A stretch of 43,416 nt of DNA from a virus (IMGVR_UViG_3300014656_000009:1-43416), one strand, 5' to 3'. Shown: positions 1-43,416, numbered from the stretch's first letter. Program-made: numbers and translations. Notes: generated by a model not told the origin, from the sequence alone.

Positions 1-123
1 GGCGATTCAAAGAAGCCGACGAAAACGCTCAGAGTCATTTTCTGAAATTTCAGCGGTTCGATGCTCTCTGGGATGGTCGTTTGCCCAACGAATTTATGGC
101 TATCTTCCAACAGCCGGAATTCA
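1..123. repeat. Terminal direct repeat, left copy (circular assembly overlap)
   Basis: Bases 1-123 are identical to 43294-43416, and the portal reading frame is continuous across the join. Confidence 0.97.
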
Positions 124-1940
124 TGGACTTGACGCACTATATCCCGCCCAAGGTGTTTCAGCTCGTCAGAGACTTTGCCAGAAAGGTACTTAATACGCTT
201 TTCTCGGTAGAGCCGAATTTTGAGCTTGACCATTGGCCCAAAGAAGAGGAACATCCGAAAGCTCAGGGCAACCGTGATCTTATTATTTTTCAGCATGAGG
301 AGGAAAGAGGCGATCATTACGGTGTCATGGAAGACGCGGCTTATCAGATGGCTCGGTATGGGCATTGTGTAATTTTGCCGGAATGGTGGAAGGATTTTGA
401 GCCATTAGTTCCAGAGGAAGACGATAGTAATAAATTTCGGACAGAACTCTCTTACGAAGGTCCACGCTTTCAGGTCTATCCCGCCTATCAAGCCCTGCCA
501 AGTCCGCATTTCGGCGAAAAGGAACAGCTGGCCTATTGTTTGCTTTTGGAAGTTATCCCTTTTGGTGATCTCTTAGAGAAACAGAAAAAAAGTCCAGACA
601 AATATCATGGGGTTAGGGACATTAAGGTTCAGGACATCAATCTTTCGGTGGTCAACAAATGGACGAAACTCGCTACTGTGGAGAAGCTAGATACCACCAA
701 GCCAGAAGATAAAGACCTCTACCCTGTTTTTCTGATCCATTATCTTGACGGAGAGAGAAGGATTACCGTTGCCAATCAGAAATATGAGATTTCTAATTAT
801 GCCGATCCCGACAGATCCCCAGGGCCTGGTGTTATCTGGTCAAGGTTGGTGAAGAAGGAAGGCACAGTCTTTGGGAAGGGTATCATTGAGATTATTGAGG
901 ATGCTTTGTATGAGGCTTTTGAGAAGCGGTGGAATAGGCTGAACAGACAGAAGCGGTTGAACGTTCCTGGTGGTGTGACAACCGAGGATGAGGCACCTTC
1001 GTTGCTTGAGGCTGGGGCTGGCAGACTTACTAAAGTTAAAGGTAAGATCGAGAATTACAAGTTCTTTACCGAACATCAGGGTTTGACCCTCAATGAGATG
1101 GAGCTTCGTGAGGAGAGCATAATTCTGGATGAGATTAAAAGAACTGTGGGTTACGAGGACATTGCTGTCGGCTATCGGCCTGAAGAGAAGGCCACTGCTA
1201 CGAGAGATATTGTGCTGAAAGAAGAGGCTGGAGAGAATACCCGTTATACCCTTAATCGGTTCGAGAAGATTCAGAAAATGATTATCCGAAAAGAGCTGTG
1301 TCTCAACCGCCAATTCCTTCTCTCTCCCCTACCGCTGGATTATCAGAGAGCGGGGATTGATATTAACCGCTCTGATATTTTGACGAACTGGACTATCCGG
1401 CCATTGGGAATTAGCGAAGCCATATCCCGGCCTATCATGCAGAAAGTTTTTGATATGATCGTTGAGAGACTTGTCAGCTTACCACCGGATATTCGGATGA
1501 ATCTTGACATTGATTATTACGAGCTGATAGTTTCCTATTTGAACGCTTTCCGACCATACATAAGAAACGCCGATAAAATTCTTCGTGATCCTGAAAAAGT
1601 TATGATTCCCATTGAAAAGGAAAATGTTTTGCTATCTCAGGGTTATCCGGTTCCCGTAGACCCCAGGGAAGATCACCAGAAGCATTTATTCGCCAAAGAG
1701 GGCGGTCACGTAGCGTTTATGAACGAGTTGAAGGCGGCGGGAGCCCCTGAGGAGCAACTGCGACCACTTATGGAGCATATCGCTGAGCATTACGCTAATC
1801 TGATGGTTCAAAAGGAAGGGGTGACAGGTGGAAAATTGGCTTCTGGTACTTCTGCCGGATTTAACGAAGAGTCTGTTGGCAATCTATTTAAGCAGATATT
1901 ACCCGGTAACGTTGAACAACTGAAAGGAGTGACAGGATGA
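1..1940 (+). CDS. Portal protein, 3' part (true start ATG 43248; about 661 aa across the join)
   Basis: Follows TerL with a TAATG overlap. About 660 aa, upstream of scaffold and capsid; segments such as VFGKGIIEIIED and EKATATRDIVLKEEAGEN resemble P22-like portals. Confidence 0.85.
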   Translation, partial: RFKEADENAQSHFLKFQRFDALWDGRLPNEFMAIFQQPEFMDLTHYIPPKVFQLVRDFARKVLNTLFSVEPNFELDHWPKEEEHPKAQGNRDLIIFQHEEERGDHYGVMEDAAYQMARYGHCVILPEWWKDFEPLVPEEDDSNKFRTELSYEGPRFQVYPAYQALPSPHFGEKEQLAYCLLLEVIPFGDLLEKQKKSPDKYHGVRDIKVQDINLSVVNKWTKLATVEKLDTTKPEDKDLYPVFLIHYLDGERRITVANQKYEISNYADPDRSPGPGVIWSRLVKKEGTVFGKGIIEIIEDALYEAFEKRWNRLNRQKRLNVPGGVTTEDEAPSLLEAGAGRLTKVKGKIENYKFFTEHQGLTLNEMELREESIILDEIKRTVGYEDIAVGYRPEEKATATRDIVLKEEAGENTRYTLNRFEKIQKMIIRKELCLNRQFLLSPLPLDYQRAGIDINRSDILTNWTIRPLGISEAISRPIMQKVFDMIVERLVSLPPDIRMNLDIDYYELIVSYLNAFRPYIRNADKILRDPEKVMIPIEKENVLLSQGYPVPVDPREDHQKHLFAKEGGHVAFMNELKAAGAPEEQLRPLMEHIAEHYANLMVQKEGVTGGKLASGTSAGFNEESVGNLFKQILPGNVEQLKGVTG

Positions 1941-2161
1941 AAGACTTTTTATTTCACGTAAAGTATTCCCCCCCGACCAGTCAGAGCATTATCAAAAAGA
2001 CCAAAAGCGGAGATCCGATGAAGAAAAAAGTCTATGATGTGGTCGCCGTGAAGATCATTGGAGAAGAAGTCTGGTTTGTGGTGGTCAAGGATAAGAAAAC
2101 ATTTACTAAGATTCCCGCTGTGGTATGCGACTTTGAAGGATTTGGGAAGAAGGAGAAATAG
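1937..2161 (+). CDS. Hypothetical protein, 74 aa
   Basis: ATGA overlap with the portal stop; AAGGAG upstream. Confidence 0.7.
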   Translation: MKDFLFHVKYSPPTSQSIIKKTKSGDPMKKKVYDVVAVKIIGEEVWFVVVKDKKTFTKIPAVVCDFEGFGKKEK

Positions 2162-2163
2162 TC

Positions 2164-2322
2164 ATGCCAGAGAAAGAAATCAAAAGACGTGGTGGTGCGA
2201 AGCGGTGGAGGACGAAGAAAGTTGACGGATATATTCACGTTGCAGTAGTGCCGAAGGCTGGACCAAGAGGCGGTCATACGGTCGCTGGGCCTGTGCATCA
2301 GAAGAAAAAGGCGAAGAGATGA
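2164..2322 (+). CDS. Small basic protein, 52 aa (MPEKEIKRRGGAKRWRTKK...KAGPRGGHTVAGPVHQKKKAKR), not in the ORF track
   Basis: Translated by hand; AAGGAG upstream; fills the gap in the operon. Confidence 0.7.
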   Translation: MPEKEIKRRGGAKRWRTKKVDGYIHVAVVPKAGPRGGHTVAGPVHQKKKAKR

Positions 2323-2462
2323 ATGGTTTATCACCAGAACTGCTTAAGAAAATAAAGTACGTTATCAAGTACATTGGTAATGAGGAGTCTTGCATCATAA
2401 CAAGACATCCCGACGGAAGCATAAGTTCAGCCATTGAGGGAGTGTCCCGATGGGCTTTTTAG
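2319..2462 (+). CDS. Hypothetical protein, 47 aa (MNGLSPELLKKIKYVIKY...)
   Basis: ATGA coupling to the previous ORF; translated by hand. Confidence 0.5.
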   Translation: MNGLSPELLKKIKYVIKYIGNEESCIITRHPDGSISSAIEGVSRWAF

Positions 2463-2776
2463 ACCTACCCTGGAACAAGAAGAAGATTGCCGATAGACAG
2501 AAGGAATTTGCCGAGCAAAAGTTGAACTCTTCCAAGATTCAGGGACTTTTGACACATCCAGGCTGGCAGATATTCAAAGAGCGGTTCCTCGACACTGAGA
2601 GAAAACGGGCGAACGAACAGGAAGCTCTCGCCCGAAAGAAAAGGGATTTTGACGAGAGGGATTTGTCGATGATCCTTCTTGAGTTCTTTGACAGAATGGA
2701 CAGTTGGTTTGATTCAAACGCTGTGCCTACTGATGAAGTGCAGGAGAAGATTTTGAAGAGGGTGATGGTTGAATGA
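2450..2776 (+). CDS. Portal-adjacent helical protein, 108 aa
   Basis: GAGGGAG RBS; LLTHPGWQIFKE motif typical of small proteins between portal and scaffold in podoviruses. Confidence 0.75.
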   Translation: MGFLDLPWNKKKIADRQKEFAEQKLNSSKIQGLLTHPGWQIFKERFLDTERKRANEQEALARKKRDFDERDLSMILLEFFDRMDSWFDSNAVPTDEVQEKILKRVMVE

Positions 2777-2927
2777 GGAAGAAGAAGCCATGATCCTTTC
2801 CCAGATCATAGCGAAAGATCAGTTGTATGATGTTAGGATTCCACTTCAAGGACATTATTCGATCAAAGTTGAAATTACTGACGGGAAGATAACCTTTTTG
2901 ACCAAGGAGCAAAAGATAAAAAAATAG
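2769..2927 (+). CDS. Small DUF2292/YezD-like protein (..GHYSIKVEITDGKITFLTKEQKIKK); alternative start ATG 2790
   Basis: Translated by hand; the C-terminal beta-strand pattern resembles DUF2292. Confidence 0.55.
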   Translation: MNEEEEAMILSQIIAKDQLYDVRIPLQGHYSIKVEITDGKITFLTKEQKIKK

Positions 2928-2996
2928 CATAGAAGTTGAACCTGATACGTTCGACAATGCCACATAACAAACACTAAGGGTAATACGGAATAACCG

Positions 2997-3044
2997 AAGC
3001 CCCGTTTGGTCTTGCACTACGCAGGATCGGGCGGGGCTTTTTTT
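2997..3044 (+). terminator. Intrinsic terminator-like hairpin before the scaffold gene
   Basis: AAGCCCCGTTTGGTCTTGC-ACTAC-GCAGGATCGGGCGGGGCTT with several G-U pairs, ending in a 7-T run. Confidence 0.8.
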
Positions 3045-3074
3045 GTAAACACTTTTTTCTAAGGAGGTTTTGAC

Positions 3075-3968
3075 ATGCCAGACCGCAAATCCTCAGTTAA
3101 TCTAGAGGACGATCCCGAAGGCACCCAGAAGAAGGTACAGGACGATCCTGACCAGGACCCTAATGCCCCGACTGGACGAGCCGGAGAGACCCCGGAGGAG
3201 AAGACTGAACGAGAAGAGGCGGAAAGGCAAGCGCGGGAAGAGAAGGACAAGGAGTATAAGGCGGCTTATACCAAGTACACCACACACCTAAAATCACTCG
3301 AAGAAGACGCTGAAAGGGCTGGTGTACCGCTTGCGGACTATATGAGAGAAGTGCAACGCTTGGCTCATCTTGGCTACGACTATGAGCAGAAAAAGGGTAA
3401 AGGCAGTGACGGTGACAAGCCTGAGGTTGAGGACAAGGAGTTCGAGGAACAGTTGCAGGAATTAGCTGAAGAACTGGGCATTGATGCGAAGAAATTCAAG
3501 CCTCTTGTTACTCTTGCTAATTCTCTCGCAGAGAAGCGGATAATGGAGAAACTTGAGCCGCAGTTTCAGCGCAATCTCGGCCTTGATCTGGACAACAAAT
3601 ACTCTCAATTCCTTGCCTATCGGAAGGGTAAAGACCCAAATTTTGCCATAACCGAGGATATGAAGCCTAAGATCAATGCTCGTGTAGCTGTGTTGGTAAA
3701 AGACGATCCGGCTCGATACGATGGCAAGGGAGCCAAAAATGTCTACAACCGCGCCTTTTTAGACCTAATTGACGACGATGAGGCTTTTGTCGAGAAGGTT
3801 ATCGCTGCAAAAAAAGCCTCCCATGAAAAAAGAGAGAAGGACAAGAACCTTCTCAATGTAGACAGGGGAAAACCGGGCATACCCGGATCGGCCCAAGAAG
3901 GATTGGCGGACAAGATTAAGGGTACCCTGTTTCCCCAAGCAAACAAGCGAAAAAAAGAAAGAGGGTAG
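3075..3968 (+). CDS. Capsid scaffolding protein
   Basis: Acidic, disordered N-terminus and coiled-coil body; directly upstream of the major capsid gene; AAGGAGG RBS. Confidence 0.8.
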   Translation: MPDRKSSVNLEDDPEGTQKKVQDDPDQDPNAPTGRAGETPEEKTEREEAERQAREEKDKEYKAAYTKYTTHLKSLEEDAERAGVPLADYMREVQRLAHLGYDYEQKKGKGSDGDKPEVEDKEFEEQLQELAEELGIDAKKFKPLVTLANSLAEKRIMEKLEPQFQRNLGLDLDNKYSQFLAYRKGKDPNFAITEDMKPKINARVAVLVKDDPARYDGKGAKNVYNRAFLDLIDDDEAFVEKVIAAKKASHEKREKDKNLLNVDRGKPGIPGSAQEGLADKIKGTLFPQANKRKKERG

Positions 3969-3972
3969 TTAA

Positions 3973-5127
3973 ATGGACCTATATGAGATGTTAGTTAGAG
4001 AAAATGCCCTCACTGAGCATATAGTACTTGACATTTCAGACATCATAGACGACATCCGGCCTCGCCAGAATCCCCTGCTGACAATGACTATGAAGGCTTC
4101 ACGGGAGAAGGGTCAGGAGTTCACTTCGTACTGGATGGAGGAAGGTTCAATTCCCACAGAGGTCAAATACACCGGCGCAGATGAGGCTAGTGCCGCTGCC
4201 ACTGGTGTTTTTGCGGACTATAAGAGACTTCGTAAAAACGACGTCTTGAGAAGAAGGGAATCTCCGTTTGAGTACGTTGTGGTAACTGCTACACCGAGTT
4301 CTTCAACTGTCGCCCTGAGTAGGGACTGGGCTTCTTACACTGGCGGAAGTGGACTTTTGAAGAACGGCGAAGTTCTGGATATTAGCGGCAGTCTGCATGA
4401 AGATTCCGTTGCGGACGTCACTCCTCGAATGACCAAGCCTGTGCTCAAGTACAACTTCCAACAGAAGGGCATTGATTGGGTAAAGATCGACAAGGATTAT
4501 CAAGAAGTCAAGCATCGGGGTGGAAGCATCATTGAAAGGCGGATCAACTCAGCCATGAACCATCATCTGATGAAGTTGGAGAAGAGGATGGTTCTCGGTG
4601 TCCGCGCCTCAGCTACGTGGCCGAGTTCTACCTATACGGCTAGAACCGCTGGTGGATTGACCTATTTCCTCAACACAAACCAATGGGCAGTGGGTGGATT
4701 GACTAACTTCACACCAGTCACCTTCGGTTCCTGGGTTGAGAGGGTGGCCTCCAGAGATCCTGAGCAGTCACAGCTTACCTACTACTGTTCAAGGACTGCC
4801 AGAAGGATAATCTCCCGCTGGCAGATGGGCAAACTTGCGGTTGAGCCGGCACAGAGCAAAAGGTACGGCGTGACCGTTGAGGCGTTCGATGCCGGTGCTG
4901 GTGTTGTAGTGAACCTCGTAACTATACCCTGGTTCACCGGAGAACTTTCCGGTTACGGATTCCTTGTTGATGTGAATAGGGTGGATTGGAAGGACTTGTG
5001 GAAGACCAAGATCGAGATGAACGTCGGAGCAAAGCAGGAAGAGTACGATCTCCACAAGATCAAAACCACTGCCACCATACTCGTTCACAACCAAGAAACA
5101 ATGGGCTGGCATTACGGAGCCATCTAA
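3973..5127 (+). CDS. Major capsid protein (HK97 fold, DUF5309/SU10-like)
   Basis: 384 aa after the scaffold; DISDII..NPLL, WMEE, N.QQ, LEKRMVLG, RTAGGL and YGVTV motifs. Confidence 0.85.
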   Translation: MDLYEMLVRENALTEHIVLDISDIIDDIRPRQNPLLTMTMKASREKGQEFTSYWMEEGSIPTEVKYTGADEASAAATGVFADYKRLRKNDVLRRRESPFEYVVVTATPSSSTVALSRDWASYTGGSGLLKNGEVLDISGSLHEDSVADVTPRMTKPVLKYNFQQKGIDWVKIDKDYQEVKHRGGSIIERRINSAMNHHLMKLEKRMVLGVRASATWPSSTYTARTAGGLTYFLNTNQWAVGGLTNFTPVTFGSWVERVASRDPEQSQLTYYCSRTARRIISRWQMGKLAVEPAQSKRYGVTVEAFDAGAGVVVNLVTIPWFTGELSGYGFLVDVNRVDWKDLWKTKIEMNVGAKQEEYDLHKIKTTATILVHNQETMGWHYGAI

Positions 5128-5142
5128 GGAGGTGAGAATCAC

Positions 5143-5946
5143 ATGGGAATAGACTATGATGACCTGAAAATCAAAGAGGACAAGCGGTGGTACGTTTATG
5201 CTGCCGACGACGTGGATATTGCCTTCAAAATCCGCTATGTCGGGGCTGAGGCGTCTTGTAAGATCGCTGTCGCTGCCGATGGCAAAATATCTTCTGTTGT
5301 TGGAGCTGTCGGCTCTGAGGCCGCCGATGCCAACTTCACCGTAGGAGCGACACCTGGAACGATAGACCCGGCAAATGCCGCCGCAGATACTATCAAGGAA
5401 CTGGTCAATTTTATCAATGGCCTAGATGACTATGAATGCTGGTCAGTGGATTCTCTCCCTGACGAAACTTCGGACGACACCCTGCTTCTGCTTTTGGTCG
5501 CCAATGGGCAGTGCAAAAACACCGATCTGAATATTTACTTCGATACCAGCGTGAGATATGCAATCTCGATGGCTTGTGGTGCCGCAGACCATCTCTTCAC
5601 CGTGGAAGGCCGGGAAAACATCGTTTTCCTTGCCACCGTCGGCATTCAGACAGCAACCAGCGCGGCATTTAACATCTACCTTGTGGATGACACTGCTGGT
5701 ACTAAGGAATTGATTGACACCGTGGGCGCAATTACCGGTGGAGCTGATCTAAGTTTTACAGCCACGAATTTGACGGCAGATGGCGTGAAGAGCTACGGAA
5801 AGAGGCTCGTTGTATGGGCTGGCGGGACCGCCGTTGCAGTTGGAACCGGAGGCAGTGTCAAGGTCGGATTGCACGTCTTCAAACAATCCACCAAGCTTGA
5901 ACCGCAGCATCGAGGACAGAAAGAGCATTACGAAAACTGGGGTTAG
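5143..5946 (+). CDS. Putative minor capsid/decoration protein
   Basis: Ala/Gly/Thr/Val-rich beta protein just after the capsid gene; AAGGAGGTG RBS; no signal peptide. Confidence 0.55.
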   Translation: MGIDYDDLKIKEDKRWYVYAADDVDIAFKIRYVGAEASCKIAVAADGKISSVVGAVGSEAADANFTVGATPGTIDPANAAADTIKELVNFINGLDDYECWSVDSLPDETSDDTLLLLLVANGQCKNTDLNIYFDTSVRYAISMACGAADHLFTVEGRENIVFLATVGIQTATSAAFNIYLVDDTAGTKELIDTVGAITGGADLSFTATNLTADGVKSYGKRLVVWAGGTAVAVGTGGSVKVGLHVFKQSTKLEPQHRGQKEHYENWG

Positions 5947-5954
5947 TTTCCTCC

Positions 5955-5999
5955 CCAAAAGCGGGGGAGGGTGAACAGAGGATACCTCCCCTGCTTTGG
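5955..5999 (+). promoter_or_regulatory. GC-rich hairpin after the capsid genes (processing, stability or termination element)
   Basis: CCAAAAGCGGGGGAGG pairs with CCTCCCCTGCTTTGG. Confidence 0.5.
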
Positions 6000-6026
6000 A
6001 TAAAACGGTCAAATGAGGAGGTTTTT

Positions 6027-6470
6027 ATGGCAAGCAGAGGAAGGCCAAGAAAGGTCAATCCACCGGAATTGCCGGACGAAAACGAAGAGCAGCAGGAGGA
6101 AGTAGAAGAAAGCTCCGGCGGAGTTTACTATCTCTCTCTTGACTCAAGCGATCTGGTCATAACGCTGTACGGCGGAAAGTATGACCACCGGATTAACGAT
6201 GTGCTTGAGGAAGCGGTGGAGATCGAGTTTTCACCCCTTCGGGATGATACTACGCTTATGAGCTATGGGATATATCATACCACCGATGAGAAACTTATCG
6301 TTGGCATAGAACAGAGTAAACCCTTTAAGGCTGGCCGGGTACGCAAGTTTGAGGATTTTGAGGCTGCGGTGCAATTTGCTCTTGAAGATGCCAAGAGAAG
6401 GATTCTGTCCGAGGCTCAGAACAAGGATGAACTGATCGATTCAGAGGAATTCGTAAAGTCGGGAATGTAA
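6027..6470 (+). CDS. Hypothetical head-associated protein, 147 aa
   Basis: GAGGAGG RBS; RGRPRK motif at the N-terminus. Confidence 0.7.
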   Translation: MASRGRPRKVNPPELPDENEEQQEEVEESSGGVYYLSLDSSDLVITLYGGKYDHRINDVLEEAVEIEFSPLRDDTTLMSYGIYHTTDEKLIVGIEQSKPFKAGRVRKFEDFEAAVQFALEDAKRRILSEAQNKDELIDSEEFVKSGM

Positions 6471-6471
6471 G

Positions 6472-7134
6472 ATGCAGACCGTTGAAGACGCCAAACTTCT
6501 GATTCTCCAGAAAGTGCCAGCACAAGCTGGTTCCAGAGGATTCCCTGCCCTTGTCGAAGCTCTGATTGATTCCGTGGGCGACATGATCTGGAAGGAGAAC
6601 AAGTGGAGCTTTGCCAAGAAGACTAAGGCTCCGCCAGAACGGGAATATATCAGTTTCGTACCTGGAACCTATGAGTACGTTCTGGACGATGACTTCCTGT
6701 ATCCGATTTACGTGTGGTGCAAAGACAGAGGTGAAGCCGGGAAGATGGATATTTTGACCCAAGAGCAGTTGCGGAACAGATACCCGGATTATACCGCCAT
6801 TACGGGTTATCCCGAAGTCTGCACGTTCGAGGGAATCAGGAAGATGCAAACCTTTGGGGATACGGCTGGCAGTATCGGTCTGATCTATCAGCGTGAAGGC
6901 GGGGCTTCCGATCTTCTGAGCCAGGACAAGAGCTTTCTTTTTATAATCATTGATGGTGTTTTAACCATGATTCATAAAGCTGGATCGGTTGAAGAGGCGA
7001 GTGCCTTTAATCGCTTTTGGCAGAGGCTTAATGCCAAGAAGCAGATGGACGCTTCCCATTTCGAGCCAAGCATCTTCATCCAGCCCGACAAGCTCTTTCA
7101 GCAATTACAGACTATAAGGAGATCATATCAATAA
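6472..7134 (+). CDS. Head-tail adaptor/ring protein 1, no signal peptide
   Basis: KWSFAKK, VPGTYEYVLDDDF, GYP and IIIDG motifs of P22 gp4/T7 gp11-like adaptors; position after head genes. Confidence 0.7.
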   Translation: MQTVEDAKLLILQKVPAQAGSRGFPALVEALIDSVGDMIWKENKWSFAKKTKAPPEREYISFVPGTYEYVLDDDFLYPIYVWCKDRGEAGKMDILTQEQLRNRYPDYTAITGYPEVCTFEGIRKMQTFGDTAGSIGLIYQREGGASDLLSQDKSFLFIIIDGVLTMIHKAGSVEEASAFNRFWQRLNAKKQMDASHFEPSIFIQPDKLFQQLQTIRRSYQ

Positions 7135-7200
7135 GAAATAAACTATCACTCCAAGCAGAAGTCCACTGGTTTTTCAAAGAATAGAATTTGATTGTCACAG

Positions 7201-7911
7201 ATGAAGAAAAAAAATATCATTCAGGTTGGCCTAGCCTTGATTCTCTGCCTGTTGTTTGCTCAAGCCTATGCAGAAACAGGCAATCTTTTGACTTTGGTTG
7301 ACTTTCGCAGAGATTGTGAAAATCAGTCGGTCTTAATAAATCATCCTTTTTATCCCGATTCGCTCTGGAATAGGTGGATCAACGAAGGCTCTGCCGATAT
7401 AGCCAGTTATTGTATAATTGAGAAATTAGACACAATCCAATGGGTTGTCGGAACGATGAACTATGATTTGAATAATGACTTTATCGCATTGATAGCTCTG
7501 TTCCCATTGAAACCATTTGGGAAAAAGACATTGAACTTTATTCCAGCAAAAGACATTGGAAAACTACAGGAACTAAATCCAACGGAGGAACCCAAAGATT
7601 TTTGGCAATCGGGAAAGGGCAGGAATGCAACGGTGGGCTTTTATCCGCCGCCGGTAGTCATAGATACCATGTTAATTATCTATGGAGCCGAAGCGGAATA
7701 TATGGATTCAGATGCAGACACTACGGACATTCCCTATTCCTATCGACCTTTGATTATTGATTATGTGGTTTGGCGAGCACTACTAAGGGATGGCAAAAGA
7801 AACACAGCAGTTCAGTATTGGGGAAGCTACAAGGAGAGATTAGAGGCCAATCTCAAATTTGAACAAAAGAGATTCGACGTTTTAATACTGCCGGAGGAAA
7901 TCAAAAAGTAA
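7201..7911 (+). CDS. Adaptor/ring paralogue 2 with Sec signal peptide
   Basis: MKKKNIIQVGLALILCLLFAQAYA|ETG; WNRWINEG, VVGTMNYDLNNDF, FYPPP and IPYSYRPLIIDYVVWRA adaptor motifs. Confidence 0.75.
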   Translation: MKKKNIIQVGLALILCLLFAQAYAETGNLLTLVDFRRDCENQSVLINHPFYPDSLWNRWINEGSADIASYCIIEKLDTIQWVVGTMNYDLNNDFIALIALFPLKPFGKKTLNFIPAKDIGKLQELNPTEEPKDFWQSGKGRNATVGFYPPPVVIDTMLIIYGAEAEYMDSDADTTDIPYSYRPLIIDYVVWRALLRDGKRNTAVQYWGSYKERLEANLKFEQKRFDVLILPEEIKK

Positions 7912-7922
7912 CGGAGGTAAGT

Positions 7923-8624
7923 ATGAAAAAGATTTTAGGACTGGCTTTGCTCTTGACGCTCTTGTTGTCCACCGGAGCCAAAGCTCAGGTGACGATGAAC
8001 GGAATGTTGGCGGATGTCAAGGCGATATTGGCGGAAGGAGAACCGAGGTTTTCGGATCAGGAGATCGTAGATTACATGATTCTGTCGATTCAGTCCGTGG
8101 CAACACACGGGTTTGCATGTCATTTAGTTGAACAAGACATTGCTACTCCCTCCAGCCACTCTCTCTCTGGGGATAGTTACGATGCACTATTTGTCCGTTA
8201 TATGAATAATGACAGAAATACCGCCAATCATCATGCCATCTGGGAAATTACACCAAGCGATCTTGGACGAAAAGAATTTTCGGCCATTGCACCAGTCCAG
8301 TATTTCTATCAATATCTCAATAAAGATCAGATCACATACGAAATTTATGGACGCAAAGCATCTATAGATACACTTGAGTATCTTTATTATTTTGTGCCAT
8401 TCGCTTTTGAGGTTAGCGGAAGTGACACAATAGTTCCCGTGAGTGAGAAATTCAGGGATATAATAATCGACCACACTCTTTTCCTTTGCTATGTAAGCAT
8501 AGAGGATTGGCCTTCGGCTTGGGATTCGCTCAACAAATATTTGGCGGAAATCGGTGTGGCAAGAGAGGTCGAGTACAACGAATTACCAGATTGGAGTTTT
8601 GGAACAAAATCAATTCAGGAGTGA
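7923..8624 (+). CDS. Adaptor/ring paralogue 3 with Sec signal peptide
   Basis: MKKILGLALLLTLLLSTGAKA|QVT; RFSDQEIVDYM and FRDIIIDH motifs; GGAGG RBS. Confidence 0.72.
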   Translation: MKKILGLALLLTLLLSTGAKAQVTMNGMLADVKAILAEGEPRFSDQEIVDYMILSIQSVATHGFACHLVEQDIATPSSHSLSGDSYDALFVRYMNNDRNTANHHAIWEITPSDLGRKEFSAIAPVQYFYQYLNKDQITYEIYGRKASIDTLEYLYYFVPFAFEVSGSDTIVPVSEKFRDIIIDHTLFLCYVSIEDWPSAWDSLNKYLAEIGVAREVEYNELPDWSFGTKSIQE

Positions 8625-8628
8625 TATT

Positions 8629-9330
8629 ATGAAAAAAATCATTATTTTCGCTATTCTCGTTCTTTTTCTTAGCCCGTTGGCGTACTCAGTGACGATTGGC
8701 TATGAATGGGAGATGAGTAAAGTAGATAGTGTTTTGGTAAACTTGCTCAATGTATCACACAACGACCCTTTCTTTGGTTCAACGAAAAGACAGAACGCTA
8801 TTCAAGATGGGTTGGCTCTGACTTCTGCGACATTACCTTTATCTGGGTTCAGGCAGTCTGTTACTTTTGCCGCCGATTCTTCTGCTGCCACTATTCCCTA
8901 TGACGCTGTAACCGATATTGTTGGCGCAATAAGATTCAGTGCTACGGATTCTGCCTATAGCTTAATTGAGATAAGCGGTGCATCTGTAGGACAGAAGGAG
9001 ATTGCAACTGACGCGCCGGGAAGATACTACTGGCAGACGAGACTCGCAGATGGGACAGAAAGACTTTATATCTATCCTCCCTTACAGGCACAGGGTACTA
9101 TTCTGGTATGTGGCCTTCGGATGTACAACGCCTTTGATGATTCTGTAAGAAGTATGGCTAATCCTGAAATCCTCTATTATTCCCTGTACCGTCTTTATCA
9201 ACAAAAGGGCGAAACCAGCATCGCTTCTGCCTTCAAGCAACTTTACGACATGATGGTCGCTGATTTGCAGAACAACCTTTTGAACCGCCCCATTGACATC
9301 ACCCATCCCAAGAGGATTCTGGCAAAGTGA
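8629..9330 (+). CDS. Adaptor/ring paralogue 4 with Sec signal peptide (start corrected from 8554)
   Basis: AGGAG RBS before ATG 8629; MKKIIIFAILVLFLSPLAYS|VTI; LYIYPP and ILYYSLYRLYQQKGE motifs. Confidence 0.7.
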   Translation: MKKIIIFAILVLFLSPLAYSVTIGYEWEMSKVDSVLVNLLNVSHNDPFFGSTKRQNAIQDGLALTSATLPLSGFRQSVTFAADSSAATIPYDAVTDIVGAIRFSATDSAYSLIEISGASVGQKEIATDAPGRYYWQTRLADGTERLYIYPPLQAQGTILVCGLRMYNAFDDSVRSMANPEILYYSLYRLYQQKGETSIASAFKQLYDMMVADLQNNLLNRPIDITHPKRILAK

Positions 9331-11804
9331 AACAGAAGATCAGGGACGTTATCATAGGGCTAGCGATACTCGGCTGTGTGGCATGGTTGGTCTTGAGCGC
9401 ACAGAGCCAGCCGCCATTTAGTCCCACTCCGATAGTTGACACTGAAGCCGAAGAAGAGACATATAGCCCCCTTCAACCCTTCGGGAATATAGGGCAGATT
9501 CCTTCACCGGTTCCCAAGGCACAGCCTGGCTCTCCATTGGAGCCGTTCGGCACGTTGCAGGGTTTAAATCCTCCGGCGACATCACAGACCGTCCCTCAAA
9601 ACCCTCTTCAGCAGTTTGGCAAGTTGAACGGGCTGAATCCACCCACACAGATCAATCAGCCAGGCAATCCTTTGCAGATGTTCGAGAAGATGCAGAATTT
9701 GAATGCACCCAACCGAATATCTACGCCTGGAAATCCGACTGTGCCTTTTGGTCAATTCAATTCTATTCCGACACCGAACCCATACGCAAAGCCGGGTGAT
9801 CCAACACAACCATTCAGCCAGCTATCGGGAATGAATCCGCCAAATTCGATGTATCAGAGCTTTATGCTTTCGGATTTCTCCGGTGGTCTGAATAGAATGG
9901 ATTTACCAGCGCAAATAGCGGACAATGAGGCGACGGAATTGGTCAACTTTATCTGGGATGGAAAGAAGCTGGGGCCGAGGCCAGGGTTTACTTGGTACAA
10001 TACTGGCGAATTTGATGCTGGTGAGAGAATTTACGGGCTTTATCGGTACTATAAGCAGAATGGAGGGAGTGCACTCTTAGTTGGAATAGACGGAACCTTG
10101 TATGCAGATACAAATACACTAATAGAGGGGCGAGGTAAGGATTTTTGGACAATCAAAACAGGTCTTCAATCCAACGGGGCGTACTACTACTTCGAGACGT
10201 TAAAAGACAAGGTTATTGTGGCACATAAGGCGGACAGTCCCTTTATTCTCGATAGCGGCCTTAGTGAAGTAATTGAATTTGGTGTATTGGATTCATTTAC
10301 CACAGACTTCCACTATGCCGATGCGTGTACAATATTTTATACGGCTGAGGGTGAGGACTGGTCTGAGGATGAATGGGCTGGTCATTTTTTATCTGCTCAA
10401 AGGACTCCGCATCAGGGCACTTCGACTGACAGGGTTCCGCTTTTGATTTCTTCCAATACCGCAAATGTGCTAACGGTGCACTCTTACAGCGGTGTTTATT
10501 ATACTCTCGGCAAACAGTATTATATTTGGGGATTCTTCGGTTACGACACGGTTGCGACAGGGTTGCGATCAGAGGGTCTTGTGGTATTAGATACCTGTGC
10601 TGTGAGTATTTACAATAGCGGGGATGTTTTTGACACGTCAATGGAAGGAAAATGTATAGTAGCAAAATATTATACTGGTGCAGCCACAAATTCTGAATTT
10701 CCTGTTTATGATGTACCTGATGCACACCATCTGGTCCTACAGTACCCGCCTGATCCAGAGCCGGCATTTGGGGACTCTTTTAATCTTTTGCAGAAGGTGA
10801 TCTCAAAAGTCGATATTTGCCAAAGATATAAGAACTATCTCTTTTGTGTAGATACAGACAATGACATTATTTATTTTTCTCCCTACGATAAATGTGGTGG
10901 ATTTGGTCTTGATAATTATTTCTTCGTGAGAAGTATTCGTGGCGATCATGTCACCGCCTTATCCACCTTCTACGACGATCAGCTTGGGTACAAGGACGAT
11001 TCTAAGGACTGCCTCGTCATCTTCAAAAACAACTCCATCTATAAGCTGATCTTCAATTCAGACACAGACTATTATTTGGTTCAGGTTGTGGACGGCGTGG
11101 GCTGTGTAGCTCCGCAGACTGTTGTGAATGTGGAGGGCAAGTATCTTCTCTTCTTGCATACTTCGGGCGTTTACGCCTTCGATGGCCGGACAGTGACACG
11201 GGTATCGGACAAGATGTGGCCTCTTTTTGAGACCAATGTCAGGAAGACCAGTATCGGAGTGGCTGCTGCCGGCTACAATGATCGACACTACTATCTATCC
11301 TATCCGGCAGGAGCAAGTTACAACACCGAGGGCTTTGTATTCAACACAGACTTGGGAAGCTGGGCAGAGACAGGCAACCTTACGGGGAATCTCTTTTGCC
11401 AGCAGAATGCCGTCTCAGATACGGTCAAATTGCTGTTTGCGGACAGCAGGGCAAAGAGTTTTATCTATCGGTTCGGCAAGGTGGTGACAGATACGGGCGA
11501 AGCCATCCTGGTATCTTTGAAGTCTAAGGCTTTCAATCTTGGTGATCTGCACACAAGGAAGAGGTTCACTTATTTCGACATGGACTATTATCTTGATTCG
11601 GACTCGATCTGGACGTGGTTCTATACTGATTTCGGGGACAGTTTGAAATATGACAAGAAAGTTGGCGGAGCGGGAGGGAATAGGCACATCCGAATTCCTT
11701 TGGATGCCGACTGTATTGGCCGGAATTTCAGCTTTAAGTTGGCCTGTGAAAACAAATTTGAAATAGGAAATATAGCCTTGAAATTCAGACAGATAGGAGA
11801 GTGA
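9327..11804 (+). CDS. Tail nozzle/stabilisation protein (P22 gp10/T7 gp12-like beta-propeller) with signal peptide and Pro/Gln-rich repeats
   Basis: DFSGGLN...ELVNF...GPRPG, LVIFKNNSIY, GVGCVAPQTVV, GVYAFDG and SKAFNLG motifs; N-terminus MKQKIRDVIIGLAILGCVAWLVLSAQS|Q. Confidence 0.82.
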   Translation: MKQKIRDVIIGLAILGCVAWLVLSAQSQPPFSPTPIVDTEAEEETYSPLQPFGNIGQIPSPVPKAQPGSPLEPFGTLQGLNPPATSQTVPQNPLQQFGKLNGLNPPTQINQPGNPLQMFEKMQNLNAPNRISTPGNPTVPFGQFNSIPTPNPYAKPGDPTQPFSQLSGMNPPNSMYQSFMLSDFSGGLNRMDLPAQIADNEATELVNFIWDGKKLGPRPGFTWYNTGEFDAGERIYGLYRYYKQNGGSALLVGIDGTLYADTNTLIEGRGKDFWTIKTGLQSNGAYYYFETLKDKVIVAHKADSPFILDSGLSEVIEFGVLDSFTTDFHYADACTIFYTAEGEDWSEDEWAGHFLSAQRTPHQGTSTDRVPLLISSNTANVLTVHSYSGVYYTLGKQYYIWGFFGYDTVATGLRSEGLVVLDTCAVSIYNSGDVFDTSMEGKCIVAKYYTGAATNSEFPVYDVPDAHHLVLQYPPDPEPAFGDSFNLLQKVISKVDICQRYKNYLFCVDTDNDIIYFSPYDKCGGFGLDNYFFVRSIRGDHVTALSTFYDDQLGYKDDSKDCLVIFKNNSIYKLIFNSDTDYYLVQVVDGVGCVAPQTVVNVEGKYLLFLHTSGVYAFDGRTVTRVSDKMWPLFETNVRKTSIGVAAAGYNDRHYYLSYPAGASYNTEGFVFNTDLGSWAETGNLTGNLFCQQNAVSDTVKLLFADSRAKSFIYRFGKVVTDTGEAILVSLKSKAFNLGDLHTRKRFTYFDMDYYLDSDSIWTWFYTDFGDSLKYDKKVGGAGGNRHIRIPLDADCIGRNFSFKLACENKFEIGNIALKFRQIGE
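9465..9851 (+). repeat. Six degenerate ~22-aa repeats (PLQPFGxLxGLNPP...PG) in the nozzle N-terminus
   Basis: Units begin SPLQPFG, SPLEPFG, NPLQQFG, NPLQMFE, NPTVPFG and DPTQPFS. Confidence 0.9.
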
Positions 11805-11807
11805 CAG

Positions 11808-12350
11808 ATGCCTTTGGGAACTTTAGCTACGCTTGGTCTGAGTTTTGGACCACAACTTCTTCAGGCTTTGTTGGGAGGGGGAAAACAAAAAACAGGGTAT
11901 AAAATGTCCCCCGAAGAATTGGAGATTTACAAAAGTCTCATGGGACAATATAAGGGAGATGTTCCTTCTTATGTTACCCAACCCATTAAATCAGAATTCG
12001 GTGCTTTGAAGAAGGGAATATCGGAGAGAACGGGACAGTCTTTGGGTGCTGGTTCAGGTTTGGAGACGGCTCAACTGATGAAAGCAACCGCCTCTGAAGG
12101 TCGGACTTTAGGCGATGCCGTCGCAAAATACAAACAGATGATTCTGGGGCAGATGGGCGGATTGGTAGGCGGGAAGGGAACAACGACAACGGGAATGACG
12201 TCCGATTGGGGCGGAGCCGTTGGTGGTGGCATGCAAGATATGGGCCTACTCATGCTTTTACAACAGATACTTGGTGGTCAGAAGACTGGCACGGGTGGTG
12301 GCTACACAATGCCTGCAAGTTTTGCCAAAGCTTTCAGCTTTAGTCGTTGA
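11808..12350 (+). CDS. Putative ejection/pilot protein (small, Gly-rich)
   Basis: Gly/Gln/Met-rich with hydrophobic ends; first gene after the nozzle, as for P22 gp7 or T7 gp14. Confidence 0.6.
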   Translation: MPLGTLATLGLSFGPQLLQALLGGGKQKTGYKMSPEELEIYKSLMGQYKGDVPSYVTQPIKSEFGALKKGISERTGQSLGAGSGLETAQLMKATASEGRTLGDAVAKYKQMILGQMGGLVGGKGTTTTGMTSDWGGAVGGGMQDMGLLMLLQQILGGQKTGTGGGYTMPASFAKAFSFSR

Positions 12351-12367
12351 TTCAGGGAGATAGTTAA

Positions 12368-13351
12368 ATGGCAGAATCAATCGTTCCGAGAGTAATCGAG
12401 ATTTTGCTTCTCGGTCAGAAGATGAAGGATGTTGAGCACCAACGCAAAAGGGACGAGCTTAGCGATGAGCTTTTGCGGGAGCGGATATCCGATCTTCGCT
12501 GGAAACGGAAGCAGAAAGACCCGTTAATGGAATTGGGGCTTCAGATACTTCAAGGACAAGGCGGTACTGGCGCTGGTTTGGGTGGAATCGATTTCTCGCA
12601 AATTAAAGATCCGATAGCTCAGGCTGGCCTTGAAAAGGCCATTGGTGGAAACATAAACTGGTCTGGATATGAGCCAAAAACCCTAACTGAATCACAGAGA
12701 TATTACAAGGAACATCCAGAAGCATCGGCGGGAAGCTGGCTACGGGAGCAAAAGAAAATTGGGAAAGAATTTGAGAAGCCGAGAGAGTATGATTTTGAAA
12801 GGGATATTCAGCGCGTCTTGAGTGAATTGAGTGCTGGAGAGACGGGGATGGTCGGCCCAAAGACACCTCCCGATATTTTGAAGCGACAGGCCACAAAAGT
12901 AGTGACCGAGAAGGAATTCCCTGCCTTAAGAGGAAAAGAAGTCGGAGATCAGAAGAAAGAGATTACTGCACTGAAAAACGAGTGGCGAAAATATAGGCTT
13001 GGAGATGAAGAAATCAAACTGCTCATGCGGTTCCCCACGCTTGATCCAAAAGGTCAAGAAATGAAAGAAGTTTTTGAGTATTGGGCCGCCGATCTCGATT
13101 CCGGTGTTCGGATTCAACTTGGCAAAGACTTGGGTTTTTACAAGATAGGTGAAACCTTCGGACAGCCACGCCAAACCAAAAAGCAGAAAAGTCAAAGGCC
13201 AGAGAAACCAATAAACTATTCCAGTATGGCTGAGGGATTGAAAAAGCTGTACGGCGTACAAACAAAAAAGACCCTTCAGGCTCATCGCTCTGAACTTGAA
13301 TCGTCTTATCCTGGTTTGAATTGGGAAGAGCTGAAAAAGCATTTTAAATAA
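12368..13351 (+). CDS. Putative ejection protein, 327 aa
   Basis: Charged helical protein between the small and large ejection genes. Confidence 0.55.
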   Translation: MAESIVPRVIEILLLGQKMKDVEHQRKRDELSDELLRERISDLRWKRKQKDPLMELGLQILQGQGGTGAGLGGIDFSQIKDPIAQAGLEKAIGGNINWSGYEPKTLTESQRYYKEHPEASAGSWLREQKKIGKEFEKPREYDFERDIQRVLSELSAGETGMVGPKTPPDILKRQATKVVTEKEFPALRGKEVGDQKKEITALKNEWRKYRLGDEEIKLLMRFPTLDPKGQEMKEVFEYWAADLDSGVRIQLGKDLGFYKIGETFGQPRQTKKQKSQRPEKPINYSSMAEGLKKLYGVQTKKTLQAHRSELESSYPGLNWEELKKHFK

Positions 13352-13352
13352 T

Positions 13353-16300
13353 ATGCCATTAGCAAAACTCAAAGAGTTAGACAAATACACTTACGGTGAT
13401 AGTGCTGAGATTAGTCCAGAAAAGCTCGATTTGACAGCTTTGGACGAATACGTCTACGGTAAGCCAACCAAGACAATGGTTGGTCCTGGCATCATGGAGC
13501 GGATACATAGCGGCCTGAGAAAAAAGATCGGTCTTGAAGGTTTTGATCTTGGGCGTGCCTTAACTGGCGTAGGCAAGATGGGCGAAAAACCATCTTCAGA
13601 TCTTCGGGGGCAGATAGGAGATTTAGCCCTTCAGTTCTTAGAAGAATCCAGGGAAAGGACGATTCCGACTCCCCTGACCGAAGGACAGACCAGCAAAGAA
13701 CAGATGGAAATTGTCGTCGGCAATGTACGCAAACAGATGGAGGCCGCCGTGCGGTTCCCGATTGACATGGCTCAGAATATCATGTTTGATGAGAAGCTGC
13801 AGCCAAGAACACCTGTGGACGTGATAAAACAGGGTGCGAAAGTTGGCCTTGACTTCGCGCAGTTTTTCAGACAGACCTTTGAAGATTATTCTACCTATAT
13901 CAGTCCATTGGCATCAGCGGAGGCCAAAGAAGAGGCTATGCAACGGATCGCACAGGAACCCTTAAACCTCTTCTTTGCGACAGGGATAGCTAAGGGGGGA
14001 ATGAAGCAATTCAGGCAGCTCCGGCAGATGTTCAGGCCGAAAGTAGGAACGATTCCGATTGCAGAACGTGTAGGTGAAGTCTTTGCGAAAAAGGAGGCAC
14101 TGACGACTGAAACGGAATTTGCCAAAGAACAGGGCAAGCCGTCAATCTTTGAGGAACCTAAAAAGAAGGTTGTGTATGGTAAAGAGGAAATGGCTCTTGC
14201 CAAGAAGATCAAGGAGGAGATGAAGGGGGAGAAAGTCGGATTGACACCAGGTCAATTGAGACTGCCTTACCTCCAAGCAAGGAAAATACAGTCTGGTAAA
14301 TACCAAGCCTTTTATAAGGGTACGAATAACAATTTTGAGATTGCCGGTAAGCCAATAACAAAAGTATTTGATACTGCCGACGAAGCAAGGGCTTACATCA
14401 AAGCAGAATGGGCAAAAGATCAAATAAAAAGGATGGGGATTACCGCCAAGCCTGCACCGGCAGGGAAAGCCCCTGCGGTCAAAGAGCCGTGGGATATGAC
14501 AATAGATGAACTTCTGCGTACGGGAAGAACCCTGGAAGAACCTGAGGTATATGCTTCAATACTGAAAAACGAAGGGCCAGAAGCCTTAAAAATGGTTAAG
14601 AGGCTTCACGAGGAAGGTCTTGGTACACTCGAAACACATAATTTAGGGACGGCTATTGATGTTAGAATCCAAGCCCCAGAGAGTTATATATCCAAGTTAA
14701 GAAAAGAAGGTTTTAAGGTTAGCTATCCGTGGAAAGATAAAACATATAACCTTGAGATACCATTAGATAAAGTGGATTCAGAGCTAATTCGTCTGCCTAA
14801 GAATCTTGAGAAGGGACGTGCCGCCGTTTTTGATATTGTGGAAGGAGAGGTTGTGGGTGATTATGCCGCTGATATTGGATTGGTACATGAAAAAACTGTC
14901 CGCCAAGCCCTCTCCGAAGGCAAGCTCTCTATTGGAGAATATAATCGGCTTCACGCCAAAGATTCTGGGCCAATAGAAGAATTTGCCCCTGAGCTTGCGA
15001 AGGGCGTTGAGAAGCCTTCCCCTATCCCCAAAGAGCTTGAGGGGAAGGCACCCAAGTTAAACTTGACAGATAAATATCTGAATGAGGAAATCAACTATGG
15101 TGGAGAGATAAGGACACGAGGTTCTATTATCGCTGAAATGCAGAAAGAGGGTATACCAGAAAGACAAATTGGTCTCTATATGATGGGTGCCAAGACTCTT
15201 AAAGGGAAGCCTTCGCCTGTCCCACCAGAGCTTGGGGGGTTGGAGTCAATAGGTAAAGCTGAAATGAAGTTATCGGCGGAATTGGAGGCAAAAGGTATAC
15301 CCAAAACAGAAATTACGAAAGCACCGGAATTGCCAGTTCAAGAACCTCCGCCCAAGAATGTTTATGGGGAGGAAATAGCAAGATCAGAGATAGATAATCT
15401 TTTGCTCAAACTACAACGAAAAAACTTAAGCACCGGAGAGCGACAAAAGTTTGCTCGTTGGGTTTTGCAGAAACAGTATGAAGCCAACCAAATACCAGAA
15501 GGGCATCCATTGGCTTTGAATTTTGCACAAAACGTAGTCAAGGCGATTGAAACATTTAGAGCAAAAGAGTCTTTTCCTTCTTGGAAAAACGAGGGCGTGA
15601 AGAATGCAGAACATTACCTGAAAGATTATCTAAGAGATGTTCAAGCCGCCCAGCGAGGAAAGGGGGAAGAGGGAATTGTTTCGTCTCTAACCAAAGCCGA
15701 AGAGGGGGCAAGACGACGCATCAAAAAACGTGGGGTGCGGTTGACCACTGGCATTGATCCTGCGGAGATAGCCGACTACGCCATAATTGGAAGTGCCAAG
15801 ATTGCGAAGGGGGCCATCAAGTTTGCCGACTGGTCTGTGGAGATGGTTAAAGAATTTGGAGATGGAATTAAACCATACTTGAGAACGATTTATGTCCGGT
15901 CACAGAAAGAGATACCCAGGGTTAGGGTTAATGCAGAGATTGATTCATTTATCGACTATTTTGAGGATATCCAGGCACCAAAAGGATTTCGCCCACCACG
16001 CAAACCCGCCCGGGCTGCCATTAGAGAACGCCTACGAGAAGAAGGGTTAACGGGTAGCGAATTAACCTCTGAGACGAATGCTGAATTTATCAAAGAAGTC
16101 CAGGATTACGGCATCGCGCTTCGTCAAACTAAGGGAGGTAAAGTTCAACCGTCTATCCGGGTGGCGGGAACTTATGTCCCTAAAGATTTTGCTGCCTATA
16201 CAGAGTTCAAGGATGCCAAGGCTGGCGTTTTTGGTGGTACAAAGGACGCAACCCGATTCATTCAGGAAATTGACGGAGCCTTGTCTGTTGAAGCGAAGGC

Positions 16301-18458
16301 GAAGTTGCCAGGCCAGGCAGGTCCAGCCGAACAGTATGTGCTATGGCGGACACGCGACATAACTAAATCTAAGTTGAGGTGGATGGACCTGCAGAAGTCA
16401 CGCTTAAAAGCCGTGTCGGAAGGGCTTTCTAAGGAACAGACCGAGACTGCCAATCGGGTAATTGAGCATATAGGTAGAAAGGGAGCATATCTTGATCCGG
16501 CGAAACTTGCCAAAAATTCAAAAATCTCAGCGATTACTACCGACTTGGATGTTATTCGTTTTGCACAGGAAGGTCGAAAGTTATATGAATCTCTCTTGCG
16601 CCATCAGAACGAACTTCGGCGTTTGCGTGGGCAGGAAGAGATACCACATCGCAATTATTATACTCCACATACGATTCATAACACAACTATTTGGGAGCGT
16701 GCTCTTGGTCACAATAAGTCACCAGAACAGGTTGTAGGCCCAGGGTTGCCTGATTATATCAAGCCCAATGCACCGTTCAATCCCAGAGCCAAGGCGCGTG
16801 AACTTGGTCTGCCTGAAACTATCAGGGAAATGAATTTAAAGATGCTTCTTGAGCGTTACATAGAAACAGCAGCAAAGGACATTTATAACACATCTATTAT
16901 TCAAAATAACAAGGCATTCATAGAGCAACTTAGGTCCATGGGGTATGAACACGCAGCGAGGGGACTTGAGAATTGGACGGCGGAGGCATTCGGGGGTGTG
17001 AAGTCTGCTGTCGACAGGGCGGCGAATTTATCTCCCACTATTCACAAAGGTATGAATTGGTTCCGCCGGGGACTGATAAGAAGCGTGTTTCCCTTGAATC
17101 TGGCGTGGAATAGTTTTGTGCAGACATCATCAGGTGTGTTGACCGTTACTCGCTACGGCGCGAGAAATTCAATCAGGGGATTGTACGATTGGTTTGCTAA
17201 CAAGGAAATACGACAAGAAATTGCGGATAATGCTTATTCTGCAATTATGAAGAGTCAGCGAAGTGGCCGGATATCCCGACAAGACATCAATCGTGGTGTT
17301 GGTGCTGCCGAGAGATTGAATCGAGGCAAGTTGGAAAGAGCCTCCGATGCGACTAATTTCTTTACTGAGTGGGTTGAGCGACACTTAACGGGCTGGTCTG
17401 TTGCTACGGCAAGGCGTCATGGTGCGAAGGTTGGATTAAAGGGTAAGGCGCTTTGGGAGTACGCTTCCGATGGTGGGGCCAAAACACAGTCAATGTATAA
17501 TCTTGAGGATCTTCCCGGTATGCTTCGTTCTGAGGTGGTTAAGACAGGTGCACCATTTCAGACGTTTAGTTTCGAGGTATTCAATACTCTTCAAGAGTTT
17601 GCGGGTAAAAGCGGCACTCCACCAGCTACCGCTGCAATTCGGATAAAACAGGTATTGCGTTTTCTGGCTGGCGTTACCGCAGTTAATTATATCGGTCAGG
17701 CGGCCATTGGCCGAAAACCTTGGGAGTTGAGCTCTTTTATCCCGTTTTATGGGACATTAGTTGCACCCGTAGCCGCCGCACTCAAGGGAGAAGATATATC
17801 GCAGCCAACGACAAGAGGATTACCCTCACCTGTGGGTATTGCAATAGAAGGTGGACAAGCAACCTACAGAGGAATTCTGAGGCCAGGGTTTGCCGCCGGA
17901 AAAGAACTTGTTAGGACGCGTAGCTTGAATGCTGCTTTTGAGGAGTTTATGGCAACGGGTAAGTGGGATAAGTTGCGACGATTTACGATTCGTTATTTGA
18001 GTGGTCTTGCCGGGGTTCCGGGTGGTACACAGATAAATCGTGTGGTTGACGGTTTGATTGCTGTCTCCGAAGGGGGTATGATTGATTCTGCGGATCGCAT
18101 GATGTTCCCTATTACAGACACAAAAGATAAGATGCGTTCGTTTTTGGCGGGGCCGTGGGCAACAAAAGGTGGTCAAGAGTATTGGGACAAGCGAGGTGGC
18201 GAGCTTAATGTGGACATCGAGTTTTTTGAGGAAAACCCATTGCTGCGTGACGTAGCTGAGAGCTTTCCGGTATTCGGTGACTTTTACAAATTTAAAAAGG
18301 CCAGTGAATCGCAAACGCGTCGAAGTATTCAGCGGATGTTTAGAGCGGATAACGAAGAGGGCGCTTACCAGAAGTGGTTTGAGTGGAACACTGAGAATCC
18401 AGACAATAAGATTTCTTACGAATGGTATAGTAGGGAACGAGTCGGAGCAACCCCATGA
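13353..18458 (+). CDS. Large internal virion/ejection protein, 1701 aa, polyvalent-protein-like
   Basis: Size and position; helical C-terminal region (PFQTF, PGGTQINR, FLAGPW); KEPWDMT motif and modular middle region. Confidence 0.7.
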   Translation: MPLAKLKELDKYTYGDSAEISPEKLDLTALDEYVYGKPTKTMVGPGIMERIHSGLRKKIGLEGFDLGRALTGVGKMGEKPSSDLRGQIGDLALQFLEESRERTIPTPLTEGQTSKEQMEIVVGNVRKQMEAAVRFPIDMAQNIMFDEKLQPRTPVDVIKQGAKVGLDFAQFFRQTFEDYSTYISPLASAEAKEEAMQRIAQEPLNLFFATGIAKGGMKQFRQLRQMFRPKVGTIPIAERVGEVFAKKEALTTETEFAKEQGKPSIFEEPKKKVVYGKEEMALAKKIKEEMKGEKVGLTPGQLRLPYLQARKIQSGKYQAFYKGTNNNFEIAGKPITKVFDTADEARAYIKAEWAKDQIKRMGITAKPAPAGKAPAVKEPWDMTIDELLRTGRTLEEPEVYASILKNEGPEALKMVKRLHEEGLGTLETHNLGTAIDVRIQAPESYISKLRKEGFKVSYPWKDKTYNLEIPLDKVDSELIRLPKNLEKGRAAVFDIVEGEVVGDYAADIGLVHEKTVRQALSEGKLSIGEYNRLHAKDSGPIEEFAPELAKGVEKPSPIPKELEGKAPKLNLTDKYLNEEINYGGEIRTRGSIIAEMQKEGIPERQIGLYMMGAKTLKGKPSPVPPELGGLESIGKAEMKLSAELEAKGIPKTEITKAPELPVQEPPPKNVYGEEIARSEIDNLLLKLQRKNLSTGERQKFARWVLQKQYEANQIPEGHPLALNFAQNVVKAIETFRAKESFPSWKNEGVKNAEHYLKDYLRDVQAAQRGKGEEGIVSSLTKAEEGARRRIKKRGVRLTTGIDPAEIADYAIIGSAKIAKGAIKFADWSVEMVKEFGDGIKPYLRTIYVRSQKEIPRVRVNAEIDSFIDYFEDIQAPKGFRPPRKPARAAIRERLREEGLTGSELTSETNAEFIKEVQDYGIALRQTKGGKVQPSIRVAGTYVPKDFAAYTEFKDAKAGVFGGTKDATRFIQEIDGALSVEAKAKLPGQAGPAEQYVLWRTRDITKSKLRWMDLQKSRLKAVSEGLSKEQTETANRVIEHIGRKGAYLDPAKLAKNSKISAITTDLDVIRFAQEGRKLYESLLRHQNELRRLRGQEEIPHRNYYTPHTIHNTTIWERALGHNKSPEQVVGPGLPDYIKPNAPFNPRAKARELGLPETIREMNLKMLLERYIETAAKDIYNTSIIQNNKAFIEQLRSMGYEHAARGLENWTAEAFGGVKSAVDRAANLSPTIHKGMNWFRRGLIRSVFPLNLAWNSFVQTSSGVLTVTRYGARNSIRGLYDWFANKEIRQEIADNAYSAIMKSQRSGRISRQDINRGVGAAERLNRGKLERASDATNFFTEWVERHLTGWSVATARRHGAKVGLKGKALWEYASDGGAKTQSMYNLEDLPGMLRSEVVKTGAPFQTFSFEVFNTLQEFAGKSGTPPATAAIRIKQVLRFLAGVTAVNYIGQAAIGRKPWELSSFIPFYGTLVAPVAAALKGEDISQPTTRGLPSPVGIAIEGGQATYRGILRPGFAAGKELVRTRSLNAAFEEFMATGKWDKLRRFTIRYLSGLAGVPGGTQINRVVDGLIAVSEGGMIDSADRMMFPITDTKDKMRSFLAGPWATKGGQEYWDKRGGELNVDIEFFEENPLLRDVAESFPVFGDFYKFKKASESQTRRSIQRMFRADNEEGAYQKWFEWNTENPDNKISYEWYSRERVGATP

Positions 18459-18489
18459 TCTCAACCACCTTTACCCGGAAGGAGAAGCT

Positions 18490-18741
18490 GTGACGGACAA
18501 ACTAAATAATAATCGGACATTAAAGATCGTGCTCATTATCACTGCAATTTTGGGCTTCGTGGTTTTTTTCTATACGCAGATTGATAAGAGCATCAATAAT
18601 AGTCCCGTTGTCATCGAGCTTAAATTAAATCAGAAGAACATACAGGGACAGTTAGGAAAGCTCGAAAATCAGATGGATGGATTAGAAAAACAGTTAAACA
18701 AAATGGATGTAAAGCTAGACATAATTGTAGATAAGAAATGA
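18490..18741 (+). CDS. Single-TM protein with C-terminal coiled coil (holin/XhlA-like or i-spanin-like); start corrected to GTG 18490
   Basis: AAGGAG RBS; IVLIITAILGFVVFFY TM segment followed by heptads. Confidence 0.6.
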   Translation: MTDKLNNNRTLKIVLIITAILGFVVFFYTQIDKSINNSPVVIELKLNQKNIQGQLGKLENQMDGLEKQLNKMDVKLDIIVDKK

Positions 18742-18989
18742 CCGAGTTCAAAATGAAAAAGTGCCAAAAGTGTGACCATCCGACGGCGGTTTTACGGAAC
18801 GAGCTTAAAACCTTTGAGCAATGGATGAACACAAAGGAAATCTTCATAGTCTGTGCAGGGTATGATAAGAAAACTCTTGGGGTTGGTCAGAAAAGGATGG
18901 CTGAAAATGGAATTTACAGACAAAGATTCAAAGACTGCAACGCAACTTACAGACTGAAAATCAAAGTGGAAGGAATTGAACCCTTTTAA
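18738..18989 (+). CDS. Small Cys-containing hypothetical protein
   Basis: ATGA coupling; CQKC plus two further Cys. Confidence 0.55.
   Translation: MTEFKMKKCQKCDHPTAVLRNELKTFEQWMNTKEIFIVCAGYDKKTLGVGQKRMAENGIYRQRFKDCNATYRLKIKVEGIEPF
18892..18924 (+). repeat. 33-bp exact direct repeat, copy 1 (copy 2 at 31656-31688)
   Basis: AAAGGATGGCTGAAAATGGAATTTACAGACAAA at both loci. Confidence 0.92.
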
Positions 18990-19001
18990 CGAGGAAGAGC
19001 T

Positions 19002-19214
19002 ATGGCATATACGAAACGCAAGAAGTTTAGAATTTATCGAGTCGAAACAAATGGTTCGGATGTTTATTGTACGGAAGAATCGACGCGACAAGAAGCAGAA
19101 AAAAGTGCAAATAAATTCTTCAGTGAAAGACCCAATAGTAGGGATCAGGTTTTTGTGCAGGAAGAAAGGGAAATTTTGCGAATCTGTTCAAAGCCAATAG
19201 GTTTTAGAACATAA
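19002..19214 (+). CDS. Hypothetical protein, 70 aa
   Basis: GAGGA RBS. Confidence 0.6.
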   Translation: MAYTKRKKFRIYRVETNGSDVYCTEESTRQEAEKSANKFFSERPNSRDQVFVQEEREILRICSKPIGFRT

Positions 19215-19234
19215 CCTTTTAATCGGGAGGAGCT

Positions 19235-19768
19235 ATGTTTAGAAAAGCTCTGGTTTTAGCTGGTGTGATTCTGGCCTTGAATTTGATCTGGACAGGTCAG
19301 CCGGTGCAGGCACAGGACGAACCTTCGACGTTCGTGAAAGCGTCTGAGGGTGTTTCCGCTACTACAAATGATTGGAAGCAGGGCAAAGTCGAGCAGTTCT
19401 TTGACGGCGAAATTCTCAGGCTTATCTGGGGAAATTTCGCTATGGGCTATCAGTATCAGGTATTAGAAGTCGAGGGCGATGCCGTTACCGATCATGCCGT
19501 GCGATCCTATTACTTTCTGCACAGTCCCAAGCATCAGTCGAAACTGGTCTCTCCATACTTCTTCTTTGCGCCTAGCTTAACGCAGGGAATAGAGACTTCA
19601 GACAGTAAACTCGGCGAAGGAAGCTGGGCATTGGGCTTCGGCATTCTTTTGCCGGATTGGGAAACTCTGAAAAGCACAAATTTCCTTTTTGAGATTGGCT
19701 ACAAGAATGTCAACAAAGAATCTGTCCTGGGGCTGTCCTTCGGGACGATGTTCGGGCGAGATCCGTAA
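19235..19768 (+). CDS. Putative small outer-membrane beta-barrel protein with signal peptide
   Basis: MFRKALVLAGVILALNLIWTGQPVQA|Q; alternating hydrophobic strands (SPYFFFAP, WALGFGILL, FLFEIGY, LGLSFGTMF) with a near-terminal Phe. Confidence 0.68.
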   Translation: MFRKALVLAGVILALNLIWTGQPVQAQDEPSTFVKASEGVSATTNDWKQGKVEQFFDGEILRLIWGNFAMGYQYQVLEVEGDAVTDHAVRSYYFLHSPKHQSKLVSPYFFFAPSLTQGIETSDSKLGEGSWALGFGILLPDWETLKSTNFLFEIGYKNVNKESVLGLSFGTMFGRDP

Positions 19769-20055
19769 TGAAAATGAATTGGAATACCCTGCATCATTTG
19801 TACATCGGCTGTCTGATCGGCTTCGGAGGCATAGGATGGCTGGCCGTTGCCCTTCCTACCAGGAGCCTGGAAGGAATTGTCTATGCTCTGGCCGTGGTTC
19901 TCGGCGGCTTCGGGTACGCCCTGGATGATGCCTTTCAGCACGCCTACAACTGGAACACGCCATTTCACAGGCTAGATGTTCTATTGAAGAAACTTCCAGT
20001 GTACCAAACAATTTGTGGTTGGTTAGATAAGACCTTTTTCAAAAAGGAGAAGTGA
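19768..20055 (+). CDS. Membrane protein with 2 TM segments (HHLYIG...DD..QH)
   Basis: Two hydrophobic helices flanked by His/Asp clusters; TAATG coupling. Confidence 0.7.
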   Translation: MKMNWNTLHHLYIGCLIGFGGIGWLAVALPTRSLEGIVYALAVVLGGFGYALDDAFQHAYNWNTPFHRLDVLLKKLPVYQTICGWLDKTFFKKEK

Positions 20056-20360
20056 TGGAATTTGGAACCTTCTTTGAATTGTTGGGAGTCGATCTCAAAG
20101 TTATCGCTGGATGTGTTCCGGCCATAATAGTCGCAACGAATTTCTTCAAACGGGTAATGAACCTGAAGAACAGCCAACACTATTTTGTGATCGGCGGAAT
20201 GAGTCTGCTCTTGGCCTTACGCTTTGGCCTTCCCGATCCGATAGCTGTGTTCTCTTATCTGGTAGCATTGCCATTGGCTTCTATCGGAGCATGGGAAAGT
20301 GCAAAGACATTGGTGCACAAGATGGGTAAACCGTCAACAAAAGAATTGGAGCTTAAGTAA
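20052..20360 (+). CDS. Holin-like membrane protein
   Basis: About 100 aa with 3 hydrophobic segments, ASIGAWE motif and a basic C-terminus. Confidence 0.6.
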   Translation: MMEFGTFFELLGVDLKVIAGCVPAIIVATNFFKRVMNLKNSQHYFVIGGMSLLLALRFGLPDPIAVFSYLVALPLASIGAWESAKTLVHKMGKPSTKELELK

Positions 20361-20563
20361 TGGCAGACACCGTAGACAAAAAAGAACTCTTTGAACTTCT
20401 CCGATTCCTTCTCGGTGACAAGGACAGACAGAAAGAGATAGCATCGAGGCTTGAGAAGATATTTAACCTATCTCAAACGGCAGAGGTCTTTGATGGTCTG
20501 GCAGCGGCTCAAGCTGTCGATACTGCCGTCAAAAAGCTGGACGAACTGATAGCCAAGAACTAA
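20360..20563 (+). CDS. Hypothetical helical protein, 67 aa
   Basis: TAATG coupling to the holin-like gene. Confidence 0.65.
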   Translation: MADTVDKKELFELLRFLLGDKDRQKEIASRLEKIFNLSQTAEVFDGLAAAQAVDTAVKKLDELIAKN

Positions 20564-20578
20564 GGGACCTGGTGTGGA

Positions 20579-20740
20579 ATGAAAGACAAAGAGCCGGAAG
20601 TAATCCGTTTTCGGGGCAAGGTGTATCCCGACAGTGAATGGATGCCTTGTTTTATTTGGGTGCCTCCGGCACAGAGAACGCACTTTCTGGAAGAGGAATG
20701 GATTGACGTTGAGGTTAGAAGGATAAAGGAAAAAAATTGA
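20579..20740 (+). CDS. Small protein, 53 aa (MKDKEPEVIRFRGKV...), possibly AbrB-like fold
   Basis: Translated by hand; fills the gap. Confidence 0.5.
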   Translation: MKDKEPEVIRFRGKVYPDSEWMPCFIWVPPAQRTHFLEEEWIDVEVRRIKEKN

Positions 20741-20840
20741 GGGTTAAAGTCCGTACGGCTGAGGCCCGGAGCAGCCGGTGTGAATACCGGACTCCGGGCT
20801 GAGAACACATTTCAATTTGTAACGGTTTCAGAGGATACCA

Positions 20841-21479
20841 ATGATAGATGGTCTGATCTTAGAGTTCGGTGTAATGGACGGAATGTCTATGAGACAACTG
20901 TGCAAAAGATTCCCAGGCAGAACCGTTTACGGCTTTGATTCCTTTTTAGGACTAAGGGAAAAATGGTGCAAGCATAAAGCTGGAGAGTTTGCCTCCTCCA
21001 TTCCTCGAAAGTTGCCACCGAACGCACGCCTGGTTATTGGCTGGATTGAGGACACATTGCCAAAATTCTTGAAAGACCACCCTGCGAACGTCGCCTTTGT
21101 TCACGTTGACATAGATACCTATTCTACCGCTAAGTTCATCTTGGAGTCGATCAAAGAGCGCTTGATTTCCAAGTCAGTCATACTGTTCGATGAATATTGG
21201 AATTATCCGGGATATGAGAATTACGAGTATCGGGCATGGTGGGAGTTTGTAATCGCAAACCCGGGCATCCAGGTATCTCAATCCCCGGATCATCTTGACA
21301 TAATTCGCCGGAGATTCAGAGATTATCCTCTTGGGCGTTTACTGCATCCGGCTCGTGTTGTTCGATCCTTGTTACGGAGATTATTTAACAGGCAAAAGCC
21401 ACAAATGGCATTTTGTATTGAGAGAGAGCCATGCCCTAGCCAACCCGTTTCACTTTGTAACAGTTTGAAATATGATTAA
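20841..21479 (+). CDS. Class I SAM-dependent O-methyltransferase, TylF/MycF/NovP-like
   Basis: LEFGV..G.S, YGFDSF.GL, GWIEDTL, FVHVDIDTYS and ILFDEY motifs. Confidence 0.88.
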   Translation: MIDGLILEFGVMDGMSMRQLCKRFPGRTVYGFDSFLGLREKWCKHKAGEFASSIPRKLPPNARLVIGWIEDTLPKFLKDHPANVAFVHVDIDTYSTAKFILESIKERLISKSVILFDEYWNYPGYENYEYRAWWEFVIANPGIQVSQSPDHLDIIRRRFRDYPLGRLLHPARVVRSLLRRLFNRQKPQMAFCIEREPCPSQPVSLCNSLKYD

Positions 21480-22065
21480 AAAATTCTGCCTTATCATAAT
21501 CGGTCTGCTGATCTCGTGGGGACAATACTGCTATGCCGACAGCGAAATTCTGTACCCTGAAGATGATTACGATACTTTTTGGTTTCCGTCTACTGGATCG
21601 GATCGTTGGGCAATGGTGGACGATCCAGCGGGAAGCCCCGACGACTGGACTACTTATGTGTATACCGTTACTTTGAACGCCCGGAATGCAATGGTGTTTC
21701 AAAATACGTCCTTTACCACCATCGACAGCCTCTATCTCTTTGTAAGAGCGGCCTGCTTTGGAGGAAACGGAATTGATACCCTTGAACTCGGCTATATATT
21801 GGAAGGCGAAACTCCCTCTTGGCAGGAGATTTGTGATGTTGTAATCACGACCACGATTACTAATTTTACTTGTAAATTGACTGGTGAATGGTCTCAATCA
21901 ACGGTAAATAGTCGAGTTTACGGCTTTGCTGCCCAGACCCCTGAAGAGCAACAGTGGGTGACGCAGTGCTATTTGACGGTGTATGGAGAAGCGGCACCAC
22001 CAAGTGGAAAGCCACGTCAGCCTATTGTCAGAGACATAGAAGATGGAGGAGGAATAGTTCGATGA
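21472..22065 (+). CDS. Exported beta-sandwich protein, probable tail appendage, with signal peptide
   Basis: MIKKFCLIIIGLLISWGQYCYA|DSE; C-terminal DIEDGGGIVR. Confidence 0.6.
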   Translation: MIKKFCLIIIGLLISWGQYCYADSEILYPEDDYDTFWFPSTGSDRWAMVDDPAGSPDDWTTYVYTVTLNARNAMVFQNTSFTTIDSLYLFVRAACFGGNGIDTLELGYILEGETPSWQEICDVVITTTITNFTCKLTGEWSQSTVNSRVYGFAAQTPEEQQWVTQCYLTVYGEAAPPSGKPRQPIVRDIEDGGGIVR

Positions 22066-23549
22066 AGAAATTAGCTTTGTTAGCAATGATGTTCTGTCTT
22101 TTAACCGGCTATTCCTTTGCGGAAAGTCCCTATGACCTCAAGCAGTTTATCACCGTCACTTACGATACTGCTTACTATCCTACGCTTGCCGATGTGGATT
22201 CCGTCCAGGGTTTCTTTGTCTTCAACGGTAATGAAATTTACGACACGACTCTTACGACTTCACTTATGACAGGCTACTATCTCCGAGAGACCAACGTCTG
22301 CAACTGGTACGATACGGATTCACTAGGGGCATGGGGATATGTCACAAGGGCTTGGTGCTGTGGAGCGACAATAACCGGGGGCAAGTCGTGGAGTTATACG
22401 GTTAAGATCGATCCGCTTGAACGAGATAGAAATGCAAAGATTCTTTTTGTCAAGCCAGACGCAGACGCTGTTATTGGTGGGACGGGATGTACTTGGATTG
22501 ATGCCTGTTCACTCAGTACGGTTCAGGCGAGGGCGACCGGAGCAAGTGAATATACTATCTATGTAGCACCAGGGATATATTCAGACGTAGAGATTGATTG
22601 GACAGTTTCGGCACCAACGAAAATCTTTGGAGCGGGAATAAATTCAAGCATACTGATTGGCAAAAAAGACGTGTCCAGTGGATTAGGGTCTCATTACGTT
22701 TTTAGAATGAACTCGGCAGATACATCTGCGGTAGAGTTTGCCGGATTCACTGTCCAATCTTTCCGGGCATCGACCGGTGATTATGATTCGGTTACCCATT
22801 GGGGCGTTTATCCTTTGATAAGTAGGGGCTGGTACATGCATGATTGTCTGATTCGTGGCTTTTATTATGGCATACAAACCTGCGGGGCTTCTATTTATGG
22901 TCGGTTTGAAGATAACAGGATATTGCATTCCGTTAGTATGCCTATGAAAATAGAGGGTGGATCGGGGAATTTGTTTAGAGATAACGCAATAGATTCAGTT
23001 ACGGGATCTGCGGCGGTCGGCATCAATGTTAGTAGCACCAGTTACGATAACATTTTCACGAGCAATATTGTCGCCATGAACAAGGGAAGAGCTATTTATT
23101 GTGCTTCCGGAACCAAGAGGAATATTTTTGCGAATAACTCCCTTTCTGCTACAGGGGATTCGGTTATAGTTGATGCCGGTGATAATGTTTTTATCGGAAA
23201 CCACAGGCGAAGCCAGTCAGCCGATCCGCAAACGCTTGAAGATGACCTAGCTGTTCTTGAAGGATATGTAGATGGCATAGAGACCAAGACCAATAACCTT
23301 CCTGCTGATCCTGCCTCAGAGACAAATGTGAATGCCAACGAAACCAAGATTGATGTGATTGATGGCATTGTTGATGGGATCGCAGCCTTCCTCGGAGCAA
23401 CCGACGGTGATTATTTTATATTCTATCCGCTAGGTTCAGCCAACAAGGATAGCCTAAGAGCATTTAATTCAGCAGATGCTTGTGTAGGAACAATGTATTT
23501 CCTTCATACCGGCTCTGTCATAGATAGCACAAGGTGGGAGAAATGGTAA
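22062..23549 (+). CDS. Tailspike-like right-handed beta-helix protein with signal peptide (start corrected from 21954)
   Basis: GGAGGAGG RBS; MKKLALLAMMFCLLTGYSFA|E; IYVAPGIY, IFGAG and Asn-ladder repeats; C-terminal coiled coil. Confidence 0.75.
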   Translation: MKKLALLAMMFCLLTGYSFAESPYDLKQFITVTYDTAYYPTLADVDSVQGFFVFNGNEIYDTTLTTSLMTGYYLRETNVCNWYDTDSLGAWGYVTRAWCCGATITGGKSWSYTVKIDPLERDRNAKILFVKPDADAVIGGTGCTWIDACSLSTVQARATGASEYTIYVAPGIYSDVEIDWTVSAPTKIFGAGINSSILIGKKDVSSGLGSHYVFRMNSADTSAVEFAGFTVQSFRASTGDYDSVTHWGVYPLISRGWYMHDCLIRGFYYGIQTCGASIYGRFEDNRILHSVSMPMKIEGGSGNLFRDNAIDSVTGSAAVGINVSSTSYDNIFTSNIVAMNKGRAIYCASGTKRNIFANNSLSATGDSVIVDAGDNVFIGNHRRSQSADPQTLEDDLAVLEGYVDGIETKTNNLPADPASETNVNANETKIDVIDGIVDGIAAFLGATDGDYFIFYPLGSANKDSLRAFNSADACVGTMYFLHTGSVIDSTRWEKW

Positions 23550-25900
23550 TGAAAAAGATCGTCCTTCTGATTCTGTTCTTAGTCTTATCCCCATTGGCAC
23601 GGGCTACGACGTTTTATCTCGATTATGAGAATGGCAATGATACTAACAACGGAACAACCTGGGCTTTGGCTTGGAAGACCTTAACCACGGGAGCTACGGA
23701 AGCAAGGATAACCGCAGGTGATGTTATCCGCATTGCTAAATCGCCAGAGCCGGTTAGTTTGGGCAGTGTTACATGGACGGACAATTCGGCGACGGTTACT
23801 TTAGCTTCTGCGGCCACTGCAAACATAGATGACGGTGAAGTGGCCTGGACTGCATCTGCCGACGTGACTGCCACGGCCAGCAGCACGTATGAGAAAGAGG
23901 GAACTAACTCTGCAAAACTGGTAATAGCTGGTGAATTCACTACTGGCATAATTGCTTACAAACAGATCAGCGATACGGATTTTTCTGATTATGATGAAAC
24001 GACATTTTGGCTAAGGACAACGGCGGCTATTGCGGCTAACTGTCTTAGGCTTGACCTGTGTTCCGATATTGCTGGGGTGACGGTTGTAGACAGCATGATA
24101 ATCGACCATGCTCTTGTCTCTGGATATTTTTATCCGATTCACATAGACAATGGCGGAGCTTTGGGCAGTAGTATTCAATCGGTAGCTCTTTATGCTCGGA
24201 CTGATCCTGGGAGCGTGACAATCTACATTGATAATATCTTGGCCTGTAATGGTTTTAACCTGACCAGTTTGATTGGCAAAAACACGGATGCCGAAAGCTG
24301 GTGGACGATCAAATCCATAAATGGCACAACCGTAATCTTGGGCAATGTTGCCGATTATGGATCGACGGTTAGAAAATATCAGGGGGCCTCGGAGGGAGTG
24401 ACCAGCTATTACAGAGAGACCATAAAAACTACGTTGGCGACTTCAACCACAATCAATGTACAGCAGATAATGGATGCAGGCACTTATGGTGGTAACAGCA
24501 TAACTTTTTCCGGCGGTTGGAATACGTCAACTACAGAACAGGATGGTGAAACTTGGTTCGATGGGATTAATGGGCTGGGAAATGGAATATATATGAGTGC
24601 CAAGGATTACATTACGTTCGACAACATTAGTCTGACACGTTACTATATTGGGATTTATGCCACTAACACAGAGTACACTTACGGAGTGAACATAACATCC
24701 AACGGAAATCAGCTATATGGAATCCATTTGAATATCTCGACTATGCACAGCGAATGGGATACTTTGACTGCAAATCAAAATGTCCAAGCAGGATTGGTCT
24801 TTGAACAAGAGTGCAACAGCCATACTGTGACTGTTGGGCGTTTTTATTCCAATACCAGCGGCGTTACCTGGGGATCCAATGCAAGCTCTAATGGTTGCCA
24901 TTTAGATTCCTGCTATGCTTACGGAAATCAGGCCAGGGGATTCCATTGCAGTAACACCAATGATGCGGTCATAAAGAATAGTCATACCAAAAACAATATC
25001 ACTTGTGGAATTATTTGCGACAACTCCCAAGTCTATTTTTACAACTGTCTGCTTGAAGAGGCATCGGAAATGAACTGGGGTGCCAGTGGAGAATCTAAAA
25101 CATCCTTTATCCGCAGTCATAGACACGATCAGGTGGAGGATAGGTTTAAGGACTGGTATCCGTTGGGCATGATTACGGATCAGATTACTGCTGGACAGGA
25201 GGCTAGCTGGGCTAGGGGTGGATCAGGGTTGTGCGTTTATTTGGCTCCGCTTAGTACCATATATCCCCTAGAGTTTGTCTTCAAAGTGCCTGTAAGCGAT
25301 GGCGTAGCTTTTACGGTTAGCTTTTATGTGAAAAAGACAGGTGAAGACCCAACTCTTACATTTTCCTCTTATGGTGCTGGAATCACACCGATTAACGATG
25401 CCTCTGTCACCGTAACCACAAGCTGGGCTCAATACACTTCTAGCAGCATGACACCAACAGAAAATGGGTTTGTCGAAATAACTTTAAAAGCACTGGATTC
25501 ATGGCCAGAGGGTGACATTGGGATCGACGATATTTCTATCTCTGCTGGAGGGTACAGTGATTTTGGTGAATGTGATTATTGGTACTACGGAGCAATAGAT
25601 GGAGGAATCGTAGGATCATATTTTGGTTCAATGGACAGATGGTATTACGGCTCGCCTGATGGAGGGATTACTGATGCCTCAGCCGTTGAGGGCGACACCA
25701 TAACCTATATGCGAATCAAAGGCGACTGGAGATTCAGGTCGTCTTATACGAGCGGTGCAGATTATATGAGGGCGATGGATTGGAGGTTTCAGGATACGAC
25801 TTATGTATCCGGTTTGCCGGGTGGAATTGTAAGGATTCACGGCGACGAGGGGATTTTGAAGATACACGATGAGGATGGAATAGTTAGAATTCACAGATAA
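23549..25900 (+). CDS. Tailspike-like beta-helix plus carbohydrate-binding-like domains, with signal peptide (start corrected from 23534)
   Basis: MKKIVLLILFLVLSPLARA|TTFYLDYENGNDTNNGTTWALAWKT...AGDVIRI is a typical beta-helix cap; parallel beta-helix repeats follow. Confidence 0.75.
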   Translation: MKKIVLLILFLVLSPLARATTFYLDYENGNDTNNGTTWALAWKTLTTGATEARITAGDVIRIAKSPEPVSLGSVTWTDNSATVTLASAATANIDDGEVAWTASADVTATASSTYEKEGTNSAKLVIAGEFTTGIIAYKQISDTDFSDYDETTFWLRTTAAIAANCLRLDLCSDIAGVTVVDSMIIDHALVSGYFYPIHIDNGGALGSSIQSVALYARTDPGSVTIYIDNILACNGFNLTSLIGKNTDAESWWTIKSINGTTVILGNVADYGSTVRKYQGASEGVTSYYRETIKTTLATSTTINVQQIMDAGTYGGNSITFSGGWNTSTTEQDGETWFDGINGLGNGIYMSAKDYITFDNISLTRYYIGIYATNTEYTYGVNITSNGNQLYGIHLNISTMHSEWDTLTANQNVQAGLVFEQECNSHTVTVGRFYSNTSGVTWGSNASSNGCHLDSCYAYGNQARGFHCSNTNDAVIKNSHTKNNITCGIICDNSQVYFYNCLLEEASEMNWGASGESKTSFIRSHRHDQVEDRFKDWYPLGMITDQITAGQEASWARGGSGLCVYLAPLSTIYPLEFVFKVPVSDGVAFTVSFYVKKTGEDPTLTFSSYGAGITPINDASVTVTTSWAQYTSSSMTPTENGFVEITLKALDSWPEGDIGIDDISISAGGYSDFGECDYWYYGAIDGGIVGSYFGSMDRWYYGSPDGGITDASAVEGDTITYMRIKGDWRFRSSYTSGADYMRAMDWRFQDTTYVSGLPGGIVRIHGDEGILKIHDEDGIVRIHR

Positions 25901-25924
25901 GAATTAAGCTACAGGAGGTGCAGT

Positions 25925-27337
25925 ATGTACGGTAAGAGTAAATTGGGGAAGGCGATAACAGTCTTTCTCATGGTTTGCGTGGGCGGAAGTTTGCTTTATG
26001 GGCTGGCCTATGCAATCAATCGGACGACGGGCAGCAATACCTTTGCTGGTGAAGGCATTCGTATTGGAACGGGGCCTAATGACGATACGATTCACGTCTT
26101 TCAGGGCAGGGGATTATGGATTGACAATGATAGTCTCGTCGTTCTCTTAGGCCGTGGTCTGGCTTTCGATGGCGACAGTGCTATCGTCAACGCCGGAGAT
26201 GGATTGGATTTTAACGCTAATGCCTTGAAAGTTTTGACTGGATGGGGAACGAAGATCGACAATGATTCGGTCGTCTCTGATGTAGCAGAGCTTGACGATT
26301 ATTTCGTGACGATCTCTACTGTCCAGCAGATTACAGCGGTTAAAGGATTCAGCGATACGCTTCGCTTGGGGACAAATGACGCTGATGGAATTCTGTCAAT
26401 CTTCTCGGAGCAAGGCGGAATAGACTACAAGGTTGTAGTCAAGCCCCATGCGACAATGACTCAAGATGTAGTTCTAGTTCTGCCTCCCGACGATGGCGGA
26501 GCTTCAACATTTCTTAAGTCTGATGGATCAGGCAATCTTACTTGGGATACTCCACCTGGTGGTGATCCTGGATCGGCGATTCATGATTCCTTGAATACTC
26601 ATTGGACTATTTTCACTACTTCGGGCGCGGAAATCCACGACAGTTTAAACGCCAACTGGTCTACGTGGCTGGATGGAGATGCCAGCGAAGCGGACATACA
26701 CGATTCTTTAAATGCCCACTGGACAGCTTTCACAGCCGGAGAAGATGGATCGGAGGCCGATATTCACGACTCAATATACGCTAACACCGCAGGGTACGCC
26801 ACCAATAGCGAAATTCACGATTCTCTCTGGATTCAGGACTTTTGGAGTCCCACTAATTATGATGTAGATACTGTGACTGAGACGGGCTTTGAAATCTTTT
26901 ATCCGATTGAGATACGTGGTACACCCAGCCATTCAAACGTTGCTAGATTTTGCAACAACACTGGCTCTGACGATAAAATGGGGAGTGTGAATTGGAATGG
27001 CAGATTGCCTGGTGGTTTTCTGGCAGACGTAGACAGTTTTAACATTGGCTTTGTGACAACAGATACTGATACCCTCATCAGCAAGGTAAACATCGCTATC
27101 TATGCAATGAATGATAGAGAGGGGTGGCCGCCGGAGGATACGGTGAAGTTCTCTGGCAACAGCTATGCAAGTACTGTTGCAGATACCTGGAGATGGATAA
27201 GCATCGCAGCGGGTGATATTAGCCCGATTGCTGCTTTAAGCAAAGTGATCATTAGAGTTGAAGCCACCGCCGACGATGGTGAAATGGTACAAGTGGAAGG
27301 TCCGGACCAAATGGGTTTTTGGGCATTCAGAAAATAG
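25925..27337 (+). CDS. Tail-fibre-like protein with signal peptide, beta-spiral-like shaft repeats and IHDSL repeats
   Basis: AGGAGGTG RBS; ...VGGSLLYGLAYA|I; GxGL repeats; LPPDDG..FLKSDGSGNLTW fibre motif. Confidence 0.72.
   Translation: MYGKSKLGKAITVFLMVCVGGSLLYGLAYAINRTTGSNTFAGEGIRIGTGPNDDTIHVFQGRGLWIDNDSLVVLLGRGLAFDGDSAIVNAGDGLDFNANALKVLTGWGTKIDNDSVVSDVAELDDYFVTISTVQQITAVKGFSDTLRLGTNDADGILSIFSEQGGIDYKVVVKPHATMTQDVVLVLPPDDGGASTFLKSDGSGNLTWDTPPGGDPGSAIHDSLNTHWTIFTTSGAEIHDSLNANWSTWLDGDASEADIHDSLNAHWTAFTAGEDGSEADIHDSIYANTAGYATNSEIHDSLWIQDFWSPTNYDVDTVTETGFEIFYPIEIRGTPSHSNVARFCNNTGSDDKMGSVNWNGRLPGGFLADVDSFNIGFVTTDTDTLISKVNIAIYAMNDREGWPPEDTVKFSGNSYASTVADTWRWISIAAGDISPIAALSKVIIRVEATADDGEMVQVEGPDQMGFWAFRK
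26579..26830 (+). repeat. Five IHDS(L/I) repeats of about 18-23 aa
   Basis: AIHDSLNTHW, EIHDSLNANW, DIHDSLNAHW, DIHDSIYAN, EIHDSLW. Confidence 0.9.
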
Positions 27338-27352
27338 TATGAGAGATTGTCC

Positions 27353-28363
27353 ATGCTGAAAAGATGCTGGCTTATAGTTCTCTGTCTTGCCTTCGCTTCG
27401 CAGGTGGCAGGGGAGGATATATCGCCGAAGGATACGGTGTTCCTTGAGTATTCCACGCTGATTAACTATAACGGAAGTAGTGTAGGCACTGTGTTTGTAG
27501 AAGTCAAGCATGGTGCTTTGAAATACAGCGTTCCGCTACAAGATGATGGGGAGGGAGAATGGAGTGGAGCAATATATTTGCCTGATTCTCTCCCTGGCGG
27601 CGTGCCTACTGGCAGTTGGAACCGGAAGTATTTCTGGGCCTATGCTGGAGATACGACAAAGGAAGATGAGACATTCGGAGTCCGAGACACGAGCGAATTG
27701 CAGGGATCGGCTTCAGGGCTGACGGTCGGTGATATAATTGATTCACTTATTGCCATTGGCTATTTTGGCTCCGGTACAGGGTCCTACAAGGATACGATCA
27801 TAGTTCTGGACGAAGATACGAACACGGTCGAAGGCGTATCTATCACCGTTAGAAACGCTTCGGGAACGGTTGTAGCGGCACAAGAAAGCGACGTAAACGG
27901 CGTAAGAATTTTCAATCTTGATCCTACGGTTTATACTTTTAGTCTTCAGCGAATAGGCGTGATTGTTAGCGACGATACGACAATTACGGTTTCAGGGAAT
28001 CAGACCGATACGATTTGGGTGATGAGTTTCAGTCCTTCTGCACCACCAACAGACAGTGTTTGCATTGTCTATGGCTGGGTTAAACGATCTGGTGTCGGAG
28101 TTGGGGGTGCGAGGGTCAAAATGTGGCTTCCACAATTTCCGGTGACGTATCATGGCGTAATAGTAGATGCCATCAATCCAATGACCGTCACAACCGATAA
28201 TACCGGTTATTTTGAATTTGACGAAGGGTGGTATCCAAATAGCCTTTTGTTGCCCGCAAATACAAGATATATCTTTAGGGTAGAATGGCAGGGTCTAAAA
28301 TTTGAAAAGAAAATAGAAGTTCCGTTACAAGATAGTTGGCAGATAGAATTGGATTTACCGTAA
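27353..28363 (+). CDS. Exported protein with carboxypeptidase-regulatory-like/Ig-like domains, probable tail appendage
   Basis: MLKRCWLIVLCLAFASQVAG|E; VEGVSITV...SDVNG and VGGARV...TTDNTGYFEF motifs. Confidence 0.68.
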   Translation: MLKRCWLIVLCLAFASQVAGEDISPKDTVFLEYSTLINYNGSSVGTVFVEVKHGALKYSVPLQDDGEGEWSGAIYLPDSLPGGVPTGSWNRKYFWAYAGDTTKEDETFGVRDTSELQGSASGLTVGDIIDSLIAIGYFGSGTGSYKDTIIVLDEDTNTVEGVSITVRNASGTVVAAQESDVNGVRIFNLDPTVYTFSLQRIGVIVSDDTTITVSGNQTDTIWVMSFSPSAPPTDSVCIVYGWVKRSGVGVGGARVKMWLPQFPVTYHGVIVDAINPMTVTTDNTGYFEFDEGWYPNSLLLPANTRYIFRVEWQGLKFEKKIEVPLQDSWQIELDLP

Positions 28364-28455
28364 TAAGCGGAATTACTGATGTTTAGAGAACCTTAGAAAG
28401 CAACCAGGCGACTATTGCGATGGCTGTCAAGATCAGACCAAAGGTTAGACGGTTT

Positions 28456-28614
28456 TCAAGGTAGCGGGGGAACATTATTTCTCTTTTTTCGGATGGTGAT
28501 CCATGTGAACGCATTGGCACAGACGAAGACACCGACAATCATGGACGTAACTGTCCAGTCTATATAGTAGGATACCCTTTTGTCTAGTTCTCTAAAGTCC
28601 AAAACTGGATACAT
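28456..28614 (-). CDS. Possible 52-aa single-TM protein, the only plausible minus-strand gene
   Basis: GAGGG upstream of ATG at 28614; MYPVLDFRELDKRVSYYIDWTVTSMIVGVFVCANAFTWITIRKKR. Confidence 0.35.
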   Translation of the reverse strand: MYPVLDFRELDKRVSYYIDWTVTSMIVGVFVCANAFTWITIRKKRNNVPPLP

Positions 28615-28766
28615 TCCCTTTCCCTCAATTTTATGCAACTCTCCGGATTTTTTGTTTATCCTATAGACTATCCCCCCTAGGCTTTTTGTCGGATACCGTC
28701 GTGTTTGCTCTTTATTTCTTATAGTAAGGGTTTTTGTGTAATTATCGTCTAAGGCAAAGATTTTAC

Positions 28767-28795
28767 TTGACAAATCTCTGTGTGTGTCGTATATA
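28767..28795 (+). promoter_or_regulatory. Sigma70-type early promoter
   Basis: TTGACA-17 nt-TATATA at the start of the early module. Confidence 0.75.
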
Positions 28796-28836
28796 TATAG
28801 ACAGAGGAAAGAAATCTTAAACGAGAGGAGTGTCAA

Positions 28837-29079
28837 ATGAACGTAACGCAGATAGATGCAGATGATCGAGGCCACGACAGATTTTCCGTGGTGTCCGATT
28901 CCGGCAAAACCTACGTTGTCACGTATGACGGATCTGGCGACGGAGATCCGGAGTATGTTGCATTGTGGTCATGCACATGTCCGGCTTACAAATATCACAG
29001 AAACACGTGCAAACATATAACCGCGGTTGCGGAATTCTGCGACCAAAAAGAGGAGGAAAATATCAATGACCAAATTTAA
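28837..29079 (+). CDS. SWIM zinc-finger protein
   Basis: WSCTCPAYKYHRNTCKHI (CxC...CxH); GAGGAG RBS. Confidence 0.85.
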   Translation: MNVTQIDADDRGHDRFSVVSDSGKTYVVTYDGSGDGDPEYVALWSCTCPAYKYHRNTCKHITAVAEFCDQKEEENINDQI

Positions 29080-29200
29080 GCCCATGTTTTGCCCCCAGTG
29101 TGGATCGCGTCAGGTCTACACAAGAATTCAAACCTCAGAGCGTGTCTGTCGACGTTGCGGGCACGTCTGGAAAACGGAGGAAAAGAATGAAACCAATTAG
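29066..29200 (+). CDS. Zinc-ribbon protein, 44 aa (CPQCGS...CRRCGH), not in the ORF track
   Basis: Translated by hand; GAGGAGG RBS. Confidence 0.75.
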   Translation: MTKFKPMFCPQCGSRQVYTRIQTSERVCRRCGHVWKTEEKNETN

Positions 29201-29342
29201 ATGTGAAAATTGTGGTTCAAAATTAAATGATCCCGACCCTCTCCAATCATGCCCCGATTGTGGAGAGGACTGGACAAAGACTTTCGAGGAGAACGAAACG
29301 GACGATGAGGAATATAATGAGAGAATGTTGGAAACGCCATAA
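29187..29342 (+). CDS. Zinc-ribbon protein with acidic tail, 51 aa (start corrected)
   Basis: GGAGG RBS; CENCG...CPDCG. Confidence 0.7.
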   Translation: MKPIRCENCGSKLNDPDPLQSCPDCGEDWTKTFEENETDDEEYNERMLETP

Positions 29343-29386
29343 AAGATTAACCCCCTCCGCTTGCGGAGAGAAGGGAGTGCCGAACC

Positions 29387-29809
29387 ATGGAACTCACACA
29401 TGTAGAACAGAGCAGAGAAGAAAAACGAGAAATCAACGCAACCGAATTGATTAGATTTTCTGGTCACGAATTCCTGTCGGAATTTCGTGTTCGCAACATT
29501 GACAAATTTGAAGCCACCTTCAACGGGGTATGTTGTAGCGTCGAGGATACCTCCGGCGGATTCGGACTACCACATGTCATCGCCTACTGTGACAACCCAG
29601 CGGGATACAGAAAACCAAAAATTGAATTAGGGTTAATTGAAAGCGAAGACAGCGACGATTATATCCAGGATGGTAGCGATCCACTCAGGGTGAATGGCTG
29701 GGCATGGAGAATGCAATCGGATGACGAGCTCGTGAGTGGCGGCTGGAGCGACCAACTCTATCACACTGCTCAGGAGGCATTTGAAGCTGCTATAAAAACC
29801 AACGACTAA
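29387..29809 (+). CDS. Acidic hypothetical protein, 140 aa
   Basis: GGGAG RBS; open frame. Confidence 0.7.
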   Translation: MELTHVEQSREEKREINATELIRFSGHEFLSEFRVRNIDKFEATFNGVCCSVEDTSGGFGLPHVIAYCDNPAGYRKPKIELGLIESEDSDDYIQDGSDPLRVNGWAWRMQSDDELVSGGWSDQLYHTAQEAFEAAIKTND

Positions 29810-30175
29810 CGTCTCTCCGATAGATTTTGGAGGATGCTCGATTTTTGGCGACTTTGGATCGCTCCCTTATATTCAACCACTGTAAGGGAGATAATCCGGG
29901 TGCATACCGAACCTTTCCCGGATAAAAGTATTTCCTCTAACCATAGTTGAACTATATCTTGGGGTGTTTGGTTTTTTTACTTTTTACCCGCCGGGTAACA
30001 AAGTCGCAAAGTATCTAAACCAACACCCCAATCCAAAACCCTAAAATCTTAACCCCAAAAGCAAAGATTTAGAAACAAGGATAGGTTTATCTTTTTCCGA
30101 AACATTCAGGGAAAATCCGGCTCAACTTTTTTGCTAAGTCGTTGTCTTGTAAAGGCAATTTTTTTGAGATTTTTC

Positions 30176-30203
30176 TTGACAAAGGACAAACGCTGATTAT
30201 ATT
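30176..30203 (+). promoter_or_regulatory. Sigma70-type promoter
   Basis: TTGACA-16 nt-TATATT with T-rich upstream sequence. Confidence 0.65.
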
Positions 30204-30252
30204 GGGGGCGTATTAAGGTTAGACTAAAGTTTGCCGATAAACATTAAGCGAG

Positions 30253-30474
30253 GTGAATCGAATGCCAGTAAAGACGGAAAGAATTTGTAAAGGTCTTTTG
30301 GTGAAGCCTGATGCTAAGTTTTTTAAGTCTGGTGGGAGTATCGGATTGATTATTCCTTTGGATGTCGTTTCGAGCATAGGCATAACAGAAGGCAGGGGCT
30401 GCCGGATTTTTCGGAATATTGAGAATCAGCTTATCATCGAACTTACACAAGATGGCGAACCCAAAACTGAATAG
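30253..30474 (+). CDS. AbrB/MazE/SpoVT-like DNA-binding protein
   Basis: KSGGSIGLIIPLDVVSSIGITEG...QLIIE pattern. Confidence 0.75.
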   Translation: MNRMPVKTERICKGLLVKPDAKFFKSGGSIGLIIPLDVVSSIGITEGRGCRIFRNIENQLIIELTQDGEPKTE

Positions 30475-30588
30475 AATCGGATACTATTCGTCCTATTTTT
30501 TCACCCTAAAGGATTTGGGGTTTCTGCCGATGAGTATAGCTGTTAAACCTGGCAAGCAGATAGGGAGGGCATAAAAAAGGGCAACAAG

Positions 30589-30924
30589 ATGCTGCATGAT
30601 AAGCTGGGCTTTATTGCTGGACACGTGAACGAATACGCAGCTATGATTCTCCTAGACCTGAATCCAGATGATCTTAAAGACCGAAAGAAGTTTAGGAAGC
30701 TATTAGACCAAGATAAGGAAATAACGCTATGGAAAAACACCGAACAAATAGACACTCAATCGGTGTTCTTGTACCGCAAACGCCAAAACGAGAGGGCGCA
30801 GAAAATCGTGGATCGCGTGCTCAAAGAACTCCGAGAACTCAAGGAAGTGGACAAACAGGTTTTGAAGGAGGTCCAAGAGTTGAAAGAGGAGTTGAAGAAA
30901 GACAGAGGGGATGATAAGGGTTAG
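30589..30924 (+). CDS. Hypothetical coiled-coil protein
   Basis: Open frame with a charged helical C-terminus. Confidence 0.55.
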   Translation: MLHDKLGFIAGHVNEYAAMILLDLNPDDLKDRKKFRKLLDQDKEITLWKNTEQIDTQSVFLYRKRQNERAQKIVDRVLKELRELKEVDKQVLKEVQELKEELKKDRGDDKG

Positions 30925-31147
30925 TTTACATAGGAGTGTCCAGAGCCTTTGTTTTTCTAAGAGGAATTTCACTTGACCAATCAACCTTCGACCTCGGCGG
31001 GCTTTCTATGTTTAATATCGTAGGTAAATTCCCAATGTCAAGAGAAAAATGCAAGATTGTGCAAAAAAAGAACACTTGGAGGGGGGATGCCCAAATTGAC
31101 CTTGGCGGGTCCGCTTTGCCTGGGTGTCTCCCCTGCCGGAGAGGAAT

Positions 31148-31555
31148 ATGAAGGATAATTGGGGTCAAAGAGTTTATCGGCCTGGAGAACCAGAAGATAT
31201 TGACTACATAGCCATGAAACGAGAAATGACCAAAGTTGCAGGCTACACCTGTGAAAGTTGTAGGAAGAAATTTCCACAAAGAGAATTAACCTTGCATCAT
31301 GTTATACCTCGATGTGAAGGCGGACCCACCGAACCAGATAATCTAATCGTTGTCTGCAATCCCTGTCATAATCTTATTGAACCGCTGGAGTTTCGGACGA
31401 AAGTACATATCCGTTATTATGCCGCAAAGACAAAACTAAAAATAAAGAGAAGACCTATTGTTGCCATGGAAAAGCAAAATGACTGGCACCAATGGGTCTA
31501 TGGTGGCTGTCGGAATCCTCAACTTGACGTTATATCGACCAACAAACAGCCATAG
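31148..31555 (+). CDS. HNH endonuclease
   Basis: CESC...LTLHHVIPRCEGG...NLIVVCNPCHN; GAGGA RBS before ATG 31148. Confidence 0.9.
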   Translation: MKDNWGQRVYRPGEPEDIDYIAMKREMTKVAGYTCESCRKKFPQRELTLHHVIPRCEGGPTEPDNLIVVCNPCHNLIEPLEFRTKVHIRYYAAKTKLKIKRRPIVAMEKQNDWHQWVYGGCRNPQLDVISTNKQP

Positions 31556-31655
31556 AGACGTTCTGAGCAAAGATGCCGTTGTAGAAGTGGAGAAATGGCC
31601 CAATGAAGAACCAGTCTCATAAGTCCTTGAAACATAACAAAACCAGTTTTTCAAG

Positions 31656-31688
31656 AAAGGATGGCTGAAAATGGAATTTACAGACAAA
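31656..31688 (+). repeat. 33-bp exact direct repeat, copy 2 (spans the RBS and start of ORF 31671)
   Basis: Identical to 18892-18924. Confidence 0.92.
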
Positions 31689-31991
31689 AGTACGATTGGT
31701 GAAAAGTACCATCCAGCAATGGAAATCACCGACCAAGAAGAAGCGGATGCTTACTTTGAAAAGTGCGTCCAGCACACCATGTCTTTTGGTCACGAAACAA
31801 GAGAAAGGGCGGAAGAGATAGAGCGAATGAATTTGGGATATTTCGCTGGTTACTACGATACGGAAACAAGGCTTCGTGTAGAAAAACTATTCAAGTGTGC
31901 CCACCCGATTTTCGGTAAGGCAGTGGATGGAACACCAACACCAGAAGAGGCTTTTGAAGCTGGTAAGAAACTGGCAAAAGGAAGTAGCTGA
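31671..31991 (+). CDS. Hypothetical protein, 106 aa
   Basis: Open frame with NLGYFAGYYD and HPIFG segments. Confidence 0.75.
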   Translation: MEFTDKSTIGEKYHPAMEITDQEEADAYFEKCVQHTMSFGHETRERAEEIERMNLGYFAGYYDTETRLRVEKLFKCAHPIFGKAVDGTPTPEEAFEAGKKLAKGSS

Positions 31992-32083
31992 TTCACCTCC
32001 TCTCAAGACGTGTAATCAGCCCCCTCCCTCCGGCTGGGTTCGGCATCCACTGGCCGGAGCGGAGGGAAGAAAGGAGTAGAGAT

Positions 32084-32485
32084 ATGGATTTTATGGATTT
32101 ACAGAGATGGTACATCGAAGGACAGAAGGAGTGGGTTAAGGAGAATAACGCGAAGATCGGAGATTCGGTGCTAATTATGCGGGGTTGTAAATCTTCCGAA
32201 ATGGGTTGCAGTTGTGCTCCCTGTGATTTCCTTCATCCTCAGAAACAAGAGCAAGTCCGGAAGGTAGTAACAATCGATCAGATACAGCCATCCTTCATCT
32301 CCTCTAACGATGGTGAACATGTGTATTGTTGGCCTTGGTTCTGCCTCGAACTCGTCGAACACGCTCAGCCTGAATTCCGGCTTCCCGCAGAAATCCAGGA
32401 GATTATTGACAAGAGCCAGTTTGATGGCTGTGAAAAAGAGAGCCTTGCGAAACTGGTCGGGGAAATCCTGAAAAGAAAGGAGTAG
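32084..32485 (+). CDS. Hypothetical protein with an SH3/KOW-like segment
   Basis: AAGGAG RBS; KIGDSVLI...WPWFCLELV. Confidence 0.7.
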   Translation: MDFMDLQRWYIEGQKEWVKENNAKIGDSVLIMRGCKSSEMGCSCAPCDFLHPQKQEQVRKVVTIDQIQPSFISSNDGEHVYCWPWFCLELVEHAQPEFRLPAEIQEIIDKSQFDGCEKESLAKLVGEILKRKE

Positions 32486-32524
32486 ATATGGGAGAGATAA
32501 TCAAAAAGGCACTGGAGGATCCCC

Positions 32525-32644
32525 ATGCCTGAAATCCTGAAAGTCTGGAATAGTTTCGGCTTTGACACTATCTGCATCGCCTGGGGCTGTTTCTTCATTG
32601 GCTGGTACTTGTTGAAATCCTTCTTGGGAGAGAGACCGAGATGA
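32525..32644 (+). CDS. Small single-TM protein, 39 aa
   Basis: GGAGG RBS; ICIAWGCFFIGWYLL; ATGA coupling to the next ORF. Confidence 0.5.
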   Translation: MPEILKVWNSFGFDTICIAWGCFFIGWYLLKSFLGERPR

Positions 32645-33036
32645 AGGTTAAAGTCAAACAGGTTTATTACTGTGACTTCTGTAAAAAACACTCTCTTCTG
32701 CCCTTGCAGAAACATGAAGAGGGTTGCACCTTGAATCCAGACCGCTATTGCAGGCTTTGTGGAAGAGATGACCTTAAACCACTGATAGCAAAATATGCCA
32801 ACACGTATGTTTTGAAAGAAGAGGAGGGTGGGTTTGGGCCTGAGACAAAGGTTGAATGGACAAACGGAGAAGTCAAGATGGGGGATATTCTCAGTGACAC
32901 AGAGCATTGCCCAAATTGTACTCTGGCGATTTTAAGAATCAACAAGTTGTGCGAAACACACCTTGGGTGGAACTACAAGGAAGCACTGGAGTCATGGTGG
33001 GAAGACCAGAAACCAGTTAATGACTATTACTATTAA
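32641..33036 (+). CDS. Zinc-binding hypothetical protein
   Basis: YYCDFC...HEEGC..NP.RYCRLC...CPNC. Confidence 0.75.
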   Translation: MKVKVKQVYYCDFCKKHSLLPLQKHEEGCTLNPDRYCRLCGRDDLKPLIAKYANTYVLKEEEGGFGPETKVEWTNGEVKMGDILSDTEHCPNCTLAILRINKLCETHLGWNYKEALESWWEDQKPVNDYYY

Positions 33037-33051
33037 ACAAAGGGGGTAGCC

Positions 33052-33201
33052 ATGTCAACAAGATTCACGATAAACCAAGAAATCGGTTATGATCCCAGCG
33101 ACGACTATGGGGATCATCTTGGCAAGAGACTCATCCAACTAAGTGATGAGATAGACAAGATTCAAGAAGAACTCAAAGAACTTGATAGGAGAAAATTCTG
33201 A
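33052..33201 (+). CDS. Small coiled-coil protein, 49 aa
   Basis: Translated by hand; AGGGGG RBS. Confidence 0.55.
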   Translation: MSTRFTINQEIGYDPSDDYGDHLGKRLIQLSDEIDKIQEELKELDRRKF

Positions 33202-33499
33202 TGAACCCAGGTAACGGGCCAGGCACCCCCTTTCTTAAGTTGCATTTCTTTCCCCTACATCTTCAAAGCTTGGCCCGTGCCCGTTAAAAGAAAGGAATGA
33301 AATATGAAACAAGTAAAGCGGAGAGAGTTAAGGAGACAAATTGAAGAGCCCGTACTCAGAACGAATGACTAACTTCACCTGGCGCCCTCTTCCTGGTTCC
33401 CTCTTCTGCGACTATGACTACTGGGAGCTAATAGTTTTGTCCGTAGGCTTCTGGTTCATGTGGAGAGTGCTCTGTGTAGGATAAAGGAGATGAGAAGAT

Positions 33500-33694
33500 A
33501 TGAACTTTCAAGGATATATCAATAAGATTATGGTTACGACAAAGAAAGAGGGTGATGTGGAAACGGATTATGTACAACTGACCATATTGGCTCCACTTCG
33601 TCGAGATTTAAACTTGACTGAACTGATGAAGTATTTCCGAGAACCAAGTTATTTCGGAATCGAAGCCAGTCAAGTCGAACTCAACCCGGTCTAA
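33500..33694 (+). CDS. Hypothetical protein, 64 aa
   Basis: AAGGAG RBS. Confidence 0.65.
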   Translation: MNFQGYINKIMVTTKKEGDVETDYVQLTILAPLRRDLNLTELMKYFREPSYFGIEASQVELNPV

Positions 33695-33772
33695 ATAAAA
33701 CTCGACCCTCTCCCCTATCGCTCAGGTCGAGGGCCGTAAACCGCTAATCATAAAATAGGAGGAGGTTCAAAT

Positions 33773-34057
33773 TTGTCAAGAGAATTTTTCGATGAATATA
33801 CTACTGTTGACTGTAATGCTAAGGACTGTATTCATCATAAAGAAACTGATGATTGCCACTGGGGTATGTCACCACCGAACTGTCTCTGGTTGTGCGTTGA
33901 AATAAAACCGGATGGTTCAGCTAAGCTTAGCTGCCATAATTATGAAAGAGAGGATGAGGAAAATGTCAAGAGAAAAGTTGATAGAGCTGATTACAGCGGT
34001 CGCGGAATTAAGAAGGGACTGCATAGCAAAGGAAGAGAGGGTAAAAGCATTTCGTGA
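33773..34057 (+). CDS. Cys-rich hypothetical protein (DUF1540-like CNAKDCIHH)
   Basis: AGGAGGAGG RBS before TTG. Confidence 0.55.
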   Translation: MSREFFDEYTTVDCNAKDCIHHKETDDCHWGMSPPNCLWLCVEIKPDGSAKLSCHNYEREDEENVKRKVDRADYSGRGIKKGLHSKGREGKSIS

Positions 34058-34190
34058 AGGCTTTCAAAAAGGTGTAGGAACCGATTTGTCCATGTATTTG
34101 CAGGACGAATCTGAACCAGTCGAAGAAATGGCAAACGTAGGGGGCGGGAATGATCCCGAAACAGAAGAGGAAGGAGGTAAAAATGCCTAG
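33963..34190 (+). CDS. Hypothetical protein, 75 aa (start corrected)
   Basis: GAGG RBS before ATG 33963. Confidence 0.6.
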   Translation: MSREKLIELITAVAELRRDCIAKEERVKAFREGFQKGVGTDLSMYLQDESEPVEEMANVGGGNDPETEEEGGKNA

Positions 34191-34863
34191 TGAAAATATG
34201 CCAGTATTGGCAGAGAAGCACATCATTGCACCGTTGGGTACACCCGAACAGCTTTTAGACCTGTTGGAGCAATATGAGAAACTCAAAGCTAAGATCGTCC
34301 GGTCGGATGATCTCCAAAAAATTCAGGGCAAGGACTTTCTCAAAAAATCCTATTGGCGAAGGATTGCCAAATGCTTCGGGCTTTCCCTATCGCTGGACAA
34401 GGAATGGAAGGAAAACAACGAGGACGGAAGCCTGACTTTCTATGCTGTCTACACGGCGACCGCGCCTAACGGCCAAAGCTGTGCTGGTGATGGGGCCTGC
34501 AGTACGGCAGAAAAGGGATTGGAGAAAAGCCACCACAATGCCCGTGCCACAGCCCACACCAGGGCAAAGAACAGAGCTATTTCTGATCTGGTTGGCGGTG
34601 GCGAAGTATCCGCAGAGGAAATAAATGGAGATCATCAACCGTCAAAATCACCAACAGAAAAAGATTTGTTAATTAGTCCGGCTCAGGCAAAGCGGCTCTT
34701 TGCCGTTGCCAAAAGCAAGGGATATAACAACGAGGCAATCAAAGCACACCTTGTTTTGGAATATGGCCTAGAGCACAGCAAAGACATTAAGCGGGAATCC
34801 TACGAACAAGTCGTGGAAGACTTTAGCAAGGGAACCGCACTGAAGGGAAATGAGATCCAATGA
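34183..34863 (+). CDS. Putative single-strand annealing/recombination protein (Rad52/Erf/Sak-like)
   Basis: AAGGAGG RBS; FLKKSYWRRIA, GDGACS and ATAHTRAKNRAISDLVGGGEVSAEE motifs; C-terminal ISPAQAKRLF domain. Confidence 0.68.
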   Translation: MPSENMPVLAEKHIIAPLGTPEQLLDLLEQYEKLKAKIVRSDDLQKIQGKDFLKKSYWRRIAKCFGLSLSLDKEWKENNEDGSLTFYAVYTATAPNGQSCAGDGACSTAEKGLEKSHHNARATAHTRAKNRAISDLVGGGEVSAEEINGDHQPSKSPTEKDLLISPAQAKRLFAVAKSKGYNNEAIKAHLVLEYGLEHSKDIKRESYEQVVEDFSKGTALKGNEIQ

Positions 34864-35075
34864 CCGACCACAAGCACAAGTGCCCTTACTGTGAGGAAAT
34901 CTGTGAGTCGTTCACCGATCCGATTAGCGGTGAACCCTACAAAGATGCTTCCGGTGAAATGCACTGGTACTGCCCTAGTCATGGGCGCTGGAATCCGAGA
35001 ACGGTTAGGATGCGGAAGCAACGAGTACCAATGCAGGTGCTAGAGGACAGGGAAGTATATGGAGAAGGTGAATAA
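34860..35075 (+). CDS. Small zinc-binding protein
   Basis: CPYC...CPSHG; ATGA coupling. Confidence 0.7.
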   Translation: MTDHKHKCPYCEEICESFTDPISGEPYKDASGEMHWYCPSHGRWNPRTVRMRKQRVPMQVLEDREVYGEGE

Positions 35076-35186
35076 TGCTGGCCGCCTTGCTCTCTGAAAA
35101 TTCAATATCGAGGATCCACCCTCATTTGATTCTAGGATTGGAGGGCGGCTGGCTCCAAGAATTAGGCCGGTTCCTCGGCCCAAAAC

Positions 35187-35298
35187 CCCGCTGGCTTGCT
35201 GAATCAAAGCGGCTGTAGTTCAAATGGGAGAACATCGCTCACGGGCGACGTTGTAGGTTCGACTCCTACCAAGTCCACTTGGTTCGGCGGCCAGCGGG
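35187..35298 (+). ncRNA. tRNA-like structured RNA: D arm, tetraloop-capped anticodon arm and T arm inside a long closing helix
   Basis: TA-GTTC-AAATGGGA-GAAC; TCGCT-CACG-GGCGA; GTAGG-TTCGACT-CCTAC; 35187-35207 pairs with 35279-35298. Confidence 0.75.
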
Positions 35299-35322
35299 AA
35301 AAAGAAAGGAGAAAGAGGAGAG

Positions 35323-35496
35323 ATGCCCTTATATCATGCTCAGGATGAAGATGAAGAATTATGGATCGCCGCAAGAGATTATGGCGATGCTGTAAATAAG
35401 TGGACAGCGACTAAGGAGAGGGTTCGAGTCCCTCTTACCGTTGCAGACCAACTGCCGTGCGGGCCACTAGAACCAGGATGCAGAAAACGAAGATAG
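35323..35496 (+). CDS. Hypothetical protein, 57 aa
   Basis: GAGGAG RBS; translated by hand (MPLYHAQDEDEELWIAA...). Confidence 0.6.
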   Translation: MPLYHAQDEDEELWIAARDYGDAVNKWTATKERVRVPLTVADQLPCGPLEPGCRKRR

Positions 35497-35505
35497 GAGA
35501 AGGCT

Positions 35506-36180
35506 ATGCTGCCAAAAACGGGGATTGAATATCTTGACCGAGTTTATAATCCAATAAAGGGACGGTGCCCCACCGACTGCTGGTTTTGCTATATGAAACG
35601 ACCACCTTCCTCTTGGAGTGTAAACACAAATCCAACGTTACGGCTACAAGAGAAAACACTTTATGACCATTTTCCTAAAGAGCCCAGCCATATCGGTGTA
35701 GGCTTTAATATCGAACTCTTCCATCCCGAGATTCCAAGGGAATGGATTCGGCGAATTATAGCTGTGATAGAAGTACGTGGCCAAGATCATATGTTCATTT
35801 TCCTCACCAAATTCCCCGAACGCTACGCCGAATTCGACTTTCCCAAGAACTGCTGGCTGGGGGTGACGGTGACAAATCAATATGACCGAAATTACAGAAC
35901 CGTCGAATTCTTCAAAGCTACAAAGGGCAAAGAGAACCTTCTGTTTGTATCACTTGAACCATATCTAGAAGATATGAGTGCGTGGGGTTTCAATTTTGCC
36001 GATATATCGTGGTTGATTATTGGAGCACTCACCGGCCCAAAAGCTAAGGAATACCGCCCAAAAAGAGAGTGGATCAAGCGACACGTAGAAGAATATAGAA
36101 TTGCTGGTAAACCTATTTTTCTAAAAGATAACATAGCCTCTATCTGGGGCGACAAACTGATACAGGAGATGCCGGAATAG
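35506..36180 (+). CDS. DUF5131 / phage Gp37-Gp68 family (radical-SAM-like) protein
   Basis: TGIEYLD..YNPIKGRCPTDCWFCY, FLTK.P, WLGVTV, FVSLEP, WLIIG and PIFLK motifs. Confidence 0.9.
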   Translation: MLPKTGIEYLDRVYNPIKGRCPTDCWFCYMKRPPSSWSVNTNPTLRLQEKTLYDHFPKEPSHIGVGFNIELFHPEIPREWIRRIIAVIEVRGQDHMFIFLTKFPERYAEFDFPKNCWLGVTVTNQYDRNYRTVEFFKATKGKENLLFVSLEPYLEDMSAWGFNFADISWLIIGALTGPKAKEYRPKREWIKRHVEEYRIAGKPIFLKDNIASIWGDKLIQEMPE

Positions 36181-36188
36181 GAGGAAGC

Positions 36189-36347
36189 ATGAAAAAGATC
36201 AGACTAAAAGTTGGTGATAAGATTGAATTGGATGATAAGACCCGTTGCACTATCAAAGTTATTTTGGCATCAGACAAAACGGGAATGTTAATTAAAGATG
36301 AAACCGGAGAAATCCGTTTTTTCTCGAACGCTCAAGCAAAAAAATAG
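36189..36347 (+). CDS. Hypothetical protein, 52 aa
   Basis: GAGGA RBS; translated by hand (MKKIRLKVGDKIEL...). Confidence 0.6.
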   Translation: MKKIRLKVGDKIELDDKTRCTIKVILASDKTGMLIKDETGEIRFFSNAQAKK

Positions 36348-36398
36348 CCCGACCAGGAGGAGGGGATGCCCAGATCGAAAGAGAATAGAAGAAAGGTC

Positions 36399-36427
36399 TT
36401 GACAAAAAAGGGGCAAAAGTTTATATT
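36399..36427 (+). promoter_or_regulatory. Sigma70-type promoter for the replication gene
   Basis: TTGACA-17 nt-TATATT. Confidence 0.8.
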
Positions 36428-36433
36428 ATCCTC

Positions 36434-36549
36434 GACAGTAGAGATGGCCGATTTTGTTTTGGTCGAGGATAATTCAGACCGTCGGCCACAAGTGTTGAGC
36501 ATAGCTCCGGCTATCTCTACTGTCCACTTGTGAGTTGACGGTCTTTTTT
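36434..36549 (+). promoter_or_regulatory. Attenuator-like leader with a terminator and an alternative 17-bp pairing
   Basis: 36476-36494 pairs with 36525-36544, followed by a T run; 36434-36450 pairs with 36508-36524. Confidence 0.7.
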
Positions 36550-36562
36550 ATTTGGAGGGGAA

Positions 36563-37522
36563 ATGCCCCGCAAACGATTTCACAGCTATGAGCAATACAG
36601 AAAAAAATGGTATAGGCGTTTGTCGATCTGGGCACGTGAACTATGGGACGGTTTGATCGACTTCGCTGACGATGAAGGTTTTGGAAGTGCGGAGCCAGTC
36701 GATCTAAAAGCCGACATTTTCATAGACGATGATTTGACCCTCGAACAGGTCGAAAATTTCCTTCAAGAACTGGTCGAAGCGCAGGAAAAAGACCCGATGG
36801 TTGTAATTTTTGACGTAAAAAACTCCAAAAATTCCGAAGACAGTGATCAGTACTATTGGCTTCCAAAATTTTTCGACTTCCAACCAAAACCAGATTACCC
36901 CACTCCATCGAAAATCGCTAACCTGTTGATAGATATGGGCAAGTTGGACAGTAAGTTTGCACTGTCCATACACCGGAAATTTTCCGTCCGTCATGCCATA
37001 CGTAAGGCAACACGGACGGAGAAAAAGTCCAGTGGTCTTGGTCTTGGTCTTGGTGTAGGTGTTGGTCTTGGTGATAAAAAGAAAAACTCTTGTCGGAGCA
37101 AACCATCCGACCCTCGTGTGACAGAACTCAAAAACTTCTGGATTTGGAAATTCGAGGAGACCTTCGGGGTAGAACCGGCCTTTTCCTTCGGGAGAGACTT
37201 TAAGCTCTTCAAAGACCTTTTGGGCTACGTCGATTCTCAAAAGAAGATACCTGCCGACTGCAAGGTGCTTTTGATCATCAATCTCATGGCTGATTATTTG
37301 GAGAAACAGAAGGAAAGGGATGCTCAGTATAAAAAGACCACTGTGCCCGGGTTCAAGAAAGCCTTTGAGACTTTGATAACTGAAGTGGATTGGGACAATC
37401 CAGACTGGGAAGGAGCCAAGAAAGAATATGGCGATATTAAAAAGGAAATCGGAATACAGCGAAAAGTTAAAGGTGCCGGACCTGACCAGGATGCATCTGA
37501 AGATGCTGCTGTTCAGGAGTAG
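36563..37522 (+). CDS. Phage replication initiator / replisome organiser
   Basis: ARELWDGLIDFADDEGFG N-terminal domain, YYWLPKFFDFQ, a low-complexity GLGLGLG linker and a helical C-domain, the usual layout of lambda O-like initiators. Confidence 0.75.
   Translation: MPRKRFHSYEQYRKKWYRRLSIWARELWDGLIDFADDEGFGSAEPVDLKADIFIDDDLTLEQVENFLQELVEAQEKDPMVVIFDVKNSKNSEDSDQYYWLPKFFDFQPKPDYPTPSKIANLLIDMGKLDSKFALSIHRKFSVRHAIRKATRTEKKSSGLGLGLGVGVGLGDKKKNSCRSKPSDPRVTELKNFWIWKFEETFGVEPAFSFGRDFKLFKDLLGYVDSQKKIPADCKVLLIINLMADYLEKQKERDAQYKKTTVPGFKKAFETLITEVDWDNPDWEGAKKEYGDIKKEIGIQRKVKGAGPDQDASEDAAVQE
37034..37072 (+). repeat. GGT(C/G)T(T/A) hexamer repeats in the initiator linker
   Basis: GGTCTTGGTCTTGGTCTTGGTGTAGGTGTTGGTCTTGGT encodes GLGLGLGVGVGLG. 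Confidence 0.8.
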
Positions 37523-37970
37523 GCAGCACTATGATTCTTGGCTAGTATTTGGAAGTCACCCGGACAGAAAAGCGATATTGGACGTTGGCAACGCCCATAT
37601 TCCTCGAAGCATCTTTGCAGAGTCCATGGGAATGAAGGATGGCTCATTCACTATTCCTAATGATGTCTTAGAGTTGGTCTCCACTCCACCAGAAGTTATT
37701 AGCTCTCGTGGATTTACAGAATCAGACCTGAAAAAAATCCAGCTTGAATATCTTCTTTATCAATCAGAGGCAGATGCAGGGCAATGCCCATTCTGTCGGG
37801 TGCATCGAGACATTCATCTAATGCAGGTTCTATCGCCTCATTTTGTGACTTATGGGATTGAAAAGGGTGGAGTTAGCTGTCCCTGCATTCACCTTTGTTT
37901 TGAAGATGGGTTTGAAGTCTTAGGCCAGGCGGACTGGATTCGGAACTTGAAGAAGGCAGGAAATTATTGA
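37428..37970 (+). CDS. Hypothetical protein with C-terminal Cys/His cluster
   Basis: CPFC...CPCIH; lies where a helicase loader often sits, but no ATPase motif is visible. Confidence 0.6.
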   Translation: MAILKRKSEYSEKLKVPDLTRMHLKMLLFRSRQHYDSWLVFGSHPDRKAILDVGNAHIPRSIFAESMGMKDGSFTIPNDVLELVSTPPEVISSRGFTESDLKKIQLEYLLYQSEADAGQCPFCRVHRDIHLMQVLSPHFVTYGIEKGGVSCPCIHLCFEDGFEVLGQADWIRNLKKAGNY

Positions 37971-38000
37971 GGCGCAGGACATGAGCAAGCTGAAAGGAGA

Positions 38001-38618
38001 ATGTTGTTAAACGAAACGAAAATAATTCTTGATCTCTGTGGTGGCACTGGTGCATGGAGCAAACCGTATGCGAATGCGGGGTATGATGTGCGGATTATTA
38101 CGTTGCCGGAACATGATGTGCGGTCATACGAACCACCAGATAATGTTTATGGTATTTTAGCTGCTCCACCCTGTAGGGTTTTCAGTCGAGCAGCCTGGAA
38201 AATACCAAAAGGGGAAAAAGATTTTAAGTCAGGCATGGAAACGGTTCGGGCTTGCCTAGATATAATTTGGAGAATCCAATCAAACGGTATACCGCTGAGA
38301 TTTTGGGCACTCGAAAATCCAATGGGTTTTCTTTACAATTTTTTGGGTTGGCCGGCCTTCATTTTTCAGGGTTGGCAAATGGGAGAGACCGGAACGGGTC
38401 GTACGAAAAGATATGCAATTTGGGGATACTTCAAACCACCAAACAAAAGAGTAAAAAGACGTCCCAAAGATTTACCACCTACTCGGCAGAGTCATAGTGA
38501 TTGGTATTCTCCCAAGCGACCACAATGGGTGGATGCAGATTTACCGCTAACAAGGGCTGATATAAGGGCTATCACTCCCGCCGGTTTTGCCCAAGAATTC
38601 TTTGAGGCGAATCCATGA
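38001..38618 (+). CDS. C5 cytosine DNA methyltransferase-like protein (short form)
   Basis: ILDLCGGTG (motif I), ILAAPPCRVFS (catalytic PC), WALENP (motif VI), RAITPAGFA. Confidence 0.85.
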   Translation: MLLNETKIILDLCGGTGAWSKPYANAGYDVRIITLPEHDVRSYEPPDNVYGILAAPPCRVFSRAAWKIPKGEKDFKSGMETVRACLDIIWRIQSNGIPLRFWALENPMGFLYNFLGWPAFIFQGWQMGETGTGRTKRYAIWGYFKPPNKRVKRRPKDLPPTRQSHSDWYSPKRPQWVDADLPLTRADIRAITPAGFAQEFFEANP

Positions 38619-38702
38619 GCAAGCTGGTTAGCGAAGAGCCATTGGATAAGTGACATGACCGCCTCGCCCAAGAGATTTTGAACCTGAAAACAGGAGGTTG
38701 AT

Positions 38703-39005
38703 ATGAAAGTCGTGGATGCAGACAGAATCAATGAGTTCTTGGGGTATTGGGAAAAACAAATACCCTTTCCAGCAAGCACTGAATTGAGACAAATGATGAT
38801 AGAATCTTTTGAAGTCCGCTCTCCCGAAGAGATCAAGCGGGCAAGGAAGGAGTTCAAGGCAATTATGAATAATCCCGGAGATCCGTATGTGGGGGCAATT
38901 GCAAAACAATTTTATGAGTTATGTCTTTGGTTCCAAGATAAATCTCAAAAGCGATGGAGCTTTGACCCGCCTTCGGATAAGGAGGAAAAGGAGGAAAAGC
39001 CATGA
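38703..39005 (+). CDS. Hypothetical protein, 100 aa
   Basis: AGGAGG RBS. Confidence 0.7.
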   Translation: MKVVDADRINEFLGYWEKQIPFPASTELRQMMIESFEVRSPEEIKRARKEFKAIMNNPGDPYVGAIAKQFYELCLWFQDKSQKRWSFDPPSDKEEKEEKP

Positions 39006-39328
39006 CTGACCGAACAAAGATTAAACTATTCTGTATCATGCTTGGTATTGTCGTACCCATTATCATTTTCGCCTGTCTGCTCTTCGTCAAGGCCAGCCGA
39101 GGGCAGGAACTAACCGAGACTGTCGAGACCACGCACGTCGTAATAGAGGCTTATCTGTTGCCTGGTTCTATGCCCCAAGACAAGGTTAGATTATACCTGC
39201 CCATAAATCGCCTGTTCCCATATTATAGGCCAGACTATGGGGGGGACTGGCGTATAATCGTGGATGGCCTTCGGTTCTACATGGAAGAGGAACCAAGTTG
39301 GTGGAAGGAGGACAAGACCGATGAATAA
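39002..39328 (+). CDS. Membrane-anchored or exported protein
   Basis: Long hydrophobic N-terminus (LFCIMLGIVVPIIIFACLLFV) then KASRG-Q. Confidence 0.65.
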   Translation: MTDRTKIKLFCIMLGIVVPIIIFACLLFVKASRGQELTETVETTHVVIEAYLLPGSMPQDKVRLYLPINRLFPYYRPDYGGDWRIIVDGLRFYMEEEPSWWKEDKTDE

Positions 39329-39503
39329 CATTCCAGGTCAAAGCGCAGTTAAGACCACAAAGCAGAAAGAGAGGGAATGGGAAGTTCCTGCACTCAAGCA
39401 GAACCTACATGACATTCTACAACGTTTTTGGGACTTGGGTTATCGAGAGTTAACCATTGGCAAGATCAAGATTGATCTGAAAAAGGCTTTTGGAAAAGAA
39501 TGA
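39321..39503 (+). CDS. Hypothetical protein, 60 aa (start corrected)
   Basis: AAGGAGG RBS before ATG 39321. Confidence 0.6.
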   Translation: MNNIPGQSAVKTTKQKEREWEVPALKQNLHDILQRFWDLGYRELTIGKIKIDLKKAFGKE

Positions 39504-39789
39504 GAGGAAAAGAGTGGGTTTGAAAAAGCCGGGACCCGAAGCGTTCCATCCAGGGGAGTATGTACGCGATGAATTGTTTGCCCGTAGGTGGAGTGAGGTT
39601 CACCTGATGGAGAAAAGTCATTTGACGTGGAGGGAGGTAGTTCGATTAGTACATGGGGAATGCCCCGTAACGTCCAGAATGGCTAAGGCTCTCGGCAAAG
39701 CCTTTGGTACCGGCTCGGAGGTTTGGCTGAATCTGCAAAAAGGCTATGATGCAATTAAAGCAATCAAGGGGACGGAGAAGAAAAGATGA
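39490..39789 (+). CDS. higA: HigA/VapI-like HTH protein (orphan antitoxin-like)
   Basis: FHPGEYVRDEL...VTSRMAKALGKAFGTGSEVWLNLQ..YD signature. Confidence 0.85.
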   Translation: MEKNERKRVGLKKPGPEAFHPGEYVRDELFARRWSEVHLMEKSHLTWREVVRLVHGECPVTSRMAKALGKAFGTGSEVWLNLQKGYDAIKAIKGTEKKR

Positions 39790-39941
39790 ACGATCCAAAT
39801 GTCTTTGAAATCATGGCAAACAGTCCTGCCGGCTTAATTCTTGGTGTGCTAATGCTTTTTGCTTTGGGTGTAGTATTGGGTGTAATTTACTGCATCTATG
39901 ATGATCTGAAACAACGTTTCAGGGCGTGGAGGAAAAGATGA
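39786..39941 (+). CDS. Small single-TM protein, 51 aa
   Basis: ATGA coupling at both ends; GLILGVLMLFALGVVLGVIYCIY. Confidence 0.6.
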   Translation: MNDPNVFEIMANSPAGLILGVLMLFALGVVLGVIYCIYDDLKQRFRAWRKR

Positions 39942-40237
39942 ATAGAAACTATCGGGCCGGATACCTGGCGGAGCAGGACATCCGTAAGAAGTTTAAACCA
40001 CCAAGATATACGACCATGAGGAGTGCGGGATCACATGGTCCCTTTGATGTGATCGTATTTGACCATAAAGAGCCGGAGATCCATCTGATTCAAGCTAAGA
40101 AGATGAAGAAGTGGAGTGAATTGGTGGTCAAGAAAACGATCGAAATGCTAGAAAAAGTCGTGGTTCCGATCTCCTGTGTAAAGGAGTTGTGGGTGAAAAT
40201 TCCTCGGCAAAAATGGATAACTAGACACGTGGAATAA
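39938..40237 (+). CDS. Hjc-type (PD-D/ExK) Holliday junction resolvase
   Basis: NYRAGYLAEQ...RSAGSHGPFDVI...LIQAK; GGAGG RBS. Confidence 0.85.
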   Translation: MNRNYRAGYLAEQDIRKKFKPPRYTTMRSAGSHGPFDVIVFDHKEPEIHLIQAKKMKKWSELVVKKTIEMLEKVVVPISCVKELWVKIPRQKWITRHVE

Positions 40238-40254
40238 ATCTTGAACCGGGAGGA

Positions 40255-40458
40255 GTGATGAGAAGACCACGACACGAATTAGAATACAGAAACACTTTGG
40301 ATAGTCTGAAATCGTGGCTGGTGAGACAGCGAGATACAAAGAACTCTTCGGAGATATTAGCCTTCTCTCCAAAGAGAGTTTTAGATAAGATCGCTGAAAT
40401 TTGGGAACGAAAATCAAAAGAAAGAAGAGATCTAAACTCAGATCTTAGGCGTTTTTAA
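40255..40458 (+). CDS. Hypothetical protein
   Basis: GGGAGGAG RBS. Confidence 0.55.
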   Translation: MMRRPRHELEYRNTLDSLKSWLVRQRDTKNSSEILAFSPKRVLDKIAEIWERKSKERRDLNSDLRRF

Positions 40459-40493
40459 TCCCCTGCACATCTAGAGGGAAGAAAGGACGGTGA

Positions 40494-40679
40494 ATGATGA
40501 AAGCTCTTTATTGGATTAGCGTAGTTTGTGCAGCAGTCGGAGTAGTCTTGATCCTTTTAGGATTAGCTTTTGCAAAGGATCATCTTTGTCTTGGCGGGGG
40601 TATTATTTCTATTCAGGGTTTTATCGCCTTTGGTATGTGGATTGCTTTCGAGGAAACTATTTGGAGATTAAAAAGTTAA
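40494..40679 (+). CDS. Small 2-TM membrane protein
   Basis: Two hydrophobic helices; AAGGA RBS. Confidence 0.65.
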   Translation: MMKALYWISVVCAAVGVVLILLGLAFAKDHLCLGGGIISIQGFIAFGMWIAFEETIWRLKS

Positions 40680-40921
40680 AAACCTAATCCCCTTGAATAG
40701 CCCCGCTCATGGATGAGCAGGCAAGGAAAGGAGGGCTGAGCCGATGCGAACGTGGATTTGAGGTCAGAAAAAGAATTAGACACCAATAGACTTTTCAAAA
40801 CCGTACCTATGTTTAGATTTACTTAACCTAGCAAAGACAGAATCCGGCTCCCGTTCGGGCAAGACAGCAGATCTCCCCTCAAATAGAAGAGCGGGGGCCG
40901 GAGAAAAGATGAGGGCGAAGA

Positions 40922-41161
40922 TTGGATGAAAGTTTGAATGGCTGGACTTACCATCGGGGCAATAAGGCTTTATTAGAGAATAAAGAGTTAAGTCGCTTGA
41001 CAAAATTGTTTCGTAACGAGAGCTTCGATTTTGCTATTAAGGATTTGGAGCGTGGAGGCATTCTCTGGGTGATTCTGAAAAGGAAAGGCCACTACTGGAA
41101 CGCTGGGAAAAAACGACCGACTGTAGATTATGCTCTTTTTAGAGAGGTCAAAGTAACCTAA
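40922..41161 (+). CDS. Hypothetical protein, 79 aa
   Basis: GAGGG upstream of TTG. Confidence 0.5.
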   Translation: MDESLNGWTYHRGNKALLENKELSRLTKLFRNESFDFAIKDLERGGILWVILKRKGHYWNAGKKRPTVDYALFREVKVT

Positions 41162-41170
41162 ATTTTTTTC

Positions 41171-41199
41171 TTGACAAGCTCAAAACAAGAACGTATTGG
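41171..41199 (+). promoter_or_regulatory. Candidate promoter of the packaging/late operon
   Basis: T-rich upstream sequence, TTGACA-17 nt-TATTGG (weak -10). Confidence 0.45.
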
Positions 41200-41297
41200 T
41201 TGATAGAAGGAATGGACGTACCGTCGAGCCGAGAGTTTGGATGCATGGGTGGCGAGACTATTGGATGTACTCGCCACCCGATTAAATCGATGTAAGT

Positions 41298-41894
41298 ATG
41301 AAAAACTCAAAGAACCGTTCAAAGGGAAAATCCAGCACGATGGTATCCAACAAAAAGCCTAGGCGTGAAAATGTTTTGGGCGATGCACATGAGGATTTTA
41401 TCTTTGAGCAACGCAGGCTTGGAGTTTCATATCGGAAGATTACACAACGGTTAATAGAAACTGAAGAATTTCCAGACATTAGGAGCCTTCACCATGATAC
41501 CGTTTTTGAATATTTTAAGAAACGAATTGAGCAATATCAAGCTGATCTTCTGAATCTCAAAAGTGTACGTTCTGCGAACGCTAAGTGTCGGCTTTCAGAG
41601 TTGGAGCAAGTCAAGGATAAATTCAGGGATAGATTGATTGAGTTTTTGGGTCTGAGTGCACGAGACTTAAAGGAGTTGCAGATTTCGTTTCTTGTGTCTC
41701 AATATGTCAATCTCATGGATCAGATCAGAACCGAGTGTGGAGATAAGGCCAAAGACAAAAATGGGGAACCACATAAACAGACGGTTATTCACATTATTAA
41801 CACTATTCCTGGGATGTTTGCTGATGGAGACAAGCGTAATCCAAGCGCAGAGAATACCGCAGCCCGGAGTGGATTTCGGCTGGATCGAATCTGA
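41298..41894 (+). CDS. terS: Terminase small subunit
   Basis: HTH-like N-domain (GVSYRKIT), helical middle and beta-strand tail (TVIHIIN); directly upstream of TerL. Confidence 0.7.
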   Translation: MKNSKNRSKGKSSTMVSNKKPRRENVLGDAHEDFIFEQRRLGVSYRKITQRLIETEEFPDIRSLHHDTVFEYFKKRIEQYQADLLNLKSVRSANAKCRLSELEQVKDKFRDRLIEFLGLSARDLKELQISFLVSQYVNLMDQIRTECGDKAKDKNGEPHKQTVIHIINTIPGMFADGDKRNPSAENTAARSGFRLDRI

Positions 41895-43248
41895 ACACCG
41901 CTTCAAGGTGTTCGATCCGAAGCCGAAACAACAGGAATTTATTCTAACTAAAAAAAAGTATTCTACTTTCATTGGTGCTTTTCGTAGTGGCAAGAGCCTG
42001 GCAGCCAGTTTCAAGGCCTATGCGTTGAGTTTTAACTATCCTGGGAATGTTGGACTGATCTGCCGAAAGGATTATACTACGCTGAGAGATTCCACGATGC
42101 AGACCCTTTTTGGGATTATTCCTCCTGAGTCTCCCCTTGTGGTCAAGTGGAATGAAAGCACCCATGACCTTTGGCTAAAAACTAAAGATCCCAAAAAGCC
42201 GAGTCATATTATGTTTCGTGGGGCTGATGAATACAAAAAATTTGGATCCTATGAACTGGGTTGGTTTTGGATTGATCAGTCCGAGGAAATATCGGAGATG
42301 GTGTTTAACCAGCTTTCGGGCCGTCTCTCGAAGCCGGGCGTTCCCCTTTGCGGTATGCAGACACCCAATCCCCCTGGACAATATCATTGGCTGTATCGAC
42401 GGTTCAAGAAGAATTTTAATCCAGAGACAGACTTTGTGTGCCATACTTCGAGCTATGATAATCGGGAAAACCTGCCAGACGGCTATATCGAAGACTTGGA
42501 ATCGCATTCTGAACAATGGAAGAGAGCTTTTTTGTATGGTGAGTGGTCATTTGTTGCCGAAGGTGATCCGGTCTATGCCGATTTCCGCGAAGATATTCAT
42601 GTCGCAAAGGCTCCCATTACAGTCTTTGAAGGGGTTCACGTTGTTCGGAGCATCGATCCTGGTTATCTTTTCCCTGCTTGTGGATGGTTTCAATACATTC
42701 CCGGAAAGGACAGGACGCATAAATTGGCAGAGCTTATGGTCCCGAATACGACCGCAGACGCGTTCGCTGATATGATTTTAGAGTTTGAGCTTAAACGCTT
42801 TCCACAAGTCCCCCTTGAGCATTTTGAGAACGTTGGTGATCCGTATTTTTTGGATCAGAAGACTGATAAGTCAGAGGCAACGTCAAGAGAGATTTTCGCT
42901 TCAAAGGGTATTAGCCCGATTATTACAAGTCCAGCCTATGTCAAAGATGGGCTTAACTTAATTCGTCGCCAGCTCCTTGTCCGAGATGATGGCCTCCCGG
43001 CTTATATAATCGATCCATCGTGTGAACTTACTCAACAAGCCTATCTGGGAGGTTACTTTCTCAAGAAGGATTTAGATACACCAGACGACAAATGTCACCC
43101 TTATTGTGATATTGCGGATACCGACAGATATTTTTTTATGAATAAGGTGCAAATAACTCAACCAATAGCAATGAGAGTGAAGACCGCATATGATCGTCAG
43201 AAATCCATCATTACTCATTTCAGTCAAGGGGTGAGAAATAGAGCGTAA
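41824..43248 (+). CDS. terL: Terminase large subunit (probable start ATG 41824)
   Basis: PKQQEF, Walker A GAFRSGKS, Walker B FWIDQSEE, TPNPP coupling motif, DNRENLP, SIDPG nuclease motif and late HPYCDIADTDRY. Confidence 0.93.
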   Translation: METSVIQAQRIPQPGVDFGWIESEHRFKVFDPKPKQQEFILTKKKYSTFIGAFRSGKSLAASFKAYALSFNYPGNVGLICRKDYTTLRDSTMQTLFGIIPPESPLVVKWNESTHDLWLKTKDPKKPSHIMFRGADEYKKFGSYELGWFWIDQSEEISEMVFNQLSGRLSKPGVPLCGMQTPNPPGQYHWLYRRFKKNFNPETDFVCHTSSYDNRENLPDGYIEDLESHSEQWKRAFLYGEWSFVAEGDPVYADFREDIHVAKAPITVFEGVHVVRSIDPGYLFPACGWFQYIPGKDRTHKLAELMVPNTTADAFADMILEFELKRFPQVPLEHFENVGDPYFLDQKTDKSEATSREIFASKGISPIITSPAYVKDGLNLIRRQLLVRDDGLPAYIIDPSCELTQQAYLGGYFLKKDLDTPDDKCHPYCDIADTDRYFFMNKVQITQPIAMRVKTAYDRQKSIITHFSQGVRNRA

Positions 43249-43416
43249 TGACAACTCAATTTGAAAATACTAAATGGGTGAAATTGGTCAACCGGCGATT
43301 CAAAGAAGCCGACGAAAACGCTCAGAGTCATTTTCTGAAATTTCAGCGGTTCGATGCTCTCTGGGATGGTCGTTTGCCCAACGAATTTATGGCTATCTTC
43401 CAACAGCCGGAATTCA
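43248..43416 (+). CDS. Portal protein, 5' part (MTTQFENTKWVKLVNRRFKEADEN...)
   Basis: TAATG overlap with the TerL stop; in frame with ORF 81-1940 through the repeat. Confidence 0.85.
   Translation, partial: MTTQFENTKWVKLVNRRFKEADENAQSHFLKFQRFDALWDGRLPNEFMAIFQQPEF
43294..43416. repeat. Terminal direct repeat, right copy
   Basis: Identical to 1-123. Confidence 0.97.

Follow-up and report, generated by a model that had tools for sequence, protein, structure and literature searches.

Gene content of the locus and distribution of leaders

The window analyzed here (43,416 nucleotides at full length) is a complete, circular, 43-kb genome; the phage, uncultured and short-tailed, comes from groundwater. 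With a capsid and large terminase of the tailed-phage type (PF17236, PF04466) and SU10-type adaptor folds (PF24175 for 7201; ESM Atlas for 8629 and 6472; hhalign for 7923), it belongs with the short-tailed Caudoviricetes that have an SU10-type tail. It departs from the single leaderless adaptor and leaderless nozzle of such tails in coding for four adaptor-fold proteins, with leaders on three of them and on the nozzle (Table 1).

Table 1. Principal features of the window, with predicted signal peptides given by residue
Coordinates	Strand	Feature	Predicted leader	Basis or remark
96..1940	+	Portal	None	Position and size; no direct family match
3075..3968	+	Scaffold-like protein	None	Position
3973..5127	+	Major capsid protein, SU10 type	None	Pfam PF17236, E 2.5e-16
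5143..5946	+	Probable capsid-associated protein	None	G003 homologue leaderless
6027..6470	+	Acidic protein directly before ring 1	None	
6472..7134	+	Ring 1, SU10-type adaptor, putative cytoplasmic side of the split	None	ESM Atlas
7201..7911	+	Ring 2, SU10 adaptor domain	Codons 1-24	PF24175, E 7e-15
7923..8624	+	Ring 3, adaptor paralogue	1-21	hhalign
8629..9330	+	Ring 4, adaptor paralogue	1-20	ESM Atlas 0.97
9327..11804	+	Nozzle: proline-rich linker, podovirus nozzle fold	1-25	AlphaFold2, Foldseek
11808..18458	+	Three ejection-type proteins (11808, 12368, 13353)	None	Role by position
18490..20360	+	Membrane cluster:		
18490		TM and coiled coil		Weak Rz/haemolysin-like matches
19235		Outer-membrane-barrel-like protein	1-26	By eye
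19774, 20055		Small membrane proteins, holin-like		Hydropathy
21472..22065	+	Small beta-rich appendage candidate	1-22	G003 counterpart
22062..23549	+	Beta-helix spike candidate	1-20	PF13229, E 1e-7
23549..25900	+	Protein elsewhere leaderless in tailed viruses	1-19	Homologues
25925..27337	+	Fibre-like protein, five IHDS repeats	1-30	G003 counterpart
27353..28363	+	Ig/prealbumin-like domains	1-20	PF13620, E 2.5e-5 (below curated cut-off)
41824..43248	+	Large terminase	None	PF04466, E 2.8e-15

Signals were called by an in-house heuristic together with homologue alignment, rather than by SignalP 6 or DeepTMHMM. The nine ORFs that an initial annotation had singled out for signal-like N-termini all bear them, though its count is short by one, 19235 being a tenth within the same interval. 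The nine leaders present the hallmarks of Sec/signal peptidase I substrates: an n-region made basic by a net charge of +2 or +3, a hydrophobic core free of charged residues (Kyte-Doolittle mean of the best 11 residues 2.6-3.7) and a site with small residues at -3/-1. In the portal, scaffold, capsid, 5143 protein, 6027 protein, ring 1 and the three ejection proteins, hydropathy is at most 2.15 and the net charge ahead of the hydropathy window at most +1, in agreement with the annotation, which had described all of these except 6027 as lacking a signal. Leaders are found on 9/9 distal tail ORFs as against 0/9 head, ring 1 and ejection ORFs.

Run on 49 translations (48 ORFs, with the terminase in two versions), the heuristic returned 12 positives, namely the nine tail ORFs, 19235, 39002 (which encodes a small membrane protein) and the terminase when read from a start farther upstream. 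The last, from an ATG at 41761, was rejected as an alternative-frame reading of the C-terminal strand of the small terminase; among the three related genomes compared throughout (G001-G003), G002 shows the same frame overlap together with a Met that aligns, and no such stretch is present in the G001 terminase. The heuristic fires on 32/6821 pseudo-starts within non-signal proteins (0.5%) and on 0/3285 within the mature parts of signal proteins. The leaders overlap upstream reading frames by no more than 8 nt. The contention that most starts have a ribosome-binding site or coupling holds for six of the nine, which have a clear Shine-Dalgarno (SD) sequence, and for 21472, coupled to the preceding gene by an 8-nt overlap; it does not extend to 27353, where the SD is weak, or to 7201, which lies behind a 66-nt gap and has neither, even if good SDs precede its counterparts in G001 and G003. 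Relatives start at the signal, and across the four genomes no internal start with an SD is conserved downstream of the leaders.

The mature parts, previously taken for ring and nozzle homologues, are indeed three SU10-type adaptor paralogues and a podovirus-type nozzle. Ring 1 matches the SU10_adaptor cluster of the ESM Atlas (features 0.97, TM 0.71) and ring 4 a cluster that is 95% PF24175, while hhalign connects ring 4 to ring 2 (93%) and ring 3 to both ring 4 (probability 96%) and ring 2 (74%). Among 21 ring 2 homologues, 16 have the signal and the other five begin within or after it. The leader is less conserved than the body (33% versus 66% identity in the homologue alignment), and all 16 retain the basic start and hydrophobic core; the residue just ahead of the mature domain is Ala in 15 and Gly in one, as expected from signal-peptidase cleavage.

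In the nozzle, the signal is followed by a proline-rich linker of about 150 aa with five repeats of about 22 aa, an element missing from several other signal-bearing nozzles. Its AlphaFold2 model (pLDDT 89, pTM 0.88) has the platform and beta-propeller of the family, and every one of the best 30 rows in the Foldseek listing belongs to a phage tail complex (E 7e-20 to 2e-8); PDB sequence searches with the nozzle profile and with ring 2 gave no meaningful match. Judged from homologues, cleavage falls after residue 25 (LSA|Q) and not at the AQS|Q first proposed. A search of the whole genome in six frames turned up no second or leaderless nozzle, the next best match having E 0.29. A signal is present in 63 of 156 nozzle relatives: DFxGG lies at residues 1-37 of the leaderless ones (48 rows where found) versus 20-254 of the signal-bearing ones (39 rows), 10 of which have a Met within the 15 residues ahead of it.

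The fibre or spike character of the five distal ORFs is less firm, since it is assigned mainly from position and incomplete matches. A G003 protein that bears a signal corresponds to 21472 (E 4e-9 over 67 aa), 22062 has counterparts with signals in G001 and G003, 27353 has counterparts in the same two genomes and 25925 has one in G003 (E 1.5e-4 over 74 aa), the single-sequence fold of 25925 (pLDDT 34) being too low to use. The 23549 protein is 39% identical over 702 aa to the leaderless AZF89914.1 of Methanosarcina virus MetMV, a leaderless ORF of Variovorax phage VPv81 matches it in the N-terminal part, and its predicted mature start falls exactly where a homologue without a leader begins.

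Elsewhere, ejection-type counterparts occupy the same position in G001-G003 and are leaderless. A small leaderless ORF is also found in the 6027 position in G002 and G003; speculatively, 6027 is a candidate head-completion or plug factor, and no product that plugs the DNA ahead of nozzle arrival was identified. Barrel-like ORFs with a signal are also found in G001, where similarity to 19235 has E 0.01, and in G003, where none is detected. Pfam, PHROGs and NCBIfam searches of the submitted ORFs found no endolysin in the window (best E 0.33 with a two-sequence HMM), and no spanin lipoprotein was recognized there, which weakens, for this genome, the case for head and tail joining at lysis. By contrast, an endolysin-like protein of G001 (phrog_894, E 0.0013), itself leaderless, fits release through lysis, and G003 has an ORF resembling it by eye, with no family match.

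Relatives and known virion assembly systems

The split between leaderless and leader-bearing genes, whose conservation the initial annotation had left to be checked, recurs in 3/3 related genomes. The capsids of G001 and G002 have no BLAST match to that of the window, and yet all three genomes share the tail block that begins with ring 2; hence, the seam of exchange coincides with the onset of signals. Phages with 58-59% identity in ring 2 have ring 1 proteins without detectable similarity to one another, which makes direct binding of ring 2 to ring 1 look odd. In G003, the portal is 27% (E 1e-51), the 5143 protein 31% and the leaderless ring 1 24% identical to those of the window. Among 50,697 phage records, cultured relatives amount to three weak nozzle matches, and ring 2, 22062, 25925 and 27353 have no match. 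Scans of viral contigs gave no matches when queried with the single nozzle, with the terminase or with either of two sub-clade alignments; a third sub-clade alignment gave three distant loci, all leaderless.

Tailed-phage morphogenesis is generally regarded as entirely cytoplasmic; the tail proteins T7 gp11/gp12 and P22 gp4/gp10 are leaderless and are joined to the head in the cytoplasm. The nozzle fold of these podovirus tails is found in the window (7boy, 6r21, 8eap; Foldseek). The closest overall likeness is to Kuravirus SU10 (PMC9509320; PDB 7z47, 7z4b), which has the same capsid type, adaptor family, nozzle fold and gene order (portal, scaffold, capsid, adaptor, nozzle, ejection proteins). 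However, a single adaptor ring joins its portal and nozzle, whereas the window has four adaptor-fold genes, three with signals, and no tail-protein signal peptide appears among the 12 of 35 text matches listed for that paper. The barrel of phiCrAss001, like that predicted here, interposes paralogous rings of low identity between the portal and a nozzle-related muzzle (PMC10172136), to which the window nozzle has a Foldseek match (E 7e-10). Nonetheless, the Crassvirales features (a genome of about 100 kb, a virion RNA polymerase and a crass-fold muzzle) do not apply: the window has 43 kb against 103 kb in phiCrAss001, family searches found no RNA polymerase match in it, and its nozzle core has 651 aa against about 1360 aa in the crass muzzle (TM to target 0.19). 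In the main text of PMC10172136, 'signal' and 'glycosyl' occur 0 times, and the tail has disulphides without reported export; therefore, cysteines are not diagnostic, and cysteine content (1.36 versus 0.84 per 100 aa) was set aside.

Inoviridae virion proteins have Sec signals and are joined with the DNA-bearing parts across the inner membrane. These viruses are ssDNA filaments with a membrane-inserted coat, in contrast to the dsDNA icosahedral head, terminase and soluble tail proteins of the window. Our literature searches turned up no description of a tailed phage with an exported, periplasmically built tail, in keeping with the claim that no such system had been described.

O-glycosylation motifs and the host

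According to PMC12871550, D-(S/T)-(A/I/L/V/M/T) is glycosylated in Bacteroidota only in non-cytoplasmic proteins, and Glu is not tolerated for Asp in B. fragilis. We counted this Bacteroidota consensus, D-(S/T)-[AILVMT], in the proteins of the phage, with expectations from shuffles. The ten signal proteins hold 50 motifs versus 17.9 +/- 4.0 in shuffles (z 8.1; 0/1000 reach 50), the nine leaderless structural proteins 13 versus 8.4 expected and the 29 other proteins 6 versus 8.0. Among window proteins, controls with E for D or the motif reversed show no enrichment, and neither does the N-glycosylation sequon (32 versus 31). The signal-bearing sets of the relatives repeat the excess (49 versus 14.8 expected in G001, 21 versus 6.1 in G002, 55 versus 14.1 in G003; z 6.1-11.7), whereas their leaderless sets do not (6 versus 6.6, 7 versus 5.1 and 6 versus 8.8, respectively). 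The enrichment tracks the split in 4/4 genomes, lending weight to the earlier proposal that proteins distal to the first ring are exported.

It is a property of the pooled signal-bearing set rather than of every protein. While 25925 (13 versus 3.2 expected) and 27353 (8 versus 1.6) are rich in motifs, 23549 (4 versus 4.4) and 19235 (0 versus 0.4) are not, and the window nozzle has 4 strict motifs versus 2.7 expected and 18 of D-(S/T) versus 8.3. In ring 2, D53-T54 and D131-T132 are invariant across 19 rows. The portal has one motif versus 0.9 expected; the sole exception among the leaderless structural proteins is 5143 (5 D-(S/T) motifs versus 1.5), the leaderless G003 homologue of which has 0.81 motifs per 100 aa. 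Over the shared nozzle core, the observed/expected ratio is 2.10 in 63 signal rows versus 0.79 in 80 leaderless rows; the excess is thus not accounted for by the fold. Eight signal-bearing nozzles outside the main clade have none (31 versus 27.9); thus, the 55-row signal counts as one inherited event, not 55.

The tail proteins resemble the Bacteroidota O-glycosylation substrates in coupling a signal peptide to a D-(S/T) motif excess, and in both L, V and I are the commonest third residues (PMC12871550). Substrates known so far belong to the host envelope, and the main text of that paper has 0 occurrences of 'phage'; the tail proteins of the window are putative substrates.

A genome-collection scan for the host gave one distant locus and nothing closer; no host or prophage was found, ten cluster look-ups led to no organism, and tRNA genes are absent from the window and seven loci scanned. 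The phage has strong SD sites at 24 of 36 scored starts, and Bacteroidia do not typically use such sites. Hence, the host is probably of another lineage outside the Bacteroidia, where D-(S/T) glycosylation is not known to occur. In an RNA run (X5), contigs lie over patches of the late region; they say nothing on expression.

A proposed assembly route and its alternatives

We advance the following route. The head, portal, ring 1 and ejection proteins, having no export signal, would stay in the cytoplasm. Rings 2-4, the nozzle and the five distal appendage proteins would be exported by Sec, cleaved of their leaders and O-glycosylated by the host on D-(S/T) motifs. Tail pre-assembly would take place in the periplasm; late in infection, when the inner membrane gives way, the finished tail would attach to ring 1 of a filled head. 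Judged from the leaders and their conservation, export and cleavage of these proteins is highly probable; that the host glycosylates them with a Bacteroidota-type system is quite probable from the motif excess; periplasmic pre-assembly and joining at inner-membrane rupture, the most tentative steps, we favor by a modest degree. For the reading as a whole, from export, cleavage and glycosylation to late docking of a pre-assembled tail on ring 1, we would give a probability of roughly 0.55. The parts that meet the next host would likely benefit from a glycan coat resembling the host's own, and possibly from folding or disulphide formation in the periplasm.

The evidence for export and the motif excess would fit equally well if free periplasmic subunits were added singly to ring 1 at or after lysis, and sequential addition of adaptor, nozzle and fibre to a filled head is the order of podoviruses such as P22 and T7. 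We consider this unlikely, as mixing of the compartments at lysis would presumably be brief and followed by dilution, and as the block from ring 2 to the nozzle is exchanged between heads as a single unit. Less likely still is a non-lytic egress in which filled heads would dock at the inner membrane, join the periplasmic tail via a phage pore and exit by a dedicated path, in the manner of filamentous phages, the barrel-like outer-membrane protein perhaps taking part. It could draw on the lack of a recognized endolysin or spanin lipoprotein in the window, on the signal-bearing barrel-like and small membrane ORFs of 3/3 complete genomes and on the nozzle linker, which might tether to the membrane before cleavage. 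However, several signal-bearing nozzles have no such linker, a barrel of about 150 residues is much too narrow for a capsid, the apparent membrane anchor of the terminase is an artefact, and G001 has its endolysin-like gene, with the lookalike in G003.

A hydrophobic N-terminus by itself does not tell a signal from an anchor, so that the leaders might be uncleaved, in which case the inner membrane would be the site of tail building and hydrophobic segments or a lipid collar would remain on the virion. We deem this improbable given the short cores, the Ala or Gly before the mature domain in 16/16 ring 2 homologues and the agreement of the 23549 mature start with a natural start; the basic n-regions predict an outward-facing folded part either way. 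Strongly disfavored is the view that the true starts lie downstream and the proteins are cytoplasmic, the leaders being chance or frame shadows. The terminase provides one such shadow in this genome and 7201 lacks an SD, but the low false-positive rate (0.5%), the minimal overlap with other genes (<=8 nt), the want of a conserved internal SD start in four genomes and the leaders of 63 nozzle and 16 ring 2 relatives all tell against it, and it leaves the motif excess without explanation.

If the proposed two-compartment route is true, tailed phages would have a second assembly compartment, and how the DNA is held before the nozzle arrives and how the halves meet would become testable. Infectivity or camouflage could then hinge on the glycan of the previous host. 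The modular seam between rings 1 and 2 suggests that tails could be made separately from heads. We give even odds to the broader idea of a deep lineage building its virion in two compartments, with a cytoplasmic head under a single ring, a Sec-exported, host-glycosylated tail pre-assembled in the periplasm and attached across or through the inner membrane, nozzle signals that arose more than once and, in this genome with its lack of a recognized endolysin, a joining step that may be tied to a new and possibly non-lytic exit. From sequence alone, the combination of leader and motif can also hint at which hosts uncultured phages infect. As a minor observation on the motif-rich 25925, its IHDS repeats recall the HxS repeats described in PMC13128918 for the HXS defence effector; the simpler reading is that they are D-S motifs.

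Leaders and mature parts of the tail proteins

The leader pattern of this phage is genuine and conserved, and two independent signatures in the sequence point to export. All nine of the signal-peptide-like N-termini (leaders) claimed by the initial annotation, on rings 2, 3 and 4 (7201, 7923 and 8629; ORFs are named by start coordinate), the nozzle (9327) and the distal genes (21472, 22062, 23549, 25925 and 27353), are present, with a net charge of +2 or +3 followed by an uncharged hydrophobic core scoring 2.6–3.7; as was also claimed, the head proteins, ring 1 (6472) and the ejection-type proteins have none (0/9). These calls come from our own heuristic rather than SignalP. Its 12 positives among 49 translations comprise, besides the nine, ORF 19235, the membrane ORF 39002 and the terminase read from an upstream start; its false positives number 32 among 6821 pseudo-starts inside proteins without a signal and 0 among 3285 inside mature parts. 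The ten real leaders, with 19235 as the tenth, overlap any upstream gene by at most 8 nt. Good ribosome-binding sites or coupling had been claimed for most starts; a clear SD precedes six of the nine, but 7201 has neither SD nor coupling. The terminase upstream-start "signal" was rejected as a frame shadow, as it overlaps, in a different frame, the C-terminus of the small terminase; the related genome G002 has this shadow too, together with an aligned Met, and the terminase of G001 lacks it. Gene callers could easily take such a stretch for a real signal.

The claimed identity of the mature domains as rings and nozzle is borne out by matches to the SU10_adaptor and podovirus nozzle folds. The 7201 protein matches SU10_adaptor (E 7e-15), and 8629 and the leaderless 6472 group with SU10_adaptor clusters (ESM Atlas 0.97; TM 0.71 for 6472). 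In hhalign comparisons of three-sequence profiles, rings 2, 3 and 4 are related to each other (74–96%), and ring 1 is not linked to them (at most 2%). A model of the nozzle core, based on 115 sequences, has pLDDT 89, and for this model the best 30 listed Foldseek rows are phage tail complexes only, the matches including cyanophage A4, SU10, Pa223, Carin-1, T7 gp12, P22 gp10 and the crAss muzzle. No second nozzle or further copy of rings 2–4 was found in six frames, with a ring profile of limited reach, as it also misses ring 1. In signal-bearing nozzles the proline-rich linker can be absent or up to about 220 aa long. Among the distal proteins, 22062 contains a beta-helix, and 21472, 25925 and 27353 are candidate appendages by position and weak or no family matches.

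Leaders in related phages and the nozzle family

The same split is seen in three of three related genomes (G001–G003): ring 1, head and ejection proteins are leaderless, and the later rings, the nozzle and such distal genes as are present bear leaders. G001 is complete and temperate, and G002 is a fragment ending ahead of the distal genes; both share rings 2–4 and the nozzle with the window (ring 2, 58–59%; nozzle, 44–46%), and BLAST of the window capsid against theirs gave no match. In G003 the head is related to that of the window (capsid 30%, ring 1 24%), two of the rings bear signals and all five distal genes have counterparts, some by short matches only; its nozzle, with a longer n-region, was negative by the heuristic and counted as signal-bearing by eye. 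As to whether relatives start downstream of the hydrophobic segments, no conserved internal SD-preceded start exists across these genomes. Among the rings, ring 2 shows the highest conservation, and its presumed partner, ring 1, varies. The first ejection-type protein (11808), leaderless, moves with the tail block (54% identity in G001, 46% in G002) and is a candidate link or plug. We found no cultured close relative of the window phage; as G001 encodes an integrase and an S24-type repressor, searches of host genomes should turn up prophages of its group.

Leaders are found in 15 of 17 nozzle-search proteins, that of the window included; of the remaining two, one starts inside the domain and the other is a distant leaderless relative. 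Likewise, 16 of 21 ring 2 proteins have a leader and the other five begin inside or after it; identity is 33% in the leader versus 66% in the body, and the mature domain is directly preceded by Ala in 15 proteins and by Gly in one. Leaderless nozzles occur at fourteen loci near distant nozzle matches, several being near-duplicates, and at three more loci.

Pooling the best 150 of 4861 profile-search proteins (E up to 0.001) with the nozzle-search proteins gave a family set of 156, of which 63 have a hydrophobic N-terminus. In a FastTree phylogeny of 146 cores, after removal of 10 fragments or outliers, one clade (support 97) unites the window with 55 signal rows in all and three rows with unclear starts. 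The other eight signal rows (P0068, P0096, P0111, P0148, P0107, P0126, P0091 and P0128) are placed as four pairs elsewhere in the tree, and three of these pairs are surrounded by leaderless rows. IQ-TREE on 40 of the 146 rows requires five changes, at least four forced by well-supported branches, on an unrooted tree in which gain and loss are not separable. The outlying pairs, which also lack the motif excess described below, suggest separate origins of the signal in other hosts.

An O-glycosylation motif as a marker of export

The Bacteroidota-type O-glycosylation motif D-(S/T)-(A/I/L/V/M/T) is described in PMC12871550 as glycosylated solely in non-cytoplasmic proteins and enriched mainly in Bacteroidota. 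The ten signal proteins of the window contain 50 instances versus 17.9 in shuffles (z 8.1), the nine leaderless structural proteins 13 versus 8.4 and 29 other proteins 6 versus 8.0; control motifs (E-for-D, reversed and N-glycosylation) show no enrichment. For structural gene sets of our choosing in G001, G002 and G003, respectively, the observed/expected counts are 49/14.8, 21/6.1 and 55/14.1 for signal-bearing proteins and 6/6.6, 7/5.1 and 6/8.8 for leaderless ones. The ratio for whole nozzles is 2.93 when signal-bearing versus 1.14 when leaderless, and 2.10 versus 0.79 in the shared core only; in ring 2, two D-T sites are invariant across 19 rows. The signal-bearing ORFs between portal and scaffold in G002 and G003, absent from the window, are very motif-rich (3.3 and 5.0 per 100 aa) and are candidates for an exported head decoration.

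The excess is weak in the nozzle of the window (strict motif), present in the leaderless 5143, and missing in 19235 and 23549. The latter shares 39% identity over 702 aa with a leaderless protein from the archaeal Methanosarcina virus MetMV, and a leaderless ORF in Variovorax phage VPv81 starts at the position where the mature part of 23549 begins. The protein may be a module that was acquired recently and then gained its signal. Across the family, the 55 signal nozzles of the main clade have 616 motifs versus 196 expected, and the eight outlying ones, 31 versus 27.9, have no excess; thus, the motif is the mark of a single clade and, probably, of the group of hosts that this clade infects. SD sites are used at 24 of 36 starts, which is at odds with the SD usage of Bacteroidia. 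Hence, the host is unlikely to belong to Bacteroidia, and another FCB-group lineage would be our guess.

A putative assembly route and its genomic setting

We propose that the leader-bearing tail proteins would be exported through Sec and their leaders cleaved (probability about 0.9), and that the host probably O-glycosylates the exported proteins. The tail might then, on a slightly favoured reading, pre-assemble in the periplasm and dock on ring 1 upon inner-membrane failure. Exit from the cell may, less probably, be non-lytic, given that the window has no recognizable endolysin or lipoprotein spanin, its membrane ORFs being holin-like and weakly Rz-like. The leaderless endolysin-like gene carried by G001 favours lysis.

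The component parts belong to known families. SU10 has a single adaptor ring (PMC9509320), as against four adaptor-like genes in the window, and phiCrAss001 has stacked paralogous rings (PMC10172136), like the ring paralogues here. The words "signal" and "glycosyl" are absent from the main text of the latter, and an excerpted account of Bacteroides phages gives one or two signal peptides each, tail proteins not being named among them (PMC5723332). Subscription journals and supplements aside, we found no description of exported or glycosylated tail proteins, and the implied route, with its putative joining step, is unlike any tailed-phage system found in print.

The window spans one complete circular phage genome with a 123-nt terminal repeat (its own record class is direct terminal repeats), and may derive from four groundwater metagenome runs, each containing all sampled sequence words. 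The gene order is terminase, portal, scaffold, capsid (SU10 type, PF17236), 5143, 6027, four adaptor-like genes, nozzle, three ejection-type genes, membrane cluster, methyltransferase and five distal genes. The ORFs scanned include no recognizable endolysin, lipoprotein spanin, integrase or tRNA gene. Methyltransferase genes are often found alongside glycan modification. All three complete genomes encode an outer-membrane-barrel-like, signal-bearing, motif-free ORF adjoining small membrane ORFs, with weak or undetectable mutual similarity.

Coordinates of features in the window and in loci of the related genomes
Feature	Sequence	Coordinates	Remark
Nozzle linker	window	9402-9850	21% Pro; five ~22-aa repeats centred on P/Q/M-F-G/E
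First ejection-type protein	window	11808-12350	
Direct repeat, first copy	window	18882-18924	43 nt (91%); within ORF 18738
Direct repeat, second copy	window	31646-31688	spans RBS and start of ORF 31671
Barrel-like ORF	window	19235-19768	
Barrel-like ORF	L046 (G001)	1474-1974	
Barrel-like ORF	L054 (G003)	5531-6049	
Class I methyltransferase	window	20841-21479	PF13578; immediately precedes distal tail genes
Distal protein 23549	window	23549-25900	
Fibre-like protein	window	25925-27337	IHDS repeated five times, each copy being a D-S motif; superficial similarity to HxS repeats of HXS defence effector
Terminase frame shadow	window	41761-41894	rejected
Extra portal-scaffold ORF	L003 (G002)	2615-3247	
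Extra portal-scaffold ORF	L050 (G003)	3108-4064	
OmpA-domain lipoprotein, tyrosine integrase, S24-type repressor	L046 (G001)	8288-8851 and 9072-11034
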